Origin: Promethearchaeota archaeon | Lineage (GTDB): Archaea > Asgardarchaeota > Lokiarchaeia > Sigyniarchaeales > SOKP01 | DNA: 64,000 nt | Direction of reading: 5' to 3' | Assembly: GCA_048937405.1 (NCBI GenBank) | Contig: JBHLNF010000001.1 | Location: 192,001-256,000, forward strand | Part shown: positions 1 through 64,000 of the stretch, piece after piece | Layout: each line of letters starts with the position of its first letter | Numbering within the stretch: the stretch's first letter is position 1 | Translations under genes and position numbers: made by a program | Notes under the pieces: generated by a model | The model's database searches: none | What the model was told of the DNA's origin: nothing | The model's input: the letters and a program-made list of their open reading frames with translations, nothing else

Positions 1-51
1 AACGTAAAATATTATAATTTAAAATAAAAAAAAGAAAATTTTTATTAAAGC

Positions 52-375
52 TTAATCTTCAGCTTCTTCTTCAGCTGCTAGCTCTTCCTCAAGTTCTTCT
101 AATGGAACAGGTGCAGGGGTTGTTAACATGCTATACCCAATCCAAATAGCAATTATGGAAATAAGCAACACTAGAAGCCACATAGGTGCTACTACAAATA
201 ATCTCCAATCAAGCCAATCGATCCCAAACAGATTAGTCCATTCATCCCACTCTCCAGTTTTAGGTGCCCAAACTGTTGTAAATAAGAGATCTAATATTGA
301 ACCCATTGTATATATTATAGCAATTAAAATACCAACAATCATTACAATGGCGCCAATTATTTTATCCTTTGCCAT
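52..375 (-). CDS. Conserved archaeal two-TM small membrane protein
   Basis: Two hydrophobic helices followed by WIGYSMLTTPAPVPLEELEEE acidic tail. Confidence 0.75.
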   Translation of the reverse strand: MAKDKIIGAIVMIVGILIAIIYTMGSILDLLFTTVWAPKTGEWDEWTNLFGIDWLDWRLFVVAPMWLLVLLISIIAIWIGYSMLTTPAPVPLEELEEELAAEEEAED

Positions 376-576
376 AATTATAACCTTTTATTTTTTTTAT
401 TTTTAGCAATAAATTGTTAAACATACAAATCATGCTTAATATTATTTTTAAAAAACTATTTAATTAAAACCATTCGATCATTCTATTAAATTGTAAATAT
501 AAAATTCGGATGAACCCTAATTAGATTGTATATAGATAAAAAATAATTATAGATTATAAAAACAAACTCTGAATTT

Positions 577-1539
577 ATGCTTGAAGAAAATGGTTATGTT
601 TTAATAATTGGTTCTAGTAATATGGATTTAAATATCTATTCCAAACGTTTTCCATATCCAGGAGAAACTGTAACAGGAGGGATATTTAAACAATTTCTAG
701 GAGGAAAGGGTGCAAATCAAGCAGTAGCTTCTGTAAGATCAGGCTCTAAAACCATTTTTATAGGTAAAATCGGAGCTGACTTATTTGGTGATCAAATGGT
801 TTCTAAATTGACAAGTGAAGGAATTAATATGGATCATATTATCAGAGATTCCAAAAATCCTAGTGGCGTTGCTTTCATTTTAGTCGATGAAAATGGTGAA
901 AACATGATAAGCGTAGCACCTGGAGCTAATGTTAATCTAAAGCCAGAAGAAATTAGATCTAAAACTCAACTCATCAAAAATGCTAATTCAATTATAGTTC
1001 AAATGGAAATTCCAACAGAGACAATTCAAGAGATATTCAATATAGCTTCTGAAGGTAATTGTATCAAAATTTTAAACCCAGCCCCTTTAAAACCCCTTCC
1101 TATAGAGATTTTAAGGAATGTTGACATTATAATACCAAATGAAGGTGAACTCTATCAATTACATAACCAACTCGGATTTAAAAATATATTAGTCGAGGGT
1201 ATACAAAAAATTGTTCAAATTTCAAGGGATCTTGCTGATTTAGGAGTAGAATATATCATCACAACGTTAGGTAAGAAAGGCAGTATAATTTTTGAAAAAA
1301 AAATTAATAAATTCTATGAAATTGCAGCTCCGGCGGTTCACACTGTAGATACAGTCGGGGCTGGTGATTGTTTTATAGGAGTTTTGGCAAGTTTCTTAAA
1401 TAAAGGAGAAACAATTTTAAATGCTGTTAAATCTGCAACAGTAGCCGCTTCTATTGCAGTTACCAAAAAAGGTGCACAAGAATCAATGCCATATCTAAGC
1501 GAAATCCAAAAAAAACTTAAAGAATTTAATTTAAATTGA
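577..1539 (+). CDS. rbsK: Ribokinase (PfkB family)
   Basis: GGKGANQAVA, NPAP, PNEGE and DTVGAGDCF PfkB motifs. Confidence 0.93.
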   Translation: MLEENGYVLIIGSSNMDLNIYSKRFPYPGETVTGGIFKQFLGGKGANQAVASVRSGSKTIFIGKIGADLFGDQMVSKLTSEGINMDHIIRDSKNPSGVAFILVDENGENMISVAPGANVNLKPEEIRSKTQLIKNANSIIVQMEIPTETIQEIFNIASEGNCIKILNPAPLKPLPIEILRNVDIIIPNEGELYQLHNQLGFKNILVEGIQKIVQISRDLADLGVEYIITTLGKKGSIIFEKKINKFYEIAAPAVHTVDTVGAGDCFIGVLASFLNKGETILNAVKSATVAASIAVTKKGAQESMPYLSEIQKKLKEFNLN

Positions 1540-2234
1540 AACTAAAAGGTTATATTTATTTGTTTAATGAAAATATTCCAATTAATAGAAGTACTTTATT
1601 AAGAAAAACACACTCTAAGGAGTTAATAATTGAAATAAATCCAAAACAGTTATCAGATATCTTTTTGATTAATGGCTCAGACTTTAAAACAAAAGGTATA
1701 AAAGAATCAGATTTAGTAATTAAACCTAATTCTTATTATATGATAGTAAACAAAGGAAAAAGATCATTAAATATTAAGTATAATCAAGATATCTCTAAAC
1801 ATCAAATAGTATATAATCCTTATAAATATGAAACCTCACAAAGAATACTTCTTGAATCCGATTGGTTTAAAGAACGATATTGTATCCCTAAAGGATATAT
1901 TAATATCCTTCCCAAGTGGTATAGCTTTAAATTTACTTATCTTGATTTTAATTTGATATTTATTCGACCAGAATTTGGTTTATCAATTCAAGTTCATAAG
2001 TATAGAAACGAATCATGGGAAATACTAGAAGGTAAACCTATAATTATCAGTGGAAGTGATGTATATTATTTTGTTGAAGCTGGTAGTACATTTCAAAATC
2101 CAATTAACACTTATCATTCTATTATTAATCCAAATAAAGATGAAAACAAATTTGTATTGATTAAAGAAAAATGGAATGGAAAATTTGATGAAAATGATAT
2201 AGATCGTGTTTTTAATCCAAATCACTTTGAATAA
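1536..2234 (+). CDS. Cupin-domain protein (mannose-6-phosphate isomerase type II C-terminal-like)
   Basis: LSIQVHKYRNESWEILEG...HS cupin motif; overlaps rbsK stop, TTG start. Confidence 0.6.
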   Translation: MKLKGYIYLFNENIPINRSTLLRKTHSKELIIEINPKQLSDIFLINGSDFKTKGIKESDLVIKPNSYYMIVNKGKRSLNIKYNQDISKHQIVYNPYKYETSQRILLESDWFKERYCIPKGYINILPKWYSFKFTYLDFNLIFIRPEFGLSIQVHKYRNESWEILEGKPIIISGSDVYYFVEAGSTFQNPINTYHSIINPNKDENKFVLIKEKWNGKFDENDIDRVFNPNHFE

Positions 2235-2463
2235 ATTGATTTTTGTCTATGTAATGAGTAGACAAAATGCGGTTTCTAATTTAAGGGATAAAAATAATTG
2301 AGATTCTCTTCAAAATTACATCTAACACTTATAAGTTTTATGATTTTTACGTGCTTAACCTAAAAGTTAAAATTCAATTGAACACTAAAAACCTTACCGG
2401 AATATGATTTATCAGAAAAAATTTACGGAATAATATTAATGGAATAAGCAGATTGGTTAAAAA

Positions 2464-3039
2464 ATGGCTCCAGATGAAAAGTCTGACGAAAGAGAATCAG
2501 AAGAAATGGAAGAAACATCACATAGAGATTTAGAAAAAGATTCAAATTCAGAAAAAGACATTGAAAGTGAATCTGAAACAGAATCAAGGGAAGAATTAGA
2601 AGAAAAAGGAGAATTAGACACGGAAGCAGAGTTAGATAGACTTAGGTTTAAATATAGAGGATTTACAATAGATGAGTTGAAGAAAATGAATATGGATCAA
2701 TTCATACAATTATTACCTGCCAGAGCTAGACGTTCTTTAAAACGAGGATTACCTCCAAGACAAAAAAAATTGCTAGAAAGATTGAGACGGGCATATCGTG
2801 CTAAAAAAAGAGGTAAAGATTTGGTTACCAGAACCCATGTAAGAGACATGATCATCTTTCCTGAAATGGTTGGTCTTAAAATAGGTGTCTACAATGGCAA
2901 AATATTTGAAATTGTTGATATAAGGCCAGAAATGATTGGACACTATTTAGGCGAGTTTTCTCTTACAAGAAAAAGAATACAACATGGGTCTCCAGGAATC
3001 GGAGCCACCAGAAGTTCGAAATATGTTCCATTGAAATAA
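2464..3039 (+). CDS. rps19: 30S ribosomal protein uS19 with acidic N-terminal extension
   Basis: [39 protein letters not shown]. Confidence 0.98.
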
Positions 3040-3065
3040 TAATAAAATAAAAAGGTTGATGATAA

Positions 3066-3545
3066 TTGCCTAATTGGGGTTATTCTTTTGTAGAACAGAA
3101 ATATGATACAGATAGATTGGCAAAAGCATCTGGTAGGGATATTAGAATTAAACCTAAACATGCAAGAGAAATTTGTGCTGTAATTAAAGGTATGAAGGTA
3201 GAACAAGCAAAATCTTACTTAGAGAAAGTTATTAGTTTGGAGCAATCAGTACCTTTTAGAAGACATAAGAAAAAAGTACCACATAGAAAAGATCTAAAGC
3301 AATTTAAATGGTATGCTGGAAGATATCCACAAAAAGCAGCAGCCAGAATATATGAAATTCTTACTTCTGTTGAATCAAATGCAGAATATAAGGGTTTAGA
3401 TATTGATTTATGTAGGATCATTCACGCAGCAACACATAGAGGTAGAATAATAAAAAGAAACATCCCTAGAGCACATGGTCGAAGTACTGCAAAAAACAAG
3501 CATCTTTCACATGTAGAAATTGTTATTTACGAATTTCCAAGCTAG
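3066..3545 (+). CDS. rpl22: 50S ribosomal protein uL22
   Basis: GRYPQKAA, PRAHGRS, SHVEIV; TTG start. Confidence 0.98.
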   Translation: MPNWGYSFVEQKYDTDRLAKASGRDIRIKPKHAREICAVIKGMKVEQAKSYLEKVISLEQSVPFRRHKKKVPHRKDLKQFKWYAGRYPQKAAARIYEILTSVESNAEYKGLDIDLCRIIHAATHRGRIIKRNIPRAHGRSTAKNKHLSHVEIVIYEFPS

Positions 3546-3596
3546 GTAAATTAATATTCAATTTGAAATAATAATTATGATAAAATTGATAGAAAT

Positions 3597-4391
3597 ATGA
3601 GTCCTCTAGTGAAAAACTTTATTGAACAAGGAATTAAGCTAATGCAAATAAATGAATATTTACGTTCAGAACTAGTTCGTGCAGGATTTGCAGGTGTTGA
3701 TTTACAACGAACACCATTAGGAGTTAGGATAACCTTAAAAACGAGTCGCCCCGGACTAGTAATTGGGAAGGGGGGAAAGAGAATTCAAGAAATTACAGAC
3801 GTTCTGCAAGACAGATTCGGACTTGAGATGCCTCAAATCGAAGTTGAGGAGGTGGCAGAACCAGATCTTGATGCTCAAATTATGGCAGAAAGATTGGCTT
3901 ATTCATTAGATAGAGGAAGACATTATAGAAGAGCAGGTTATTACATACTCAGAAAAGTAATGGATGCAGGAGCTCGTGGTGTAGAAATAATTATCTCTGG
4001 TAAAGTAACTTCTCAACGTGCTCGAGTTCAAATTTTTAGAGCAGGAACTATGTCCAAAAGTGGTCAAACAGCTCAAGAAGGAGTAGATAAGGGTGTTGCA
4101 CAATGTATACAGAAATCTGGAGTGTTGGGAATAATTGTGAAAATAATGCGAGCCAATACAAAAATGGGTGATGATATCCGAATCAAAGAAGATCTCTTAT
4201 CTAAAGCTCAAGCAGCAGAAGAATCTAAGCTAGTAAAAACACGAGCAGATTATGTGATTGAAGAGGAAAAAAAGGAAATTCTAAGCAAAGAAGATAAACA
4301 ATTGCTTGATGAAGTAGATGAGGAGGATACTTCCGAGATTTCATTAGATTCTGATAAAGAGATTGAAAAAATAGAATTAGATGATGAATAA
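3597..4391 (+). CDS. rps3: 30S ribosomal protein uS3
   Basis: KH motif RPGLVIGKGGKRI; GARGVEIIISGK. Confidence 0.98.
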   Translation: MSPLVKNFIEQGIKLMQINEYLRSELVRAGFAGVDLQRTPLGVRITLKTSRPGLVIGKGGKRIQEITDVLQDRFGLEMPQIEVEEVAEPDLDAQIMAERLAYSLDRGRHYRRAGYYILRKVMDAGARGVEIIISGKVTSQRARVQIFRAGTMSKSGQTAQEGVDKGVAQCIQKSGVLGIIVKIMRANTKMGDDIRIKEDLLSKAQAAEESKLVKTRADYVIEEEKKEILSKEDKQLLDEVDEEDTSEISLDSDKEIEKIELDDE

Positions 4392-4412
4392 GTATTGAAT
4401 AAGTGATTAAGA

Positions 4413-4613
4413 ATGGATATTATTATCGCAAAAAAAGTTCGAGAAATGGATGTTAGAGAAAGAGAAAGAACACTTTTGAATTTAAGAGAAGAATTGATGA
4501 TGCTTTACTCAATGCAAACTGGTGGTGGACTTGCTGATAATCCCGCCAAAGCAAAATTATTAAGAAAGCAAATTGCAAGAATATTAACAGTTTTAAATGA
4601 AGAAAAGCGATGA
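4413..4613 (+). CDS. rpl29: 50S ribosomal protein uL29
   Basis: NPAKAKLLRKQIARILTV; operon position. Confidence 0.95.
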   Translation: MDIIIAKKVREMDVRERERTLLNLREELMMLYSMQTGGGLADNPAKAKLLRKQIARILTVLNEEKR

Positions 4614-4924
4614 TTGACCCAAAATATTTGATATATCATGATCTTATAGGATTTATTGCCTATATTAAGCCCAAATCAAAAATTAAGGATAATAAATTCT
4701 TAGATGTAGGTATAGTAATCGATGATACAAAAAATATGTTAATTACTGAGAAGGATAATAAAATTAGGAAATTTATCAAAAAAGATTACATATTTAGATT
4801 TAAGCTACCCCACCAAAAAAGTGAAGAAGAGGACTATTATCTAGAAGTGCAAGGTATTAGAATTGTTGGTTCTCCTATAAATAGACTAAGAAGTTTAAAG
4901 AAGAAGAGATGGTTAAAAGCATGA
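4610..4924 (+). CDS. rnp1: Ribonuclease P protein component 1 (Rpp29/POP4)
   Basis: HDLIG, GIVIDDTKNML, IVGSPINRL; conserved position between uL29 and uS17. Confidence 0.9.
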   Translation: MIDPKYLIYHDLIGFIAYIKPKSKIKDNKFLDVGIVIDDTKNMLITEKDNKIRKFIKKDYIFRFKLPHQKSEEEDYYLEVQGIRIVGSPINRLRSLKKKRWLKA

Positions 4925-5277
4925 GTGATAATATTGGTATTCCTGGAGTAATTCCTCCAAAGATTAAGTCAGAAGAATGCAAAGATCTTTCTTGCCCATT
5001 TCATGGTAAAACAAGAATTAGAGGAAAAATTACCCAAGGAGTTGTAGTAAGCAAAAAATCTAAAAATACTATTATCATAAGGCGTGATTATGTTCAGTTT
5101 GTTAAAAAATATCAAAGATATGAACGTCGTAATACACGCTTAGCGTGTCATTTAACAGATTGTTTGAGTAATGAAATTCAAATCGGAGATTTAGTAAGAG
5201 TTGGTGAATCTAGAAAAATTTCGAAAACAAAAGCTTTTATAGTTCTCGGAAAAATTACAGGTGGGGGGGTGGTTTAA
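4921..5277 (+). CDS. rps17: 30S ribosomal protein uS17
   Basis: CPFHG, KKYQRYERR, GESRKISKTK; ATG at 4921 overlaps the rnp1 stop. Confidence 0.97.
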   Translation: MSDNIGIPGVIPPKIKSEECKDLSCPFHGKTRIRGKITQGVVVSKKSKNTIIIRRDYVQFVKKYQRYERRNTRLACHLTDCLSNEIQIGDLVRVGESRKISKTKAFIVLGKITGGGVV

Positions 5278-5703
5278 ATGGGAACGAGAAGAAAACTAGG
5301 GAGAAAAACCTATACTAAATCACGCACTAGCTATGGTTTATGTAATGGATCAAAAATCTTGATTGCCGATAATTCTGGAGCTAAAATAGCTCAAATCATT
5401 AATGTAGATGGTTTCAAAACTAGATTAAGAAGATTACCAAAAGCTTCTGTTGGTAGTGTTTGTACCGTTACAATAAAGAAAGGTAAACCTGAATTAAGAG
5501 GAAATATAGTAAAAGCTGTAATTGTTAGACAAAAAATGATTTATAGACGACTAGATGGAACGAGACTTTGTTTTGAAGATAACGCTGGAGTAATAGTAAC
5601 GAAAGAAGGTGAACCGAAAGCAACAGAGATACGTGGTCCAATCGCACGAGAAGCTGCTGAAATGTTTCCAAGGTTAGCATCAATATCATCATTAATAATA
5701 TAA
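5278..5703 (+). CDS. rpl14: 50S ribosomal protein uL14
   Basis: ADNSGAK, AVIVRQK, FEDNAGVIV, GPIAREAA. Confidence 0.98.
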   Translation: MGTRRKLGRKTYTKSRTSYGLCNGSKILIADNSGAKIAQIINVDGFKTRLRRLPKASVGSVCTVTIKKGKPELRGNIVKAVIVRQKMIYRRLDGTRLCFEDNAGVIVTKEGEPKATEIRGPIAREAAEMFPRLASISSLII

Positions 5704-5717
5704 TAAAAGGATTAAAA

Positions 5718-6146
5718 ATGAAAGTAAAATCAAAACATCCAAGTAAACAAAGAAAGGCATTATATAATTATAACAATCATCAAAGATCAAAATTAATAAG
5801 TACAAGGGTAGCAGATTTTCTTCGCGACGAATATGGAATAAAAAAGCTTCCTATTAGGGTTGGTGATCAAGTTCGAGTTTGTAGAGGTGAATTCAAGGAT
5901 TTTGAGGGAGAAGTTATAGAAATAACACGTAATCAAAGATGTAAAATTAAAGAATGTACTTTTGAAAAAACAGATGGAACTCAATTTAATCCTGGTATTC
6001 ATATTTCAAATTTAGTAATAACAAAATTTGCTAAAGAAAAGAACATGGATCCATGGCGTGCGGATATGATAGAAAGAAAAGCAGTATATGGTTTTTATAA
6101 GGAAGAAATTAAAGCACCAAAAAAGGAGAAGGAGGGCGAAAAATAA
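5718..6146 (+). CDS. rpl24: 50S ribosomal protein uL24
   Basis: SKHPSKQRK, LPIRVGDQVRVCRG KOW, IHISNLVITK. Confidence 0.97.
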   Translation: MKVKSKHPSKQRKALYNYNNHQRSKLISTRVADFLRDEYGIKKLPIRVGDQVRVCRGEFKDFEGEVIEITRNQRCKIKECTFEKTDGTQFNPGIHISNLVITKFAKEKNMDPWRADMIERKAVYGFYKEEIKAPKKEKEGEK

Positions 6147-6149
6147 ACA

Positions 6150-6905
6150 ATGACGAGACATGGAGGCCAAAAATCTTTAAAAAGGTTAAATACTCCCGCT
6201 TTCTTACAAATTAAGAGAAAACATGGTACATTTTTCGTGAAACCTTCTCCTGGACCACATCCTAATAGACTTTGTCTACCTCTTTTACATATTGTTAGAG
6301 ATCTCCTTAAAATAGTCGATAATCATAGGGAAGCAAAAAAAATAATTGTAGCAGGACAATTCAAGGTTGATGGAAAAATAGTAAGAAATAAATCATACCC
6401 CCTAGGATTAATGGATGTACTATCAATTGTAAAACTAAACAAACATTATAGAATCTTACCAGATTCCCATCATGGGTTGATTTTACATGAGATTTCTGAA
6501 GAAGAAAGTACTTACAAATTATGCAGAATAAATAATAAAAAGACCGTCAAGGGAGGAAATATTCAGTTAAATCTACATGATGGAAGAAACATTTTAATTA
6601 AAGTTAAAGATCCCAAATCCCCAAAAGAGGATGTTTATAAAAGAATGGATGTCCTAAAAATATCCATTCCAGAACAAGAAATCCATAAAGTCTTAAAATT
6701 TAAAGAAAATAATATTGCAATCATTATATCTGGAAAAAACATTGGTCAAGTTGGAAAAATTATTAATATATTGAAAAGATTTGGCCCTAAAGCTAGTACA
6801 GTCTCAATTCAACATAATGGAGGTCATACTGAGACTTTATATGATTATACTTTCATTTTGGGAGAAGAGAATTTTGAAATAGACATACCCAACTTAAATA
6901 GCTAA
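6150..6905 (+). CDS. rps4e: 30S ribosomal protein eS4
   Basis: LKRLNTP, PSPGPH, GLMDVLSI, QLNLHDGRN. Confidence 0.98.
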   Translation: MTRHGGQKSLKRLNTPAFLQIKRKHGTFFVKPSPGPHPNRLCLPLLHIVRDLLKIVDNHREAKKIIVAGQFKVDGKIVRNKSYPLGLMDVLSIVKLNKHYRILPDSHHGLILHEISEEESTYKLCRINNKKTVKGGNIQLNLHDGRNILIKVKDPKSPKEDVYKRMDVLKISIPEQEIHKVLKFKENNIAIIISGKNIGQVGKIINILKRFGPKASTVSIQHNGGHTETLYDYTFILGEENFEIDIPNLNS

Positions 6906-6930
6906 TAAAGTTTAAAATCAAGTGAAAAAA

Positions 6931-7524
6931 ATGTCAAGTAAAACAAGATCGAAAATATCATCGGCTCTTTCAAAAGAATTTGAAGAAAAATGGAAAAATC
7001 CAATGAAAAAACCATATTTAGAAAAGCTAGTTTTAAATATAGGGGTTGGAGTTGGAGGGGAAGAGTTAGAGAAAGCTGTTAATGTTTTAGAAACAATTAC
7101 AGACCAAAAAGCAATTAAGACTACATCAAAAAAAAATGTGAAAGAATTTAATTTAAGAATAGGACGACCCATTGGTACGAAAGTAACTATTAGGGGTCAA
7201 GCTGCTGAGAAATTACTTAAAAGATTACTAATTGTTAATAATAATAAAATATTAAGAAAAAGTTTTGATAATTATGGTAATTTTGGTTTTGGAATAACCG
7301 AGCACATTTCTATTCCCGGTATTGAATATGATAATGCAATTGGGATATGGGGTTTGGATTGTGTAGGAAGAGTAGTTAGACCCGGAATGAGAGTAAAATC
7401 TAGACGAAAAGCTCGGACTAAAGTTCCAAAACATCATTATGTCTCACGACAAGAAACCCAATATTTTTTAGAACAAAATTTTGGAGTTGAAATTGTAGAA
7501 AAATTAGAATTAGAATATTTTTAA
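6931..7524 (+). CDS. rpl5: 50S ribosomal protein uL5
   Basis: NPMKKPYLEKLVLNIGVG, GNFGFGITEHI; ATG at 6931 preferred over GTG at 6922. Confidence 0.97.
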   Translation: MSSKTRSKISSALSKEFEEKWKNPMKKPYLEKLVLNIGVGVGGEELEKAVNVLETITDQKAIKTTSKKNVKEFNLRIGRPIGTKVTIRGQAAEKLLKRLLIVNNNKILRKSFDNYGNFGFGITEHISIPGIEYDNAIGIWGLDCVGRVVRPGMRVKSRRKARTKVPKHHYVSRQETQYFLEQNFGVEIVEKLELEYF

Positions 7525-7543
7525 TGAGTTTAGGTGAAATAAA

Positions 7544-7693
7544 ATACCACAAGGCAAACATTTCGGTAAAGGCCAGAGAGAATGTAGAAGATGTCATACT
7601 CATAGAGGAGTAATACGACGGTATGGATTATATATATGTAGAAGGTGCTTTTATGAAATAGGAAAAGATATTGGATTTAAAAGATTTGAGTAA
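7544..7693 (+). CDS. rps14: 30S ribosomal protein uS14 (zinc-binding); missed by the ORF track, apparent ATA start
   Basis: Translates [48 protein letters not shown]; in-frame TGA at 7535, no in-frame ATG; SD GGTGA 6 nt before ATA. Confidence 0.93.
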
Positions 7694-7713
7694 TAATTAG
7701 AATAAAAAAAAGT

Positions 7714-7869
7714 GTGAATATCTATGACAAATACCATAGCAGATGCTTGTTGTGCCCTTAAAAATGCAGAAAGAGCACGTAAAAAGGAAGTTATTATTAG
7801 CCCTGCTTCTAAGGTTCTTCAACAAATTCTTCGAATATTCCAAAGACAAGCATATATTGGAGAATTCGA
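7714..7869 (+). repeat. Direct repeat copy 1 (rps8 SD plus 5' end), attL-like
   Basis: Matches 22740-22895; 3 mismatches in 146 coding nt (ACA/CCA, CTT/CTC, GGA/GGC) plus 2 in the spacer. Confidence 0.95.
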
Positions 7870-7885
7870 AGTCTGTTTATTATAA
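7724..7885 (+). pseudogene. rps8: Truncated 5' copy of rps8 (49 native codons plus VCLL-stop); left junction of the island
   Basis: MTNTIADACCALKNAERARKKEVIISPASKVLQQILRIFQRQAYIGEFE, then diverges into island sequence. Confidence 0.93.
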
Positions 7886-8245
7886 ATATTTTAAAACTAA
7901 ATTTCTAAACTCCTGTACTTTTATAGGTTTTGATATATATTGATTAAAACCAGATGACATAATACGTTCCTTATCTCCTTTCATTGCAAAAGAAGTTACA
8001 GCAATTATTGGTATATCTTTGAATTTTTCGATTTTTCTTAAATTTGAACAAATTTCTGTACCGTTCATTTCTGGTAATTGAATGTCTAGAATAATTAAAT
8101 CTGGATTACCTGATTTGATTAATTCAAATCCTAAATCACCTCTAGTTTCTTCAAAAATTTCAATATCGGGTATTAAATTTAAAATTGCTTTAAATAGCTT
8201 CATATTTTTTTCATTATCCTCAATAACATACACACTTTTTTTCAT
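7880..8245 (-). CDS. Single-domain response regulator (CheY/DivK-like receiver)
   Basis: IEDN, LIILDIQLPEMNG, AVTS, YISKP. Confidence 0.93.
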   Translation of the reverse strand: MKKSVYVIEDNEKNMKLFKAILNLIPDIEIFEETRGDLGFELIKSGNPDLIILDIQLPEMNGTEICSNLRKIEKFKDIPIIAVTSFAMKGDKERIMSSGFNQYISKPIKVQEFRNLVLKYL

Positions 8246-8401
8246 AAATCATTACCTACTTTTTTATTGAAACATAAAGAGAATTACGTGAATAATTCTT
8301 TTAAGGAAATTTTCACCTATGACTTCTAGATAAATCATTTTAGCTAAGATATATAAATTTTTAGAAATCTAAAATTGAAATAGAAGAATTGCAAATTGAT
8401 T

Positions 8402-9949
8402 TTAAGGACAAAATTTTAATTTTAGTTCTTGAGCTATATTAGCCATTTTATTTAGTTCTTCATAATCTTTTTCAATTATTGATTTCATGATATCAACCTT
8501 TAACTTTTTAATTTTTTCAAGAGTAATAGAAAATTCTTTATTAATATCCTCATATAATTTGTCTATGTTGCTATAAAGAAGTTGAGCTTGATTTTTATCA
8601 ATAATCTCAGAATTAATTATCTTTCTTTGATAAAAAGTATTTAATTCTTCTAACCAATTCCTTCCAATTTCTCCTATTGGTAGTAGATCATCGATTTTTC
8701 CTGTATTTAGCCCCATTTCAAATTTATCCTTATATTCATCGAATAAATTCCTGAAATAATTGTTAATTTTATTTTCAATGGCTTCTAAGTTAATATTAGG
8801 ATTCATAAAAAGAGTTACAGTATAATTATTATAACTAAAAATATGCATTTTTAAATTACTTCCTCTCAAACCAAAACCGGTTAAATCCTGAATATTTAGT
8901 TCCAAAGAAAATTTCTCCAACGCACTTATAAACATTGGAATCAATTCAAGATCAATTGGAATTATACTATCATCATTTGGAACACTTTGAGAAATATAAT
9001 CTTTAATAGCATTATCATATAATTCAAAATTTAATAACGATAATCCATCTTTATCTGATATTATTGCTCCTATGATCCCTGAATTTTTTTCTTCAGTCGG
9101 AATTTCTAATAAAGGAAAATTTCTCTCATCTTTATCATTTGAGACGGAGAAAAAATTCTCCAAAACTTTTTTGTATATTACCTTACCTTTATTCGTTAAA
9201 CTTAGAAGTGATTCATTTTTTACCTCTTTTACTTCAATATGACCTTTATTAATTAAATTTTCAACTAAATAATTTACCAATTTCTCAGGACGATTCAATT
9301 TTTCATAAAGAATATCTTTAGCAATAATTACATTTTTATCAATTTGATGTATGATTTTCAATGATTCATCAACCATATTCAATAATAATCCTTCATTAGG
9401 TAAGACATCTTGAAGGCAAGTTTTCATAATTTCAATGAAATATGAAAAAGTCTGATGAAAGTATTCCTTTTTCAAACTGGTAAATCGAAAATTTATTAGA
9501 GTATCATTTGAGAAACTATTCTTAATTATCGATCTAATTTCTCTGATTTTCTTTTCACTTACCAAATCTATTTTATGTAATAATACAAAAATAAAGGTGG
9601 ATGGAGTAAGATCATTTCTTAAATCAATAACTTTTCTTACAAAATTAATGATCTCATCATTATTAGATTTAATGTCAATTACTACCAATATTAGTTTAGT
9701 GTCATAAAAAATTCTTTTTTCATCTGTTTCAAGCCATCGTTTATTTTCTTGACCAGCTAGATCAAATATACCAATATCTTCATTTAAACCTGGTAATCGC
9801 AATATTAATGATTCTTCTCCATATGTTGGGTCTAAAGCATATTCTAGTAACTTAGATGAACTTTCTCCTTCAAAAAAGACTTTACGAAGGGTTGTTTTCC
9901 CAGCATTTGGTGGTCCTACAAATATAATTTTTTTTCCTATTTTGATCAC
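8402..9949 (-). CDS. Rag/Gtr-like GTPase fused to winged-helix and C-terminal roadblock/longin-like domain
   Basis: GPPNAGKT, PTYG, DLAGQ, HKID, FTSL; LVENLINKGHI...LSLTNKG wHTH; IIGAIISDKDGLSLL...FISALEKFS. Confidence 0.75.
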   Translation of the reverse strand: MIKIGKKIIFVGPPNAGKTTLRKVFFEGESSSKLLEYALDPTYGEESLILRLPGLNEDIGIFDLAGQENKRWLETDEKRIFYDTKLILVVIDIKSNNDEIINFVRKVIDLRNDLTPSTFIFVLLHKIDLVSEKKIREIRSIIKNSFSNDTLINFRFTSLKKEYFHQTFSYFIEIMKTCLQDVLPNEGLLLNMVDESLKIIHQIDKNVIIAKDILYEKLNRPEKLVNYLVENLINKGHIEVKEVKNESLLSLTNKGKVIYKKVLENFFSVSNDKDERNFPLLEIPTEEKNSGIIGAIISDKDGLSLLNFELYDNAIKDYISQSVPNDDSIIPIDLELIPMFISALEKFSLELNIQDLTGFGLRGSNLKMHIFSYNNYTVTLFMNPNINLEAIENKINNYFRNLFDEYKDKFEMGLNTGKIDDLLPIGEIGRNWLEELNTFYQRKIINSEIIDKNQAQLLYSNIDKLYEDINKEFSITLEKIKKLKVDIMKSIIEKDYEELNKMANIAQELKLKFCP

Positions 9950-11260
9950 TTAAATTTTTTTATTGAAGTAATATATATTTTTTAATTTTTGTTTGATTTG
10001 ACCAATTGTCCAAATTAATTTATTTGCACTAAGAGTTTCTGAAAAACAAACTAAATTTTTAAGATTAAATTTTTGATAATTCAAACTGTTCATAATAATA
10101 TTCAAATTAGAACTTGAGAGAATTAAATGTTCAATTCTATCATTTTTAGATACATTTTCGAAAGTTTTATTTAATTGGGTTATAAGTTTATGCGAATGAT
10201 TGATAATTATCGTGTTAAAATCTTTCGTAATAGATTGTGCTACTATACTATCATTTAAATTAGTAATAAAAAACATAGTTTTTGAAAAATTTGATATCAT
10301 ACTATCCAACAGGTTCTTTAAGTGAAAAGTATATTTTGAAAAATTGCTTAATAATTCATAAAATGCATTATAAAGGCTATAAATTAAATTTGGATAAATA
10401 CTTGTATAATAAATAGACACATCAAATTTCATTTTTAAAATGTTTGTAAGGTCTTTAAGATACTCTTTTCTAGATCCTTTCTCTATTAAATCAATTTTAT
10501 GGATGAAAAGAATTAGTTGAGCAGTATAGGAGTTATCTTGTAAAATTTCAATGACTTGTTTGATATCCTCCATGATTAATTGTTCATTTGTAATCCATGT
10601 TGGATAATCAAAGAGATATACTATAAAGTCAGTATTCTCAAATGCTAGAATTTGGTCATTATTTTTATTATTTTCCAGAAGTTGACTGAGTTCTTGTCCA
10701 GAAGAATCAAATAAACCTACCTTCAAATCTAACCATGAATAAACTGATGGCGATATTCCTCGAGTCGGTTCTAAAGGATTTGTTATTAAATTTATTGGAT
10801 CATATCCTTCAAAGACAATTTTCTTAATAGTTGTTTTTCCTGTACCTGGTCTACCAATTATCAATATCTTTTTAGCTGAAGACTTAATAAAAAAAGTATC
10901 AATTTTCTCTTGGAAATATTTTTTTTTATCATCTTCAGATTTTCCTAAGAATTTTCTGGCAAATTTAATAAATTCAGATTTTTGATTATATAAATTAATC
11001 TTTTCTTTTTCTTCCAGTATAATAAGAATTATTTCATATCCAATCTCAGAAACTTTTGATTTATCACAATAACTAAGTATAATATTATCTTTATATGTAA
11101 TTTCAATTAACTCACCCTTCTTAAAATCATCTTCATAGGAATGAGTCATATATATTTTATTGATTAATTCATCCGTTAGTTTTAATTCTAAAGGATATTT
11201 CAGCTCAAGCGTAGCACCCATTTTAGTATCCCAACTAAAAAACGCTAAACCTTTAACCAT
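9950..11260 (-). CDS. Longin/uDENN-like N-terminus plus Rag/Gtr-like GTPase plus roadblock-like C-terminus
   Basis: FSWDTKMGATLELKYP; GRPGTGKT, PTRG, DSSGQ, HKID, YTSI. Confidence 0.75.
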   Translation of the reverse strand: MVKGLAFFSWDTKMGATLELKYPLELKLTDELINKIYMTHSYEDDFKKGELIEITYKDNIILSYCDKSKVSEIGYEIILIILEEKEKINLYNQKSEFIKFARKFLGKSEDDKKKYFQEKIDTFFIKSSAKKILIIGRPGTGKTTIKKIVFEGYDPINLITNPLEPTRGISPSVYSWLDLKVGLFDSSGQELSQLLENNKNNDQILAFENTDFIVYLFDYPTWITNEQLIMEDIKQVIEILQDNSYTAQLILFIHKIDLIEKGSRKEYLKDLTNILKMKFDVSIYYTSIYPNLIYSLYNAFYELLSNFSKYTFHLKNLLDSMISNFSKTMFFITNLNDSIVAQSITKDFNTIIINHSHKLITQLNKTFENVSKNDRIEHLILSSSNLNIIMNSLNYQKFNLKNLVCFSETLSANKLIWTIGQIKQKLKNIYYFNKKI

Positions 11261-11266
11261 TAAATC

Positions 11267-13411
11267 TCAACTCTCTATTTTTTCTTTTAATTTTTTAGTT
11301 ATAGTAAAAGTAAATGTTGATCCTGTACCTAATACGCTATTAAATGTTATACTTCCTCCATGTAATTCTACAAGCCTTTTGGTTAATGATAATCCAAGTC
11401 CGGTCCCAGGAACAGAGCGTACATATGTAGAATCTACTCTTTTAAATTCCTTGAAGATCAGAGAAAAATCTTTTTGATCTATTCCAATACCTGTATCATT
11501 TACTTTAAAAACCCATTGACCATATTTTTCTTGTATTTTTACTGTAATTTGACCTTCAAGAGTAAATTTAATAGCATTACTTAAGAGATTCAATAAAATT
11601 TCTTTGAATCGAATTGGATCTGCATAAATATATTTTTTTTCATCTAATCCTTTAATCTTTAATTTAAGGTTCTTTCTATTATACATAGGCTTTAAGCTTG
11701 ATTTAATTTGTTCAAATATGTTATTTAATGAAACCTTTTGAATATTCAAGTTTATTTGTCCAGATTCTATTTTTGATATATCTAAAATATGTTTAATCAT
11801 ATCAAATTGATGTTCTGCAGAATTTTTTATATCGGTAACAAATTCCTTTTGTTCATCATTTATTTGACCATAAACACCCTCTAATAATAAATCAGAAAAT
11901 CCAATAATAGCATTTAAAGGAGTCCTTAATTCATGTGACATTGTAGCCATGAATTCTGTTTTAAACTGAGAAGACTTTACTATTTGATCCATGTATAATT
12001 TCTGCTGTTCAAGGGTTTTATTTAACTCTTTAGTTCTATCCTGAACTTTTTGTTCTAATTCATCTTTAAATTTCTCTTCTAAAAGTTCTGAGGTCTTTTT
12101 TTCAGTAATATCTTTAAAAATCAGTTGAAATAGAGTTCCAGGCTTCTGTTTTATAATAGAAGCTTGAATTTCAACCCAAATACTTTCTCCATCCTGTTTT
12201 TTTAACTCAACCTCAACAGGTTTTGGAAAATTATTTTCAAAATTGGCATGAAAAATTTTCTTAAAATAAAGCTTAACTTCAAAAGGAAAGAAGTTGATAA
12301 GCTCATCTATTGATTTTTGAATAAAATAATCCCTTTCATAACCAAATATTTTGTCTGTAGTAAAATTAGCATCAACAACAATTCCATTAAAGTTTATTAT
12401 TAATATGGCATTTGGTGAGTTATCAAATAAATCTTTGTATCTTTTTTCAACAAAAATTTGATCAGTTATATCCCTCGAAATAACAAGAATTCTCACTTGC
12501 CCATCTTTATTTATAAAATTTTTAAAATTACATTCATGCCATAGCCAATGGCCCTCTTTATGTTTAATTCGCAATTTTATAGTACTTTTTTCACTTTTTA
12601 ATGGATCTTTTAATAATTTTGATATCTTTCCTTTATCTTTTGGATGAAGAAAATCCAGATATGATTTTTCCAATATCTCTTTCTTTTTGTATCCTAGCAG
12701 TTTAAATGCTATTTTTTCATTAAAATATTTAACTATTAATTTCAAACTAAGAATTATGATTAAATCATTTATATTTTCTTCAATGCGAATATGTTTCTCT
12801 TCTGATTCTTTCAACATTTTTTTTATTATATAATGTTCTATACCATTTCCAATAATTTGTGAAGATAATCGTAAAATTGATAACTGTGTCTCATTCGACT
12901 CTTTATGTATTGAATCATTTAAATATCCAATAAATCCTGCTAAGTCTTTTCTAATATATAGTGGAAACACCAATAGAGATCTGATATTATTAAGATTTAA
13001 TAACCTTTTTGTAGCTTTTGCTTCATCAGTTAAACTAGAAATATCATAAATATTGATAATTTTTCCTTTTCTAAGTTGATTATTCCACCATGGAAATTTT
13101 AAAAGCCATGAATTGTTAAAGTATTCAAATAACGGTTTAATTCCTTTTGCACACCATTCATACGTATTTTTTAAATTAATCTCATTAAAATTAATAATAT
13201 ATAAAACAACCCGACTCGCTTTGTTTAAAAACCCAATATCACGTAATGTAGCATTAATAATATCATTAATCTCGATATCTCCAAAGAATCGAGATGAAAT
13301 TGTTGAAATCAAAGTTTCTAAATCTGACCAAAATTGAACCAGACATTTTACATTTTGTTTTACATCATTTTTTTCTCCAAAAATATTTTCTTTGTTGTGA
13401 ATTCCACTCAT
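11267..13411 (-). CDS. GAF-PAS-PAS sensor histidine kinase
   Basis: NTYEWCAKG (GAF), FLHPKD (PAS), MSHELRTPLNAIIGF, NLLSNAIKFT, DTGIGI, GTGLGL. Confidence 0.95.
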   Translation of the reverse strand: MSGIHNKENIFGEKNDVKQNVKCLVQFWSDLETLISTISSRFFGDIEINDIINATLRDIGFLNKASRVVLYIINFNEINLKNTYEWCAKGIKPLFEYFNNSWLLKFPWWNNQLRKGKIINIYDISSLTDEAKATKRLLNLNNIRSLLVFPLYIRKDLAGFIGYLNDSIHKESNETQLSILRLSSQIIGNGIEHYIIKKMLKESEEKHIRIEENINDLIIILSLKLIVKYFNEKIAFKLLGYKKKEILEKSYLDFLHPKDKGKISKLLKDPLKSEKSTIKLRIKHKEGHWLWHECNFKNFINKDGQVRILVISRDITDQIFVEKRYKDLFDNSPNAILIINFNGIVVDANFTTDKIFGYERDYFIQKSIDELINFFPFEVKLYFKKIFHANFENNFPKPVEVELKKQDGESIWVEIQASIIKQKPGTLFQLIFKDITEKKTSELLEEKFKDELEQKVQDRTKELNKTLEQQKLYMDQIVKSSQFKTEFMATMSHELRTPLNAIIGFSDLLLEGVYGQINDEQKEFVTDIKNSAEHQFDMIKHILDISKIESGQINLNIQKVSLNNIFEQIKSSLKPMYNRKNLKLKIKGLDEKKYIYADPIRFKEILLNLLSNAIKFTLEGQITVKIQEKYGQWVFKVNDTGIGIDQKDFSLIFKEFKRVDSTYVRSVPGTGLGLSLTKRLVELHGGSITFNSVLGTGSTFTFTITKKLKEKIES

Positions 13412-13476
13412 AATTTAACTTTAATTTAATCTATCTTATACATTTTTGATACAAATAATATCTATTCAATAAAAGA

Positions 13477-14166
13477 TCATTCACAATGATCTTTGGGAAA
13501 TTGTTCTTCAAGAGCTTTCATAATATCGTTGCAAGAATCCAAGATCATGTTAATGTAATTCATAATCTCAGGTCTAGATATTTTTCTATTTATATTTTGA
13601 TCTATTATTAACTCACCAAATCCTCGAATTGTGTTAATTCCACTCCGAATCTGCATATTTATGGATTCTAAAGGTAGGATTTCATCTTTTTGCATATAAA
13701 TCTTATTTATTTCTTTAATAAAATTCTCAAATTCATTTTTATCATCAGACAAAATTTTATTACGTTTAATTTTATGAAAAATCATTCCAATTTTTTTGAA
13801 ATGAAGTATTGGTATTATAGAATAGCCAACATCCCGAAGTAGTATTATAGCATATAATTGTTTTCCTCCCCTTGCTGATAAATCCTCTATTTCGATCTTA
13901 TAGATTTGGGCATAAAAATTATTAAAATCTAATATAACAAATTGATTTTTAGTATTTAGCGCGTCTCTTAAAAGATTTTTTACAAATTCTTCATTTTTCA
14001 GAGGAATTTGAGAATATAGGGCTCTTGGACCTAATGTATGATCATATTTTCCAATAATCATAATAAAAGGATATTTTTCTAAATTATGCTTAAGAGTTGA
14101 ATAAATATCAAGATTTTCCTCTTCACGTTTATTTTTAAATTGGATATCTTTTATAATTTCTTTCAT
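13477..14166 (-). CDS. Longin/uDENN-like domain fused to a degenerate (His-less) HisKA-like helical hairpin
   Basis: GKYDHTLGPRALYSQIP and ARGG..YAIILL; C-terminal NMQIRSGINTIRGFGELI aligns with SHELRTPLNAIIGFSDLL. Confidence 0.6.
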   Translation of the reverse strand: MKEIIKDIQFKNKREEENLDIYSTLKHNLEKYPFIMIIGKYDHTLGPRALYSQIPLKNEEFVKNLLRDALNTKNQFVILDFNNFYAQIYKIEIEDLSARGGKQLYAIILLRDVGYSIIPILHFKKIGMIFHKIKRNKILSDDKNEFENFIKEINKIYMQKDEILPLESINMQIRSGINTIRGFGELIIDQNINRKISRPEIMNYINMILDSCNDIMKALEEQFPKDHCE

Positions 14167-14375
14167 TTTTTTTCCATGTAAATTAAATGATATATACTAA
14201 ATCTTAAGAATAAAAAAATCCTTATTGAAAGAAGTTTTTTATCCTTAGAATGATTTCTAAATTAATTGGAAAAGAATTGATATTTAATCTTTACTATTTA
14301 ATAAAGTGTATGAGTTATTAGGAAAAAAAAGAAATTTTTGTACAAATTTATATAATAGAAGCATATTAATAATTT

Positions 14376-15860
14376 ATGTCGGAATCCGCAAATACTATTA
14401 TAAAATATTTCTGCGATCGCTTTTTAGATATTGAATACTATCCTTCTAATTTGAAGGCAATTTTGGATTTTGATTTGCATAAAATAAAAAATATTAAAAA
14501 AGAAGATTTGCTGAAATTCCAGAAATTTAATATAAAAACCTTTCGAGATCTATGTAATTTAGATCAATCTGATTATGATCGGTTGATAAATCATTCATTT
14601 ATAGAAAAAAATCTACTAAATAATATTATTATTGCAGCAACTTTAATTGCTAATTCATGGAATAAAAGAAGTATTTACTTGAATAAACCAAAAATGAAAG
14701 TTGTTGTGGCTGGTCTTGATTTTGCAGGTAAAACATCTTTAATTAATAGATTGATTCACGATTATAACTACAATGATATGAATAATATTGAGCCAACAAT
14801 AGGGACAAATATAGAAGAATATCACTCAAAATGGCTGAATTTAATATTATGGGACTTAGGTGGCCAAAAGGATAATATAAATGAATATTTAGAATCTCCA
14901 GAAAAATTTTTTGTACAATTAGATGTTTTAATTTTTGTCATTGATGCCCAAGATGATAATAGATATAATGAAGCGGTTCGTTATTTGAATGATTTAATTG
15001 AAATATTTACATTTTTAAATGAAAATCCATATATCCTTGTATTGATAAATAAAGTAGATTCTGATATAGCAGAGGATCCAGATTTTCAAATTAAACTTGA
15101 ATATTTAATGGATAAAATAACTAATATCTTTATTAATAGTCAAAAATCATGGAATTTTGAGCTCATACCTACAAGTATCTATAATTTTTATTCTTCAGAA
15201 CCCGAGATTGCTAAAAGCATTAAAAAAATCTTTACAAAAGAAAAATCAGAAACACATTTGGATACTATAACGGAAATTAATGAGAAATTAGAAAGAATTT
15301 TAAATATAAACCTAGAATTAATGGATAAAATAGTATCTGATTTTTCCAAAATAAAACAAACCTTATTTAGATTTACACACTCTAATGTTTCTCAATCACT
15401 ATTTAACATTCCAATTCAGGATGTTCCCTGCAAGAATAGTTTTGATAAACAAAAAACAAATCAGAAAGATAGGACAAAGAAAAAAGAATCGAAAAAAAAA
15501 GAATTAAAAAAGAGAGAAAGAATAAAAAAAGTTATAGGTCCCCCGAAACGTTTAGAATCTATTATATCACCAAATGAAATTACACAAAATATAAAAAATA
15601 ATCATAAAATTACTGAAGAAAAATTGAAAGAAATAAAAAACGATTTAACCCCAACTCCTAAATCGTCTGATTTACGATCAACCCCACCAATAGCTCCTAA
15701 AAAAGGTTATTTAAGTAAAGCTGATCTTAAACCTCCACCCCCGCCACCAAAAATTGCAATTAAAAATGATACTTCATTACAAGGGAATAGAAAACAAATT
15801 ATTTCAGAATTAAAGGAATTATTTATAAGAAGAGGGTTAGTCCCTCATAAAAATATTTAA
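14376..15860 (+). CDS. Arf-like GTPase with N-terminal helical (HhH-like) domain and C-terminal Lys/Pro-rich tail
   Basis: GLDFAGKT, PTIG, WDLGGQ, NKVD; PPPPPP followed by RKQIISELKELF. Confidence 0.8.
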   Translation: MSESANTIIKYFCDRFLDIEYYPSNLKAILDFDLHKIKNIKKEDLLKFQKFNIKTFRDLCNLDQSDYDRLINHSFIEKNLLNNIIIAATLIANSWNKRSIYLNKPKMKVVVAGLDFAGKTSLINRLIHDYNYNDMNNIEPTIGTNIEEYHSKWLNLILWDLGGQKDNINEYLESPEKFFVQLDVLIFVIDAQDDNRYNEAVRYLNDLIEIFTFLNENPYILVLINKVDSDIAEDPDFQIKLEYLMDKITNIFINSQKSWNFELIPTSIYNFYSSEPEIAKSIKKIFTKEKSETHLDTITEINEKLERILNINLELMDKIVSDFSKIKQTLFRFTHSNVSQSLFNIPIQDVPCKNSFDKQKTNQKDRTKKKESKKKELKKRERIKKVIGPPKRLESIISPNEITQNIKNNHKITEEKLKEIKNDLTPTPKSSDLRSTPPIAPKKGYLSKADLKPPPPPPKIAIKNDTSLQGNRKQIISELKELFIRRGLVPHKNI

Positions 15861-16400
15861 TTATCGTTTAGAACAAATGAAAAATATTATAATTCGTATG
15901 AATTGTCTTTTTAATATTCAATTTTATCGGATTATAAAATTTATATTCCGCTCTTTTCCCTAACTTATTAGAATGTGATGTTCTCCATCATATTATTTTA
16001 TTTGTATTTATTTAAAGTGTGTTTTATATTCCAAGATAAAATTTTTTCTTAAGATCTATTTTAAACTTATATCTAAATCAGTTTGAATGAAATAAATCTT
16101 GAAATCATTAAATTAAGGACTTTAGCAAGATAAAAAGATAATTTAATTCAAACTTATCAAATCTTATAATAAAGTGAATTTTTTATCTTTTACTTCTTAT
16201 GATTTCTACTACTATTCACAAATATGGAAGCGAAATATAAAGAATTACTTTAATACCTGTAATAAATCAAGTTTCTAACTAGTAAATTCAACTTTTTTTA
16301 CTAGTAATTTGTGATTTTTTAATGGACTATGCATTTCGAAAAAATTAAAAATATGAAATTTATTGCTTTTATGGAGTAATTAATAGAACATTATTTTATT

Positions 16401-18746
16401 ATGCGGAAAAAAATTCAATCATTAGAAAAATTCAAAATAAAAAATAGACCTTTTAATCATAATATTTTAGAGGTTATAGTAGAAATAAATCTAGATGGAA
16501 AGTTTATTTGTTTTAGTCCACAGGTTTATGATCTTTTCGGTTTTCGACCAAAAAAGTTAATCAAGCTAAATGAACAAAATTTCATCCATCCAGAAGATTT
16601 ATCACTTTATAGAGAAGTAATTGATAAGGTAAAAAACTTTAAAGAAACATTTATTGTAGATTTAAGAGTGAAGCACAATAAGGGATATTATGTCCCAATT
16701 TCATTAAAGGTTAATTTAATCTTACCTAATAATACAAAAAAAATAATTGGTATAATAAGAGATATTTCAGATATCAAAATTTCCAAGTTAAAATTTAAAG
16801 AATCTAAAGAGAAATATCTAAACATTATCAATAATATGATGGAAGGATATTTTGAAATTGATCTTAAGGGAAATTTTTTATATGCTAATGTGTATTTCTG
16901 TAAAACATTAAATTATTCTAAGGAAGAATTAATAGGAAAAAATTATCATTTTATTTATGAAAAAAAGACATGCGAACGTTTATTTAATATATTCACCCAA
17001 ATATATAAGACAGGGATACCTCATCCTCCAGAAGAAGTAATTAAAGTGGTAACAAATAAGGGTAAACTATTATATGTTGAAGGATCTATTCATTTATTAT
17101 ATGATTCTGAAGGATATAAGGTTGGATTTTATGGCTTAGCTCATGATACAACAAAAGAGATAAAAAACAATCAAAAATTAAAAGAATTCGAATTGAAATA
17201 TAGCAATATTCTCGAAAATATGATGGAAGGGTATTATGAAACTGATCTTAGGGGAAATTTTATATATGTTAATGCTGAGTATTGCAAAATTTTGGGATAT
17301 TCAAAAAAAGAATTATTAGGAAAGGATTATAGAACCTTTTATAATGTAGAGGGATTGAGTAATTTACAGAGTATTTTTACCAAAATATATAAAACTGGGA
17401 TACCTCACGCTCCAACAGGATTAGTAAAATTGGTGACAAAGAAAGGTAAACTTATATATTTTGAAGGTCCTGTTGATTTAATATATAGTTCGAAAGGAAA
17501 AAAGATAGGATTTTATGGGCTTATTCGTGATATAACAAAAAGAAAAATTGCGGAACAAAAATTAAAAGAGTCCGAAGAGAAATATCGAAGCATACTCGAA
17601 AATATGATGGAAGGATATTATGAAGTGGATTTAGAAAACAATATCATTTTTTTTAATGATTCTTTTAATAAGATATTAGGACATCCAAAAGAGAAATTAT
17701 CAAATGAAAAATTTGATTGGTTTTTAAGTTCTCATAGTAAAAAGAGATTTTCCTTACTTTTTAATAATTTATTAGAGAATAAAATGTCATTTTTAATTTC
17801 CCAGTTTGAAATAATAAATCAAAAAGGAGAAATTATAAATGTCGAAACTTCAATATATCAAAAACAAGATATGAAAGGAAATATAATCGGATTCGGAGGA
17901 TTATTGCGGGACATTTCTGAAAGGATGCAAATCGAAGAAATGAGAGAAGAATTTACTGAAGAACTCCAAAATCAAGTAGTTCAAAGAACTCAGGAACTAA
18001 ATGAAGCATTAGAAAAGCAAGAATTATACATTCAAGAGATATTGAAGTCTTCTCGTTTTAAAAGCGAATTTATGTCTGTGATGTCCCATGAGCTGAGGAC
18101 ACCTATGAATGCCATCATAGGTTTTTCTGATCTTTTGATGGAGGGGGATTTTGGTCAACTTAATGAAAATCAAAAAGACTTCTTATATGATATAAAAGGG
18201 TCTGCTAACCACTTACTAAATATAATTAATCATATACTTGATATCTCGAAAATAGAGTCAGGTAATTTGAATTTGAAGATAAAAAAGATTCAACTGGATA
18301 TAGTTATAAAACAAGTCAAAGGAACACTTAAAACTTTATTTGATAATAAGAATTTAACATTTAAGGTGATTGGGTTGAAAAAGAATAAGGTTATCAATGT
18401 AGATCCTATAAGGTTTAAAGAGATTCTTTTCAACCTATTAAGCAACGCAATTAAATTCACCTTAAAAGGAATTATTACTTTGAAAATTTCTGAAGATGAG
18501 ATGCTATGGAAATTTGACGTGATTGATACAGGTATTGGTATAGCTAAGGAAAATTTAGGGTTTATTTTTATGGATTTTAGAAGAATTGATGATCCCCATG
18601 TAAATTCAACAGAAGGAACTGGACTTGGCCTTTCTGTTACAAAAAGACTAGTCGAGCTCCATGGTGGAAGTATCAGTTTTACAAGCGAATTTGGGAAAGG
18701 ATCTACATTTTCCTTTACAATTCCTAAAGATTTAAAAGAAGGGTAA
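16401..18746 (+). CDS. Multi-PAS (4x) sensor histidine kinase
   Basis: FIHPED; three ENMMEGY-type PAS repeats; MSHELRTPMNA, NLLSNAIKFT, GTGLGL. Confidence 0.95.
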   Translation: MRKKIQSLEKFKIKNRPFNHNILEVIVEINLDGKFICFSPQVYDLFGFRPKKLIKLNEQNFIHPEDLSLYREVIDKVKNFKETFIVDLRVKHNKGYYVPISLKVNLILPNNTKKIIGIIRDISDIKISKLKFKESKEKYLNIINNMMEGYFEIDLKGNFLYANVYFCKTLNYSKEELIGKNYHFIYEKKTCERLFNIFTQIYKTGIPHPPEEVIKVVTNKGKLLYVEGSIHLLYDSEGYKVGFYGLAHDTTKEIKNNQKLKEFELKYSNILENMMEGYYETDLRGNFIYVNAEYCKILGYSKKELLGKDYRTFYNVEGLSNLQSIFTKIYKTGIPHAPTGLVKLVTKKGKLIYFEGPVDLIYSSKGKKIGFYGLIRDITKRKIAEQKLKESEEKYRSILENMMEGYYEVDLENNIIFFNDSFNKILGHPKEKLSNEKFDWFLSSHSKKRFSLLFNNLLENKMSFLISQFEIINQKGEIINVETSIYQKQDMKGNIIGFGGLLRDISERMQIEEMREEFTEELQNQVVQRTQELNEALEKQELYIQEILKSSRFKSEFMSVMSHELRTPMNAIIGFSDLLMEGDFGQLNENQKDFLYDIKGSANHLLNIINHILDISKIESGNLNLKIKKIQLDIVIKQVKGTLKTLFDNKNLTFKVIGLKKNKVINVDPIRFKEILFNLLSNAIKFTLKGIITLKISEDEMLWKFDVIDTGIGIAKENLGFIFMDFRRIDDPHVNSTEGTGLGLSVTKRLVELHGGSISFTSEFGKGSTFSFTIPKDLKEG
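16811..17960 (+). repeat. Tandem PAS-domain duplication with 384-bp period
   Basis: gaaatat...aatatgatggaagg recurs at 16811, 17195 and 17579. Confidence 0.75.
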
Positions 18747-18750
18747 AGAT

Positions 18751-19131
18751 TTGATAAAAAAAATATTTATCATTGATGATTATGAGAGAAATTTAAGGTT
18801 ATATAAAGCGACATTTAATGGTGCCCCTAATTTAGATATCATTACGGAGAGAGATGGGATAAAAGGTTTAGAGATGTTAAAAGAGAGTAATCCAGATCTG
18901 ATTATTTTAGACTATAAACTAACAAATATAACTGGTGTTGAGATATGCAAAGAGTTAAGAAAAATAGAAAAATTCAAAGATATTCCAATAATTATGGTTT
19001 CTTCAACCCCTATTGAAAAAGATGTTGATAGAGCAACCTATTTTAAGGAAGCTGGTTTTAATTTATATTTCTCAAAACCAATAAACATTAAAAAATTTAG
19101 AGAAATCATAAAAAATCTATTATTCAAATAA
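18751..19131 (+). CDS. Single-domain response regulator
   Basis: IIDD, LIILDYKL, VSS, FSKP; 4 nt after the histidine kinase. Confidence 0.93.
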   Translation: MIKKIFIIDDYERNLRLYKATFNGAPNLDIITERDGIKGLEMLKESNPDLIILDYKLTNITGVEICKELRKIEKFKDIPIIMVSSTPIEKDVDRATYFKEAGFNLYFSKPINIKKFREIIKNLLFK

Positions 19132-19376
19132 TCATCTAATAAAACAATACTAGATTAAGTAGAACTATACTTTATAGATTTAAGTTTTTATTCCTTTGTT
19201 CTATAATTAGATTTTACTTTATAATTTTTTAAATATTTATTACCATATTATTTCTTTAAATAATTTAAAATTTCTGAGATTTGTAATTATTATGAAAGCT
19301 CTAATTAGATATGAATAATCTAACTGGTGGATTCTTTCTGTATCATTGTTTAATATTTCGAATTATGACATCTTCA

Positions 19377-20114
19377 TTAGGCAAGAATGTAAGGTTTTTC
19401 GTTTATCTCAGGAATCAAAATTATGAAATTACTACCCTTTTTATAATCCCCTTTCACTTTATCTTCCACCCAGATATAACCATTATATTTCTTTATTAAT
19501 TTTTTAACAAGAGTTAGTCCAAAACCCATTCCATTCAAACATTCTCGGATTTCATACTCTTTTTGAAAAATAGATTTTTTCCTTGCATTGGTAATACCAA
19601 CTCCGTTATCAATAAATTCGATTTTAACAAAAGAAGTATTATTCAGAATTATTTTTGAGACGTTAATTAATATTTGAATATTTGAGTTTTTATTGTGATA
19701 TATTGCATTAAATATAATATTCTCAAATACATTCTGCAATAATTTATCTCCTTGAACATATAATCCATTAAAATATGATTTTCGAATGCTTGAATAGTTG
19801 AAATTAATTTTTATATTATTTTCAGGAAATGATGATTCAATATATTCTATGGATGTCTTTAATAAATGGAGAACATCAATAGGTTGAAGAGAATTGTTAG
19901 AATCATCAAAATTAGTTACATTTTTCACATTTGAAATTATTTGAATTCCCCTCATCACCTGTTTATTTATAATATTCATACAAATTCTCATTTGTTCAGG
20001 TTTGGTTAAAGAAAAAGAGCAAAGTTGTAGAGAAGACTGAATAATATGAAGAATAGTCCCAAAATCATGAATTAAAATATCTCCATATGTATCAAATACA
20101 TTTTTTTTCTCTAT
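19377..20114 (-). CDS. Sensor-less histidine kinase (HisKA-like plus HATPase); extends upstream of the ORF call to an apparent ATA start
   Basis: H-box ILIHDFGTIL lies in frame upstream of 19991; ENIIFNAIYH, DNGVGI, GMGFGL; GGTGA 6 nt before ATA 20114, in-frame TGA further upstream. Confidence 0.8.
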   Translation of the reverse strand: MEKKNVFDTYGDILIHDFGTILHIIQSSLQLCSFSLTKPEQMRICMNIINKQVMRGIQIISNVKNVTNFDDSNNSLQPIDVLHLLKTSIEYIESSFPENNIKINFNYSSIRKSYFNGLYVQGDKLLQNVFENIIFNAIYHNKNSNIQILINVSKIILNNTSFVKIEFIDNGVGITNARKKSIFQKEYEIRECLNGMGFGLTLVKKLIKKYNGYIWVEDKVKGDYKKGSNFIILIPEINEKPYILA

Positions 20115-20328
20115 TGTTTGTCACCAATTATGATGCTAATTATTTTTATTGAATTTTTTTTATCTTTCTTATAAAGATTTAATTGTATTTTATGGTAAAA
20201 TTTGGATTACAATACTATAAAGATTGACATTTCTATAAAAAAACTTATATTTAAATCTTTTTTTTCCAAAAAGGTGTATTACAATAAAGATCATTTAATT
20301 TTTGAAATGAGTTTTTCATCTGTAAATT

Positions 20329-20730
20329 TTAACTTATAATACTATTATTTATTTTAATGTCCTTCCTTTTTAATATTTTTAAAACAGTTTTAAATAATTT
20401 TTCTAAAGAAAATGGTTTATCTAAAAAATATTTTGCTCCTTTGGATAAAGCTTCAATCTTAATTTTATTATCTGCACTAGCAAATATTATTTTTGCTGTA
20501 TTTTCAATCTTTAAGATTTCTTCAAGGATTTGAATACCGTTTTTATTTGGCATTCGATAATCCAAAATTATAATATCAGGTTTTTTATATAAATTCTTGA
20601 ATAATGAAATGGCTTCTTCTCCATCACCTGTTAGACCTAATATCTTATAACCCTTACTTTCTAGAGCCATTTTGTAAAACCTTCTTAATTGGTTATCATC
20701 CTCTGCTATAAAGATTGATGACATATTCAT
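20329..20730 (-). CDS. Single-domain response regulator
   Basis: AEDD, IILDYRMPNKNG, FASA, LDKPF. Confidence 0.93.
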   Translation of the reverse strand: MNMSSIFIAEDDNQLRRFYKMALESKGYKILGLTGDGEEAISLFKNLYKKPDIIILDYRMPNKNGIQILEEILKIENTAKIIFASADNKIKIEALSKGAKYFLDKPFSLEKLFKTVLKILKRKDIKINNSIIS

Positions 20731-22007
20731 TGTACCTCCGGAAGTTTAAGAATAAATTTACTCCCTTTGGTATAATCCTCTGGAATCTTGTTTTCAACCC
20801 AAATTTTAGCATTAAATATATCTAAAATACTTTTGACAAGCGATAATCCTAATCCTAATCCACTAAGGCTTTTATTCATCCCAAAATCCCTAGTAAAAAG
20901 ACTTTGTTTCCTTGAATCGGGAATACCTACTCCATTGTCAATAAACTCGACCTTAAAAAATTTTTTTCCCTCTTCTTGAATGTGAGAGATCTTGATTAAT
21001 ATCTCAACAATTGAATTATCATTATGAATAACAGCATTAAGGAGAATATTTTCAAATATATCAAATATGAATTTATTTGCCACAATGAAAAAATTTTGTA
21101 GCTTGGTTTCAATTAGAATTTTCATTTCCCTTTTCTCTGTCCTTTTTTTGAGGTTATTAATTGCTTCTTCTAATATTTCTTTAAAATCTAGTTTTTCTAA
21201 AAATGTTTCAGATTCTAAAATTATGCTAAATTTTCTAACATTCCTAATTAAGTGTGTTCCCCTGTCAATTTGTTCTTTAATCAATTTTATTGATTCGTTT
21301 TCAGTTAAATCTCCAGTAATTTTTAAGTCTTGTTCAAATAATTCTAAACCCATTAATATGTTTTGAAGAATGTTATTAATATCATGAACGAAAAGATCCT
21401 TATAAAAACATTCTCTATTATACGCTTCTTGATATTTTTCAATAGATTTCTCGAAATTGGATACAGAAAACCATGTTATGAATGCAATAAGTACATAAAT
21501 GTTTAATCCAATAAAATTAGGAAAGAATCCATTGATAAAGCAAATAAGTAAATTGACAAAAATAATGAAAAATGTCATAATAAAACTCATATATGGGGTT
21601 ATTAAAAATCCAGCCATAATAATAGGTAACACAAGCTGAAGAAGAGATCTGCCTAAGACAAGTTCATAGGGAGTATCTGAGAGAAAAATAAGTATAGTTA
21701 CTAGTACTAGAAAAGTGCTAATGGCTAATTTATTAGACAAATAGTTATTTACCAAGAAAATAACAATACCTCCGAAAAAAGCAAATGTGGATAAACCTAA
21801 TATCAAAATTGTCTCTTTATTTCCTCCAATAGGAGATCCAATGATGAAGAAACTAAGATATATTAAAATAATCAAACCATCTGCAGATTCTATTCCAAGA
21901 AGTAAAATATTGAGAACTTTTTTTTTTCTCATTTCCTCTAGATCTTTTTTATGAATCAAAAAAAAATAATTTAGAATTCTCTTTATAAATGAACTCACCA
22001 TTTGCAC
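20727..22007 (-). CDS. Membrane-bound sensor histidine kinase
   Basis: About 6 TM helices; LFVHDINNILQ, ENILLNAVIH, DNGVGI, GLGLGL. Confidence 0.92.
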   Translation of the reverse strand: MQMVSSFIKRILNYFFLIHKKDLEEMRKKKVLNILLLGIESADGLIILIYLSFFIIGSPIGGNKETILILGLSTFAFFGGIVIFLVNNYLSNKLAISTFLVLVTILIFLSDTPYELVLGRSLLQLVLPIIMAGFLITPYMSFIMTFFIIFVNLLICFINGFFPNFIGLNIYVLIAFITWFSVSNFEKSIEKYQEAYNRECFYKDLFVHDINNILQNILMGLELFEQDLKITGDLTENESIKLIKEQIDRGTHLIRNVRKFSIILESETFLEKLDFKEILEEAINNLKKRTEKREMKILIETKLQNFFIVANKFIFDIFENILLNAVIHNDNSIVEILIKISHIQEEGKKFFKVEFIDNGVGIPDSRKQSLFTRDFGMNKSLSGLGLGLSLVKSILDIFNAKIWVENKIPEDYTKGSKFILKLPEVQ

Positions 22008-22739
22008 CCTTAACTAAAAAACAAGAATGATTATAGAATAATAGAATTAATATTTAAATTTAGCCATATTTGTCAGGAATAATTAGCAAACAAATAAATA
22101 CAACTCTTCTCAAATTTCAAGATTGTTATTAATTAACTTATTTCTTCCTATTTTTGTCTAAAAAATAATTTTAGATAATTTATAATAATATCTTCAGTTT
22201 TTAAGCTTTTTAAGAGTAAAGGAAGATTAAATAAGAATCTTGGATTAGTATCAATATATTAGACAAGTTAATAAACATTTTTGGTTATAATAAGAATAGA
22301 AGAGAAATTATATAAAATAAAATTTGAGTTAACATTGGATTTCGCCCTCTATTAACCTTAAAGTAGGTTATTCTCCTCCTCACATTTTAAACTCAAGTTT
22401 TTTCTTCCCTTCTCCTCAAGTTTTAAGATAAGGTTGTTAAGTAGAGATAAATCCTAATATGACTCTTTCAATGTTTAGATCCTTGTTTCTAGGTCAAGCG
22501 CAATCAAATTTTTATTACTGGAAAGAAAAAGCAAAAGAAGATAATTAATTTTTTCTAATTAAATAATTTTTAAGTTTTATGGTTTTATTTTAGATTTCAA
22601 TATCAATTAATAAAATTAAAATTTAATCCATTACTAATTAGAACAATACGGAGTAATGGATGGAAAAAACTAAAATAATAATTCTGGATATTGTTCCTGA
22701 TTTTATTAATTAAAATAAGATAAGAAATTTTAGGAAAGA

Positions 22740-22895
22740 GTGAATAATTATGCCAAATACCATAGCAGATGCTTGTTGTGCCCTCAAAAATGCAGAAAGA
22801 GCACGTAAAAAGGAAGTTATTATTAGCCCTGCTTCTAAGGTTCTTCAACAAATTCTTCGAATATTCCAAAGACAAGCATATATTGGCGAATTCGA
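22740..22895 (+). repeat. Direct repeat copy 2 (rps8 SD plus 5' end), attR-like
   Basis: Near-identical to 7714-7869. Confidence 0.95.
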
Positions 22896-23133
22896 GAGGT
22901 ATGATGACGGAAGGCAAGGAAAATTTAAGATAGCATTATTAGGTAAAATTAATGAGTGTGCAGGATTAATGAGATTAAATTATAAATTATCTCAATTTGA
23001 GATGTTAGAAAGAAAATTATTACCAGCTCCAGGATTAGGCATTATAATTTTTACAACAAATCAAGGTATAATGACGATGAGTGAAGCAGAAGAAAATCAT
23101 ATTGGTGGGCATACTTTATGTTATATTTATTAA
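22750..23133 (+). CDS. rps8: 30S ribosomal protein uS8 (intact copy)
   Basis: YIGEFERYDDGRQGK, LLGKINECA, TTNQGIMT, IGGHTLCYIY. Confidence 0.98.
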   Translation: MPNTIADACCALKNAERARKKEVIISPASKVLQQILRIFQRQAYIGEFERYDDGRQGKFKIALLGKINECAGLMRLNYKLSQFEMLERKLLPAPGLGIIIFTTNQGIMTMSEAEENHIGGHTLCYIY

Positions 23134-23155
23134 ATTATTACGAGGGAACTATTAA

Positions 23156-23734
23156 ATGGTAAAAATTGCGTTTTTTAAAGAAGAATTGGAAATTCCTGCT
23201 GGTGTAAAAATCACACTAGAAGCTGGACAGCATATTCGAATAAAAGGTGCTAATGGTGATATAATAAAAGATTTCTCCCATATAAGAGGTATAAAAATCT
23301 CAGTGGAGAAAAAAAAAATTATATTTACAACTAACTTTCCAAAAAGTGGAACAGTAGCATTAATTAAAACTGTTGTTAGTATCATTAATAATTTAATTAT
23401 TGGAGTTCAAACAAATTATAAATATGTATCTAAAATTTGTTATTCACATTTTCCTTGTAATTGTGAAGTGAAATCAGATAAGAAAGAGATTCATGTAGTT
23501 AATTTTTTAGGAGAAAGAGCCCCTAGAAAGGCAAATTATCCTAATAATGTGAAAGTTGAAGTAAAGGGAGATGATGTATATTTTATTGGACCAGATAAAG
23601 AAGCTTTAGGTCAAGCAGCTGCTAATGTTAAAAGAGCTTGTCGTATTCGGAAAAAAGATCCTCGAGTTTTTCAAGATGGGGTCTATTTATACAAAAAAAT
23701 GATTGGAGATGAAATTATCTGGGAAATCGCCTAA
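23156..23734 (+). CDS. rpl6: 50S ribosomal protein uL6
   Basis: YSHFP, NFLGERAPR, KKDPRVFQDGVY. Confidence 0.98.
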   Translation: MVKIAFFKEELEIPAGVKITLEAGQHIRIKGANGDIIKDFSHIRGIKISVEKKKIIFTTNFPKSGTVALIKTVVSIINNLIIGVQTNYKYVSKICYSHFPCNCEVKSDKKEIHVVNFLGERAPRKANYPNNVKVEVKGDDVYFIGPDKEALGQAAANVKRACRIRKKDPRVFQDGVYLYKKMIGDEIIWEIA

Positions 23735-23749
23735 AGTAAGGTAATTATT

Positions 23750-24268
23750 ATGGTACAAGATAAAAGATTATTAGAACTTCGGAAAAAAATAAATAAAACT
23801 CGACCTTCATTTAGAAGGGTTGAGTCTTGGCGATATAAGAGAGTTAAAGATTCATGGAGAAAAGCAAGAGGTATTGATTCAAGAACAAGAAAAAAAAAGA
23901 AATCTGGCGTTAAATCCCCCTCTGTTGGATACAGATCTCCAAAAAAAGTTAGAGGTTTGCATCCTTCAGGGTATTTTGAGGTACCGGTTACTAGAATCCA
24001 AGATTTTAAAAATCTCAATAAAAATAGACATGCTGTTAAAATCTCTAGCAAATTAGGTTCAAAAAAGCGCATCGCTCTTATCGATTATTGCCAAAAAAGA
24101 GGGTTTAAAATATTAAACCTTGGTATTTCTCAAAAAGAAATCGAAAGTTTAGAGGCTATGGCAGAAGCCCCTCTATCTGATTTTGAGGATGAAGATTTTC
24201 TAGATAATGATGATTTAGAAGAATCTCTTGGTTTAGATGATAAAAAAGCTAAAAAAAAGAGGAGATAA
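23750..24268 (+). CDS. rpl32e: 50S ribosomal protein eL32
   Basis: WRKARGIDS, GYRSPKKVRGLHPSG. Confidence 0.97.
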   Translation: MVQDKRLLELRKKINKTRPSFRRVESWRYKRVKDSWRKARGIDSRTRKKKKSGVKSPSVGYRSPKKVRGLHPSGYFEVPVTRIQDFKNLNKNRHAVKISSKLGSKKRIALIDYCQKRGFKILNLGISQKEIESLEAMAEAPLSDFEDEDFLDNDDLEESLGLDDKKAKKKRR

Positions 24269-24271
24269 AGG

Positions 24272-24733
24272 ATGAATTTAAAACCGCAAAAACGAATGGC
24301 AGCAGAAATTCTTAAATGTGGGGAAAATAGAGTTTATTTTGATCCGTATTTAATTGAAGATATATCACTTGCTATAACTCGAGATGACATTCGTAGTTTA
24401 ATAAAACAAGGTATAATACAGAAAAAATATAAAACTGGTATTTCAAATTATAGAAAAAAATTAAGACATCAGAGGAAGAAGAAAGGAAGAGCTAGAGGTT
24501 TAGGAAAGCGAAAAGGTACAAAGTATGCAAGAACACCAAAAAAGAAAGCCTGGATTAAACGAATACGTCCAATTAGACGAGAACTAAAAAAACTAAGAGA
24601 TAGAAAATTAATTACACCTGCTAATTATCGAAAGTTATATAAGAATGCTAAAGGTGGAATGTTCAATACTGTTGCTCAGTTAAATAGATACATTAAAGAA
24701 AAAGAATTAATAAGAAGAGGGAGAGGTCGTTAA
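24272..24733 (+). CDS. rpl19e: 50S ribosomal protein eL19
   Basis: QKRMAAEILKCGENRV, GKRKGTKYAR, KGGMF. Confidence 0.98.
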   Translation: MNLKPQKRMAAEILKCGENRVYFDPYLIEDISLAITRDDIRSLIKQGIIQKKYKTGISNYRKKLRHQRKKKGRARGLGKRKGTKYARTPKKKAWIKRIRPIRRELKKLRDRKLITPANYRKLYKNAKGGMFNTVAQLNRYIKEKELIRRGRGR

Positions 24734-24735
24734 AA

Positions 24736-25329
24736 TTGGCTAAAGGTCCAAGATATAGAAGATCATTTCGAAGACGTCATGATGGAAAAACAGATTATCA
24801 TAAGAGATTAAAATTATTAAAATCAAGAAAATTAAGGGTAGTTATTCGAGCTTCAAATAATCATATGAGAGTTCAACTAGTTCAATCCACATTAGGTGGT
24901 GATAAAGTTTTAGTTTCTGCTTTTTCTAAAGAATTAACCTCAAAGTATGAATGGAACGCTAACACGGGAAACATTCCTGCTTCTTATTTAACGGGGTATT
25001 TAGCAGGATTACGGGCAAAAAAACAAAATATTCAGGACGGAATTTTTGATTTAGGGCTGTTCTATCATCGTAATCGAGTGTTAGCTACTTGTAAAGGATT
25101 AATCGATACTGGAATAGACATTCCTTATCGTGAAGAATTTTTTCCAGAAAGTTTAGATAATAGAATTAAAGGGATTCATATTGAAGAATATGCCAAAACT
25201 CTAAAATCAAATGAGCCAGAATTATATGAACAGTTATTCTCAGGATATTTAAATAAAAACAAAATTAATCCATTAAAACTAAGTCAAATGATTTCAGATT
25301 CATCAAAAAAGATTAAAAATCAAGTTTAA
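24736..25329 (+). CDS. rpl18: 50S ribosomal protein uL18
   Basis: GPRY...RRRHDGKTDY, NIPASYLTG; TTG start. Confidence 0.97.
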   Translation: MAKGPRYRRSFRRRHDGKTDYHKRLKLLKSRKLRVVIRASNNHMRVQLVQSTLGGDKVLVSAFSKELTSKYEWNANTGNIPASYLTGYLAGLRAKKQNIQDGIFDLGLFYHRNRVLATCKGLIDTGIDIPYREEFFPESLDNRIKGIHIEEYAKTLKSNEPELYEQLFSGYLNKNKINPLKLSQMISDSSKKIKNQV

Positions 25330-25344
25330 AAAGTGAGTTAAATA

Positions 25345-25959
25345 ATGAGTCGTTTAAGAAATATAGATGAAGAATGGACCCCAAAGACACGTTTAGGTGA
25401 ACTAGTTCAGCAAGGGCTCATGACACTAGATAAAATATTTCAAAATAATTTAGTTGTTAAAGAAAAAGAAATAATAAATATATTACTCCCTCAACTCAGA
25501 GAAGATGTAATAACTATACGTATGATACAAAAAATGACCGCTAGCGGTCAACGTAGTAGATTTAAGGCAGTTGTTATTGTAGGTGCTGATGGGTTTCTAG
25601 GAGTAGGAGCATCAAAAAGCAAAGAAGTTGGACCTGCAATTAGAAAAGCAATTGATAAAGCTAAACTATCCGTTATCCCAATCCTCAGAGGTTGTGGGAG
25701 TAAGGAATGTGGATGTGGAGGAACGCATAGTATACCGTTTAAAATCAAAGGTAAGTGTGGATCAGTCAGAATCCAATTAATACCCGCACCTGCAGGAGTG
25801 GGGTTAGCATGTGCAGATAAAGTAAAACAGGTACTGAAATTATGTGGTATTGAAGATGTTTGGAGTAAGACCTATGGCGATACAAGAACAAGTGAGAATC
25901 TAGTTAAAGCTACTTTTGAGGCTTTAAAAAATGCTCATAAATTTAACTTTAATATTTAA
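25345..25959 (+). CDS. rps5: 30S ribosomal protein uS5
   Basis: WTPKTRLG, GQRSRFKA, LIPAPAGVG. Confidence 0.98.
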   Translation: MSRLRNIDEEWTPKTRLGELVQQGLMTLDKIFQNNLVVKEKEIINILLPQLREDVITIRMIQKMTASGQRSRFKAVVIVGADGFLGVGASKSKEVGPAIRKAIDKAKLSVIPILRGCGSKECGCGGTHSIPFKIKGKCGSVRIQLIPAPAGVGLACADKVKQVLKLCGIEDVWSKTYGDTRTSENLVKATFEALKNAHKFNFNI

Positions 25960-25976
25960 AAGTAAGTGGTGTAAAA

Positions 25977-26501
25977 ATGGCTATGGCAAAAAAAAAAATA
26001 AGAATGAAGGAAACTGATTTTACTCCAAAATTATATTTTGCAATACGCATAAGAGGTGCCCCTGGTATGAGAAGAAAAATATTAGATACCTTAAAGATGC
26101 TTAGAATGCATAAAGTAAATCATGGGGTATTAATTTGGGGTACTCCTTCTTATAAAGGTATGCTTATAAAATGTAAAGATTATATTGCTTATGGAGAAAT
26201 TGATGAGAAGACTTTAGTAAGACTACTAAGAGTAAGAGGGAGAGTAGAAGGCAATAAAATGTTAACTGAAGAACACATTAAGAATTTAACTAACTATAAA
26301 AATTTTAAAGAATTAGCTAAAGCACTACTTAACGGAGAAATTCAATTTAAAGAAAAATATATCTACAAAATTAAACCAGTATTCCGATTACATCCCCCCA
26401 GAAAAGGACATAAAGGTACCATTAAAAAACATTATAATGAAGGGGGATCATTAGGGAATGTTGGAGAATATATTAATGAATTAATCCATAAAATGCTCTA
26501 A
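25977..26501 (+). CDS. rpl30: 50S ribosomal protein uL30
   Basis: AIRIRG, KPVFRLHPPRKG. Confidence 0.97.
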   Translation: MAMAKKKIRMKETDFTPKLYFAIRIRGAPGMRRKILDTLKMLRMHKVNHGVLIWGTPSYKGMLIKCKDYIAYGEIDEKTLVRLLRVRGRVEGNKMLTEEHIKNLTNYKNFKELAKALLNGEIQFKEKYIYKIKPVFRLHPPRKGHKGTIKKHYNEGGSLGNVGEYINELIHKML

Positions 26502-26518
26502 TCTAAAGGTGAAAAATT

Positions 26519-27001
26519 ATTACACGAAAATATCCAAGAAAAGTTAGAAGCATGAGAGGAAGACGTACTCACGGTTATGGGAGAGTAGGTCAACATAGAA
26601 AAACTGGACAACGCGCTGGCAGAGGAAAAACTACTCAATGGAAAAAAAGTAAAAAAAGCTATTATTTAAAACAAAAAGAACTCGGTTTTCCAGACCCAGA
26701 TTGGGATATTGGGAAGAAGGGATTTAAGAGACCTCAAGATATTTTAAGAATTTATAAAGTAAATACAATTAATGTAAAAGATTTAGATCAAAAGATTGAT
26801 AATCTTGTCCTTGACAATAAAGCCACAAAATCTGGCAGTACATATAGCATAAATATGAATGAAATTAATATTCAGAAACTTTTAGGAAAAGGAGAAATAC
26901 ATAAAGCAATCAATATAACTGTTAATAAGGCATCTCAAAAAGCTATTGAAAAGATTGAAGATGCCGGTGGCAAAATTACCCTATTGTCTCAAGCAGAATA
27001 A
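26519..27001 (+). CDS. rpl15: 50S ribosomal protein uL15; probable ATT start upstream of the ORF call
   Basis: TRKYPRKVRSMRGRRTHGYG; KLLGKG, ASQKAIEKIEDAGG; in-frame TGA at 26510 lies inside the GGTGA SD. Confidence 0.93.
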   Translation: MTRKYPRKVRSMRGRRTHGYGRVGQHRKTGQRAGRGKTTQWKKSKKSYYLKQKELGFPDPDWDIGKKGFKRPQDILRIYKVNTINVKDLDQKIDNLVLDNKATKSGSTYSINMNEINIQKLLGKGEIHKAINITVNKASQKAIEKIEDAGGKITLLSQAE

Positions 27002-27071
27002 AATTTAATATATTTTCAATACAGTTCTTTATGCAATTATTTCAATTATTTTTTTCTTCAGAGAAATTAAA

Positions 27072-27209
27072 ATGGCTATGGAAGATTTTGTTGATGATGA
27101 AACCGAAGAGGAAAGAAGAAAACGAAAAATATGTTTATTAATTTTTATAATAGTATTGCTAGTTATGACGTTGCCATCAACATTGGCTATTATTACTATG
27201 TTTAAATGA
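27072..27209 (+). CDS. 45-aa putative tail-anchored membrane peptide
   Basis: MAMEDFVDDETEEERRKRKICLLIFIIVLLVMTLPSTLAIITMFK. Confidence 0.55.
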   Translation: MAMEDFVDDETEEERRKRKICLLIFIIVLLVMTLPSTLAIITMFK

Positions 27210-27219
27210 TGACTATGCT

Positions 27220-27873
27220 TTAAAATAACATTTTTTTAACTAATTGGATTAATCCAGGTAATATAAAAATAAATCCCAATGTATTTCCAACAATATGAAC
27301 TATAGTAAATATTAATCCTGTCATAAAATAAGGTAGATATTCATTAAGTGTACCAAAATAAGATAACACTTCTACTAATGTAGAAATCAATTGATAACTT
27401 GAAGTAAGTAAAGCCCCTATCAAACCAAACAAAATCATTACTGAAACTCTATATAGATCCTCATCTGATAAAAATGCTCTTTTCTTTTGAAAAAAATTAC
27501 CTGTCAATCCTCCAATTAAACCTGTAATTGAATAATGTGATAATTGGGCCATAAAAAGCGGTAAAGGAGAAGCACCTAAAGGATTAAAAAAACAAAAAAT
27601 AAATGAACTTAAAAATCCCACTATCATACCATCTCTTTTGCCAAGAATAAATCCTGATAAGAATATGGTTAGGGTAAATAATTCAATATTAGGAATATAT
27701 GCTAAAAGATACCCTAAAACTATTGCTAATGCTGTAAACATGCTAATTAAAGCAATTCGAAATGATTTTCTTTCCAACCATATTGAACAATTTGCTTTTT
27801 CTTGTTCAACATCAGGTACCTCCAATGTTTCACTAGATTCTTTTAATTCTGCTTTTGTTGCCATCTTATTCAT
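27220..27873 (-). CDS. ECF transporter S component (CbrT-like, possibly cobalamin)
   Basis: IALISMFTALAIVLG...IPNIELFTLTIFLSG; about 6 TM; HIVGN. Confidence 0.75.
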   Translation of the reverse strand: MNKMATKAELKESSETLEVPDVEQEKANCSIWLERKSFRIALISMFTALAIVLGYLLAYIPNIELFTLTIFLSGFILGKRDGMIVGFLSSFIFCFFNPLGASPLPLFMAQLSHYSITGLIGGLTGNFFQKKRAFLSDEDLYRVSVMILFGLIGALLTSSYQLISTLVEVLSYFGTLNEYLPYFMTGLIFTIVHIVGNTLGFIFILPGLIQLVKKMLF

Positions 27874-28085
27874 TCAAAAAAAAAAAATTTTAGGATATAA
27901 TTTTTTATAATTGAACATATTTTTTAAATATATAGGAAAATTAGCCTACGGGGCTTACGGCTTCTATTCTTTAAAAATTAAGAGTAGAAAGCATGTTTTT
28001 TTAATACTTACTAGCATTGAAGAAGTCTTTAAAATTTATTATATCTTAAGTAATATATAAGCAAAAATAAATAATAAAAAGGTAA

Positions 28086-28559
28086 TTGAAATTGGAGAAT
28101 ATTATTATAATTAAAGAAGAACTGGAATGTGATACATCAACAGCTTTTAAAATGTTTACTAATAATAAATCCTTAGAGAGTTGGTTGACTGAAGAAGCGG
28201 ATATAGAACCTAAACTTGGAGGTAAGTATGAACTTTTCTGGGATCCTAACAATAAAAAATCTAACAGTACAATAGGGTGTAAAATTACAGGAATCGAGAA
28301 GAATAAATTTATATCATTTGATTGGAAGGGACCAGTCGAATTTGAATCATTTATGAATTGTGCTGATCCACTTACACATGTGATTGTATTCTTTTCTCAG
28401 AATGAATCTGATTCAAATATAAGTAATATATTTTTATTCCATACTGGGTGGAGAGATAATTCTGAATGGCAAAAAGCTCGGATTTATTTTGATAAAGCAT
28501 GGTTGAAGGCGTTAGAAAACCTGAAAGAAAAGATTATTAATAAAACCTTAGGCATCTAA
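28086..28559 (+). CDS. SRPBCC/AHSA1-like domain protein
   Basis: LESW...ADIEPKLGGKYE, ISFDW, HTGW...W..ALENLK. Confidence 0.85.
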   Translation: MKLENIIIIKEELECDTSTAFKMFTNNKSLESWLTEEADIEPKLGGKYELFWDPNNKKSNSTIGCKITGIEKNKFISFDWKGPVEFESFMNCADPLTHVIVFFSQNESDSNISNIFLFHTGWRDNSEWQKARIYFDKAWLKALENLKEKIINKTLGI

Positions 28560-28598
28560 ATATTTAAATAAATAACTCTCATTCTAAATATTGACAAA

Positions 28599-29380
28599 AT
28601 GAAAGATATAAATAACAAACAATTTGTAATTTTTAACAATAAAAAGCACTATGTCAATTATTTTGAATTTAATTCACTAAGCCTGACTGATCTCGGAATT
28701 AAAGATATATCTGAAATAAATGGCTTAGATAAGTTAAATAATCTAAATCATTTACACTTGTCTGATAATAAAATAACCCAAATAAATGGTTTAGACCATT
28801 AGAGAACCTTGAATGGCTAACGCTATAAGCTAATAAAATCACAGAAATTAAAGGTTTAGAAAATCTGAGAAACTTGCAAGAATTAAACCTCTGCTTGAAT
28901 GAAATATCTGAAATAAAAGGACTGGATTCCCTAACAAACCTTAAGATTTTACGAATTTATGCGAATCGAATTGAAGAAATTAAAGGTCTTGAAAACTTAA
29001 AAAGTTTAGAAATCCTAGAGCTTGGTGAGGCTCATTAGCAATCTGGAAATCTGATTAAAGAAATTAAAGGTCTTGAAAATCTTACTAACCTCAAGGAATT
29101 ACGCCATTCATATAATCAAATCAAAGAAATCAAAGGACTTGAAAATTTAAAAAAACTCGAACTTCTAGACCTTCATAAGAATGAGATCACTGAAATTAAA
29201 GGGCTTGATAATCTAGAGAAATTGAAATGGCTTGATTTATCACATAATCAAATTATTGAATTTAAAGGTCTTGATAAGCTTAATAACTTAATTTGGTTGT
29301 TTTTAGAACCAAAATTATTAAAAAGCACTGAATTCGAAGAACATCCTGTATATGATTATAAAACAGGTAAAAAACTCTAA
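28599..29380 (+). pseudogene. Leucine-rich-repeat (SDS22/internalin-like) pseudogene
   Basis: About 9 repeats of the form LxxLxLxxNxIxEIKGLEN; frameshift near 28800, stops TAA 28826 and TAG 29036. Confidence 0.85.
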
Positions 29381-29421
29381 AGTTCGATCTATATTATTAC
29401 TTTTAACACAATTTCTAAATC

Positions 29422-29524
29422 CTCTCCTAGTCTCAATTTTTTAAGAGAAGAGACCAAATCTTATAGGTTAAGTTACCAATACCTTTAAATGGTTTGGTTC
29501 TTTGATGATAGTATATTAGGAGAG
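29422..29524. other. Long intergenic stem-loop
   Basis: CTCTCCTAGT/ATTAGGAGAG (10 bp), GACCAAATC/GGTTTGGTT (9 bp), TTATAGGT/ACCTTTAA. Confidence 0.45.
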
Positions 29525-29599
29525 AGTAGGAAAATTATCCTAATCAAATGATCCTTTATTTGAATAAACATATATTTAAACAAAAAGTGAATAACATCA

Positions 29600-30406
29600 A
29601 TGAAAAAAAACAAAAAAATAACTTATATCGTTGTTTCAATGGTAGTTCTTCAACTTTTCATATCATTTTCAATTCCAAAAGTCAAAGCAACTATAAATAT
29701 TCCCGATGAATTTAATAAAAAGTTAGATCTGGATGAGGTCTATATATATAATGTAACAGCATTTAATACTACAAAACCCCTTGAATGGTTAGATGTGGAC
29801 TGGACGGCCCCCTCTAAAGGATTTGCAAATACTACAGCAGGAGGTCAGATTAAAGTAAGCTTTACCGGATTCTATGATAAAGATCCTAATGACTTTTTCA
29901 ACATCTTTGGCAGTCCAATGCCTTATATGGATATCGAATTTATCGAGAATAGATTTGGGAATTTAGTTTCTAATGCTACGTTTTACAACATCTCTAATGG
30001 TGAAGCTGATCTTAATTTATTACTTGGGTATAATAGATTTAAATCTGGATTTCTAATTCCTATCAACAATATTTCTGGCTTAAGAAAACAGGCTTACACT
30101 CAAAATGAACCTCCTTATATGAATGCCACGGTTACCATCCAAGAGACTTCTACACGCATAACTTTTGATTTTCAGCAAAAAACCGGGCTTGAACAAAAGA
30201 CAAAATCAACATATGATAAAATCTCAGGTCTACTTGTTAATACAAACACTAGTGTTGGAAATTATACTCTTGAAATGACACTTATAAATTTCCCTAGCTT
30301 TTCATCTGAAGAAATCTTTATTCCAGCATATCAGGTTTATTTAATTTTTGGAATAACTTTAATTACAATAACAGTAACTATTGCAAAATTGAAAAAACGA
30401 AAATAA
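29600..30406 (+). CDS. Secreted, C-terminally anchored surface protein
   Basis: Signal peptide, many NxT/S sequons, C-terminal IPAY plus TM plus KKRK anchor. Confidence 0.75.
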   Translation: MKKNKKITYIVVSMVVLQLFISFSIPKVKATINIPDEFNKKLDLDEVYIYNVTAFNTTKPLEWLDVDWTAPSKGFANTTAGGQIKVSFTGFYDKDPNDFFNIFGSPMPYMDIEFIENRFGNLVSNATFYNISNGEADLNLLLGYNRFKSGFLIPINNISGLRKQAYTQNEPPYMNATVTIQETSTRITFDFQQKTGLEQKTKSTYDKISGLLVNTNTSVGNYTLEMTLINFPSFSSEEIFIPAYQVYLIFGITLITITVTIAKLKKRK

Positions 30407-30468
30407 AATATTGAATTGTGTTATTTTATATTAATTAATTTTTTTTTATTATTTTTTAAATCCTTATT

Positions 30469-30894
30469 ATGAAGAAGAACATTAGATACCTCATTATTAG
30501 CATCGTAGCAGTATCAAGTTTTACAATACTTCTAGTATTCAATTTTCTTATCTTACCAAACATACAATCAAATAATAACCAAATAAATGATGATAATAGT
30601 GAAAAGCAATATGAAGTAAGAAATATCTCTGTATATATTGACTATTCAGGAGTTAAGGAAAATGAAATTTTTCAAAATATAAATTTAACAAATTATAAAA
30701 CCACAGCTTATCATGCAATACTTAATTGCTGTGATATTAAGTTTAAAGATTTTGGGTGGGGTATATTCGTTGAAAAAATAAATGGAGTAGGAGTAGGATG
30801 GATATATTGGATCAATGATGATGCTCCACCTAGTATGCCCTGCAATTATTATTATTTGGTAGATAATGATATAGTTAATTGGAAATATGTTTAA
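30469..30894 (+). CDS. Membrane-anchored DUF4430 (transcobalamin C-terminal-like) protein
   Basis: N-terminal TM; FGWGIFVEKINGV...WIYWIND...Y.LVDNDIVNWKY. Confidence 0.75.
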   Translation: MKKNIRYLIISIVAVSSFTILLVFNFLILPNIQSNNNQINDDNSEKQYEVRNISVYIDYSGVKENEIFQNINLTNYKTTAYHAILNCCDIKFKDFGWGIFVEKINGVGVGWIYWINDDAPPSMPCNYYYLVDNDIVNWKYV

Positions 30895-30921
30895 TTTTGA
30901 CTTAATCCTTAATTATAGTGA

Positions 30922-31365
30922 TTAATAATTCATATCTTTTGTCTCAATTTTCTGTAAAACAGGTTCCATTTCTCTAAAAGCTTTTCGAATCTTATGAAAG
31001 TAGTAACCTAATTTATATCCTTTTTTACAATTTGTAAATAACATAAAATTATTATCTGCTGATCCTACAAGAATGATAGTATAACCCTTTGTTCCTCGAA
31101 TCACAATATCCCTTAATTCACCTTGCTGTAAACCCTGACTAATCTTCTCTCCTAACGAGATTAATGTTGCAGGGCTCGCACTGTAAATATCCCATACAAC
31201 ATCAGCAGTTTCAGAACTCGCAATTCTTAACCCTGTTTTTGAGACAACAGCGGTTCCTTCCAAATCGGTAGAAGCTTCTAAATTTTCTAAATTACGCATT
31301 AACTCATCTAGTATATCTTGGCTGATGTTAATTTCAGATTCTTTTGCTTGACCTATTTTAAACAC
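30922..31365 (-). CDS. Roadblock/LC7 domain protein
   Basis: LEGTAVVSKTGLRIAS, GELRDIVIRGTKGYTII. Confidence 0.85.
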   Translation of the reverse strand: MFKIGQAKESEINISQDILDELMRNLENLEASTDLEGTAVVSKTGLRIASSETADVVWDIYSASPATLISLGEKISQGLQQGELRDIVIRGTKGYTIILVGSADNNFMLFTNCKKGYKLGYYFHKIRKAFREMEPVLQKIETKDMNY

Positions 31366-31396
31366 CTCTGTTAAGATAATATTAATTTTTAAGAAT

Positions 31397-32839
31397 TTAA
31401 ATGTTTTTTAGTCGAATACTTCTTAATTCTTTAAGAAAAACAGGATCTCCTTTCTTTACCTGTTTTTCATCAGATTTAATCCCTACTATAACAGCACCTT
31501 TCGTACCAAATGTATCTAAAATTTTAGTAAATGGAGGTTCTAAGGACTTCCCAATTATTTTTTTTGCCCCGATAGCGCTTTGTGCCAAACCATTACAGAC
31601 AATTCCTTGAGGATGATCTGGATTTTTGATGCTTCCTTGTTTAGTTTTATATTTATAAAATAAGGGTGGTTCATTATATATATTTAACAATTCTGCTGAT
31701 CCCAATATTCTTAAAGTAGTAGGAGGTAGATCTAAACGACTAAGAAGCATAATATTTTTTTCTTTTCTTATTAAAACTTTCTCCTGTAATAATATTATTG
31801 CCCTAAATCCCCTATCTTTATTTGAAACAGTAGTTTGAATTTTCTTTCCGTTAAGTTCATAATATGGATAAATATTTCCACTAGTCGTTACCATTCCTAT
31901 AGTAATATGGATCTGAGTTCTGAAACCTGTTTTTGGTTTAAATAGCTTATTATTATTTACTTTTACTTCCAAGATATTACCATAATCAAAAGCATTAGGG
32001 TTATCTGTTGCATAACAGCCCCTGTAAACCTTTTTCAAATCTAAACCCTTTATATTTATTCCTACTCTATCACCTGCTCTAGCAATATTAACATTCTGGT
32101 GGAATATTTGAATACTTTTAACACGCCCAGAAGTCTTCACAGGTATAATTTCTAAGTTTTGATTTACTTTTAATGTCCCATTTAAAATTGTACCTGTTAA
32201 AATTGCACCCATTCCTTTTATTGGAAAATGATGATCAATAGGAATTATTATATTGCCTTCAGTATGTCTTTCTATTTGTAAAGATTTTATTGTTTCTAAT
32301 ATACCTGTTTTTAGATTTTCAAATCCAACCCTATCTTTCGATGAAACGGCAAAAATTGGCACATCAGACCCAAAGATAGTAGACCCGAAAAATTCCCTAA
32401 TTTTTTTTAACTCATCATCAATATTTTTAGAGAATAAATCAATTTTATTAATCACTACAATAATTTTGTTGATATTAAGCGATTCAATTAAAATAAGATG
32501 TTCTCCAGTTTGAACCTGAGGTCCTTTATTAATATCAATGACAACTATAGCACAATCAATGATTTCTACAGATGAAGCACTAATTTTTATCAAATCCGCA
32601 TGACCCGGACCGTCAACTAAAGTTATAATATACTTATCAAGTATAAAACTGGTAAAACCTAAATCAATCGTAATTCCTCGTTCTTTGCTTTGAGGATGGG
32701 CATCAATACCTGCAGTGGAGATGATTTCGCTGAGTACTTCTGCTATTGCAGTCTTCCCAGAGTCGATATGTCCAAACAAACCAATGTGTATAGGGGTTTT
32801 CTTTTCAATTTCCATCTTTATGTACTTTAAAAATGACAT
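31397..32839 (-). CDS. selB: Selenocysteine-specific elongation factor SelB/EFSec
   Basis: GHIDSGKT, ERGITIDLGF, DGPGHA, NKID, DHHFPIKG; C-terminal domain-IV-like region. Confidence 0.93.
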   Translation of the reverse strand: MSFLKYIKMEIEKKTPIHIGLFGHIDSGKTAIAEVLSEIISTAGIDAHPQSKERGITIDLGFTSFILDKYIITLVDGPGHADLIKISASSVEIIDCAIVVIDINKGPQVQTGEHLILIESLNINKIIVVINKIDLFSKNIDDELKKIREFFGSTIFGSDVPIFAVSSKDRVGFENLKTGILETIKSLQIERHTEGNIIIPIDHHFPIKGMGAILTGTILNGTLKVNQNLEIIPVKTSGRVKSIQIFHQNVNIARAGDRVGINIKGLDLKKVYRGCYATDNPNAFDYGNILEVKVNNNKLFKPKTGFRTQIHITIGMVTTSGNIYPYYELNGKKIQTTVSNKDRGFRAIILLQEKVLIRKEKNIMLLSRLDLPPTTLRILGSAELLNIYNEPPLFYKYKTKQGSIKNPDHPQGIVCNGLAQSAIGAKKIIGKSLEPPFTKILDTFGTKGAVIVGIKSDEKQVKKGDPVFLKELRSIRLKNI

Positions 32840-32978
32840 AAATATATAGATTGTTATTCAAATTGTTTAACAGTTAGATATTTAATATTAGACATTAAAA
32901 ATCGGACTCAATTAATTTTATTTATAAGTTTGATTTAAAATAACATATAATTTAGAAACAAAATAATAAGATGATAGA

Positions 32979-33836
32979 ATGAGCCCAAAGTTTTGTCCTT
33001 ATTGTGGTAATCCTGTAAAACAAACAGATAAGTTCTGCATCATATGCGGGAAACCTATGCTGACAGATATACCAAAACCACAAAAGAGGCCAGAAGTTAA
33101 AGCTGTCGAAAAAGAAAATGAAATTGTTGAGAAGCAACCAGAAGTAATAGAACCTGTGGAAGAATCTAAAGAAATTGAAACAGAAGAAGATAAAGAGAAG
33201 CCTAAAAAATCTAAAGAAAAAAAAGAACCTTCACCTCTACCTGAAGATGTAAAAGAACAACTTGAATATTATATTGAATTTAACGATATTCAGTTAAATA
33301 AAAAGATATTGGCAGAAAAATTAACTGATATTTCAAAATCCACGAAAGATGAGAGATACGAATATGACCTTGATTTTAAGAAGGAAGTAAATATAAAATT
33401 AGAGGCATTAAAAACATTAATTAGTGAATTAAAGGAAAAGGAAAATGCAGTCAAGCAGAGTTTAGAGGAACCCTTTATTGTACAAAGGATAAATAAAGAT
33501 ATAGACACCAGAATTTTCCAGCTTGAAAATCTTGCAAGAGAACATAAATTAAAAAAAGTGGATCGAGAATCTTTTGAAAAACTAAGAGACAAATATAAAC
33601 AAGAAAAGGAAGATTTGGAACAAGAAAGAGATGATTTGATAGATGGAATGAAATTATGGATTCAAGACTTAAAATTAGAAAAAACAGAAATGTCTGGGGA
33701 GCGAAAGCTTACGAAAGGGAGATTTCATTCAAAAGAGCTTACTGAAGAGGAATTTAAAGAAGCAGACAAAGAATTCGATCTTCGATTAAAAAAAATCAAC
33801 ACTAAAATAAAAACATTGGAAAAATTAACAAAATAA
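32979..33836 (+). CDS. Zinc-ribbon plus coiled-coil protein
   Basis: CPYCG...FCIICG followed by a long charged coiled coil. Confidence 0.75.
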   Translation: MSPKFCPYCGNPVKQTDKFCIICGKPMLTDIPKPQKRPEVKAVEKENEIVEKQPEVIEPVEESKEIETEEDKEKPKKSKEKKEPSPLPEDVKEQLEYYIEFNDIQLNKKILAEKLTDISKSTKDERYEYDLDFKKEVNIKLEALKTLISELKEKENAVKQSLEEPFIVQRINKDIDTRIFQLENLAREHKLKKVDRESFEKLRDKYKQEKEDLEQERDDLIDGMKLWIQDLKLEKTEMSGERKLTKGRFHSKELTEEEFKEADKEFDLRLKKINTKIKTLEKLTK

Positions 33837-33887
33837 GCATGATAGGGAAAATATTTTTATTAAGTAATATTTTTAATTGTAATAATA

Positions 33888-34013
33888 ATGAGGAATAAAA
33901 TAGTCGCTATAATCATTCTACTTGTCGGATTATCCCTATTGACAATTGGAATTATTCAGGGACAAAATTTATTAATAAATTTATTATATGAACAAATGGT
34001 AGCAGTTCCTTAA
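33888..34013 (+). CDS. 41-aa hydrophobic peptide
   Basis: MRNKIVAIIILLVGLSLLTIGIIQGQNLLINLLYEQMVAVP. Confidence 0.45.
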   Translation: MRNKIVAIIILLVGLSLLTIGIIQGQNLLINLLYEQMVAVP

Positions 34014-34016
34014 TAT

Positions 34017-34313
34017 TCAATCCCATCTTCCTTTTCTAACTGCTATTGAATCATCTAAAAACCCCTTCTTTTGAAAAATCTTTTCTATTGATTTTCTATA
34101 TTTATTGGATTGATTATAATGATTTTTACATAAATAAATTTTATGTTGTGGATTTTTATTATATTTTAAACCTGAATTTTCAACATACTTTTTCCATGCG
34201 TTTTCAGAAAGCGATCGAATCGCAACTTCATCACACTCTTTAATAGAACACTGTTTATTTTTTGTAGATCCACCTAACTCACCTTTATCTTTAAGTTCCT
34301 TCGGAAGTTTCAT
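34017..34313 (-). CDS. Small CxxxxC...CxxH zinc-finger protein
   Basis: CSIKEC...AIRSLS...YLCKNHY; start moved to ATG 34313. Confidence 0.7.
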   Translation of the reverse strand: MKLPKELKDKGELGGSTKNKQCSIKECDEVAIRSLSENAWKKYVENSGLKYNKNPQHKIYLCKNHYNQSNKYRKSIEKIFQKKGFLDDSIAVRKGRWD

Positions 34314-34398
34314 GCTTATACACTTGCTAAAAACTTTTTTAGAATCAAATATTATGTATCTCAAATTATTTATTATCTTAAAATTTTTGCTAAAGCAC

Positions 34399-35109
34399 AT
34401 GGATAAATTAAACTTGATTTTCAATGGAAATTTAATTAGGAAATCTGTTTATCCATTTGATTCCCCTGTAAGGATCTCTATAAAAGATGATTTCTTTACC
34501 CCATCAGCTGTTCTCTTTTCAATTATTCCCTATGAAAATAAACCCTATGAATTAATATTAATTCATAGGTCTAATAAGGGTACAAGACATAGAGGAGAAA
34601 TGTCTTTTCCTGGTGGAAAATTTGACCCGCTATTAGATTCCTCACTGAAGGACACAGCATTAAGAGAAACAGAGGAAGAAATCGGTGTATCTCGTAATGA
34701 TATTAAAATTCTTGGATGTTTGGATGACTTTCCTACGATGACTAGATATATTATTACCCCCTTTTTAGGCTTAATTGATAAAAATCAAGTTCTAGTTAAA
34801 GATAGTCGGGAAGTTCAGAGAATCTTAAAAATTCCAATTGATTTTTTTACTAGCAAAAGAAATTTTAGAGAAGAAGCGGTTGATGTCGAAAGAAGAAAAT
34901 TCCCAATTTTTTACTATAACTATATTGATGTTTCTAATGGTCAAAAATATACTATATGGGGGGCTACTGCTTATTTAATAACTGTCTTTATCGAAAAAGT
35001 GTATGGATTTAATATGTCAGACTCACGGTTAGAACGTTTCCAACTTAAAACAATTAAACAACTGAAAGAGTATGTTAAACTTAGAGATCAAATAACAAAG
35101 AAATTTTGA
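34399..35109 (+). CDS. Nudix hydrolase, CoA pyrophosphatase family
   Basis: HRGEMSFPGG, ALRETEEEIG, IWGATA. Confidence 0.9.
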   Translation: MDKLNLIFNGNLIRKSVYPFDSPVRISIKDDFFTPSAVLFSIIPYENKPYELILIHRSNKGTRHRGEMSFPGGKFDPLLDSSLKDTALRETEEEIGVSRNDIKILGCLDDFPTMTRYIITPFLGLIDKNQVLVKDSREVQRILKIPIDFFTSKRNFREEAVDVERRKFPIFYYNYIDVSNGQKYTIWGATAYLITVFIEKVYGFNMSDSRLERFQLKTIKQLKEYVKLRDQITKKF

Positions 35110-35150
35110 CCTTAAATTATGATATTAACAGACTTTGCAGAAAATAATAC

Positions 35151-35303
35151 CTATTTTATTTTTCCTAATTTGCATAAATAATCTGGACAATTTTTACAAT
35201 TGGGGATCTTACACAAAAATCGGATCTTTGGAAGTATACATGATGAAAAAAAAGGGCATTCAATTAAATTTAAATCTGATGTTAATTCAGCATCACTACT
35301 CAT
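35151..35303 (-). CDS. 50-aa Cys-rich small protein
   Basis: MSSDAELTSDLNLIECPFFSSCILPKIRFLCKIPNCKNCPDYLCKLGKIK, with GGTGA SD upstream. Confidence 0.6.
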   Translation of the reverse strand: MSSDAELTSDLNLIECPFFSSCILPKIRFLCKIPNCKNCPDYLCKLGKIK

Positions 35304-35566
35304 ACTAGTTTCACCTATTATCTCAATTTGATTTAAAAAAATTAACCAATTTAAATATTTAAAGAAAAAGACAGTCTAAGATTAGTAATTTAATAACTTA
35401 ATAACTGTACTTTTGAAGTAATACTCTTATTATTGGTTATAATATCCACATAAAAAGCTTAATATAAAGAATAAAGAAACTATTTTTTCTATAAAAACGA
35501 TGCATAATATTCATTTAGTATCATATACTATGTATATTTACTTACAAGAGGTATAAAGCTACAACT

Positions 35567-36781
35567 ATGAAATATCGAAAAATGGGATCCCTTGATTGGG
35601 ATGTGTCTGCTTTGGGATTTGGTGCTATGCGATTTCCTATGAAAGATCAAGTAAATGTGGATGAAGAACAAGCTATAAAAATGATTCGATATGCTATTGA
35701 TAATGGTGTAAATTATGTTGATACAGCATATACTTATCATCTTGGTAAAAGTGAGGTAATAGTGGGAAAAGCTCTCAAAAATGGATATCGAGAGAAGGTT
35801 CATCTTACTACAAAATCACCTGTATGGCTAATACAAAAAAGAGAAGATTTTGATAAATATCTTAACGAACAGATCGATCGATTACAAACTAACCTTGATA
35901 TATATCTATTTCATGGTTTAACTAAGGGACGTTTGGAGAAAATTAAAAAATTAAAATTAACTGAAAAAATGGAAGAGGCTAGAGAGAAGGGATTAATTAA
36001 ATATATTGGTTTTTCATTTCATGATAGTTTTGAGGCTTTTAAAGAAATAATTGATTACTATAATTGGGATTGCTGCCAAATACAATTCAACTACCTTGAT
36101 ACAGAATACCAAGCAGGTCTTAAAGGAGTAGAATATGCAGGAAGTAAAAATTTAGCATTAATAATTATGGAACCTATTCGAGGAGGAAAATTAGCTATTC
36201 CAACAGACAAATTAGATTCGAAACAAGAAATAAAAGATGTTTTGGAAAAATCAAATACTAATAGAACTATGGCTGATTTGGCATTACAATTTGTATGGAA
36301 CCATCCTGAAGTTTCTGTTGTATTAAGTGGAATGAGCAATATGCAACAAGTAAAAGAAAATGTTGAATCTGCAAATAATTCAGCAATAAATAGTCTATCA
36401 GCAGAAGAATTGCAGCTAACTTCAGAATTAAGGAAAATGTATGAAAAATATGAGCTTGTTCCCTGCACCAGTTGTAGATACTGTGAACCTTGTCCGAATG
36501 GAGTTGCTATTTCATGGATTTTTAGATTATTAAATGAATTAGCATACTGGGGTCAAGAAAGGATAGCTAGAGTATCATTTTTCTATAATAGATATGCGAA
36601 AACACCGGAAGAATTGGAAAAAAGGCGCTCCGAAGGACGAGAAGCAGAAGGAGTGGCAAGTTTATGTATTCAATGTGGTGAATGTCTTGATAAATGCCCC
36701 CAACAAATTGAGATCCCTGATCTTATGAAGAAGGTTGCTGCCATTTTTGAAGAAGGAAAAAAACTTTCAGAATTTTTCTAA
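35567..36781 (+). CDS. Aldo/keto reductase with C-terminal Fe-S dicluster (paralog 1)
   Basis: SALGFGAMR, VDTAYTY, IGFSFH, PCTSCRYCEPCP, CIQCGECLDKCP. Confidence 0.92.
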   Translation: MKYRKMGSLDWDVSALGFGAMRFPMKDQVNVDEEQAIKMIRYAIDNGVNYVDTAYTYHLGKSEVIVGKALKNGYREKVHLTTKSPVWLIQKREDFDKYLNEQIDRLQTNLDIYLFHGLTKGRLEKIKKLKLTEKMEEAREKGLIKYIGFSFHDSFEAFKEIIDYYNWDCCQIQFNYLDTEYQAGLKGVEYAGSKNLALIIMEPIRGGKLAIPTDKLDSKQEIKDVLEKSNTNRTMADLALQFVWNHPEVSVVLSGMSNMQQVKENVESANNSAINSLSAEELQLTSELRKMYEKYELVPCTSCRYCEPCPNGVAISWIFRLLNELAYWGQERIARVSFFYNRYAKTPEELEKRRSEGREAEGVASLCIQCGECLDKCPQQIEIPDLMKKVAAIFEEGKKLSEFF

Positions 36782-37052
36782 TAATTTCCTTAAAATATTC
36801 TATTTTTTTTTTTGTATAAATTTTCTCTTTAGAAAACTATATTAAACAAGGATTAGAGTAGGGATTTTCTACTCCTATTTTTTTGAAAAATTAATAATTA
36901 TAAGGAATAAAGTAATCGTTATAATCATTCTCTAAAAAATAAGTTTTATAAAAAAAATTGAAAATTTTTTTAATCTATGAAAATCATTCATAATATAAGT
37001 TTAGTAACATAGACTATGTATATTTATTTAAAAGAGGAATAAAGATCCTAAA

Positions 37053-38267
37053 ATGAAATATAGAAAAATGGGCTCCCTTAATTGGGAGGTGTCTGCTCTG
37101 GGATTTGGTGCTATGCGGCTCCCTATGAAAGATCGAGTAAATGTAGATGAAGAACAAGCTATAAAAATGATTCGTTATGCAATTGATAATGGTGTAAATT
37201 ATGTTGATACTGCATATCCTTATCATATGGGTCAAAGTGAAGTAATAGTGGGAAAAGCTCTCAAAGATGGATATCGTGAGAAAGTTAATCTTACTACAAA
37301 ATTACCTGTAGGGTTAATACAAAAAAGAGAAGATTTTGATAAAATTTTTAACGAACAAATTGATAGATTACAAACTACACCTGATATATATTTATTCCAT
37401 GGGTTAACTAAGGATCGTCTGGAGAGAATTAAAAAATTAAATCTAACTAAAAAAATGGAAGAAGTAAGAGAGAATGGATTAATTAAATATATAGGGTTTT
37501 CATTTCATGATAATTTTGAGGTCTTTAAAGAAATAGTTGATTATTACAATTGGGATTGCTGTCAGATTCAATTTAACTATCGTGATATAGAATACCAAGC
37601 AGGTCTTAAAGGAGTAGAATATGCAGGAAGTAAGAATTTAGCATTAATAATTATGGAACCTATTCGAGGAGGAAAATTAGCTATACCAAAAAAAAAATTA
37701 GATTCGAAACCAGAAGTTAAAGAAATTCTAGAAAAATCAAATATTCAAAGAACTATGGCTGATTTGGCATTACAATTTGTATGGAACCGTCCTGAAGTGT
37801 CTGTTGTATTAAGCGGTATGAGTACTATGCAACAGGTCATAGAGAATGTAGAATCCGCAAACAATTCAGAGATAAATAGTTTATCTGCTGAAGAATTGCA
37901 AACTACATCTGAGTTGCGGAAAGTATATGAAAAATATGATCTTGTACCTTGTACGAGTTGTAGATATTGTTTACCATGTCCAAATGGCGTTTCTATTTCA
38001 TGGATTTTTAGATTATTGAATGAAGTAGGATACTGGGGTGAAGAAAGGAAAGATAGAGTATTATTATTCTATCAAAGATACGCGAAAACTCCGGAAGAAT
38101 TAGAAAAAAGGCGCTCCGCAGGGGAAGAAGTAGAAGGAGCAGCAGATTTATGTATTCAATGTGGCGAATGTCTTGATAAATGTCCTCAACAAATTGACAT
38201 TCCCGATGTTGTGAAGAAAGCTGATGCAATTTTTAAAGGAGAAAAAACAGTTTCAGAACTATTCTAA
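37053..38267 (+). CDS. Aldo/keto reductase with C-terminal Fe-S dicluster (paralog 2)
   Basis: Same motifs and same length (404 aa); tandem duplicate. Confidence 0.92.
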   Translation: MKYRKMGSLNWEVSALGFGAMRLPMKDRVNVDEEQAIKMIRYAIDNGVNYVDTAYPYHMGQSEVIVGKALKDGYREKVNLTTKLPVGLIQKREDFDKIFNEQIDRLQTTPDIYLFHGLTKDRLERIKKLNLTKKMEEVRENGLIKYIGFSFHDNFEVFKEIVDYYNWDCCQIQFNYRDIEYQAGLKGVEYAGSKNLALIIMEPIRGGKLAIPKKKLDSKPEVKEILEKSNIQRTMADLALQFVWNRPEVSVVLSGMSTMQQVIENVESANNSEINSLSAEELQTTSELRKVYEKYDLVPCTSCRYCLPCPNGVSISWIFRLLNEVGYWGEERKDRVLLFYQRYAKTPEELEKRRSAGEEVEGAADLCIQCGECLDKCPQQIDIPDVVKKADAIFKGEKTVSELF

Positions 38268-38423
38268 TAATTTCTCTAGAATATACTAATTTCATCCTTT
38301 TTTTTTTAATAATCTAAAAGTTAGGTAAAATCTGTTATATAAAGAAATTTACTAAAAATGCTTAAAATTTTAAACAATAAACCATAAATTTCTTTTACAA
38401 CCATAAACTTAATTACTTAAATT

Positions 38424-38580
38424 GGCCCTTGACGGTCGGAATTGCTTGTAGATCATATAGATCTTCAACGATAAGTGGTCTCTGACGTTGGGCTTCAAAC
38501 CCAGTTATCCTGCGGAGGGATAGGAGTTCGATAATCATAAGATGTTATCTTATCTTCGAATGTCTCCTCGAGGGCCGCCA
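38424..38580 (+). tRNA. selC: tRNA-Sec (UCA) with two introns (38441-38474 D-arm; 38533-38562 T-loop)
   Basis: 9-bp acceptor GGCCCTTGA/TCGAGGGCC, GCCA end, anticodon TCA 38495-97, long variable arm, 4-bp T stem, BHB motifs; directly upstream of SepSecS. Confidence 0.9.
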
Positions 38581-38613
38581 TTTTCTTACAAAAAATAATA
38601 TTCAGGATTAATT

Positions 38614-39981
38614 ATGGTCGACTTGAATAAGATTATTGATTTTTTTAATAATATGGATATTCCTGAAGGCATGCTTAACAGAGGTCAACTTGTTTTAAAT
38701 GAGTTTTTGAATCCAATAAAAATCCTCTTTGAACAGAGATCTGTACCTCAAGAACCTTGGACAGATGATCAAATAGAATTTCTCCTCCAAACACTTTCAA
38801 ACATGGATACAGATAAAGATAAGAATGCTGCCAGGGTAGGTGAAAGAGAAGCAAGAATTGCTTCAAAACTCCATTTAAAAACATCAGCAGGATTTTGTCA
38901 TGGTGTAGGAAGAAGTGGTTTCTTAACAGCCCCTCAACCTAAAGCTCCAGGGGGATCTATCATGTATGAGCTTTCCAACTATTTAGCTCGATCCATTTTA
39001 AAAAAGTTCGGTCTTCCAAACATAAAGGACGCTATTGTAGTTCCATTATGTACTGGAATGTCATTATCCTTATCATTGGGTGCTTTAGGATCAAAACCAT
39101 CTGAGCAATCCTCTAATTTCAAAAGAACAGTGTTAGTTCCACAAATCGATCACAAATCAATTCTAAAATCAATTAATTTAATAGGTTTCAAAACAAAAAT
39201 TATTGAAGGGAAAATTTTTGGAGATGCTGTGAGGATTCCAATTGAAGATATAACAAGTAATTTAGATGAGGACTGTTTTGCAGTAATCTCAATAACAAGT
39301 TTTTTCCCACCTCGAGAACATGATAATATTAAGCAAATAAGTAAATTTGCTAAAGAAAATAATCTTATTCATATTGTTGTTAACGCTTATGGTGTACAAA
39401 GCCCTGAATGGATGGCATTAATTAAATCCGCCATTGATGCGGGGAGAGTAGATGCAATAATTCAGTCAACTGATAAAAATTTTCTTACCCCAGTAGGTGG
39501 AACTGTAATAGCCTCACCAATCAAAGAAAATATCATCAAAATAAGTCAAGCATATGCAGGTCGTGCTTCAGCAACTCCAGTTGTAAATTTTTTGATTTCA
39601 ATGTTATCATTAGGAATTTCTGGTTATCAAAGATTAATTACAGAGCAACAAAAGAATCGGAAAATTCTTGAAAGTAAACTAAGAGAAGTAGCTGAAAAAA
39701 TTAACGAGAGAATACTTGATGTCTTCAATCCAGTTGCGGTAGGATTATCACTAAAAACTCTAAAACAAGAACAATTATATGCACTTGGGGGGGCTTTGTA
39801 TAATTTAAGAGTTACTGGACCGAGAGTATTTAATCCTAATGAAAAAGTATTTGGAACATGTTGTAGCAATTATAACACTCCTTATATTATAATGAATGCT
39901 GCAATTGGAGCAACTGAAAATGATATTCTGTCTGCTGTTGAGAGATTTAAAAAAGCATATAAGCAGATTGTTAGAAAATAA
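38614..39981 (+). CDS. spcS: O-phosphoseryl-tRNA(Sec) selenium transferase (SepSecS)
   Basis: GEREAR, HGVGRSG...QPKAPG, QSTDKNF, YAGRAS. Confidence 0.95.
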   Translation: MVDLNKIIDFFNNMDIPEGMLNRGQLVLNEFLNPIKILFEQRSVPQEPWTDDQIEFLLQTLSNMDTDKDKNAARVGEREARIASKLHLKTSAGFCHGVGRSGFLTAPQPKAPGGSIMYELSNYLARSILKKFGLPNIKDAIVVPLCTGMSLSLSLGALGSKPSEQSSNFKRTVLVPQIDHKSILKSINLIGFKTKIIEGKIFGDAVRIPIEDITSNLDEDCFAVISITSFFPPREHDNIKQISKFAKENNLIHIVVNAYGVQSPEWMALIKSAIDAGRVDAIIQSTDKNFLTPVGGTVIASPIKENIIKISQAYAGRASATPVVNFLISMLSLGISGYQRLITEQQKNRKILESKLREVAEKINERILDVFNPVAVGLSLKTLKQEQLYALGGALYNLRVTGPRVFNPNEKVFGTCCSNYNTPYIIMNAAIGATENDILSAVERFKKAYKQIVRK

Positions 39982-40102
39982 AATTATTCTAATATAATTT
40001 AATATTCTATTTTAACAGAAATAAAAATAAATAAAAGCTAGAAGTTCTATATTTTAATAAAAATTATTTAAACAATGCTAAATTGATCAGTGGAGAATTG
40101 CA

Positions 40103-40783
40103 ATGGAAAACAGACTGTTAGACCAATTTAATAATGTTATTATTTCTCAGTGGCCTTCTAAACAAATAGAAGTAGTATATAATCCTTTAAATCCCCGAGA
40201 ATTATTTGAAATAGCGTATCACACTGTTAATTCAGTAACTATGAGAAATATCTACATCAAACAATCTGCAAATGAAGATCAAGGAGGATCTAAAGCTATT
40301 TTTTACTCAAACAGCAAAAAATTTATAGTTATTGACGCTTTAGAAAATAACTTAACAATAACTAAATATTTTAGTGAAGGGACTACTGGAGATAAAATTA
40401 TAACAGAAATTCAACCCTTATTTATGAGAAGGAAAGAGAATTTTGCTAAAGAAGATACAGAAGCGAAAACTCAGATTTTAAAAAGCATTTTAGTAGAGAG
40501 AAAACTTGATGAATGTACAAATTTAGTATTGTTAAAAGGGATTAATCGAAAGATTTATTTCGCTATAGGTGATGCGAGAGAATCTGCTGCTGTTGTTCCA
40601 ATCTTTATGGAAGCTGAAGGGGCAAGTTTAGTACAATTAGCTTTGAATAAATGGATGGAAACCGCTCAGAGATTAGAACAAGAGCATAATTTTCCTGATA
40701 ACCTTATTCCCGGTATTATTAAGAATCTAACACAGATAAAAAGATGGTTACTCGATTTAATCAGTTCATTTTTAGATAAATGA
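40103..40783 (+). CDS. Hypothetical protein
   Basis: 226-aa ORF, no recognised motif. Confidence 0.75.
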   Translation: MENRLLDQFNNVIISQWPSKQIEVVYNPLNPRELFEIAYHTVNSVTMRNIYIKQSANEDQGGSKAIFYSNSKKFIVIDALENNLTITKYFSEGTTGDKIITEIQPLFMRRKENFAKEDTEAKTQILKSILVERKLDECTNLVLLKGINRKIYFAIGDARESAAVVPIFMEAEGASLVQLALNKWMETAQRLEQEHNFPDNLIPGIIKNLTQIKRWLLDLISSFLDK

Positions 40784-41102
40784 TAATCCTTACTTTTCCT
40801 ATATTGATTAAAAATTAAGTTTGTAGAGATTTAATATTAATAATTGTTGCTATTTTTTCAAAATAGAACTCTTTTTTTTTGATTTCTTTTATTAACTTTA
40901 TTATAAAATTCCTTTAATTTTTGATAAAATCTATTATCTAAAAAATTAATGAATTCAAATTAAGTCAAAGAATAAAATATAGAAATTTCAATTTAATTAC
41001 AAAAAATAAAATTTTTAAGCAGAATAAATTAAGACTACTTCTAAAATAGTAAATAGATTATATAGAAAAACGTGAAATGCATGTTTCACGAACAAAAAAA
41101 AA

Positions 41103-41283
41103 TGGGCCATCGGGGATTTGAACCCCGGATCTCAGGTTTTTACTGTATACGAACATAATTATCAACGTACTTTGTCTGTTCGTAGGTCATTTATAAGACC
41201 TGCGCTTGTTGACCAAGCTTGCAAACCTGTTAACCATTTCAGTCATCTAAAGAAGCTTTAAATGAAAGCTAAGCAAATGGCCC
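41103..41283 (-). tRNA. tRNA-Ile (UAU) with three introns (41237-41266, 41208-41230, 41138-41190)
   Basis: Spliced product GGGCCAT TT GCTT AGCTTGGTTA AAGC G CAGGT CTTATAA ACCTG AGATC CGGGG TTCAAAT CCCCG ATGGCCC A; BHB-type motifs at each junction. Confidence 0.82.
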
Positions 41284-41459
41284 CGCGATAGTATTGTATT
41301 CGATTCTTTTTCTAGCGTTTGAAATATTTTATTTTATAATGTCAAAAGGTACAAAAAGATAAAAATTTTTTTATTGGTGTAATCTGTTATATTTATAATT
41401 GAAGAAAAAAATGAGACTTAAGTTAAATACTAAAAATAATCTAAAAATGTTGATGTTCA

Positions 41460-41873
41460 ATGGCTGAAATGTTAACAGATCTCCTTCAGAATATCTATAA
41501 GAGGATTGCTCAGCTTGGTCAAGCAATCCAAGAGTTAAAGACATCATTAGATGAACTTAATCAAAATATTGAACAAAAAATTTCAAATTTAACAGAAAAA
41601 TTAGATGAATTTTCTAATGAGATTAATGTTACACAAACTAAGCATATTGATGCTGTAAAGGAAATTGGAGAAGGCACAACGAAAGAATTGAAAACTATTC
41701 AAGAAGGTTTAGGTTTAGAAGCTTTAAAAAATCTAATTAAAAAACTTGAGGAATTTGCTAAACTTTCTGAGGGTATTCTTAATCAAGATACTGTGAATTT
41801 ATTATTATCTGAAGCAATTGACTCAGTTAAAAATCTTAAAGAATCTATTAGAGAAGAAGAGGTAGTTGAATAA
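41460..41873 (+). CDS. Coiled-coil protein
   Basis: Heptad-rich, all-helical 137 aa. Confidence 0.75.
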   Translation: MAEMLTDLLQNIYKRIAQLGQAIQELKTSLDELNQNIEQKISNLTEKLDEFSNEINVTQTKHIDAVKEIGEGTTKELKTIQEGLGLEALKNLIKKLEEFAKLSEGILNQDTVNLLLSEAIDSVKNLKESIREEEVVE

Positions 41874-41898
41874 AAAATTAAAGTTTCATTAAAATAGG

Positions 41899-42327
41899 GT
41901 GGAAAAAATGGCTGAACAATTATTAGATGAGATGATACAAAAAATAAATCAAATTATGGCTTCTTTAGATGGAACAATCGCACAAATTAACCAAATGAGC
42001 GGAGCTATTAATCAAATGAGCCAAAGTTTTTCTGAACAAACGGTTGCTATGACAGAAAATATTAGATTAATTGTTGAAGTGTTAAAACAGTTTAGAGTTC
42101 AATCTAGTAAGAGTCTTCAGGAACTTTCGGATGATTTTAACCAAAAAATAAAAGAACTATGGGATAAAAAATCTATTGAAGCAATTACAGAAGAAGAAAT
42201 TAAATCAATTAGTATTATAAAACAAGCTTCAAAAGCAGTAAGTGATAATCTCTATTATGCTCAATTACTAAACATAATACAATCAATAAGAGAAGAAACA
42301 AACAGGATAATTAGTTCTAGTCAATAA
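41899..42327 (+). CDS. Coiled-coil protein
   Basis: Heptad-rich, 142 aa, co-oriented with the previous gene. Confidence 0.75.
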   Translation: MEKMAEQLLDEMIQKINQIMASLDGTIAQINQMSGAINQMSQSFSEQTVAMTENIRLIVEVLKQFRVQSSKSLQELSDDFNQKIKELWDKKSIEAITEEEIKSISIIKQASKAVSDNLYYAQLLNIIQSIREETNRIISSSQ

Positions 42328-42419
42328 TAAATTTTTAATTTTTTTCTACTTACTCCCAATTTAATTTTGTAAATAAAAAATAAAAAGGTGAATTTTTTCT
42401 TATACCAATTGGTTGTTTT

Positions 42420-43307
42420 GTGATATTACTTCCAAATGATGCTGATTATAAGGTTATGGGATATTATTTTAAAGAGAGTAACTCTGATTTTAAAATTTCA
42501 AACGATTTGTTTCTCCGGCTAAATCTTGATCATTCTAAAAATGAATATAATTTATTAAAATTAAAGGATTATCAAATTTTCTCATATCTCTATAATTTTA
42601 AAGGTAAATTAACTCTAAAGGCCTCTGGACTCATTATTGGCTTACTCTTAAATGAGAATGATGAACCAGAAAAATTTCGATCATCTCTTAAAGCTGGGGC
42701 TGAAGCATTCGAAATTCCTAGTCTCAACATTTTGAAAAAATCGACAAATGAATTTGAAATTCTATTAAAGGAGATTTACTTAGAGCATTTAGAACCATTA
42801 GGTGATAGTTTGGAACCTGAAGCTTTAAAAAACAATATTATAAACATAACTAAATTTATGATCAGTGGTGGAAAAAAAGAAAGAAAAATTGCTCAAGAAC
42901 TAGTAGAGAAAATTGAATTAGGGGAACATAATAAAATTTCTGAGTTTTACAAAATGGCTGAAAATGCTATTAAATCGTTAGATTATGAGAAAGCTGCAAA
43001 ATTTTACTTAAAAGCTTCTGAAATAGCTGAAGGGTTATATGTAATGGATATAGCTTCCTTCCTTAAAGAAAAAGGTGCGTTTTCTCAACAAATTCCCGAT
43101 TTATCAAAAGAAAGAGAAAGAATTGTACAAGAAGCACGAAATGCTCTTAGAAATGAAGATTTTCATAAAGCATATACCTCTTACAGAAAAGCAAGCAGTA
43201 TCTCTAAAAAACTTATTCAATATGATAAAGAAGAGGAATATAGACTAAAATCAAAAGCGTTAGAAGACTTCTATAAAATTGATGAAAAATATAGAAAAAA
43301 TAAATAA
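42420..43307 (+). CDS. Longin-like N-terminus plus TPR-like repeats (possible ATA start at 42402)
   Basis: DYEKAAKFYLKASEIA and DFHKAYTSYRKAS helical repeats; in-frame (I)PIGCFVIL upstream. Confidence 0.6.
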   Translation: MILLPNDADYKVMGYYFKESNSDFKISNDLFLRLNLDHSKNEYNLLKLKDYQIFSYLYNFKGKLTLKASGLIIGLLLNENDEPEKFRSSLKAGAEAFEIPSLNILKKSTNEFEILLKEIYLEHLEPLGDSLEPEALKNNIINITKFMISGGKKERKIAQELVEKIELGEHNKISEFYKMAENAIKSLDYEKAAKFYLKASEIAEGLYVMDIASFLKEKGAFSQQIPDLSKERERIVQEARNALRNEDFHKAYTSYRKASSISKKLIQYDKEEEYRLKSKALEDFYKIDEKYRKNK

Positions 43308-43369
43308 ATTTCTCTTGTTTAATTTTTATAAATAATTAATTCTACAAAAGTTCTTGTTTATTCCTCGAT

Positions 43370-44200
43370 ATGGCAGATTTTAATCAAAAAATAATATGTT
43401 TAATCACTGATTTCGGTTTAAAAGGTCAACATTATGTAGCAAGCATGAAAGCAGTTATTTTAAAAATCAATTCTAATATAAATATAATTGATATATCTCA
43501 TCACATTTCTCCATATTCTATAATTGAAGCCTCTTATGTATTAAAAACTACATATAGATATTTTCCTGAAGGAACAGTGTTTATTATTGTAGTGGATCCG
43601 GGTGTTGGAGGATCTCGAGAAATATTAGCTTTTAAAACCAAATCAAACTATTATTTTATTGGACCAAATAATGGTATTTTTTCAGAAACACTTACAGCTC
43701 TTATCTCTGAATGTGTAGAAATTCAAAATGATGAATTCTTTCATAATCCAATTTCTAAAACATTTCATGGAAGAGATATAATGGCACCTGTTGGGGCATA
43801 TATACACAATGATATCCCCTTAGATAGATTTGGACCAAAATTTAGTCCTGAAAATATAATAGAATCCCCTGTTGTTTACAAGTTAGACATAGAAATGAAA
43901 TCTATTCAGTGTATAATTCAGTATATCGATTCTTTTGGAAATGGGACAACCAACATCCCAATTATTAATAATAAAATATTAAATAGTGAATTAGAGTTAA
44001 AGGAAGATAAAAAAATAAAAGTGAATATCAAAGAAAAGAGATATGAAGGACGAATTGCCTCTCATTTCTCTAGTCTTCCTATTAAATCAATACTATTCCT
44101 TGTTGGATCAACTGGTTTTCTTGAAATTTCACTTAACCAGGGAAATGCTTCAAAAGAATTAGGTTTTAATGTTGGAGATACTATAACAATAAATCTTTAG
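43370..44200 (+). CDS. SAM hydrolase / SAM-dependent halogenase family (DUF62)
   Basis: ITDFG, VVDPGVG, GPNNG, TFHGRDIMAP, YIDSFGN. Confidence 0.93.
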   Translation: MADFNQKIICLITDFGLKGQHYVASMKAVILKINSNINIIDISHHISPYSIIEASYVLKTTYRYFPEGTVFIIVVDPGVGGSREILAFKTKSNYYFIGPNNGIFSETLTALISECVEIQNDEFFHNPISKTFHGRDIMAPVGAYIHNDIPLDRFGPKFSPENIIESPVVYKLDIEMKSIQCIIQYIDSFGNGTTNIPIINNKILNSELELKEDKKIKVNIKEKRYEGRIASHFSSLPIKSILFLVGSTGFLEISLNQGNASKELGFNVGDTITINL

Positions 44201-44217
44201 GAAGGAATTATAAAGGT

Positions 44218-45351
44218 ATGGAAAAAGAAATTCTGGCATGTATAGAAGAAAAAAATAAAAAATTTTTAGAATCAGGTCAGATTTCAAAATATATTTTTCC
44301 ATTGGAACGATCAGAGGCTCATAAAAAGAATATATGTCATTTAGTTACAAGATTTTTTATAATGTCCCAAAATTTAAAACAAAATACATTTTTTCTCGTC
44401 CAAAAACGAGGAAAAAACAAAAATGAATTTCCTGGATATTATACTGACTCTTCTTCTGGACATGTAATCTGGGAGAAAAATTTGAATCTAAACAAAATCA
44501 AGCAAAATGCTATTAGAGAACTTGAAGAGGAATTTGGTATTCCCCCTAAAGCTATTCAAAAGATGAAATTTCATGATATATCTGATGAAGGAGATGAAAT
44601 AGCATATATTTTTTTTGGGATTGTAGATATGAATATTCTATTAAAACCTAATCCTGCAGAATTAGATGTTAACTCAAGCAGGTTTTATAGTAGAACTGAA
44701 CTTCATAAATTATTAGAGAATGAAAAAAATGTTGATCATTCAAAGAAGATATGGAAAACTATATTGAATACTGATATTTCTTCTCTATTTAAGAAAGACG
44801 ATAAACAACCTTATGAAAATAAAGGCTCTGTTGCATTATTTATTGGCAGATTCCAACCATTACATCATGGACATATTTATGTACTCAACACTATTTTAAA
44901 ATCTTATAAAAAAGTCAAAATTGGCATAGGAAGTTCTCAACTTTCTCATACTCTTAATGATCCATTTTCAAGTGAAGAAAGAAAGAAATTTATTGATGCA
45001 GCACTAAAAAAAAGAGAAATATCTTCAAATCAATATGAAATATTTTTTATTCCCGATATATTCAATGCTAAAAAATGGGTTGATCATGTAATCTCCATTG
45101 TGGGGAATTTCAGTTCAGTATATTCTAATAGTGATTGGGTAAGAGAATTATTTCTTAATAAAGAGATTAAAATTGAGAAGAAAATAATAATTTTTAAAAA
45201 AAAATTTAATGGGAATCATATAAGAAAATTAATTATTAATAATGATAAAAAGTGGAGGAGTTTAGTTCCAAAAGAAGTTGTCGAATTGATTGAAAATTTT
45301 GAAGGAATAAAAAGAATCAAATCATTATACACTGAAGAAAAGAACTTATGA
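44218..45351 (+). CDS. Nudix domain plus nicotinamide-nucleotide adenylyltransferase fusion
   Basis: QKRG...PGYY.SSSGH...AIRELEEEFGI; FIGRFQPLHHGH, IGSSQ, FNGNHIR. Confidence 0.85.
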   Translation: MEKEILACIEEKNKKFLESGQISKYIFPLERSEAHKKNICHLVTRFFIMSQNLKQNTFFLVQKRGKNKNEFPGYYTDSSSGHVIWEKNLNLNKIKQNAIRELEEEFGIPPKAIQKMKFHDISDEGDEIAYIFFGIVDMNILLKPNPAELDVNSSRFYSRTELHKLLENEKNVDHSKKIWKTILNTDISSLFKKDDKQPYENKGSVALFIGRFQPLHHGHIYVLNTILKSYKKVKIGIGSSQLSHTLNDPFSSEERKKFIDAALKKREISSNQYEIFFIPDIFNAKKWVDHVISIVGNFSSVYSNSDWVRELFLNKEIKIEKKIIIFKKKFNGNHIRKLIINNDKKWRSLVPKEVVELIENFEGIKRIKSLYTEEKNL

Positions 45352-46409
45352 AAGACTCAGAATTTATAGAAGTTGATGGTTCCTTTGGAGAAGGAGGAGG
45401 AGCAATACTTCGATTAGCGGCAGGGCTTTCTATTCTTATTAAACGCCCAATCCGAATAAAAAATATCCGTGCAAATAGACCCAAACCAGGATTACGATTA
45501 CAACATTTAGTAGGTCTACAAACTTTATCTGAAATTACATCTAGCACTTTATCAGATTGTAAAGTTGGTACTGGAGAAATTACACTATATCCTAAACATT
45601 CATTTAAAGATAAAATGAATGTTAAGATTGCTACAGCAGGTAGTATAGGATTATTGCTCCAACCGATTCAGATCGCATGTTTGGGACTTAAGGAGCCAGA
45701 GAAAATTGAGTTATTTATTAATGGAGGGGGGACGTTTGGTAAATGGGCTCCAAGTCTTAATTATCTTAAAAATGTAACATATCAGATTTTTCAAAACCAT
45801 GGATTTAATATTGAAATTAATATTGAGAAACATGGTTTTTATCCAAAGGGGGGTGCCATAGTTAAATGCACTCTATATCCTCCTAAAAATAACCTCAAGC
45901 CAATTTTATTGACAAAAATTGGAGAGATAACAAAAATTCGTGGTGAAATAATTATTACAAACCAATTAAGAAGAAGTAAAATTGGAGAACGAATTAAACT
46001 CTCTGTTATAAATCAATTAAATAAAGTTTTAGATTGTGATTTTAAAATTGATATCATTTATGTAGAGTCCTTAAGTTCAGGAGTAGGCCTCTCTTTATGG
46101 ACACATTCAGATACAGGAGCTATTATTTCCTCAGGAACAATATTAGGTGAACGATCAATTACCTCAGAGAAGCTTGGTAAAATTGCTGCTAATGAAATTC
46201 TTAAATATATTAAAAATGCAATTCCAGTTGATAATTATCTAAGTGATCAATTAATTCCTTTTATGGGATTTCTCAAAAAACCATCAAAAATGAAAGTCCT
46301 CGAGCTTACAAGTCATACTAAAACTAACTTAGAATTGATTAAATTATTTCTTAATCGAAATTATCATATCAAACCAGAAAATACACATTGCATAATTAAA
46401 TTTCAATAA
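45348..46409 (+). CDS. rtcA: RNA 3'-terminal phosphate cyclase
   Basis: DGSFGEGGGAILR, IRANRPKPGL..QH, GFYPKGG, SDQLIP, H.KTN. Confidence 0.93.
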   Translation: MKDSEFIEVDGSFGEGGGAILRLAAGLSILIKRPIRIKNIRANRPKPGLRLQHLVGLQTLSEITSSTLSDCKVGTGEITLYPKHSFKDKMNVKIATAGSIGLLLQPIQIACLGLKEPEKIELFINGGGTFGKWAPSLNYLKNVTYQIFQNHGFNIEINIEKHGFYPKGGAIVKCTLYPPKNNLKPILLTKIGEITKIRGEIIITNQLRRSKIGERIKLSVINQLNKVLDCDFKIDIIYVESLSSGVGLSLWTHSDTGAIISSGTILGERSITSEKLGKIAANEILKYIKNAIPVDNYLSDQLIPFMGFLKKPSKMKVLELTSHTKTNLELIKLFLNRNYHIKPENTHCIIKFQ

Positions 46410-46531
46410 TATTGAAAAAATATTATTTACAGAAAATTAAAATTTGGATTTAATGAAAAAATTAGAAGAAATTTTTATAAGATTATTTTATTATATGTTT
46501 ATTATAAAAATTATTTAAACTTCCCAAAAGA

Positions 46532-47482
46532 ATGTCTCAGACGGTTGCTGCATTTCAGCGTTGTCCTAGATGTGGAAATGAGAATAGTGCTGACGTTTTT
46601 GCCTGTAATTTCTGTGGTTTTAGATTAAAAATTGAAAGGATTGAATCAATTAGATTTTTTCGGAGATATGAAGCTGAGTGGACTACTCCCTATCCATGGT
46701 ATATGAAAATTTTATATCTTTTTACAAATCCCCCAAAAGCATTTCATGATATTAATCATAAAAGAAGTAAAGCTCCTGGGTGGATGATTCTATTCTTTAT
46801 TTCACTCTTATATGGTTTAATGGGTTTGGCTTTCTTTTCACATTTTAATTTTACTGGAACCACCTTATTTCTGGATTTCCTATTTAATTTAAGCTTTTTT
46901 GTATCTTTTTTCGTGTTTGGGTATATTTTTCATTTAATCTATTTTGCAATTCTAATTTGGCTATTTACAAAAGGAGCAAATTATGCTGTAGGGTTCTCAG
47001 ATAGATTAGAAAAACGTTTTAGTGCATTAAGAGAACAAAGGGAAAAGTATAAAGAAACAGATGTGAGCCCATTTAGTATTTATAAAGGAGGTACTATGTT
47101 ACACTTAGAAGGGGCATTTAAATTTAAAATGCTGTTATGTGCATTTACTCCGTTTTTATTAATAACTGCTATTAAAATTCTAATTGTCCTTGCTGGTTTT
47201 CCAACTGTTGAGGTACCTGTTGATTTATCTAACCAACAACAAATCGATGCTGCCATTGAAAATATTGCTGATGTCACTTTTCAAATGTTTAATTCTCCAA
47301 CTTGGGCCGTTATAGATATAATCGATGCTGTAATCATCGCATCTTGGGTGCCAATTTTGATGACACTAGCAATAAGAGAATTAAGTAATTCTTCCACTAC
47401 TCGAGTCCTTATCTCGACTATTATCATTGGTGTTATTGTCGCAATTCTATTCTATTTTCTGCGCCCAACATTATTTGGGTAA
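46532..47482 (+). CDS. Zinc-ribbon plus Yip1-like membrane protein
   Basis: CPRCG...CNFCG; LFTNPPKAFHDI followed by about 5 TM helices. Confidence 0.7.
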   Translation: MSQTVAAFQRCPRCGNENSADVFACNFCGFRLKIERIESIRFFRRYEAEWTTPYPWYMKILYLFTNPPKAFHDINHKRSKAPGWMILFFISLLYGLMGLAFFSHFNFTGTTLFLDFLFNLSFFVSFFVFGYIFHLIYFAILIWLFTKGANYAVGFSDRLEKRFSALREQREKYKETDVSPFSIYKGGTMLHLEGAFKFKMLLCAFTPFLLITAIKILIVLAGFPTVEVPVDLSNQQQIDAAIENIADVTFQMFNSPTWAVIDIIDAVIIASWVPILMTLAIRELSNSSTTRVLISTIIIGVIVAILFYFLRPTLFG

Positions 47483-47554
47483 ATTTATTAGTTCTCAATC
47501 CAAAGGATATTTAAAAATTCTCATTTTATTTTTAATAATTTATTCAAGCAAAAC

Positions 47555-48175
47555 ATGGTTGAAGACAATAATAATCTGGAAAATAATTCTAAAATCGAAT
47601 CTGAGCTTTTTGCGCTAGTAAAATCTATTACAACCCTAAATAATAAATATCAGAAAGGGATCGTGAATGAAAATTTTTTCAGAAAGACTTTAAAGAACGC
47701 TATGAATAATTTATTAAAATTAAATTTGGTTTTAAAAGAAAATCATATTCAGATGGCAGATCTCTTGAAAGAAATGAACCTCTCTCAAGAATATAACTCA
47801 GTAATAGAAATAATTAACCGTGTATCTTCCATAAATATGATAAATGATACGCAGGAGATGAAAAAACACACCTTTTTAGAATTACCTGGTATTACATCAG
47901 AAATTACCTCATCTTTTATTACACTTATGGATGCATTAACATTAGAAGGATTAAGAAAGAAAGATTTAATTTTAAAATTATTTAATGAATTAAACCACCA
48001 TTTAGGCAACTTTCCTGGATTAGATGATATTTTATCTGAGAGTGAATTAATTCAAAAAAATATTCAAAATCATTTTGATAAAATTAGCTCAAACTCAGCC
48101 TTTAATGACAAGTTAATAGATGAATTATATCAATTATTTAAAGAATTTCAAAATAGATTGCACATACAACCTTAA
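47555..48175 (+). CDS. Vps28-like ESCRT-I subunit
   Basis: SELFALVKSITTLNNKYQKGIV (N-terminal) and EITSSFITLMDAL (Vps28 CTD signature). Confidence 0.7.
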   Translation: MVEDNNNLENNSKIESELFALVKSITTLNNKYQKGIVNENFFRKTLKNAMNNLLKLNLVLKENHIQMADLLKEMNLSQEYNSVIEIINRVSSINMINDTQEMKKHTFLELPGITSEITSSFITLMDALTLEGLRKKDLILKLFNELNHHLGNFPGLDDILSESELIQKNIQNHFDKISSNSAFNDKLIDELYQLFKEFQNRLHIQP

Positions 48176-48259
48176 GGAAAATAATAAAATTAATATTTTT
48201 TTAGCAATTTAAAACTATAAACAGTTTATATTCATCTTACAAAAAAAAAGGTAATAATA

Positions 48260-48529
48260 ATTCCTCGTCCCAGTTTACGATCAAAAGCTCAAGCAAGAAA
48301 AAAATTGAGTACTCCAGGCAATAAAAATGTTACTCATTACTGGAGAAGAAAACCTAAAAGAGCAAATTGCGCAATATGCAAAAAACCACTTCAGTCTATT
48401 CCAAGATTACGCCCCTCTAAAATGGTGAAAACACGAAAAACTGCAAGAAGAACAAACAGAATAGAAAGTGGAAGGTATTGTGCAAAATGTCTTCAGACTT
48501 TAATAAAAGAAGCTGTTTGGAGTCAGTAA
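48260..48529 (+). CDS. rpl34e: 50S ribosomal protein eL34; apparent ATT start
   Basis: (I)PRPSLRSKAQARKKLSTPG; CAICKKPL; CAKCL. Confidence 0.93.
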   Translation: MPRPSLRSKAQARKKLSTPGNKNVTHYWRRKPKRANCAICKKPLQSIPRLRPSKMVKTRKTARRTNRIESGRYCAKCLQTLIKEAVWSQ

Positions 48530-48634
48530 TTCTTATCTATTATTTTATAAAATTATATTAATTTTCAGTAAAAATCATAAACTATACCCTTCTAAATAGA
48601 TTAAAATAATATCTTAAAATAGCCAGCTATTATT

Positions 48635-49180
48635 ATGATTATTTCAATTTCAGGTCTACATGGAACTGGGAAATCAACAATTGGAAAATTAATTGCCAAA
48701 AAATTGCGTATTCAATATTATAGTACTGGACAAGCTTTTAGAGATCTTGCGTTAGAAAAGAACATGACATTAGAAGAATTTTCTAAATTTGTCGAGGAGA
48801 ATCCTGAAATTGATAAAGAATTAGATAAGAAAGTAATTAGAATTGCTCAGAAAGGAAATATTATTATCGATAGTCAACTAAGTGGACACATCTTAAAAAC
48901 TATTGCAGATTTTAAGATTATGTTAGTTTGTCCGTTAGAAATCAGAGTTAAACGAATGACTGAAAGAGATGGAACATCATATGATGAAAAAATAAAAGAA
49001 ACTCAAATAAGAGAGAAATCAGAATTAGAACGATTTAAACATCTCTATAATATTGATTTGAACGATAAAAAGGAAACTCAAAAATTATTTGATCTTATTA
49101 TAAATACAGAAAATCTCACAGTAAAAGAAATTACAGATAAAATTTTATTAGCTTTGGAAAAAGGTAAACTGATTAATTAG
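48635..49180 (+). CDS. cmk: Cytidylate kinase (archaeal type)
   Basis: ISGLHGTGKST, STGQAFR, R.KSELERF..LYNID; position between eL34 and eL14. Confidence 0.92.
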   Translation: MIISISGLHGTGKSTIGKLIAKKLRIQYYSTGQAFRDLALEKNMTLEEFSKFVEENPEIDKELDKKVIRIAQKGNIIIDSQLSGHILKTIADFKIMLVCPLEIRVKRMTERDGTSYDEKIKETQIREKSELERFKHLYNIDLNDKKETQKLFDLIINTENLTVKEITDKILLALEKGKLIN

Positions 49181-49308
49181 TTTCAAAAATCATAAAAATT
49201 TTATTTTTGTAATTATTTTTTATATCACTAAAAATTTAATATGTTTACTGGATTTTTTATAGAGCCAGTAATTAAGAGATATATAAAAATAATTTGGTGA
49301 CAAATTAT

Positions 49309-49581
49309 ATGAGTGTATATGATATTGGTAGATTATGCGTAAAAACTATGGGAAGAGAAGCGGGATACTACTGTGTTATCGTTGATATAATAGATAAAAA
49401 TTACTTACTAATTGATGGACTGAAAATTAGAAGAAGAAGAGTAAATTACAAGCACATTGAACCGATAGCAGAAGTATTGGATATTAAAAAAGGTGCATCA
49501 CATGAACAAATTCAGACAGCAATTAAACAAGCTAAATTAGAAAAAAAAATGAGTGAAGTTGTTTCCATTCCCACTAAATAA
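49309..49581 (+). CDS. rpl14e: 50S ribosomal protein eL14
   Basis: IGRLCVKTMGREAG..CVIVDIIDKN, RRRVNYKHIEP. Confidence 0.96.
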   Translation: MSVYDIGRLCVKTMGREAGYYCVIVDIIDKNYLLIDGLKIRRRRVNYKHIEPIAEVLDIKKGASHEQIQTAIKQAKLEKKMSEVVSIPTK

Positions 49582-49631
49582 TTAAATAAAATCATATCTT
49601 AAATAATATTTTATTCTTAAATTTTTTTCAT

Positions 49632-49762
49632 GCAACGGTTGCCTAGCCTGGTACGGCGCCGGCTTGGAGTATTATCCCTTCCAGAAAGCCGGTGTGGGTA
49701 TCCACTCGGGGGTTCGATCTATAAGAAGATTCTTCTTGCAGGAATAAATCCCTCCCGTTGCG
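49632..49762 (+). tRNA. tRNA-Ser (GGA) with two introns (49670-49686 at 37/38; 49718-49747 in T-loop)
   Basis: Acceptor GCAACGG/CCGTTGC, G73, anticodon GGA 49666-68, long variable arm, BHB-type junctions. Confidence 0.88.
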
Positions 49763-49788
49763 TATTCCTTATAATTTCCCTAAATATC

Positions 49789-50394
49789 TTAAACGTCTGG
49801 GAACTCTAATGCTTTTGCTTTTTGCCCTGCAAACATACCACCCATCCCTCCAGAAGCTTGAGATTGAATCTTTAATAATCTTTGAACAAGTGTGTTTAGT
49901 CCCAATGAACATAAGAAATACCAAGCTGTAAAATTTATAAAAATTGAACCCTTTGCGCCTATCCAGGTTCCTATCAATGGAACATCATTTGCATGCATCG
50001 GAGACAATGCGACAGGTCCACTTCCAAAAATACTTCGAACTATCAAAAATATAATCATCATTGGAAGAAATTGTAGACACGAGGGTTTCATTCTCTGAAG
50101 GGACATCCGTTGCTGGGTTTTTTTAATCATAATATCTTTACGTTCCCATTTTTTTCGAGCTTTTCTATACCGTTCAGGATCGGTTTCTGCTAATTCTATT
50201 ACCTTTTGTTTTTCCTCTTGATGTGCTTTAATTATCTTTTGTTTACGATTAATTTCTTCAGCATCAATCAACCATCTATTCAAAATAGCAGAAATAACTG
50301 CTGTTGTCATGGCTAATATCAATATAAAAAACATCGAACCGGGGGGTGTTTCTATTAAATCCAAAAAAGCATTCTTAAAAATTAAAGATAACAT
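49789..50394 (-). CDS. EMC3/TMCO1/Get1 (DUF106) membrane insertase
   Basis: TM-coiled coil-TM layout, MKPS..QFLPM, WYFLCS; next to secY. Confidence 0.9.
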   Translation of the reverse strand: MLSLIFKNAFLDLIETPPGSMFFILILAMTTAVISAILNRWLIDAEEINRKQKIIKAHQEEKQKVIELAETDPERYRKARKKWERKDIMIKKTQQRMSLQRMKPSCLQFLPMMIIFLIVRSIFGSGPVALSPMHANDVPLIGTWIGAKGSIFINFTAWYFLCSLGLNTLVQRLLKIQSQASGGMGGMFAGQKAKALEFPDV

Positions 50395-50566
50395 CTCTAT
50401 ATTTTATTATATTGAAATTATTATAAAGTTTTCAGAACATCTTCATTTCTTATGGATAATCTAAAAAGTCGAATATTCTGGATTTCTCACCTTTTTTATA
50501 TATAATTATTATTGAAATGGAGAGATACTCTCGAGATTAATCTGGTGTAATTTTTAAAGAAAACAG

Positions 50567-52030
50567 CTAATCCATACCTAACAAAGAGCGCATGCCTGGA
50601 TATTGACTCGCAGCTATCTCCTTCGATATTGTCTCGGCATAATTATGAATTATTCCAATTGCAATCAAAAGCCCCGTACCTGAAGTCAATGCACCTAAAG
50701 TATCCGCACTAAAACTTAACACTGCAATAATAATTCCATTAAGAATAACGAGTGTTGGAATATATCTCTTTAAGATTCGCTCAATAATTTTACTTGAACT
50801 CCTGAACCCTGGCACCTGCATCTTCGAATCTATTATTTGTTGGGCAATATCTCTTGGAGCAAGGCCCGAAACCTCCACCCACACACGACCGAGTATTATA
50901 CAGAGGAATATAAAGATGATAAGATATATTATTGCTTTGAATGGATCCTCATATGCCTGTACAAGCCCTAATGGTGGAGTAAGATAATAAATCAAGCCGT
51001 AAATTGGGACTAATTGGCTTCCTTGACCCGACTCCACAGTCTTAAATTTTCCTATTATATCAACCCAAAATTCAGGGATAACTCCACCACGTAACCAACC
51101 ATCAGGACCAGCCATTAATTGCCCAAAGAACAGAATGTTCGCATATAAAGCATTTACTAAAATAACTGGAATATTTGAAACATATAGGAGCTTCATTGGA
51201 TATTTCCCTTTAAACCCTCGATAACCTCGATATGCAAGTGGGATCTCAACTCGGGTTGATTCAAACCAGATTACCACTAAGAATATAACAATAGTTGTAA
51301 TGATTCCTAATAATGACGGCAACCTATTTCCTCTAAAGAAAAGCTCTCCTACTTGTGTTTTAGAATTATTATCAAATATCGAAGTAAAAAATGCGAGAAC
51401 AATTCCTCTTGGAAGGCTATCAGGAGCGGGAGCAAAACTAAAACAGTTCCAAAATATCTGACCAGCAACTCCTGCCGCGATAAACAGGGAAACACCACTA
51501 CCTAAACCCCATCCTTTTTGAAGAACTTCATCTAAGAGAATAATAATTATTCCTGCAAATAATAACTGAAAAAAAATAAAAAAAAATCCGTCTATCCCTA
51601 TTGTTGAAAGTTCACCAAAAGCACCTCCAAGAATATAGGCAAGTGCATTAAAGATTGTCAAAAACACAGCAAGAACTTTTTGAGCTCCGCTAAACATAGC
51701 TCTATCATATGGATCAGCCATATTCACATTAATTATCTTTGCTCCTAATAACAATTGCATGATAAGACCTGCAGTAACTATTGGGCCTATCCCTAATTCT
51801 GTCAATGTACCTCTTTGACTTGCCAGAATAACACGTAACCAATAATAATAATCTGTTGATTGAGTTTTATCTACTCCATATAACGGAACATTACTTAATA
51901 TTAAATAAATAATAAGAACAAGAGCAGTCCAAATAAATTTTTCTTTAAAAGAGACCTCACGCTGTGGTTGTTTGATCTCTGGCATAACTTTCACAAAAGG
52001 AGTGAAAAATCTAAGAAACTTTCCAGTCAT
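50567..52030 (-). CDS. secY: Preprotein translocase SecY/Sec61alpha
   Basis: ELGIGPIVTAG, GWGLGSGVSLFI, YP.KLLYVSNIP, SGTGLLI. Confidence 0.98.
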   Translation of the reverse strand: MTGKFLRFFTPFVKVMPEIKQPQREVSFKEKFIWTALVLIIYLILSNVPLYGVDKTQSTDYYYWLRVILASQRGTLTELGIGPIVTAGLIMQLLLGAKIINVNMADPYDRAMFSGAQKVLAVFLTIFNALAYILGGAFGELSTIGIDGFFFIFFQLLFAGIIIILLDEVLQKGWGLGSGVSLFIAAGVAGQIFWNCFSFAPAPDSLPRGIVLAFFTSIFDNNSKTQVGELFFRGNRLPSLLGIITTIVIFLVVIWFESTRVEIPLAYRGYRGFKGKYPMKLLYVSNIPVILVNALYANILFFGQLMAGPDGWLRGGVIPEFWVDIIGKFKTVESGQGSQLVPIYGLIYYLTPPLGLVQAYEDPFKAIIYLIIFIFLCIILGRVWVEVSGLAPRDIAQQIIDSKMQVPGFRSSSKIIERILKRYIPTLVILNGIIIAVLSFSADTLGALTSGTGLLIAIGIIHNYAETISKEIAASQYPGMRSLLGMD

Positions 52031-52398
52031 AGGTCATCAATAGGGGGGTCTTTTTTGATAATTTCATTCAGTTTATAAAATCATCTTCTTAACTTTCAGA
52101 TGTAATATAAAAAAAAATAGAATTTAAAAAAAAGTTTGTGCTTTACCATAGCACTAAATACGATAATGATACCACTATTTAAAATTGCTTCATATTCATT
52201 AGAAAAAAAGAAAATAAAAAAAATCTGATTCTTTTAGATTAAAATCTAAAGAAAATAGATGAAAATTATAAAGATTTTAATTAATCTAAAATTGTTTTAC
52301 AATTCTGTTCTAGGTGTTTTTTCTATTGCAAATTGTTTTTAAAAATTATCTATAAGATATTATTGTGGTTTTATAACTTCACCTTAATAATAGGGGGA

Positions 52399-52689
52399 TT
52401 AAAAGAGACTTCCAATCCCTGTTGGCTCTTCTTCTTCAGTTTCTTCTTCTTTTTTGGGTTCTGCTTTTTTATCCTCTACAGCACCTCCAGTCGCGACAGC
52501 AGTTACAGGTACCGCACTAGCAGATTTTATAATATCTTCTATGTTTTTCCCCTTTAATCCTGCAATAAGCTTTTCAATTTCCGATTTATCAATCTTCGCA
52601 CCCGCAGCATTTAACACCTTTTCTACATTTGACTGGTTAATCTTCCCACCAACTTTGTGAAGCAATAAAGCGGCATAGATACTTTCCAT
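52399..52689 (-). CDS. rpl12: Ribosomal stalk protein P1/aL12
   Basis: MESIYAALLL...EEEEPTGIGSLF. Confidence 0.96.
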   Translation of the reverse strand: MESIYAALLLHKVGGKINQSNVEKVLNAAGAKIDKSEIEKLIAGLKGKNIEDIIKSASAVPVTAVATGGAVEDKKAEPKKEEETEEEEPTGIGSLF

Positions 52690-52764
52690 ATTTTATAACC
52701 TCTTTTTTATTTTTTTTATCATTTTATTTGTAATTTTAATTGAAATTTAATAAAGATCTAATTT

Positions 52765-53658
52765 TTATCCAAATAATCCTCCAATACCAACACTTTCAGA
52801 TTCTTCTTCCTCCTCTGGTTCTTTTTCCTCAACTTTAGGTTTCTCCACTTCAGTTGGAGTGGGAATTCCTTCTCCGAAAATAACAGCATTTAAGGTATTT
52901 AATTCAGCAGCAGCTTTTCGAATATATTCCTCTGTCATATCATCTAGGAAGAAAGGCATCTCGAATACGATCCCCAGTGCTTCTCGATAAGCTCTAGACA
53001 CATTTTGAGCAAATTGTTCCATATCCATATATAATATCTCTTCTGGTATAATTTCTCCATCACTCCACGCAAAATGAATTTTAATCAATGATTCAATAGG
53101 CGTTATTCCTAGTTTTTTCAAAACTGCTGCTTGTTTCACATTAACTAAATCACCTGCTTTATGGGTTCTGGTATCTTCACGAACGTGAATTGTATCATTC
53201 ATTATTCTTGTAGGAAGTCTTAAAATCATGTTCAGTTCACTTATTACTTGTCCCGTAGGTAATCCAGTATCTCCGGCTGGAACCCATATATCTACTGGAG
53301 TAATTTCATTTGGTTTTGCTGGAACCCTCCATTCATTTTCAAGAAAAATGGATTTTAACTCGAATAAATCAATATTTGTGAAAACTAGACTTGATTGACC
53401 CGGGATATTCTGTGCTAATTCTTCTAAATTTTTCTTTTTAGATTTTTTTTTAAATTCTTCTATTGCTCGTAGTTGGAGGGATCTTTTTGACATTCGAAAT
53501 TCTGCTCTCCCTCTTAACATCTTCCTCATCGTCTGGATTTGTTTATCACTAATATGAGCAACTTCTATTACAGCAACATTCTTATAATTTTTAAATAAAT
53601 CAATTAAATAATTAATCTCATCAATTTTCCATTGTGGAATATGTTTGTTTTTAATCAT
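52765..53658 (-). CDS. rpl10: Ribosomal protein uL10/P0
   Basis: IPQWK, PAGDTGLPTG, acidic GIGGLFG tail. Confidence 0.96.
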   Translation of the reverse strand: MIKNKHIPQWKIDEINYLIDLFKNYKNVAVIEVAHISDKQIQTMRKMLRGRAEFRMSKRSLQLRAIEEFKKKSKKKNLEELAQNIPGQSSLVFTNIDLFELKSIFLENEWRVPAKPNEITPVDIWVPAGDTGLPTGQVISELNMILRLPTRIMNDTIHVREDTRTHKAGDLVNVKQAAVLKKLGITPIESLIKIHFAWSDGEIIPEEILYMDMEQFAQNVSRAYREALGIVFEMPFFLDDMTEEYIRKAAAELNTLNAVIFGEGIPTPTEVEKPKVEEKEPEEEEESESVGIGGLFG

Positions 53659-53662
53659 CTCT

Positions 53663-54391
53663 TCACACCTTGATAGTTTTTAGGAATTCTTCTTGCACTT
53701 TTACAGGTTTTCCCATGGTTGATTTAAGATACATGGATTTAAAATTATTAAATTTATGGGGCATTTGATCAGCGATAAAATCTATAACGGTTTTCATATT
53801 TTCATATAATTTTTCCTGTTCCATAGATTTTTTCCCTATCTTGATAAAAATGATAGGCTGTCTTCTCATTTGAATTCGTATAACCTTTTTATAACGTTCA
53901 TAAGCTAGCTTTAAATCTTCTGGACTAGTAATTATTCCATATCCTGTAGGGAAAGGTTTTGGCATTTTTCCAACAGGTCCGAGAAATCTTGCCAAATATC
54001 TCGCAACATCCCTCATCATTTTATCTTCAACAACAAAATAATCATATTTTTTGGCAAATTTTTTCTTAAATTTCTTCTCCTCATTATTTATACTTACCAG
54101 CCCATTTGAATCTACTGTATCTACACCAAGTTTTTTCGCTTCTAATAGGATCTCATCGGAGGCGATTACGCAAATATTCGGTTTATCCCCTGTAATAACT
54201 TCATTTGTTAATATAATTTCTTTATCAATTCTGTTTTTTGGATCGTTCAAATTGATGTCTTTAATATTTATGATAAGATCAATTGATTCATCAAATTTTC
54301 TTACCTTATCTTTGAACCCTTCCTTTTTAATTACAGAAAAATCGATTGCGGCATTCAATGATCTTTTTAACAATTTATCGTCTACTTTCAA
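53663..54391 (-). CDS. rpl1: Ribosomal protein uL1
   Basis: RKFDESIDL, LGPVGKMPKP, KSTMGKP. Confidence 0.96.
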   Translation of the reverse strand: MKVDDKLLKRSLNAAIDFSVIKKEGFKDKVRKFDESIDLIINIKDINLNDPKNRIDKEIILTNEVITGDKPNICVIASDEILLEAKKLGVDTVDSNGLVSINNEEKKFKKKFAKKYDYFVVEDKMMRDVARYLARFLGPVGKMPKPFPTGYGIITSPEDLKLAYERYKKVIRIQMRRQPIIFIKIGKKSMEQEKLYENMKTVIDFIADQMPHKFNNFKSMYLKSTMGKPVKVQEEFLKTIKV

Positions 54392-54397
54392 GCTTTC

Positions 54398-54892
54398 TTA
54401 TTCACCCTTTATGTTATCACTATATTCTCCATTTGTAATTCGTTTTTGAATAATTCTAGGATCTTCCCCTTCAACGGTCAAACCTACTGATAAAGCGGTT
54501 CCTAAAACTGTTTTAATTGCTGCTTTATTTGTTTTATCTAAGAATTTCTCTTTCTTCGCATCAACCACATTTTGAATCTGTTCTAAAGTTAGGTTACCAA
54601 TTTTCTGTTCGGAACAACTAGAACTCCCTTTTTCAACTCCTACTTCTTTAAGCAATAATGATGCGGTAGAGGGTGTTTCAATAAATATTTCAAATTCTTT
54701 TGTCTCTGGATCGCATTCAATTCTAACTGGAACTGTCAATCCCTTAAATACTTTTGTCTGTGCGTTAATTTCATCAACTACATCTTTGATATTTATACCA
54801 GTCGGTCCTACAGCAGGACCAATTGGAGGTCCCCCACTTGCACTTCCTCCAGTTACCAATGCTTTAACGATAACTTTTCCCTTTTCACTCAT
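54398..54892 (-). CDS. rpl11: Ribosomal protein uL11
   Basis: GGSASGGPPIGPAVGP, PSTASLL, GTALSVG. Confidence 0.97.
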   Translation of the reverse strand: MSEKGKVIVKALVTGGSASGGPPIGPAVGPTGINIKDVVDEINAQTKVFKGLTVPVRIECDPETKEFEIFIETPSTASLLLKEVGVEKGSSSCSEQKIGNLTLEQIQNVVDAKKEKFLDKTNKAAIKTVLGTALSVGLTVEGEDPRIIQKRITNGEYSDNIKGE

Positions 54893-55421
54893 TTTATGTC
54901 AGTCTTCTAATTATTTTTAAATTCAATGTTGATTTATAAAGGATAAGGAGCGTAAAAATATACGATATCATCTTTTTTTCATTTCAATATCTTAATTTAT
55001 ATTGAAACCGTTTTATTATTACGTCCTAAGTCTCTTTAAAATTACTTGAACTTAGTAATTATGTGAATGAAATAATGTTAAAAAATTTTTTTAAATTAAG
55101 AATAGAATGAACTCCTTCTAATTTTTCAATATGGATATTTAATAACTGGTTTCTAAAATGGTAAAAATAAACGGATAATCAAAATCTTTTGTATTAATTC
55201 CAATGATTTATTATTAGTATGGGTGGATTTTAACCTTTTATAGAGATCTATCTTTCATGGAAATAATTGGCTCTAGAAATTATAAATATTTTTTATTTTT
55301 AAGGGCTATTCATAATTCATAGATGATTATATCCATTAATAAAAGTTTAAAAAAAAAATTGGCTTATATTTAATATTAATCTTGAAAAAGTAATTTCAGT
55401 CTCCTCAACGGGGGATTAAGA

Positions 55422-55961
55422 ATTTCATTTGATTTTACCTATAAATTAGGTGTTTTTGGCGATACTGGTGTTGGAAAAACAACTCTAATTCATCGTTTTA
55501 TCACAGATAAATTTGAGTTAGACCTTGGTAGGTCTATGGGAGTCAATGTCAGCGCTAAAACCATAGATATAGAAGGTTTTGCTATAAATTTACAAATATG
55601 GGATTTTGTAGGTGAGCAGCGTTTCAAAAAACTTTTACCAATCTATTCTCGAGGGACTTTTGGAGGAATATTTATGTATGATATTTCTAATAAGACTTCC
55701 CTGTTAAACTTAATTGAGTGGATATCCATTTTTCATAATACACCGGGAGATAATAAAGATTCACCAATTTTAATCGTAGGAAGTAAATTAGATTTGGAGT
55801 TGGAGTCTAATAGAAAAGTATATCTTGAGGATGTATCTAATTTATCAAATTCTTATGAAATCATAGATATTATTGAATGTTCCGCAAAAACAGGTGAGAA
55901 TGTAGAAAAAGTATTTTTAACTTTAGTTCATGAGATTATCGCAAGATCAACCTATTTATAA
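55422..55961 (+). CDS. Rab-like small GTPase; P-loop lies upstream of the ORF call, apparent ATT start
   Basis: In-frame SFDFTYKLGVFGDTGVGKTT at 55425-55484; WDFVGEQRF, GSKLD, ECSAKTG. Confidence 0.88.
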   Translation: MSFDFTYKLGVFGDTGVGKTTLIHRFITDKFELDLGRSMGVNVSAKTIDIEGFAINLQIWDFVGEQRFKKLLPIYSRGTFGGIFMYDISNKTSLLNLIEWISIFHNTPGDNKDSPILIVGSKLDLELESNRKVYLEDVSNLSNSYEIIDIIECSAKTGENVEKVFLTLVHEIIARSTYL

Positions 55962-56000
55962 AATTATATCTTAGAAAATCTCTTAAATATACTATAGTTA

Positions 56001-56183
56001 TTACCGACAGCATAATCTACGACCATGATTTAAATCGCATTTCATATATTCCTCAGATAATATATTTAAAATTGTCTCATGATCTAAATTAGTCTTTTTC
56101 CTAATATCCTCTATTTCAATCCCTGGAGTTGCTATTAGTTTAAAAATTTCCTTCTTTACTTCCTCACTTACTTCTTGGCTCAT
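56001..56183 (-). CDS. 60-aa hypothetical protein (HTH-like, ends in RRLCCR)
   Basis: Co-oriented just downstream of cheB. Confidence 0.55.
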   Translation of the reverse strand: MSQEVSEEVKKEIFKLIATPGIEIEDIRKKTNLDHETILNILSEEYMKCDLNHGRRLCCR

Positions 56184-56216
56184 TATATTAAACCTGTTAG
56201 CATTAATTAATAAATT

Positions 56217-57359
56217 TTAACTTACAAATCTAATTATTTCATCAGCAATTTTATAATTAGGTATTATTAAATTCGCTGCCCCTGTTTCAGCAGCTACTCT
56301 CGGCATTCCATATAATACACTTGTTTCCTCAGATTCAGCAATAGTCTTACCACCTTCTTGTCTAATTGCCATTAACCCTGCAGCACCATCAGCTCCCATA
56401 CCGGTTAATAAAATTCCGAGAGTTTTATGCTTATATACTCGTGCTGTGGAATAAAATAACACATCAACAGAAGGTCTACAAAAATTGACAGGTTCTCCTT
56501 CAAAGGTTCGAACACAAGGTTTGTTATTTTTTACCGTCACTTGCATATGTTTATCTCCTGGAGAAAAATAGATTGTGCCTGGTGCAATTTCCTCGTAATT
56601 TGCTCCTATTTTTACATTCATTTTACATGCATCTTTTAATGACATAACAAGTTGGCGCATGAAAAGATGATTTATATGTTGAACAACTAAAATTGGTGCA
56701 GGAAAATTAGCAGGAATATCACTGAGAATTGTTCTTAACGTTCTAGGACCCCCTACACTTGCCCCAATAACGATGATGCAGCTAGGTATTTCTGCTAGAC
56801 CAATAAATGTTCTCTCTAAAAAAAATTCTTCAGCTCGATCCTTTAATGATGCTCTGGTTTCCTTATGTAATTTAATTTCACGAGTTTTTCTTAATTTCTG
56901 ACTTTTTTTAATAAAAGTATTTTTGTTCAACAATCTGGATTTACTATCAATTTTTTGTTTTTTGGGAATATCTGTTAATAAAATTTTAGATATTAAAATG
57001 TCCTTAATTTTAGGAAGTACTTCCTTCCATATTCCTATGGGTTTAACGATATAATCATAAGATTTTAGGATAATTGGTATTTCAATGGAATCGATGACTT
57101 TTGGATCTACATCCGTTAATATGATAGTTGGAATATTGAATTGCTTAATTAAAAGATTAAATGGAATTAACCATTCTTTACTTTTATATTCAATATCAAG
57201 AATTAGAACATCTACTTCTTTCGTTTTAATACTGTTGATTACTGCTTGCCCATTTCGTTCTATCCCCTCGACATTAATTTCATTATGTGAAGAAAGCATT
57301 TCAGATAATAAATTTCTACGAAAGGTTGATTCAGATGCAATTAATACTTTTTTCGGCAT
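56217..57359 (-). CDS. cheB: Chemotaxis-type methylesterase CheB with degenerate receiver domain
   Basis: GASVGGP, VVQH, RPSVDVLF, LTGMGADGA, YGMP. Confidence 0.9.
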   Translation of the reverse strand: MPKKVLIASESTFRRNLLSEMLSSHNEINVEGIERNGQAVINSIKTKEVDVLILDIEYKSKEWLIPFNLLIKQFNIPTIILTDVDPKVIDSIEIPIILKSYDYIVKPIGIWKEVLPKIKDILISKILLTDIPKKQKIDSKSRLLNKNTFIKKSQKLRKTREIKLHKETRASLKDRAEEFFLERTFIGLAEIPSCIIVIGASVGGPRTLRTILSDIPANFPAPILVVQHINHLFMRQLVMSLKDACKMNVKIGANYEEIAPGTIYFSPGDKHMQVTVKNNKPCVRTFEGEPVNFCRPSVDVLFYSTARVYKHKTLGILLTGMGADGAAGLMAIRQEGGKTIAESEETSVLYGMPRVAAETGAANLIIPNYKIADEIIRFVS

Positions 57360-57469
57360 TTTAGTTCTAATGGGCTCCTATTGAACATAATAAAAAATCT
57401 TGTATAAATACCTACTGATCATAAAAAATAATATTATTGCTTATTTGTTGGAATAATTCGATTTTATCT

Positions 57470-58147
57470 TTATTCTCCTAAAATTACCTTATGTGTAATA
57501 GTTCCAATTTGGTCTATGGATGCTTCAAGTACATCTCCTGGTTGGATTGGTCCAACTCCACTGGGGGTACCAGTTGCTACAATATCTCCAGGAACCAGTG
57601 TGATGAATTTAGAGAGATATGCTAGTATTTCTGGAATTTTAAAAATCATATACTTAGTATTTGATTTTTGACGAATCTCCCCATTTACTTTCAACTGAAT
57701 ATCTAAAGTATGTGGATCTTTTATCTCTTCTATTGATACTATGTTTGGACCAATTGGACCAAAAGAATCGAAATTTTTACTTCGATACCAGGGTAAATTC
57801 ATATTTCTATCACTTATCTGCATTTTCCTTGCTGTAATATCAAGAAAAACGGAGTATCCTCCAATAAAATCGTAACCTTGCTCAATTTGAATATTTTTAC
57901 ATGTTTTAGAAATCACAAATGCTAATTCGACTTCATGATCCACTTGATTATACTCTTGATCATTATATAACAACTTAGGATATATTATAGGATTCCCATC
58001 AGTTACCAATGTATTTACAGTTTTTACAAAAAATAATGGATTTTTAGGTATTTGTGATTTCATCTCCTTTGCATGCTCTACATAGTTCCGTCCTAAACAA
58101 AGGATTTTTGTTGGCTCAATCACTTTTTTTCCACTCTTAAAATTCAT
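57470..58147 (-). CDS. Fumarylacetoacetate hydrolase family protein
   Basis: GRNYVEH, DHEVEL, DITAR, SKNFD..GP, TGTPSGVG. Confidence 0.93.
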   Translation of the reverse strand: MNFKSGKKVIEPTKILCLGRNYVEHAKEMKSQIPKNPLFFVKTVNTLVTDGNPIIYPKLLYNDQEYNQVDHEVELAFVISKTCKNIQIEQGYDFIGGYSVFLDITARKMQISDRNMNLPWYRSKNFDSFGPIGPNIVSIEEIKDPHTLDIQLKVNGEIRQKSNTKYMIFKIPEILAYLSKFITLVPGDIVATGTPSGVGPIQPGDVLEASIDQIGTITHKVILGE

Positions 58148-58380
58148 TCTTTACTCGTCCTCTAAAATAAATCTAATTATAAAAGTACTCCTTTTAATAT
58201 TGTTTTCACAATTTTTTATAAAAAAAATAAATCCTTAATAAGTATTTATGATTTTTAATATTTCAAGAGATTAAAACTCTATAATTTCTTAGTTCTTTAC
58301 AGGAGAATTTCGCATCAACTAAATAAAAAAAAAAATAAAGATAACTACATCAATAAAATAAAAAATAATGATTAAATAAA

Positions 58381-58965
58381 GTGATAAAAATGAATGAACA
58401 AAATCATTACAATGATGAAAAGGAAAAAAAAACATTACCACAGTCCCTTAATAAAAAAATAGCTGCTTCAGCTATTTTTATGGCAGTTGGATTAGTTTTA
58501 AGTTATCTTAATCCCTTTGCATATTTTGAAATATTCGGAACAAAAATTAATCCTTTTGCTCATTTCATTAATGCTATTACTGGTGTTTTAGTCGGTCTAA
58601 TCTTTTCGTGTATAACTGCCTTAGGGATAGCAATTCTTCGATTTTCACTTGGTATAGGGTCAATACATGCGTTTCATGGAGGTATTAGTGGTGCTTTTGT
58701 AGTAGGGATTGTATCGCATTTTTTACGTAAAAAATTTCCTAAATATGTTGAATTCGCTGCTTTTACAGAACCCTTAGGAACAGTTTTTATAGGAGGAACC
58801 ATTGCTCATTTGATTACTCCAATAGGAGGAAACTATTTCGCAATTGAGAGTCTTTTCACATTTTGGGCTTTATTTGCCTTAAGTTGCATTCCAGGATGTA
58901 TTATGGGCTTTATCATTCTAATAATTTTAAAAAAAGCAAAACTAACATGGGAAGATTTTTATTAG
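58381..58965 (+). CDS. thiW: ECF transporter S component, ThiW family
   Basis: NPFAHFINAITGVLVG, AILRFSLGIGS..AF.GG, EPLGT. Confidence 0.8.
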   Translation: MIKMNEQNHYNDEKEKKTLPQSLNKKIAASAIFMAVGLVLSYLNPFAYFEIFGTKINPFAHFINAITGVLVGLIFSCITALGIAILRFSLGIGSIHAFHGGISGAFVVGIVSHFLRKKFPKYVEFAAFTEPLGTVFIGGTIAHLITPIGGNYFAIESLFTFWALFALSCIPGCIMGFIILIILKKAKLTWEDFY

Positions 58966-58992
58966 CATTTATTATATATCTATTCAATTTTT

Positions 58993-59580
58993 ATGAAATT
59001 TAATTTATCTTTAAATTATAGAGCATTTATTGGACATAAGACCATTCTTTATGGAGAGACCAATACTAAAAAAACTTATTATACCGCAAAATTCGTTCAA
59101 TACCTTATAGAATCAAAAAATTTAGATCCAAAAGAAATCAGTATTTTAGATTTTGCCCCACCATATAGTATAATCAAAGATATCAAAATTGGCGGTAAGA
59201 TATTAGATTTTTATAAAGATAGTATTAAATGTAACAATTTATCCTTTGAAGGTGAAATCATCCCACCCCGTCTTAAAGCGAAGAATATTTACGAACTATA
59301 TGAAAATGCGTGTAAAAACTTTAAAAAAACTTATAAGATTTTATCCTTTTTCAACGATAATCCAACTTCAATATTAATTATCAATGATATTTCAATTTAT
59401 CTACATATAGGAAATAAAGTATTATTACTGGATTCAATAAAAAAAGCCACTACCTTTTTTGGGAATTCTTATTATGGATCATCAATAAATAGTGATTTTA
59501 CATCCCTATTTACTCGTAGGGAAAAAAGGTTAATTGAATATTTAGTCAAAAAAATTGATTTTTCATATTTTACTGGATAA
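58993..59580 (+). CDS. P-loop-like hypothetical protein
   Basis: TILYGETNTKKT degenerate Walker A; LIINDISIY. Confidence 0.6.
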   Translation: MKFNLSLNYRAFIGHKTILYGETNTKKTYYTAKFVQYLIESKNLDPKEISILDFAPPYSIIKDIKIGGKILDFYKDSIKCNNLSFEGEIIPPRLKAKNIYELYENACKNFKKTYKILSFFNDNPTSILIINDISIYLHIGNKVLLLDSIKKATTFFGNSYYGSSINSDFTSLFTRREKRLIEYLVKKIDFSYFTG

Positions 59581-59634
59581 AACTAAGAAAATTAAATTTG
59601 ACAAAACAATTTAATTTATATCCAATTTAATTAT

Positions 59635-60345
59635 CTATGTACTGATATGCCTTCCCACTCCATAATACATTAAATATCCCCATAACAGTAATGAAATTGA
59701 AATTAAAGAAATAATTAATCTCAAAGCAGCATTATTTAATGTATTAGATATTATAAAGCAATAAAATAAAATTATGCATCCACATAATCCGATTAAAAAA
59801 TATCTCCAACGATTCTTTATCTCTTCAATTTTAATTCTTTTATAAATCATAATTGAAAGAATTAATGCAGGAATAATACCTATAACTGAACTCACAGTTG
59901 TTAAATAAATACTGTAAAAAATACTCCATACTGGAATCCAATCTGTACTTGCATCAATTTTAACATTACTTGGATTTAAAAAAATATAAGATAATAATAT
60001 GCCATAAATTATTATGAAAATTAAAAGTTTATAAGTAGCAATACCCTTTTCACTCTTTTCTAAAATTAAAGTATAAACTGTGAGAAATACTGGGGACAAA
60101 AATACAAAAAAATTAGATAATAAATTCAAAATCTTTACAGTTTCTGGAATGGTAATTGGAGCGTAAATAAAATTAAAAAGAAGACCGCAAGAAATTGAAG
60201 TATAAAATCCACATAAACTTAAATTTAATCTGTTCTTTTGTCTTTGAAGAATTTTATAAACGATGCAGAAATTAAAAAAAAATATTGCACCTAAACCAAT
60301 ATATATTGCTATAAATCTCGCTAAATCCAATTGAAAGAAAACCAT
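59635..60345 (-). CDS. 7-TM membrane protein
   Basis: Seven hydrophobic segments. Confidence 0.7.
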   Translation of the reverse strand: MVFFQLDLARFIAIYIGLGAIFFFNFCIVYKILQRQKNRLNLSLCGFYTSISCGLLFNFIYAPITIPETVKILNLLSNFFVFLSPVFLTVYTLILEKSEKGIATYKLLIFIIIYGILLSYIFLNPSNVKIDASTDWIPVWSIFYSIYLTTVSSVIGIIPALILSIMIYKRIKIEEIKNRWRYFLIGLCGCIILFYCFIISNTLNNAALRLIISLISISLLLWGYLMYYGVGRHIST

Positions 60346-60445
60346 AAGGATTTCACACTCAAATTTTTAATTTTCTTATTAAGAATTTTATATTATATAT
60401 TGATTTATATTAATTTGGTGTTAATTTATAATGATTCTATTAAAT

Positions 60446-61447
60446 TTATGGAACTCGTCCAATTCCTATTGTTCTTCCATTGTCTTCAAAAATTTCTATT
60501 TTTGTTAAACCAGCACTATTCATATCATTTTGCAAATTTTGGCGGGTAAAAACTTTGCCCATATTGAAAAGTGATTTATTATATAATGTAATTAATTGAT
60601 TAATTAAGAAATTTTGAACAATGGGAACTTCATTTCTGGTGATTAGAATTATTTCTCCTTCAGGTCTAGTAACTCTGACTATTTCCTTTAGTAAACCAAT
60701 TCGTGATAAATTAAAAAAATCTGGATTCTCACAATATCTTGGAATAATTACCGCATTAAAAATATTGTCAGGTTCACGAATAATTTTTTTATACATGCTG
60801 GAATATTTTATCTTTTTTAATCCAACTTTAAGAAGATCATCATAAATACTTCTATTAGCCAATAGATATATCTCATCGGCGAATTCGTTAAAATAATTAA
60901 GACTATATGGTGCCACATAGTCATGTAACCACACTATTAGGAGATTTTCATAGTGAATTTGATTATTTTCTGTAATAACTTTTTTAGGAAAAATAATATC
61001 AAATTTAGTATCATTAATTATCGAGAGCAAAAAATATTGATTTATGACATTAATTACAGATTTTGTCAATGATGTGGCTGAAATTGTTTCAATCTTTCCC
61101 TTTTTATTTCGTTTAAATGCAAGTAGACCTTTCTTTTCAAGGGTAGAAAGACTATTGTAAAAGCTTGAAGTAGAAAGGTCAGTCGGTTTCTTAAGACTTT
61201 CAAAAAGTAGCTGATCAGTTTTAGAAAAATTATTATCTATTTTAGAGAGAACAAATTTTTTCTTATGTTGAATATATTGATTTACTTCTAAATATAAAGT
61301 ATGCCTTACAATTGGTTCTAAATGCTGTAAGAGTATTTGTAACGTTATTATCTCTGTAATTGAGAGATCTGCAAAATTTCCAATTTCAAGATTTTTTGAT
61401 AATATAGGAAAATCTGGGTCTTCCTTCTTTTTTTGATTATTTTTCAT
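60446..61447 (-). CDS. Winged-helix plus degenerate class I methyltransferase-like protein
   Basis: STSSFYNSLSTLEKKGLL (wHTH); LLKEIVRVTRPEGEIIL (MTase-like). Confidence 0.55.
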   Translation of the reverse strand: MKNNQKKKEDPDFPILSKNLEIGNFADLSITEIITLQILLQHLEPIVRHTLYLEVNQYIQHKKKFVLSKIDNNFSKTDQLLFESLKKPTDLSTSSFYNSLSTLEKKGLLAFKRNKKGKIETISATSLTKSVINVINQYFLLSIINDTKFDIIFPKKVITENNQIHYENLLIVWLHDYVAPYSLNYFNEFADEIYLLANRSIYDDLLKVGLKKIKYSSMYKKIIREPDNIFNAVIIPRYCENPDFFNLSRIGLLKEIVRVTRPEGEIILITRNEVPIVQNFLINQLITLYNKSLFNMGKVFTRQNLQNDMNSAGLTKIEIFEDNGRTIGIGRVP

Positions 61448-61744
61448 TAATATAATATTCTTTTTTTTGGATATTAATTTTTATGTTTTCAATTATATAA
61501 ATTGAAAACCACTTTTTATTTAATAAAATAGGATTGTAATTTTCAATTTCCAAAAATGAAAAAACAAAGATTTAAATATCGAAAATTATATATGAAAGAT
61601 GGAATCAAAAAAAAGTTGAATTATAGGAAAAAAGAAAAATTCATACTAAAATCCAAATAAAAATGGATATGCTCATAAAGAGCATTAGGGTGATCTAATT
61701 CAGAAATTTGAAAATTTATTGAAATTGAATGAGGATCTAAAGAG

Positions 61745-62284
61745 ATGATATGTTTTAATTTAAAAATCATACTAATCTGTATTGGGAAAATGGATTTTAT
61801 TCAAAAGTATTTTAAAATCAGATTCAAAACAAACTATAAATTGATGATTGGTGTAAATATTATGGTAAAAGATATCGAGATAAAACCTGGTGAAGTTGCT
61901 AGATTTTCAATTTGGGACATTAGTAATGATACGAGTTTCGAAACTCTCCAACATTTTTATTATAAAGGAGCTTTAGGCGCTTTTTTAATCTTTGATATAT
62001 CAAAAAGACATTCTTTTGAATTGATAAAAAATCATCATAATCAAATTCAACAAATTTTTGGAAAAAATTTTCCCTTTCTATTAATAGGAAATGGACCAAA
62101 TTTGCTTAAGGTTTATAGTGATGCAATTTATTGTAATAAACCTCGAGAATTCGCAAAAAAACAAGGATGTATTTATATAGAAAATCCATTTAAATTAGAA
62201 AGTAAAACCAATAAGGCATTTGTAAAACTAGCTCGTCAATGTATTCAAATGAAAAACCCGACAAAAACAACCTGTAATCTTTAG
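61745..62284 (+). CDS. Degenerate Rab-like GTPase (P-loop missing)
   Basis: YKLMIGVNI, SIWDI, YYKGALGAFLIFDIS; G1, G3 and G4 corrupted. Confidence 0.7.
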   Translation: MICFNLKIILICIGKMDFIQKYFKIRFKTNYKLMIGVNIMVKDIEIKPGEVARFSIWDISNDTSFETLQHFYYKGALGAFLIFDISKRHSFELIKNHHNQIQQIFGKNFPFLLIGNGPNLLKVYSDAIYCNKPREFAKKQGCIYIENPFKLESKTNKAFVKLARQCIQMKNPTKTTCNL

Positions 62285-62654
62285 TTAAATAGGATTTCTC
62301 TCGACATGATTTATTTCTAAAATTAGCAATGATCTGAAGTTTGTTTCCATAAATTAAAATTATAGAATTAATAGGTAATCTATTATCTAATTTAATTTGA
62401 CACCAAACTGATCTGTTTATATTTAATTAAAAATCTCTTTATCTCTCGATATATAAAGAAGAACTTAATAATACTATTATCAAATATAAACCAAATTATT
62501 TTTCCTATAATTGAACGTATTTGATTATATTGTTAGAAAAATAGAATATTCATATTTTACAGAATAATCCCTAGTAAATTCATCTTGGCAAAACAATTTT
62601 AATGAATGCTCAATTTAATTATCTACAAATTAAAAATAAAATTTGTGATTAAAA

Positions 62655-63293
62655 TTGAAGAAACTAATCTTATTTGGACCACCTGGTGCTGGCAAAGGAA
62701 CCTTTTCTGGGCAAATTAAGAAAATATTACCAGATATTGAGCATATAAGCACTGGTGATATTTTTAGAGAAAATTTAAAAAATAATACTCCTTTAGGTGT
62801 AAAAGCTAAAGAATATATGGATAAGGGAGAATTGGTTCCTGATAGTCTTACCAATGAAATTGTAAAGGATAGATTAGATAAGATCAAAGATAAATCATGG
62901 ATGTTGGATGGATACCCTCGAAATATGGGTCAAGTGGAGTTCTTAGAAACTATTGCTGAAATCGATTTGCTTTTATTGCTAGAAGTTTCCCGAGATATTA
63001 TCAAAAAAAGAATACTGGGCAGGTATGGGTGTAAAAACTGCGGAGAGATCTACAATAGGTACACTCTTCCCCCAAAAGTGGAAGGAAAGTGTGATAAATG
63101 TGGTGCTGAAATTAAATTCGAACAGCGAAGTGATGACAATGAAGAAACCTTAAAAAGTAGATTAGATACTTACGAGAAAAACGCAAAACCTATAATTAAA
63201 TATTATAAGAAAAAAGGAAAACTAAAGAAAGTGGATGCTAAAGATACATTAAAATATACTGAAGATGATATTAAACGTATATTAGAAATTTAG
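62655..63293 (+). CDS. adk: Adenylate kinase (bacterial-type, Zn lid)
   Basis: GPPGAGKGT, HISTGDIFR, LDGYPR, CKNC...CDKC, QRSDD. Confidence 0.95.
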   Translation: MKKLILFGPPGAGKGTFSGQIKKILPDIEHISTGDIFRENLKNNTPLGVKAKEYMDKGELVPDSLTNEIVKDRLDKIKDKSWMLDGYPRNMGQVEFLETIAEIDLLLLLEVSRDIIKKRILGRYGCKNCGEIYNRYTLPPKVEGKCDKCGAEIKFEQRSDDNEETLKSRLDTYEKNAKPIIKYYKKKGKLKKVDAKDTLKYTEDDIKRILEI

Positions 63294-63330
63294 TATTTAA
63301 TTTTTTTATAATCCTTTTGATTTTTTCATT

Positions 63331-64000
63331 ATGAAATATCGTATTTGTATAGCAATTCGGGTTAAATCAGCTAGTTTAAGTGAAGTTAAACCGTTATTGG
63401 ATAAAGGAATAGAAAAAAAGCCTGATTTTATTGAATTACGATTTGATTATATTAACAATGTTCAATCTCTTTCATTAGATTTTATAAAAGATTTACTAAA
63501 CATTATTAATCTCAGAATTCCTCTTATTTTTACGTTCAGAGCTCCATCTGAAGGGGGTCAATCTAATATTTCTCAAGAAGAACACTTCAAAATCTTGAAA
63601 ATGTTTATCGAAGCTAAACCGGAATATATTGATATTGAAATGAACACTCAGGAAGATTATTTATATGAATTTATCAAATTGGCATCTCAAAATGGAGTAA
63701 ATATAATTTGTTCATACCATAATTTTGAAAAGACAAATAATCTTGTGGAAGCAATTGACCTTATTACAAATTTCAATGATAAGCTTGTTCAAAATCTACC
63801 TCTAAAAACAAAAATCAATTCAAAGATTATATATAAAACTATTTTTACTGCTCAAACCTTTAAAGATAATCTTATACCCTTGAAATTGTGTAAACACTTC
63901 GTAAATGCTCCAAACAAACTTATCTCGTTTTGTATGGGTGAAACTGGTATTTTTTCTCGTATCATGAGTGTCACAGTTGGTTCATTTTTCACATATGCGT
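63331..64000 (+). CDS. aroD: Type I 3-dehydroquinate dehydratase (runs off the window end)
   Basis: IELRFDY, FTFRAPSEGG, YIDIE, SYHNF, FCMGETGIFSR, FTYA. Confidence 0.9.
   Translation, partial: MKYRICIAIRVKSASLSEVKPLLDKGIEKKPDFIELRFDYINNVQSLSLDFIKDLLNIINLRIPLIFTFRAPSEGGQSNISQEEHFKILKMFIEAKPEYIDIEMNTQEDYLYEFIKLASQNGVNIICSYHNFEKTNNLVEAIDLITNFNDKLVQNLPLKTKINSKIIYKTIFTAQTFKDNLIPLKLCKHFVNAPNKLISFCMGETGIFSRIMSVTVGSFFTYA

Follow-up and report, generated by a model that had tools for sequence, protein, structure and literature searches.

Translation starts at AUU are known from bacterial infC, which encodes IF3, and from pcnB of Escherichia coli. Mitochondria initiate at AUN codons (NCBI translation tables 2 and 5) with one tRNA-Met carrying a modified C34, read internal AUA as methionine and use no Shine-Dalgarno (SD) motif; echinoderm mitochondria are reportedly an example. 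Non-canonical starts of dnaA (ATC), rpsL (CTG) and infC have been reported for the Deinococcaceae by N-terminal proteomics (PMC2830850). For archaea, the described set of start codons is AUG, GUG and UUG, with aIF1 acting in start-codon fidelity (PMC7531240, PMC6237735). Only one published anecdote on such starts was found; a 'rare ATT start codon' was proposed, in a methods section, for the Asgard tubulin gene atubA of the Kariarchaeaceae (PMC13394414).

We analysed a window of 64,000 nucleotides from the AT-rich genome of a Promethearchaeota archaeon, a Loki-type Asgard (source genome G000), and compared it with sister species using one genome per species. Our reading, to which we assign a probability of about 0.85, is that AUA, AUU or AUC are real translation start codons of the genes described here, in the G000 genus; it is drawn from the directly observed sequence anatomy, conservation, statistics and tRNA anticodon. 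Very probably, judging from the genome sequences, ∼2% of the genes in G000 and its genus begin at ATA, ATT or ATC directly 3' of a strong ribosome-binding site.

The likeness to infC and pcnB lies in a near-cognate codon, deviating at the third position, that stands behind a good SD and is conserved across species, and in a proofreading-factor gene that itself carries a weak start, aIF1 being the functional counterpart of IF3; here, however, the machinery is archaeal (aIF1/aIF2) and ∼2% of genes, including those of abundant ribosomal proteins, appear to be involved rather than one or two regulatory genes. The Deinococcaceae also have lineage-specific ATC-type starts in essential replication and translation genes that standard annotation misses, but those are bacterial, limited to a handful of genes and experimentally proven, whereas the present evidence is comparative and concerns dozens of genes. 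As in mitochondria, the genome is AT-rich and ATA, ATT and ATC would each be usable as starts, yet here AUA encodes isoleucine, Ile has tRNAs of its own and starts depend on a strong SD. The atubA case shares an N-terminally short deposited protein and an ATT at plausible distance from a ribosome-binding site; it concerned a single gene from another Asgard family, without genome-wide or comparative analysis. SD-led mRNAs and a well-conserved aIF1 agree with the accepted archaeal pattern, to which the genus would add ATA, ATT and ATC at appreciable frequency.

Candidate start sites in the window and their orthologs

A first-pass annotation, made from the sequence alone, had flagged genes of this window as lacking a canonical codon in the interval from the upstream in-frame stop to the conserved N-terminus. 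This held at all six sites read: ATG, GTG and TTG are absent from that interval, and ATA or ATT stands 5–10 nt past an SD-like motif (Table 1). For five of the genes the annotation had placed the motif 5–6 nt before the codon, and its motifs, spacers and coordinates were correct. It had further remarked that the spacing is the same as in ATG genes, and rpl29 (GTGA-ttaaga-ATG) and rps8 (GTGA-atatct-ATG) are present as quoted; TTG starts, which it called common, number 96 against 339 for ATG.

Table 1. Candidate ATA/ATT start sites in the window and the SD motifs preceding them.
Feature	Coordinates	Strand	Remarks
rps14 SD GGTGA	7533..7537	+	the TGA within it forms the in-frame stop ahead of the start; AGGTGA kept in 17 genus genomes
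rps14 (uS14, 49 aa), start ATA 7544	7544..7693	+	spacer AATAAA; ortholog site conservation; public call P0121 starts here
Stand-alone histidine-kinase core (H-box + HATPase_c, 245 aa), start ATA 20114	19377..20114	-	GGTGA 20125-20121, spacer CAAACA
rpl15 SD GGTGA	26508..26512	+	spacer AAAATT to ATT 26519
rpl15 (uL15, 160 aa), start ATT 26519 (or ATT 26516)	26519..27001	+	ITRKFPKKVRK kept with synonymous changes
Conserved 301-aa protein (weak TPR hit), start ATA 42402	42402..43307	+	10 nt past GGTGA 42387-42391
rpl34e SD-like GGTAA	48250..48254	+	one mismatch to GGTGA; AAGGTAAT conserved in genus
rpl34e (eL34, 89 aa, N-terminus (M)PRP), start ATT 48260	48260..48529	+	spacer TAATA; ortholog site conservation
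Rab-like GTPase SD-like GGGGGA	55410..55415	+	spacer TTAAGA to ATT 55422
Rab-like small GTPase (179 aa), start ATT 55422	55422..55961	+	P-loop kept

The rps14 gene has no ATG, GTG or TTG anywhere in its whole 51-codon frame. Its orthologs in 17 of 17 genus genomes carry AGGTGA, six nucleotides and then ATA (10), ATT (6) or ATC (1); the codon is never ATG within the genus but is ATG in other families. In rpl34e, canonical codons are absent from TAA 48218 to a TTG 13 codons downstream of the start, and the site is ATT in 15 genus genomes, ATC in one and ATG in one (G005); G003 has an in-frame TAA two codons upstream of it. The MPRP N-terminus lies upstream of the first canonical codon, in keeping with the annotation's assignment of ATT 48260. 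In rpl15, no canonical codon appears before an ATG 11 codons downstream. Most of its relatives carry ATT at codon 0 and one (L230) carries ATG, codon -1 is ATT, ATC, ATA or ATG, and ATG, GTG and ATT/ATC/ATA alternate over codons -1, 0 and +1; within the ITRKFPKKVRK stretch, which lies ahead of that first canonical ATG, AGA, CGA, CGT, CGC and CGG interchange at one Arg and CCA and CCT at one Pro.

The gene at 42402, which had been put forward as a weaker case, has ATG at exactly the start codon in 17 of 17 genus orthologs and ATA here. No integrase was seen among ten ORFs of the 15-kb insert tested against Pfam. The kinase start (ATA, 20114-20112, minus strand) is reached in a frame that reads TGA CAA ACA ATA, and its nearest homolog (G008, 62% identity) has an ATG start one codon off the equivalent site; as the annotation proposed, the ATA restores the H-box, which lies upstream of the first canonical codon (+41). 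The Rab-like gene was likewise correctly described as regaining its P-loop from ATT 55422; past this codon, nothing canonical occurs in frame until an ATG downstream of the P-loop (+38). Its nearest homolog (G007) shows GAGGGATTAAGG-ATA at the same site without a canonical codon upstream. Support for these two genes comes from one near homolog each, true orthologs being absent; both belong to large paralog families (70–100 candidates per genome for Rab and 20–50 for the kinase). The expected alternation of ATA/ATT with ATG at one site was found in the alignments of rpl34e, 42402, uS4 and rpl15. Since sister species differ in whether a given codon is ATG or ATA/ATT/ATC, the swap appears nearly neutral in this lineage when the SD is strong.

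It is very unlikely that translation instead begins at the next canonical codon downstream, leaving the upstream conserved residues untranslated and the shorter proteins as the real products. In-frame ATG, GTG or TTG codons do occur downstream in rpl15 (+11), rpl34e (TTG, +13), 42402 (GTG, +6), the kinase and Rab, some public gene calls (P0087, P0046) adopt them, and the sequence by itself is compatible with a shorter product at rpl15, 42402, the kinase and Rab. Such a start is impossible for rps14 and aIF1, however, which have no canonical codon, and elsewhere it would remove the P-loop, the H-box or the MPRP N-terminus. Moreover, the codons that would be skipped show the substitution pattern of coding sequence, as the synonymous Arg and Pro changes of rpl15 illustrate, and the SD precedes the ATA/ATT/ATC codon rather than the downstream one.

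Frequency across genomes and lineages

Prevalence was estimated with a strict count of codons 6–7 nt past GGTGA that follow closely on an in-frame stop, have no canonical codon nearby and begin an ORF of 80 codons or more. In G000 this yielded ATG 26, TTG 14, GTG 5, ATA 19, ATT 17 and ATC 6, and the AT-rich control codons gave AAA 0, AAT 1, TAT 1, TTA 0 and TTT 1; among genes with the strongest SD, about one in two has an ATA/ATT/ATC start. When the SD motif was relaxed, 119 ATA/ATT/ATC codons were counted where ∼41 would be expected (odds ratio 2.9, p=4e-17), an excess of ∼78 genes (∼2%), with background accounting for about one third of these loosely defined candidates. An SD match of 6 nt or longer precedes 35% of ATA/ATT/ATC starts versus 20% of ATG starts, and the spacing of the former is tighter, peaking at 6–7 nt. 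The three codons are used roughly in proportion to background.

The excess recurs in the complete genome of a second species of the genus (G006; odds ratio 3.8, p=1e-7) and is absent from the two sampled genomes of other families (G026 and G027), which agrees with the proposal in the first-pass annotation that start selection is relaxed in this lineage. The genes concerned, roughly 80 or more in total, include those of ribosomal proteins S14, L15, L34e, S4 and S10 and of the start-codon proofreading factor aIF1, together with TFS, IscU and many small GTPases. The uS4 codon is ATA in G000 and ATG in G006, and that of uS10 is ATA in both.

Initiation machinery and a proposed mechanism

The 16S 3' tail of the sister species G006, G018 and G002, located by pattern search, is GGATCACCTCCT and is complementary to GGTGA. 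The G000 assembly yielded no 16S gene, and Rfam likewise detected no SSU in G006. The tail is identical in the outgroup G026, which lacks the excess; a change in the anti-SD was accordingly rejected as the cause. A hand search turned up one initiator tRNA gene (A1:U72, GGG:CCC anticodon stem, anticodon CAT) and no other. With ARAGORN and Rfam only ∼20 tRNAs are detected, because most tRNA genes carry one to three introns. Genes for tRNA-Ile(UAU), tRNA-Ile(GAU), an elongator CAT tRNA and the initiator CAT tRNA are separate, unlike the mitochondrial arrangement in which a single tRNA-Met with modified C34 makes AUA methionine.

A dedicated change in decoding, whether a second initiator tRNA reading AUA/AUU/AUC, a modified C34 or reassignment of AUA to Met, is therefore considered highly improbable. 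The near-proportional use of the three codons does resemble mitochondrial AUN starts, none of the 31 genomes in the order yielded TiaS (TiaS_FLD), and a second initiator gene could be missed since the tRNA genes are intron-rich and most escape detection. Against this, the one initiator-type gene has CAT, the two Ile tRNAs are separate genes and ATA occupies conserved Ile positions within S14. TiaS is also missing from the genomes without the excess, so its loss does not explain the difference and was rejected as a cause.

Termination-reinitiation coupling, by which ribosomes in operons would restart without a proper start codon, seems most improbable: rps14 and rpl15 do begin 10–20 nt past the stop of a preceding ribosomal-protein gene, but rpl34e, Rab, 42402 and aIF1 have long AT-rich intergenic regions upstream, and the codon is always ATA, ATT or ATC at fixed SD spacing, never just any codon. 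Assembly or sequencing errors (one-base homopolymer indels or miscalled bases) that hide real ATG or GTG starts can for practical purposes be dismissed, and the annotation's own caution about indels, given for rps14, rpl15 and the kinase, is refuted for rps14 and rpl15. In favour of errors, a TAATG stop-start overlap precedes rps14 by 20 nt in a different frame, the rpl15 SD contains an out-of-frame GTG, an A8 run follows the kinase ATA, and the assembly, a scaffolded MAG, contains 100-N gaps. Against them, the same frame structure recurs in 15–17 independent species assemblies, with spacers constant in length and variable in sequence, which rules out homopolymer indels, the upstream ATG of rps14 is absent from several sister assemblies, and the genome-wide excess is confined to ATA/ATT/ATC at one spacing.

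The features expected of SD-dependent non-AUG initiation are present, namely the lack of a canonical in-frame start, a 16S-complementary SD at 5–7 nt and a codon that orthologs either retain or replace with ATG. Initiation probably takes place at a near-cognate codon that the SD brings into position, and aIF1 may tune the process. In this scheme a strong SD, usually GGTGA 6–7 nt before the codon, would pair with the 16S 3' tail (...GGAUCACCUCCU) and so place that codon in the ribosomal P site, where SD strength would compensate for the weak codon. The ordinary initiator tRNA (CAU) would pair with the first two bases and tolerate a mismatch at the third, so that all three isoleucine-type codons could serve; Met-tRNAi would thus be used at AUA, AUU and AUC starts, and the level of aIF1 may set how well these codons work.

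The aIF1 gene and consequences for annotation

The gene for aIF1 has no in-frame ATG, GTG or TTG at all. In 16 of 16 genus genomes its start is an ATT behind in-frame TGA TAA (TGA AAA in one, and a third stop, TAG, in another), and genomes from other families in this order have TTG, ATA or ATG there; the fidelity-factor gene itself therefore has a weak start. The annotation had suggested checking the presence and sequence of aIF1: the gene is present and well conserved, aligning end to end with aIF1 of M. jannaschii (PDB 4MO0), and the sequence examined shows no visible lesion and no lineage-specific change that could be tied to fidelity. Loss of or damage to aIF1 was rejected as a cause on these grounds.

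We tentatively raise the possibility, which we regard as speculative, that the conserved AUU of aIF1 closes a feedback loop setting the stringency of proofreading, with the ATA/ATT/ATC-start genes forming a translational regulon read through the aIF1 level; low aIF1 would permit more initiation at AUU and hence more aIF1. If true, the lineage closest to eukaryotes would possess an archaeal parallel to the autoregulation of both infC/IF3 and eIF1. A genus in which ATA, ATT and ATC rival ATG behind the strongest ribosome-binding sites would in any case indicate looser start choice in close archaeal relatives of eukaryotes, and may offer a natural system for studying what sets fidelity of the aIF1/eIF1 type and how such fidelity evolved close to the eukaryote root.

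On our reading, gene callers limited to ATG, GTG and TTG would lose uS14 and aIF1 entirely in these genomes and cut the N-termini of dozens of proteins, including P-loops and catalytic motifs. For Asgard archaea this would distort completeness as estimated from marker genes, as well as protein families and predicted structures. The anticipated systematic truncation by gene callers is only partly borne out: some sources do give an L34e of 74–84 aa, but NCBI-type calls already use ATA/ATT here, the public calls having independently placed the start of S14 at ATA 7544 and that of L34e at ATA, and NCBI calls for relatives use ATT.

Start codons at six flagged sites and in their orthologs

Six sites in the window had been proposed in a first-pass annotation as ATA or ATT translation starts behind Shine-Dalgarno (SD) motifs: rps14 (ATA 7544), a histidine kinase (ATA, minus strand 20114-20112), rpl15 (ATT 26519), rpl34e (ATT 48260), a Rab-like GTPase (ATT 55422) and an ATA at 42402. 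Each site was read, and coordinates and motifs were correct at all six, as was the layout of the ATG comparison genes rpl29 and rps8 (GTGA, 6 nt, ATG), which matches that of the flagged sites. The observation is confirmed: at all six, the stretch from the in-frame stop upstream to the ATA/ATT is free of canonical codons (ATG, GTG or TTG), and the rps14 frame has none over its entire length. The interpretation then offered, relaxed start-codon selection, is supported.

The source assembly (G000, GCA_048937405.1) comprises 4.47 Mb in 29 contigs at 29% GC, and the window, positions 192001-256000 of contig C7, carries two parts of the large ribosomal-protein operon, the rpl34e locus and many signalling genes. 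A uL15 protein search returned as close relatives MAGs labelled Promethearchaeota or Promethearchaeia (Loki-type Asgard archaea), among them G006, a closed chromosome of the same genus (CP070831.1). The genome set holds one genome per species, and the sister-species relatives are therefore independent assemblies.

Across G000 and 16 sister species, rps14 had the layout AGGTGA, 6-nt spacer, ATA/ATT/ATC (10, 6 and 1 genomes, respectively), CCA CAR GG, with a spacer variable in sequence and constant in length. A one-base frameshift from an upstream start had been raised as a caveat for this gene; the upstream TAATG, its possible source, is missing from several sister species, which argues against it. 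In genomes from another family of the order, the gene begins with ATG and its N-terminus differs. The rpl34e leader AAGGTAAT-N4-ATT-CCN-CGT was conserved in the genus, the start-site codon being ATT in 15 genomes, ATC in one and ATG in one (G005); G003 has a TAA in frame two codons before the ATT, which leaves this codon as the sole candidate. For rpl15, the ATT of ITRK was conserved in relatives, preceded by ATT/ATC/ATA/ATG or a non-start codon depending on the relative; one subclade has ATG one codon after this ATT, and one MAG has ATG in its place. The 11 codons upstream of the downstream ATG vary synonymously, in the manner of coding sequence.

Ortholog alignment, suggested earlier as a check on whether such codons alternate with ATG, found ATG in place of the ATA at 42402 in 17/17 orthologs, with the same AAAGGTG ahead. 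The paralog families of the Rab-like GTPase and the kinase are large; the closest homolog of the former has GAGGGATTAAGG-ATA at the equivalent place, and that of the latter has ATG one codon off. Outside the window, the codon is ATA for uS10 in G000 and G006 alike, and for uS4 it is ATA in the former and ATG in the latter. As a separate observation, genomes of the genus each contain 70-100 candidate Rab/Ras-like small GTPases, one subgroup of which has GGTGTT-N4-ATC-GAR-CAY-AAA starts with an in-frame GTG inside the SD.

Genome-wide statistics and spread across the order

In a strict count, the triplet 1-12 nt downstream of every GGTGA in G000 was scored if it opened at least 80 codons, had an in-frame stop no more than 20 codons away, and had no canonical codon ahead of it or in the five codons after. 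At spacers of 6-7 nt this gave ATG 26, TTG 14, GTG 5, CTG 3, ATA 19, ATT 17 and ATC 6, compared with 0-1 for each AT-rich control codon (AAA, AAT, TAT, TTA, TTT). The matches included uS4 ((M)GDPRR), uS10 ((M)QKARIRL), TFS/RpoM ((M)RFCEQCG), IscU ((M)YSEKVMDHF) and several small GTPases.

A looser count, based on 4-mer SD motifs and 3,604 non-overlapping ORFs, yielded SD-supported first candidates of ATG (339), TTG (96), GTG (18), ATT (63), ATA (40) and ATC (16), with a control-codon rate of 0.9%. The resulting ATA/ATT/ATC excess is ∼78 genes (∼2%; odds ratio 2.9, p=4e-17), which is a floor because the method detects SD-marked starts only. SD complementarity of at least 6 nt was seen at 35% of ATA/ATT/ATC sites (∼45% with background removed) versus 20% of ATG sites, and SD spacing was tighter at the former than at the latter.

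The looser statistic was repeated on 800 kb from each of three relatives. The excess was significant in G006 (odds ratio 3.8, p=1e-7) but not in G026 (odds ratio 1.2), which is from a different family of the order, or G027 (odds ratio 0.9), a genome of 53% GC from a third family; thus, starting genes at ATA/ATT/ATC marks the genus rather than the whole order. An exception outside the genus is the aIF1 gene of one other genus (G024, G028), with an apparent ATA start.

Components of the initiation machinery

Initiation factor aIF1 (SUI1), singled out for examination in the first-pass annotation, was found in G000 and 16 of 18 sampled sister genomes, with start regions readable in G000 and 15 of these. 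All 16 read AGGTTG TGA TAA (or TGA AAA) ... ATT AAA GAC GAC, with stop codons in frame ahead of the conserved ATT and no canonical codon ahead of the zinc knuckle. In other families of the order the homologous position is TTG, ATG or ATA. The protein aligns end to end with M. jannaschii aIF1, with no lesion seen in that alignment. Such starts have bacterial precedents in infC and pcnB, and the AUU start of aIF1 invites a putative infC-like feedback model.

Three sister species and G026 share the 16S 3' tail ...CTGGATCACCTCCT, and GGTGA is therefore a true SD; being present in G026 as well, this tail does not account for the lineage difference. A universal-motif search found no 16S rRNA gene in the G000 assembly, and the Rfam archaeal SSU model had no match in closed G006, despite the 16S 3' end being there.

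Hand search of G000 recovered just one copy of an initiator tRNA, with A1:U72, a GGG:CCC stem and a CAT anticodon. The tRNA genes are heavily intron-interrupted, and ARAGORN and Rfam together recovered only ∼20, though the genome is rated 100% complete. None of 31 genomes of the order (G000 and 30 relatives) gave a match to TiaS (PF08489), while control archaea do score; since an intron-bearing tRNA-Ile with anticodon UAU is present on contig C7, AUA is probably read in a eukaryote-like way.

The best reading, we infer, is near-cognate initiation by normal Met-tRNAi on SD-held codons. A strong, well-spaced SD duplex would hold the near-cognate codon in the P site, where the normal Met-tRNAi would initiate, with greater tolerance of third-position mismatch than other archaea show. 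The mode of initiation is itself known, though usually rare, and the habit seen here is its lineage-wide variant.

Coordinates of initiation-related genes and of the rps8 duplication and insert
Feature	Location	Strand	Details
aIF1 gene	G000 C29:22004-22320; L105:1477-1791	minus	
Initiator tRNA gene	G000 C3:4885-5051	minus	spans 167 nt; intron after anticodon loop, more in T arm
rps8 5' duplication	window 7708-7868 and 22734-22894		first 161 bp with SD; 96% identity
Insert	window ∼7869-22733		response regulators, PAS histidine kinases, three Gtr1/RagA-like GTPases

Existing annotation and a split ribosomal-protein operon

Reviews give archaeal starts as AUG/GUG/UUG and say that aIF1 destabilises non-AUG complexes (PMC7531240, PMC6237735). 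A literature search on ATA/ATT/ATC starts in Asgard and other archaea turned up solely a tubulin gene of an Asgard archaeon, for which a methods section mentions a "rare ATT start codon" (PMC13394414); in Deinococcus, ATC and CTG starts have been proven by proteomics (PMC2830850). The expectation that gene callers would systematically truncate such genes holds in part: other sources truncate L34e, but public calls use such starts case by case. Those for G000 begin S14 at ATA 7544 and L34e at an ATA, and in relatives the ATT at which NCBI calls begin L34e is, judged by SD spacing, two codons too far upstream.

The 5' end of rps8 is duplicated in the window, the upstream copy being cut to ∼52 codons and the intact gene lying ∼15 kb further on. 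Among ten ORFs of the intervening 15-kb insert compared with Pfam, no integrase was seen. The insert, which may be genuine or may stem from a misjoin, splits the ribosomal-protein operon, placing rps14 and rpl15 19 kb apart in the window versus 3.9 kb in sister species.

Follow-up and report, generated by a model that had tools for sequence, protein, structure and literature searches.

In this Asgard-type archaeon, a block of about 14.9 kb is inserted in the essential ribosomal gene rps8 at codon 49, and a duplication of the 5' end of the gene keeps it whole. The locus was analysed in a window of 64,000 nt (positions 192,001 to 256,000 of contig JBHLNF010000001.1; positions below are those of this window unless another contig is named) belonging to a metagenome bin of 29 contigs with 5.7% contamination (G000). 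The original prediction was that the SD and first 49 codons of rps8 are present twice about 15 kb apart, and the comparison returned a direct repeat of 161 nt with 96.3% identity (E 2e-71 within the genome), whose copies are spaced 15,026 nt start to start and span rps8 from -15 to +147, including the SD, the start codon and 49 codons. The upstream copy is indeed in its native position after rps14 and truncated, its ORF being composed of 49 uS8 codons followed by EVCLL and a stop, with a 6-nt overlap with the 3' end of RR1, the first gene of the block; this stub was also called as a gene in a second assembly. The downstream copy, as anticipated, opens an intact gene that runs on into rpl6 (full-length uS8 and then uL6 by Pfam), with 80–96% identity to its orthologues in the genus. 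The two copies differ at six positions, three of them in the spacer between SD and ATG (7713, 7721 and 7722) and three in the coding part, where the predicted T2P change (7727) and two synonymous changes (7759 and 7861) were recovered. These mismatches concentrate at the repeat ends and leave an identical core of 101 nt (P ~0.016 for a clean run of this length). Both ends of the repeat are sharp: local alignments of flank against flank, and of the flanks against the 3' ends of rps14 from 18 relatives, remain at the level of shuffled sequences, which rules out a decayed larger duplication. The rps14 frame itself opens past a stop at 7535–7537 and has no ATG, GTG or TTG start.

Table 1. Coordinates of the rps8 locus and of the inserted block in the window.
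Feature	Position	Strand	Basis and remarks
rpl5 (uL5)	6922..7524	+	Pfam Ribosomal_L5, L5_C; part of the native upstream cluster
rps14 (uS14), 49 codons	7544..7693	+	Gene call of the second assembly, weak Pfam S14 match; aligned with relatives
Upstream copy of the 161-nt repeat, native position	7709..7869	+	Within-genome comparison
Truncated rps8' ORF, 53 codons	7724..7885	+	Pfam Ribosomal_S8 positions 2-47 only, E 9e-11
Inserted block, 14,865 nt, GC 25.1%	7870..22734	.	Absent here in all relatives examined
Receiver-only response regulator RR1	7880..8245	-	Pfam Response_reg, E 9e-24
Two abutting Gtr1/RagA-like GTPase genes (515 and 436 aa)	8402..11260	-	Pfam Gtr1_RagA
PAS histidine kinase HK714, 714 aa	11267..13411	-	Pfam PAS, HisKA, HATPase_c
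229-aa protein	13477..14166	-	Weak folliculin/longin-like match PF11704, E 0.0015, below cut-off
Arf/Rag-like GTPase Arf494 with Pro-rich tail, 494 aa	14376..15860	+	Pfam Arf, Gtr1_RagA
4xPAS histidine kinase HK781 (781 aa) and receiver RR126 (126 aa)	16401..19131	+	Pfam
HATPase-only fragment (204 aa), receiver (133 aa) and membrane histidine kinase HK426 (426 aa)	19377..22007	-	Pfam
Non-coding spacer, 727 nt	22008..22734	.	Sequence
Downstream copy of the 161-nt repeat, present working rps8 5' end	22735..22895	+	Sequence comparison
Intact rps8 (uS8), 127 aa	22750..23133	+	Pfam PF00410 positions 2-126 of 126, 84.9 bits, E 6e-24
rpl6 (uL6), native cluster resumes	23156..23734	+	Pfam; synteny

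The inserted block is a low-GC outlier in the composition analysis. By Pfam, its 11 ORFs contain only two-component and Rag/Arf-like GTPase domains besides one sub-threshold folliculin-like match; the stop codon of RR1 lies 10 nt from the upstream junction (junction 1), and the Gtr1/RagA-like pair has orthologues in eight sister species (61–74% identity). The same search of the 11 ORFs gave no integrase, transposase or other recombinase, no excisionase, no replication gene and no Cas1, in agreement with the earlier remark that no integrase or transposase is visible. A tRNA scan and an Rfam scan of the block gave no matches, and terminal inverted repeats were not found, the inverted repeats of the block being its internal paralogues RR1/RR126 and HK714/HK781. 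A transposon, IS or casposon was rejected on the absence of transposase, Cas1 and terminal inverted repeats and on a duplication length that is not fixed between this and other loci of the genome. In the whole of G000, tyrosine recombinases (PF00589) are encoded only at C9:13802 and C28:148250 and PF00239 is represented by one broken resolvase on C10, all on contigs other than that of the rps8 locus.

Comparison within the genus indicates where the duplication and the block come from. The order L5-S14-S8-L6 is contiguous in 16 of the 18 same-genus genomes examined, and among 54 genomes of the genus two rps8 5' ends are present in G000 only. Both copies carry common changes that the nearest species do not have, which places the origin of the duplication within this lineage. 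Four relatives (G003, G005, G035 and G012) have the first part of the block (segment A, from RR1 through Arf494) in synteny at 55–79% amino acid identity, and in them it sits between orthologues of C17:176358-177302 and C17:177519-179066; these two loci are adjacent in G000, which means that the segment A site is empty there. The core of the second part (segment B, the HATPase fragment, receiver and HK426) encodes proteins with 86–91% amino acid identity to those of the closest species, G034, and from 18462 on the block is 91% identical in nucleotides to G034:C10 until this homology stops at 22179. In G034, segment B adjoins orthologues of C7:470994-481683, a site (C7:471k-type) that shows the ancestral adjacency in G000, as do at least 23 of 29 loci of the genus. 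The C17-type and the C7:471k-type sites both lack the final 555 nt of the block, and G000 harbors no second copy of the block, its best other matches being paralogues (64–76%). The block is evidently a mosaic of host-type signalling genes from two ordinary chromosomal sites, and as a unit with these ends it was not found elsewhere, its halves being at different sites in relatives. It had been proposed that a circular element carrying its own rps8 5' half integrated and restored the gene: the insertion, the restoration and possibly homologous recombination stand, whereas a discrete mobile element with an att site does not, since the halves lie at two sites in sister species. The accompanying view of a core operon as an unusual att site overstated the integrity of the ribosomal supercluster, which is already fragmented in the genus (between S4e and L5 in G034; after S17 and before S8 in G018) and is less inviolable than assumed.

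The best reading of the locus appears to be a recombinase-independent insertion-duplication, of Campbell type or by homology-facilitated illegitimate recombination, tentatively and with a little short of an even chance. Donor DNA in which the block lay beside an rps8 5' fragment, from a close relative or from a sister chromosome copy, would have joined the chromosome via this fragment, either as a circle through a single crossover (Campbell-type) or in linear form by homology-facilitated illegitimate recombination. The repeat would be as long as the shared homology, and the survivors would be only those events whose repeat includes the gene end and leaves the gene whole, so that such scars would be located at gene ends. 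The block would already have to adjoin rps8 upstream in the donor, which merely moves the first rearrangement back one step. The target is directly duplicated around the insert with sharp bounds, one copy truncated and one whole, as expected from such an event. At the five variant sites that could be polarised, the upstream copy is ancestral at four and the downstream copy derived at four; four derived changes in the intact copy against one in the stub would be expected if the working 5' end arrived with the donor, which is suggestive only, as the count is too small for significance. No donor-like tract of substitutions was found downstream of the repeat, G000-specific substitutions amounting to ~4–5% to the left and to the right of the block, without a step between the two. 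The clustering of mismatches at the repeat ends is not predicted by plain divergence between donor and recipient and is suggestive of gene conversion or of selection acting on the initiation region.

Homology-facilitated illegitimate recombination and insertion-duplication have been described (de Vries and Wackernagel, 2002; Prudhomme et al., 2002; Meier and Wackernagel, 2003; all as cited in PMC5361080), and the same logic has been proposed to account for the orphan 3' gene ends of Vibrio T6SS and Rhs/CDI arrays. The rps8 block shares with these cases an incoming DNA anchored by homology, a direct duplication that brackets the insert and leaves a truncated beside a complete gene copy, and the lack of a dedicated recombinase. 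Unlike them, since they are bacterial and tied to natural transformation or toxin loci, it concerns an Asgard-type archaeon, the 5' end of an essential ribosomal gene and a host-like signalling cargo, and neither donor nor intermediate has been seen.

Similar scars are present elsewhere in the genome. A scan of local repeats, covering G000, returned 77 direct against 8 inverted pairs. Of the direct pairs, 20 have one copy that lies outside any ORF, and in all 20 of them its partner touches an ORF end, in most cases the 3' one. There are about 20 other direct gene-end duplications, several of which bracket recombinase-free inserts (hisS, GH57, an oxidoreductase and uvrA). The hisS 3' end has an insert of 10.4 kb, hisS and pyrF being adjacent in relatives, and its duplication is absent from G006, G003 and G005; GH57 shows both 3'-end and 5'-end duplications, the oxidoreductase a 3'-end one, and the uvrA 3' end is also among the cases. 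The uvrA 5' repeat was not counted as a clean case, as a third inverted copy is present and it may be a dispersed intergenic repeat. The pair C7:336722/371567 was rejected as an island, the 35 kb between its copies carrying RadA, RPA and HerA, and three ~210-nt repeat pairs on C25 are mutually unrelated. The duplications thus recur at unrelated targets, with repeats that range from 95 to ~800 nt (161 nt at rps8) and ends without a common motif, which points to homology-dependent rather than site-specific joining; together with the lack of mobility genes, the ~20 similar scars fit a recombination accident better than a classical mobile element. That the genus routinely moves accessory blocks (signalling, surface, sugar, SIR2-TPR) to core-gene ends through insertion-duplication that is anchored by homology and needs no recombinase is conceivable, though on balance doubtful. 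If true, this route would operate often enough for ~20 scars to remain per genome and for even the ribosomal supercluster to be split, flanking repeats could make the insertions reversible, and the closest prokaryotic relatives of eukaryotes would have a distinct mode of genome flux that also supplies partial gene duplicates. The microcin H47 island of E. coli is lost by recombination between direct repeats (PMC3191183, PMC5426353); it resembles the rps8 block in being small, devoid of its own site-specific recombinase and bounded by direct repeats, but it is bacterial, its repeats are short and extragenic and its mobility was shown experimentally.

A duplicative insertion based on replication or repair within one genome (fork stalling and template switching, microhomology-mediated break-induced replication, or DNA captured between staggered breaks at a distance of 161 nt) is a possible but rather unlikely explanation. 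The nascent strand would leave rps8 at codon 49, copy the block and re-enter 161 nt back, and the repeat would be a long target-site duplication, identical at birth. Such an event agrees with two copies that are each other's nearest relatives, with sharp repeat boundaries and no homology outside them, with the varying repeat length of the other cases and with a mosaic block, which is typical of multi-step template switching; the mismatches around the start codon could then represent later adaptation of the new 5' end. However, copy-and-paste should leave its sources behind, and none is present in G000, where the best other matches are of 67–76% and both source-type sites are clean. Additionally, fewer changes have accumulated in the non-functional stub than in the working copy, contrary to the simple expectation.

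A defective or satellite island integrated site-specifically by a recombinase acting in trans, with the 161-nt repeats as attL and attR and a replacement 5' end brought in by the element, is improbable. The topology fits gene-end integration with restoration, the island is a compositional outlier, and the two tyrosine recombinases of G000 could in principle act in trans. Direct repeats resembling attL/attR do lie at the gene end (161 nt, 96%), but they are also expected from recombinase-free routes and are therefore not decisive. Among bacterial integrase islands, the streptococcal ICEs target rpsI, rplL and rpmG. The dusA islands of bacteria likewise integrate into a protein-coding gene, at its 5' end (PMC4482086). 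Like these islands, the rps8 block hits the end of a conserved gene, the displaced end is made good by the copy on the element's side and the insert is bordered by direct repeats; unlike it, they have their own integrase, contain a short defined core and travel in one piece. The rps8 block shares none of these three features: it carries no recombinase, excisionase or replication gene and its halves are separated in relatives. The other cases in G000, with unrelated targets, no common end motif and widely differing repeat lengths, also argue against this explanation. TTCGAAT, put forward earlier as a speculative T-loop-like integrase target, occurs at 7830–7836 and also, in minus-strand orientation, where the repeat ends (7864–7870), but 20 occurrences in the window against 14 +/- 4.6 expected are at chance level and give no signal. 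As for Asgard archaea, the Heimdallarchaeial aloposons are reportedly integrated mobile elements. The Atabeyarchaeia elements carry integrases or partition genes and an 11-bp att and have been seen both excised and circular (PMC11529989). The rps8 block is similar to the integrated elements of Asgard archaea as a low-GC, strain-variable block in the chromosome (1.3–40 kb among them), but it is without integrase, partition gene or 11-bp att and has instead a 161-nt duplication of a gene end.

Serial large rearrangements without insertion (tandem duplication and random loss, or overlapping inversions), which would make the stub the remnant of a lost duplicate, are very improbable. Breaks in the supercluster and in local synteny are many in the genus (G034, G018) and direct local duplications are common in G000, but the rps14 flank and the flank with the rest of rps8 are native and contiguous in relatives, so that a simple tandem duplication cannot yield the observed order. 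Moreover, the parts of the block come from two unlinked sites, of which the C7:471k-type is in its ancestral state in G000 and most genus loci, and a duplication of >250 kb followed by two clean deletions would be needed.

The insertion structure is real. Reads across both junctions had been proposed as a check, and contigs from independent runs bridge each: Logan contigs of runs X1 and X2 cross junction 1 (7831 to 10427 and 10718) and a contig of X4, from another study, crosses junction 2 (22333–22783). The depth of the block equals that of its flanks in four runs from two studies, and a second public assembly (GCA_048937415.1, contig of 125.6 kb) agrees in structure, differing by 1 SNP over 38 kb. 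These read data are k=31 contigs, which cannot bridge or phase the 101-nt identical core, so that the integrated and free-circle states are inseparable by sequence. No donor, circle or empty-site allele is seen; short joints with sides of 20–22 nt were counted as noise, and the JGI metagenome contigs, a collection without this population and uninformative either way, gave 0 matches to junction 1 or the empty site. An assembly artefact, in which an intact rps14-rps8 and a separate 15-kb circle or another strain bearing a single rps8 5' fragment were threaded through the 101-nt core, is scarcely credible: a partly contaminated metagenome bin, contigs that cannot phase variants on either side of the core and co-occurring related strains (variants in X3, whose S4e gene is ~5% diverged but parts of whose block are 0–1.4% diverged) would favor it, but the path is the same in two assemblies (in one of them within a 1.05-Mb contig), depth is equal across block and flanks, the copies differ at six sites and must be two real sequences, and a 15-kb circle without replication or partition gene is not maintainable at one copy per chromosome.

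An essential gene of the most conserved cluster of prokaryotes is split here by 15 kb and yet whole, which indicates how far the order of genes can be disrupted while function is retained. If the gene-end pattern holds against control genomes, it would point to a homology-driven shuffling of accessory genes in Asgard archaea that would bear on the growth and duplicate richness of their genomes; if it fails, the locus would be a well-documented but ordinary structural variant. The eight genes rps8-rpl6-rpl32e-rpl19e-rpl18-rps5-rpl30-rpl15 would be separated from their upstream promoter by 15 kb, half of it antisense, and would therefore have to use a promoter in the 727-nt spacer. In this spacer, the TATA-like TTTTATTAATTAAAATA at 22701–22717, 33–49 nt before the rps8 ATG, is a putative new promoter for rps8-rpl15.

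The sequence under study (the window, C7:192001-256000) comes from a 4.47-Mb genome bin of 29 contigs (G000), in which a 161-nt direct repeat with 96% identity encloses a 14,865-nt block inside the ribosomal gene rps8. The upstream copy, preceded by rpl5 and rps14 in native order, opens a 53-codon ORF (the stub) made of 49 uS8 codons and five foreign codons before a stop. The downstream copy forms the 5' end of an intact 127-aa uS8, after which uL6, L32e, L19e, uL18, uS5, uL30 and uL15 are found. Six mismatches separate the copies: three in the spacer between the Shine-Dalgarno sequence and the ATG (7713, 7721 and 7722), one that changes Thr2 to Pro (7727) and two synonymous (7759 and 7861). 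Similarity stops abruptly at either edge of the repeat, and its flanks align only at the level of shuffled sequence, both with each other and with the rps14 3' region of 18 relatives. The rps14 frame itself opens past a stop (7535-7537) without ATG, GTG or TTG; in a second public assembly (GCA_048937415.1) the gene call begins at ATA 7544, six nt past GGTGA.

Coordinates of the rps8 repeat, the block, related sites and other repeated gene ends (window positions unless a contig, C, or locus, L, is named; contigs are those of G000)
Feature	Location	Second copy or related site
Direct repeat	7709-7869	22735-22895
Stub (truncated rps8)	7724-7885	
Intact rps8	22750-23133	
Block	7870-22734	
Segment A	7870 to ~16000	
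Genes flanking segment A in relatives (orthologues)	C17:176358-177302	C17:177519-179066
Segment B	18462-22179	
Gap between 661-aa and 106-aa genes	C7:470949-471400	
Region orthologous to segment B neighbours	C7:470994-481683	
HK781 tandem units	16790-17714	
Non-coding stretch upstream of HK426	22153-22414	C28:326074-326327
Putative promoter element	22701-22717	
Ribosomal supercluster	2464-27001	
S19 ORF	2464-3039	
Start region of the rps14 frame	7533-7546	
hisS 3' end (L069)	C28:481691-481839	C28:492237-492385
GH57 3' end	C7:270733-270839	C7:277428-277533
GH57 5' end	C7:269583-270258	C7:265522-266198
1026-aa oxidoreductase 3' end	C19:186867-187167	C19:190960-191260
uvrA 3' end	C7:924765-925032	C7:929109-929376
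515-aa gene 3' end (sister species G003, C3)	L059:16215-16499	L059:18975-19259

All 11 ORFs of the block are signalling genes: three receiver-only response regulators, four histidine kinases (two with PAS arrays and one HATPase-only fragment), three Gtr1/RagA- or Arf-like GTPases and a 229-aa protein with only a sub-threshold folliculin-like match. No recombinase, tRNA, Rfam RNA or terminal inverted repeat was found in the block; the genome-wide total is two tyrosine recombinases plus a broken resolvase, none of them on C7, the contig that carries the block. The comparison of composition with the core that had been proposed earlier does set the block apart, mildly (25.1% GC compared to 28.9 ± 1.7% in random 15-kb pieces; tetranucleotide distance in the top 5%), and it is a mild outlier of the kind often seen in accessory regions. 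The 4xPAS histidine kinase HK781 contains three tandem 384-nt units (67–76% identity), which match its repeated PAS domains. Upstream of the membrane histidine kinase HK426 there is a non-coding stretch 74% identical to a second site in G000, and parts of it reappear at 77–78% identity beside kinase genes in two same-genus genomes (G043:C45 and G008:C68); it did not match Rfam, and its role might be that of a conserved leader, a promoter or a small RNA.

On sequence comparison, the block is a mosaic of host-type DNA. Segment A, from the receiver gene RR1 to the Arf/Rag-like GTPase gene Arf494, is a conserved syntenic module (55–79% aa identity) found in seven same-genus genomes (G003, G005, G035, G012, G008, G060 and G043). 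In the four species with enough flanking sequence, its neighbours are orthologues of two genes that adjoin in G000, 216 nt apart, and the site of segment A is therefore empty in G000. Segment B shows 91% nt identity to G034:C10 (L068), where it abuts orthologues of another region of G000 and nearby orthologous DNA is 84–87% identical. In G000 the corresponding gap, between 661-aa and 106-aa genes, is a plain adjacency, as it is at no fewer than 23 of 29 genus loci; the spot is variable, containing segment B in G034 and an unrelated insert of ~9 kb in G031:C44. The final 555 nt of the block matched neither relative. The two segments occupy different "flexible" sites in different species, and the block does not behave as a unit with fixed ends.

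The block is an insertion specific to the G000 lineage: S4e-L5-(S14)-S8-L6 is uninterrupted in 16 of 18 same-genus genomes, and among 54 genus genomes only G000 has two rps8 5' ends. Both copies have common changes that are missing from the nearest species (G034 at 94%; G001 and G043), which places the origin of the duplication within this lineage. With ~2 shared derived sites compared to five copy-specific ones, the event does not appear very recent, and an estimate by eye from the alignment, on very small numbers, would place it perhaps ~40% back along the terminal branch. Judging from gene order, the ribosomal supercluster is already loose and fragmented in the genus, which makes a break near rps8 less surprising than it would be in most prokaryotes. 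In the window the cluster begins at S19, after genes for PfkB and mannose-phosphate isomerase, without L3-L4-L23-L2 before it, and stops at L15 without SecY. Foreign genes split S4e from L5 in G034 (L056), and foreign DNA is found after S17 and directly before the rps8 Shine-Dalgarno sequence in G018 (L058 and L037). The L24-S4e-L5-S14 piece was not found in G018 (there together with L14) or G005. One G005 contig (of L041 and L040) begins at rps8 codon 33, and the S19 ORF of the window is readable from ATG 2464, which would give a ~74-residue acidic (Glu/Asp/Ser-rich) N-terminal extension before the conserved S19.

Regarding expression, transcription from the S19-S14 part would enter the stub and go on to read RR1, the GTPase genes and the PAS histidine kinase gene HK714 in antisense, and the eight distal ribosomal genes would need their own promoter. 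The 727-nt spacer contains a TATA-like TTTTATTAATTAAAATA located 33–49 nt before the ATG, just outside the repeat, which by motif match is a putative promoter element. The stub retains a Shine-Dalgarno sequence and start codon, and is called as a gene in the second assembly.

The rps8 variant possibly reflects a more general phenomenon. A megablast self-comparison of G000 and a more sensitive scan (local repeats of 90–900 nt, at least 72% identity, 1–40 kb apart; this genome only) gave 77 direct and 8 inverted local pairs. Among the 20 direct pairs with only one copy inside an ORF (minimum length 120 aa), that copy touches the ORF end in every case, ~13 at the 3' end and 4–5 at the 5' end. A decayed copy of the final ~150 nt of hisS (82–86% identity, with stop codons) lies 10.4 kb downstream, just before pyrF, beyond PASTA, glycosyltransferase and GH130 genes; in six relatives hisS and pyrF are adjacent or <1 kb apart. 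In three relatives the hisS 3' end is a contig end. The last 107 nt of a GH57 gene recur 6.6 kb downstream, across SIR2-TPR, kinase, receiver and Rag-like genes. Its first 219 codons are repeated upstream (81% nt identity) as a still open frame; an 882-aa FG-GAP gene separates this copy from GH57, which reproduces the rps8 arrangement. The 3' end of an oxidoreductase gene is repeated across a SIR2-TPR gene and that of uvrA 4 kb away (L071 and L072). In G003 a 440-aa PAS histidine kinase gene stands between two direct copies (285 nt, 80% identity) of the 3' end of a conserved 515-aa gene; this duplication borders the segment A orthologue. None of these hand-checked inserts contains a recombinase, and the repeat ends have no motif in common, their lengths ranging from 95 to ~800 nt. 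At the uvrA 5' end, a ~200-nt piece is present three times, once inverted, flanking a pyruvate-formate-lyase-like gene.

Between the native left and right flanks, a piece of the target stands on either side of the insert, the order expected if a single crossover had joined the chromosome to incoming DNA bearing that piece of rps8. The incoming DNA could have been circular (Campbell-type) or linear, anchored through homology at one end and joined illegitimately at the other (homology-facilitated illegitimate recombination, HFIR; see the references in PMC5361080). Such insertion-duplication would require no dedicated enzyme, and would account for variable repeat length and unrelated targets. Repeats would always include a gene end because neither copy would be whole after an event at an internal fragment, and 3' ends would predominate because a 5' event removes the gene's promoter. 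Of the derived changes, four are in the intact copy and one is in the stub; small as these numbers are, they agree with import of the working 5' end on the donor DNA. Against insertion-duplication, neither a donor or intermediate nor a donor tract downstream of the repeat was seen, and the mismatches are clustered at the repeat ends (P ~0.016), a hint that gene conversion, or selection acting on the initiation region, may have been at work. Chief among the rivals, and rather unlikely, is an accident of replication or repair inside a single genome, through template switching or staggered breaks. It explains why the two copies are sisters and further predicts a duplicate of the block, of which G000 has none. 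An integrase acting in trans is improbable, and serial large rearrangements are very improbable.

Ribosomal genes are known integration targets of bacterial integrase-bearing elements. For dusA islands, restoration of the 5' end is on record (PMC4482086). The Asgard integrated elements known so far carry an integrase and use an 11-bp att (PMC11529989), unlike the rps8 block with its lack of a recombinase. A limited literature search turned up no report on Asgard genomes with recombinase-free gene-end insertion-duplications.

The insertion in rps8, with its duplicated 5' end, is a real, well-supported structural variant. All checkable details of the duplication in the original prediction (two copies of the rps8 5' end, truncated upstream copy, intact downstream gene) were right, and each junction at which it proposed mapping of reads is spanned by sequence data, here Logan k=31 contigs of four public runs (X1–X4) placed on the window. 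The left junction is crossed into the block by X1 and X2 contigs, both beginning at 7831, exactly the first 31-mer that covers copy-specific base 7861; the right one is crossed by an X4 contig (22333 to 22783) from a different study. Depth over the block equals that of the ribosomal flanks in all four runs, and the 125.6-kb contig of the second assembly has an identical S19-to-L15 order with one SNP in 38 kb. The repeat has a 101-nt identical core across which k=31 contigs give no linkage and so do not phase variants, which leaves room for an artefact joining an intact chromosomal cluster and a free 15-kb circle; it is unlikely that a circle without a replication gene would stay at precisely one per chromosome in four samples, and this explanation is very improbable. 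In run X3, the sole contig over S4e (window 6175-6859) differs at 34 of 685 positions (~5%) and contigs over the block (window 9564-21927) at 0–1.4%, with similar depth, which hints that the block or parts of it may be common to more diverged strains.

Follow-up and report, generated by a model that had tools for sequence, protein, structure and literature searches.

What could be the task of a small archaeal protein in which a longin domain, of the type that serves in eukaryotic GAPs, is in all likelihood followed by a histidine kinase hairpin without its phospho-acceptor histidine, and whose gene lies among those of a sensor kinase, a receiver and several Rag- and Arf-like GTPases? This question is raised by the gene at 13477..14166 (minus strand) of the window, that is, of the whole stretch of 64,000 nucleotides analysed here. 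Its product is a longin/pseudo-DHp protein of 229 amino acids, hereafter called LonDHp.

In eukaryotes, the longins of FLCN, NPRL2 and SMCR8 supply the arginine finger of Rag and Arf GAP complexes: (i) NPRL2/Npr2, as part of GATOR1/SEACIT, acts on RagA/B-Gtr1; (ii) FLCN, together with FNIP2, acts on RagC/D; and (iii) SMCR8, together with C9orf72, acts on Arf. The idea that NPRL2-like longins can be wired to two-component domains is already published, since such Asgard fusions appear in Fig. 5c of Liu et al. (bioRxiv 10.1101/2020.10.19.343400), and the locus is in this respect less new than an earlier note on this DNA implied. LonDHp fits both these fusions and the FLCN/SMCR8-type longins of PMC12290439, being from the same phylum and of the same general kind as those treated in the relevant sections of the two papers. 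The text of those sections makes no mention of a His-less HisKA hairpin as the sole fusion, of a paired Rag-like GTPase cluster or of candidate GTPase partners, and overlap with examples in the figures or supplementary material is possible. Our literature searches located nothing joining Asgard Rag GTPases with histidine kinases, or on Roadblock-Longin in Lokiarchaeota.

The LonDHp gene and its family

The open reading frame at 13477-14166 (minus strand) is exact, and the strings of interest were located in its translation: GKYDHTLGPRALYSQIP at residues 39-55, ARGG at residues 98-101, NMQIRSGINTIRGFGELI at residues 170-187 and YINMILDSCNDIMKAL at residues 204-219. The string SHELRTPLNAIIGFSDLL is found in the kinase encoded downstream (11267-13411). 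LonDHp is present as a single copy in the source genome (one genomic match). Its 218 homologues (57-96% identity), none of them annotated, all belong to Lokiarchaeia/Promethearchaeota. The family is restricted to Lokiarchaeia, the cultured MK-D1 included, and has a patchy distribution, with members in 52 of the 399 genomes of the phylum.

The AF2 model of LonDHp (pLDDT 77), together with Foldseek, gave both the longin fold and the helical hairpin on which the reading of the earlier note depended. With high confidence, the protein can be assigned two domains: (i) a GAP-type longin; and (ii) a HisKA hairpin devoid of its histidine.

A longin domain akin to those of FLCN, NPRL2 and SMCR8

The longin domain (residues 33-160; 13687..14070, minus strand) was delimited from the AF2 model and its structural matches. 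In the model, it consists of strands 35-42, 46-52, 76-80, 84-94 and 102-112 and helices 60-70, 120-131 and 143-159, and the beta-beta-alpha-beta-beta-beta-alpha topology over residues 35-131 is that of the longin fold. The top VIA-align match, which spans the whole domain, is NPRL2 (8fw5_B; Z 13.4, 134 residues aligned, rmsd 2.9), followed by Npr2 (8adl_S, Z 12.6), a Loki longin (8yqg_B, Z 12.2) and 6nzd_H, a chain of the FLCN-FNIP2 complex (Z 11.7); generic longins (VAMP7, Sec22, AP sigma subunits) come lower, at Z 9-10. Likewise, the best Foldseek matches to the model are GATOR1, SEA and FLCN entries, and the structural neighbours of a separate ESM Atlas model are NPRL2, SMCR8, C9orf72 and a Heimdall Folliculin-like cluster. 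The name uDENN is the one used in PROSITE for the same fold as that of FLCN/NPRL2/SMCR8-type longins.

At the sequence level, the sole Pfam match of LonDHp is Folliculin (PF11704), with an E-value of 0.0015 and 18.8 bits, under the cut-off of 23.3. The same profile is matched by 17 of 23 family members (E up to 1; best 3.8e-5), and every unrelated Pfam family matches just one of the 23. Profile searches against PDB sequences, carried out with the whole family and with the longin only, returned no FLCN or NPRL2; the CheY, dopachrome isomerase and proteasome subunit matches that they did return were set aside as noise. In hhalign, the longin profile aligned with residues 1-79 of NPRL2 (sequence checked against 6ces_N) over only 16 columns around the GP motif (P 0.11).

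By fold, motifs and profile matches, the N-terminal domain is a longin of the FLCN/NPRL2/SMCR8 class. The earlier note had recognised longin/uDENN- and FLCN/SMCR8-like motifs in the N-terminal part, and the fold, the GP motif and the conserved arginine agree with it. Because HisKA-like helices alone come after the longin, LonDHp contains a homologous domain and is no orthologue of full-length FLCN, SMCR8 or NPRL2.

The GP motif and a candidate arginine finger

The GP motif, Y41-D42-x3-G46-P47 (14026..14046, minus strand), bridges the last residues of strand 1 and the first ones of strand 2. Within it, D42 and G46 never vary, and conservation is at least 90% at Y41, L45 and P47, even when members of only 20-30% identity are included. 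Strand 2 begins at residue 46, so the position of the GP pair fits the definition given in PMC12290439. The motif is in register with G20-P21 of NPRL2, in an alignment that is by itself non-significant.

The candidate arginine finger is Arg99 (codon AGG; 13870..13872, minus strand), located in the loop that leads from strand 4 to strand 5. The stretch A98-R99-G100 is invariant across 22 core members, and R99 is at least 90% conserved in the wider family, where the only exceptions are P0130 (Glu) and P0133 (Lys). From its loop position and a structural offset of 26, which puts R78 of NPRL2 near residue 104 of the model (an approximate offset, not a residue-level superposition), Arg99 is a candidate equivalent of the catalytic fingers NPRL2 R78, FLCN R164 and SMCR8 R147. 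In the sections of PMC12290439 (Traffic 2025) that deal with these domains, the combination of GP motif and arginine finger is described as specific to GAP longins and as occurring in Asgard longins, of which the paper treats 15, and non-GAP longins as devoid of the GP motif. In the neighbourhood of P0130, where the arginine has been lost, there are kinases and receivers and no GTPase within 6 kb; this single case suggests that the arginine goes with the GTPases.

A HisKA hairpin without its histidine

The C-terminal hairpin (pseudo-DHp; residues 163-222; 13501..13680, minus strand), recognised through hhalign, phmmer and structure, is formed in the AF2 model by helices 165-192 and 198-222. 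When the C-terminal profile was compared by hhalign with a HisKA profile derived from the source genome's own kinases, 59 columns were aligned with a probability of 95.8%, a P-value of 7e-9 and a score of 44.8, versus 10.5 for the reversed profile and 9.2 +/- 1.2 for 40 column shuffles. Furthermore, phmmer ties residues 162-219 of LonDHp to P0141, a protein in which Pfam recognises six HisKA repeats and which thus provides a transitive link of the hairpin to HisKA. In structural terms, the DHp domain of HK853 (5uht_A) matches with Z 8.3 and an rmsd of 2.3 over 65 residues, a value that unrelated helical hairpins also reach (Z ~8).

LonDHp itself has no Pfam HisKA (PF00512) match, and weak ones are found in 5 of the 23 members (best 0.0015). 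A search of LonDHp with an HMM made from 22 HisKA domains of the source genome was also non-significant (domain E 3.7), the HisKA homology being visible in profile-profile comparison only. A BLASTP comparison of the H-box of LonDHp with that of the downstream kinase was equally non-significant (12.7 bits, E 21). The best local BLASTP match between the two proteins (E 7e-4) pairs the GKYDHTLGP region with the H-box region of the kinase and was judged a compositional chance.

In the hhalign columns, the position of the phospho-acceptor histidine of the H-box is occupied by Met171 (ATG; 13654..13656, minus strand). This position holds Leu or Met in the core family, Leu in most relatives and Val in MK-D1; the histidine survives only in four distant members, P0130, P0133, P0145 and P0148. 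The segments Q172-I173-R174-S175-G176 and N178-T179-I180 are invariant in the core family, and the conserved stretch after Met171 forms part of the surface through which kinases contact receivers. There is no HATPase_c domain in LonDHp, whose chain stops 7 residues past the hairpin. As judged from profile comparison, the C-terminal domain is a DHp hairpin minus its phospho-acceptor histidine, and the claim of the earlier note that the C-terminus is a HisKA domain deprived of it was borne out by the controlled profile-profile match and by Met171 at the histidine column. With that histidine lost and the ATPase domain absent, LonDHp cannot autophosphorylate.

Gene cluster and co-occurrence

LonDHp is the first gene of a minus-strand run in which the intergenic gaps are 65, 6, 0 and 156 nt. 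The run continues with: (i) a sensor kinase (11267..13411), located 65 nt downstream of LonDHp, with PAS-PAS-HisKA-HATPase_c architecture according to Pfam and a weak N-terminal GAF match (E 0.15); (ii) Rag436 (9950..11260), a longin-GTPase-roadblock protein of 436 amino acids (Pfam Gtr1_RagA, 2.6e-22); (iii) Rag515 (8402..9949), a second Rag-like GTPase, of 515 amino acids, whose gene abuts that of Rag436 (Gtr1_RagA, 4e-14); and (iv) RR121 (7880..8245), a stand-alone CheY-like receiver of 121 amino acids (Response_reg, 9e-24), which is the last gene. On the other side of LonDHp and on the plus strand lies Arf494 (14376..15860), an Arf/Rag-like GTPase of 494 amino acids (Arf, 7e-24; Gtr1_RagA, 1.3e-22) with a Lys- and Pro-rich tail.

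The nearest PDB sequences are RagA/Gtr1 for Rag436 (AF2 model with pLDDT 80) and Gtr1/Gtr2/RagA for Rag515, and the nearest solved relatives of Arf494 are the Lokiarchaeal GTP-binding proteins 8yl2 and 8zla/9m28. An invariant motif, W10-D11-x3-G15, is found in the N-terminal longin (residues 1-125) of Rag436. Among RR121 orthologues, which are 56-83% identical, E9, D10, D54 and K106 are invariant.

Much of this arrangement is conserved. A kinase (longer than 400 amino acids, on the same strand and at most 4 kb downstream) follows LonDHp in 28 of the 30 loci with enough flanking sequence, and a Rag-like GTPase gene lies directly downstream in 20 of 40. Among 24 wide loci, orthologues of RR121 are found in 16 and those of Rag515 in 11; in 19 of 38 loci, a divergently oriented orthologue of Arf494 lies next to LonDHp. 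Even P0148, which is only 20-26% identical, has a hybrid kinase, a receiver and four Rag-like GTPases encoded around it. In a genome set at the family level, LonDHp occurs together with the orthologue of Rag436 in 40 genomes, one of the two occurs singly in 6 and 3, and both are missing from 85, counts in which kin are non-independent and the two genes are linked.

Elsewhere, the commonest co-operonic GTPase of LonDHp, found in half of the loci, is a protein of ~293 amino acids with a winged helix. Its orthologue is absent from the source genome, where the best matches are Rag515 and Rag436, followed by distant paralogues on contig C28; because of this absence, the true substrate of LonDHp in the source genome is uncertain. 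The role proposed in the earlier note, in which the longin would regulate the Rag-like GTPases while the hairpin pairs with the DHp of the kinase or docks the receiver, fits the conserved cluster and the phyletic co-occurrence.

Prediction of receiver docking

The docking of a receiver, also proposed in the earlier note, obtained a weak pass in complex prediction. Two copies of LonDHp with RR121 were classed as 'weak support', with a score of 0.60 (runs of 0.00, 0.71 and 0.60), one of the three runs and the best of three controls being at 0.00. Among solved complexes, 58 of 80 attain the mark for docking, as do 2 of 110 mismatched pairs; scores of 0.60 or lower are those of only 7 of the 80 solved complexes, plus both of the passing mismatches. 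At least 4% of contacts are shared between the runs, and the partner's pLDDT is no lower than 79. Even with two LonDHp copies, the score covers the receiver only and the interface is not given. Since kinase-receiver complexes have already been solved, the pass may stem from the predictor's knowledge of them. That the hairpin docks the receiver is thus put forward tentatively, from the model.

Proposed function and alternatives

The main reading, for which we estimate a probability of about 0.5, is that LonDHp is a dimeric longin-hairpin protein that regulates the GTPases of the cluster and is itself coupled to the phosphorelay. In this mechanism, the hairpin would dimerise LonDHp in a DHp-like manner and so pair two longins into a platform, which would act on Rag436, Rag515 and/or Arf494. 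The action would most likely be that of a GAP that uses Arg99 beside the Y-D-x3-G-P motif. Through the conserved receiver-facing residues Q172, R174, S175, N178, T179, G182 and F183, the phosphorelay could control or localise this activity, by means of either phosphorylation-dependent docking of RR121 or docking of the kinase itself. As to the parts of this reading, LonDHp is probably a regulator of the cluster GTPases, it has somewhat less than an even chance of being specifically a GAP, and it is a plausible link between the phosphorelay and Rag-like GTPase signalling.

The alternative that survives best, albeit as an unlikely one, makes LonDHp a two-component accessory: the dead hairpin would heterodimerise with the DHp of the kinase and tune its output, and the longin would read the nucleotide state of a GTPase, so that the signal would run from GTPase to phosphorelay. 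DHp heterodimers of this kind are known from RetS-GacS. The hairpin is indeed HisKA-derived and the kinase is the most constant neighbour of LonDHp; nevertheless, an invariant arginine and a GP motif are hard to explain in a pure sensor, and P0130, the single case described above, has lost its arginine where no GTPase is nearby. When the 22 HisKA first helices of the genome were ranked by similarity to that of LonDHp, the neighbouring kinase came first, but by a trivial margin (39, then 38 and 37) that does not discriminate. This one-point margin gives no evidence for a specific origin from the neighbouring kinase or for a shared receiver.

It is less likely still that LonDHp is a non-catalytic longin platform (scaffold or GEF-like), whose hairpin dimer holds Rag436/Rag515 by their roadblock or longin domains in the way of Ragulator or TRAPP, with a structural Arg99. 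According to PMC10933270, most longin platforms, like most dimers of longins and roadblocks, work as GEFs or scaffolds and not as GAPs, which counts against the GAP reading, and the longin and roadblock domains of Rag436 need partners. But the nearest structures are specifically catalytic GAP subunits, non-GAP longins reportedly lack the GP motif, and Arg99 is invariant in the core family.

A bolder version of the main reading is about as speculative. A phosphorelay of bacterial type would gate a Rag GAP directly: docked on the His-less hairpin, phosphorylated RR121 would turn on or off the action of the Arg99 longin on a Rag436/Rag515 heterodimer, with a composite pocket made of the longin of LonDHp and the N-terminal longin of Rag436; this would be an archaeal forerunner of GATOR1/FLCN nutrient signalling. 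In SMCR8-C9orf72, the catalytic pocket is composite, and the W10-D11-x3-G15 motif of Rag436 is spaced exactly like W33-D34...G38, which is essential in C9orf72.

It is improbable that the dead hairpin is a receiver phosphatase or a phosphate sink, which would dephosphorylate or sequester RR121~P while the longin merely targets it to the GTPases. Isolated EnvZ DHp can act in this manner, and LonDHp keeps the surroundings of its H-box (Q at H+1, R at H+3, S at H+4) and has its invariant 172-176 and 178-180 stretches on the receiver-contacting face; the weak pass with RR121, whose interface is not revealed, points the same way. Nevertheless, both the acidic H+1 residue and the histidine of HisKA phosphatase chemistry are replaced.

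Finally, a fortuitous likeness of a generic alpha/beta domain and a coiled-coil hairpin, to which the Z of ~8 of many unrelated hairpins and the sub-threshold matches of LonDHp's own sequence might point, is very unlikely in view of the shuffle and reversal controls, the 17 of 23 Folliculin matches, the Z of 13.4 over the whole domain, the histidine kept in a distant branch and the conserved signalling neighbourhood.

Relation to known systems

Like NPRL2, FLCN and SMCR8, LonDHp combines a longin fold, a GP pair at the start of strand 2, an arginine before strand 5 and recurrent weak Folliculin matches, and its gene lies near those of Rag- and Arf-like GTPases. Sequence identity to the eukaryotic GAP longins is about 10-15%. 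Unlike FLCN and SMCR8, which continue into DENN, and NPRL2, which has its own C-terminal domain, LonDHp has a HisKA-derived hairpin. Moreover, each of the eukaryotic longin GAPs forms a heterodimer in which the other longin is non-catalytic, whereas LonDHp comes without a separate partner longin gene, although Rag436 has its N-terminal longin.

With the DHp domains of HisKA (PF00512) kinases, for instance HK853 (5uht), LonDHp shares a homologous hairpin, a conserved receiver-contacting face and the presence of a kinase and a stand-alone receiver in the cluster. In contrast to histidine kinases, core LonDHp proteins have neither the phospho-acceptor histidine nor HATPase_c, and the longin replaces the sensor and catalytic domains. 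Docking on a His-less DHp is known from a pseudo-kinase, Caulobacter DivL, which has Tyr in place of His and binds DivK~P.

The MglA-MglB(-RomR/RomX) polarity module of Myxococcus (PMC9481161) likewise joins a prokaryotic small GTPase, a GAP of the roadblock/longin superfamily (a role that is proposed for LonDHp) and a receiver-domain protein in one circuit. Unlike LonDHp, MglB is a roadblock homodimer without arginine finger or DHp, and the GTPases of the present cluster are Rag- and Arf-like, not MglA-like.

Significance for Asgard GTPase signalling

The Asgard GAP-type longins are putative GAPs, with dozens of Asgard GTPases as potential targets. Genome layout seldom pairs GTPases with their regulators (Tran et al.; PMC10933270). 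The LonDHp family is an exception, with a conserved cluster that comes and goes along with Rag-like and Arf-like GTPases, kinases and a receiver. The cluster offers a short, defined list of proteins with which to address both GAP activity and the control of Rag-type GTPases by two-component systems, and the family is present in MK-D1. If true, two-component control of a Rag-type switch would bear on the origin of the Rag-GATOR/FLCN branch of eukaryotes.

The gene and its cluster

Within the window, whose GC content is low (25-33%) and whose database matches place it in a Lokiarchaeial (Promethearchaeota) genome, the open reading frame singled out in the earlier note is found at 13477-14166 of the minus strand. 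It encodes 229 residues (hereafter LonDHp), and its translation contains all the strings that had been quoted from it. LonDHp heads a tight, co-directional run of five minus-strand genes, the other members of which are: (i) a PAS-PAS-HisKA-HATPase_c kinase (11267-13411, 65 nt after LonDHp), the N-terminus of which matches GAF weakly (E 0.15); (ii) Rag436, a Rag-like GTPase of 436 aa (9950-11260, 6 nt after the kinase); (iii) Rag515, a Rag-like GTPase of 515 aa (8402-9949, 0 nt after Rag436); and (iv) RR121, a stand-alone receiver (7880-8245, 156 nt after Rag515). Divergently from LonDHp lies Arf494 (14376-15860, plus strand), an Arf/Rag-like GTPase of 494 aa; another PAS kinase and another receiver come after it. 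Arf494 carries a long C-terminal tail rich in Lys and Pro and, among solved structures, is closest to "GTP-binding proteins" of Lokiarchaeal origin (8yl2 and 8zla/9m28), not to eukaryotic Arfs. In the second kinase gene (16401-18746), a 384-nt unit occurs three times in tandem at 16790-17714 (+); the copies align over 157 nt with 67-76% identity and correspond to the repeated PAS modules of this kinase.

The N-terminal longin domain

The N-terminal domain is of the FLCN/SMCR8-type longin kind, as had been suggested. Its AF2 model (pLDDT 77) shows the longin topology (beta-beta-alpha-beta-beta-beta-alpha) across residues 35-131. When this model was searched against all representatives, the highest ranks corresponded to 8fw5_B (Z 13.4; rmsd 2.9 over 134 aligned residues), 8adl_S (Z 12.6), the Lokiarchaeal longin 8yqg_B (Z 12.2) and 6nzd_H, a chain of the FLCN-FNIP2-Rag-Ragulator complex (Z 11.7), while SNARE, adaptor and TRAPP longins did not exceed Z 10. 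Both 8fw5_B and 6ces_N are NPRL2 and 8adl_S is yeast Npr2, that is, catalytic GAP subunits. Foldseek matches point the same way, and the ESM Atlas's own model of LonDHp has as neighbours NPRL2, SMCR8, C9orf72 and a Heimdall cluster partly assigned to PF11704. The sole Pfam match of LonDHp, under the curated cut-off, is Folliculin, which recurs in 17 of 23 family members, every unrelated Pfam family being a singleton.

A 2025 paper in Traffic (PMC12290439) defines a GP motif where strand 2 begins, states that only GAP longins combine it with an arginine finger, and reports both features in Asgard longins. Strand 2 of LonDHp opens with G46-P47, in register with NPRL2 G20-P21 (TLGPK vs TLGPR), and Arg99, located in the loop preceding strand 5, is probably equivalent to NPRL2 R78.

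The C-terminal hairpin

The C-terminus forms a helical hairpin (residues 165-192 and 198-222, AF2), which had been read as a HisKA domain without its histidine; three lines of evidence bear out the link to HisKA. Against a HisKA profile derived from 22 of this genome's kinases, the hairpin profile aligned with Prob 95.8%, P 7e-9 and a score of 44.8 (vs 10.5 for the reversed control and 9.2 +/- 1.2 for 40 column shuffles). By phmmer, residues 162-219 are linked to P0141, a protein made up of six Pfam HisKA repeats. In the H-box His column LonDHp has Met171, whereas core family members have Leu or Met and MK-D1 has Val. Four distant members (P0130, P0133, P0145 and P0148) keep His at the exact H-box position (SHHVR in P0130), which argues for descent of the hairpin from a genuine phospho-acceptor domain. 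Since no family member has an ATPase domain, LonDHp is no kinase and consists instead of a longin domain joined to a dead DHp.

In P0130 and P0133 it is the Arg, not the His, that has been lost, and P0130 is surrounded by kinases and receivers with no GTPase within 6 kb. P0141 (556 aa), whose HisKA-like repeats follow one another in tandem (six stretches, Pfam HisKA 1.6e-37), has Phe in place of His in all H-boxes (SFNLRT, SFKLRT, SFNIRS). P0132 and P0135 bear an additional N-terminal PAS domain.

Family and distribution

The 218 relatives at 57-96% identity are all from Lokiarchaeia and all unannotated (218/218), and only 28 matches emerged when 1.8 billion cluster representatives were searched exhaustively. 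Conservation is very high: among 22 members, 56 columns are invariant, including (i) Y41, D42, L45, G46, P47, A98, R99 and G100 in the N-terminal part; and (ii) Q172-I173-R174-S175-G176, N178-T179-I180 and G182-F183 in the C-terminal part. This genome carries one copy of the gene, and cultured strain MK-D1 has it too (47% identity). Its distribution is patchy, with full-length copies in 52 of 399 genomes of the phylum and in 11 of 53 species in the genus to which the window belongs; outside two GTDB families it is almost absent.

A conserved, possibly mobile neighbourhood

In 48 species-level loci, ORFs were classified by the window's proteins and counted wherever flanks sufficed. A same-strand kinase of more than 400 aa lies within 4 kb downstream of LonDHp in 28/30 loci, and an Arf494 orthologue is adjacent and divergent in 19/38. 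In the wider locus, orthologues of Rag436, Rag515 and RR121 occur in 14, 11 and 16 of 24 loci, respectively. Immediately downstream of LonDHp, 20/40 loci have a Rag-like GTPase of about 293 aa with a C-terminal winged-helix-like segment (e.g., L006:10715-11596, L021:10687-11568 and L029:10672-11550, among others). A search of this genome found no orthologue of this GTPase and, hence, the kinase directly follows LonDHp here. Even the distant relative P0148 (20-26% identity) is accompanied by a hybrid kinase and a receiver, together with four Rag-like GTPases. Across the 134 genomes of the window's taxonomic family, both LonDHp and an orthologue of Rag436 are present in 40, only one of them in 6 and 3, and neither in 85. 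Because related genomes are not independent and the genes themselves are linked, these counts give no P-value; they show that the module comes and goes as one unit.

The cluster looks like a 15-kb insertion, because (i) the whole of it (7880-22007) is flanked by a 161-nt direct repeat (7709-7869 and 22735-22895; 96% identical, 15,026 bp apart); (ii) it sits within a run of ribosomal-protein genes (uL5, 6922-7524; uS8, 22750-23133; the next one, 23156-23734); and (iii) the second repeat copy overlaps the 5' end of uS8. This repeat-flanked arrangement and the patchy distribution within the genus suggest an accessory, possibly mobile module.

Candidate partners and mechanism

Among solved structures, the best matches of Rag436 and Rag515 are RagA/Gtr1. 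The AF2 model of Rag436 (pLDDT 80) comprises a longin (2-122), a GTPase (129-305) and a roadblock domain (309-432), an architecture described for MK-D1 (Tran et al., PMC10933270). In its N-terminal longin (residues 1-125), W10 and G15 are invariant and D11 nearly so, located where strand 1 ends and strand 2 begins. W10-D11...G15 are spaced exactly as LonDHp Y41-D42...G46 and as the essential W33-D34...G38-P39 of C9orf72 (PMC12290439); this shared spacing makes the Rag436 longin a candidate non-catalytic partner for that of LonDHp.

In addition to the established elements (both domain identities, loss of the His, conserved motifs, and a conserved cluster gained and lost together), a mechanism can be proposed. 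The hairpin would dimerise LonDHp, and the longin pair would act on the Rag/Arf-like GTPases of the cluster, the likeliest role being that of a GAP dependent on Arg99. Through its conserved face, the dead hairpin may dock the receiver or the kinase, which would couple this activity to the phosphorelay. Rival readings are a RetS-like kinase modulator, with the longin domain as its input, a non-catalytic platform, and a phosphatase or sink for the receiver.

Regarding docking, complex prediction for two LonDHp copies with RR121 gave "weak support" (median 0.60; runs 0.00, 0.71 and 0.60), the best of three controls being 0.00. While 58 of 80 solved complexes attain the mark, only 2 of 110 mismatched pairs do; scores of 0.60 or less came from only 7 of those 80 complexes, plus both mismatches that passed. 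Between runs, at least 4% of contacts agree, and partner pLDDT is at least 79; the output names no interface. Since kinase-receiver complexes have already been solved, this pass may reflect likeness only.

Significance

Liu et al. (bioRxiv 10.1101/2020.10.19.343400) describe many Asgard proteins in which an NPRL2-like longin is fused to two-component domains, and propose that growth control in these archaea revolves around two-component systems equipped with "eukaryotic" regulators. The portions of literature text covered contained no mention of the histidine-less hairpin architecture, of His retention in a distant branch, or of the conserved GTPase cluster. In practical terms, the LonDHp cluster offers a defined, testable set of regulator and GTPases.
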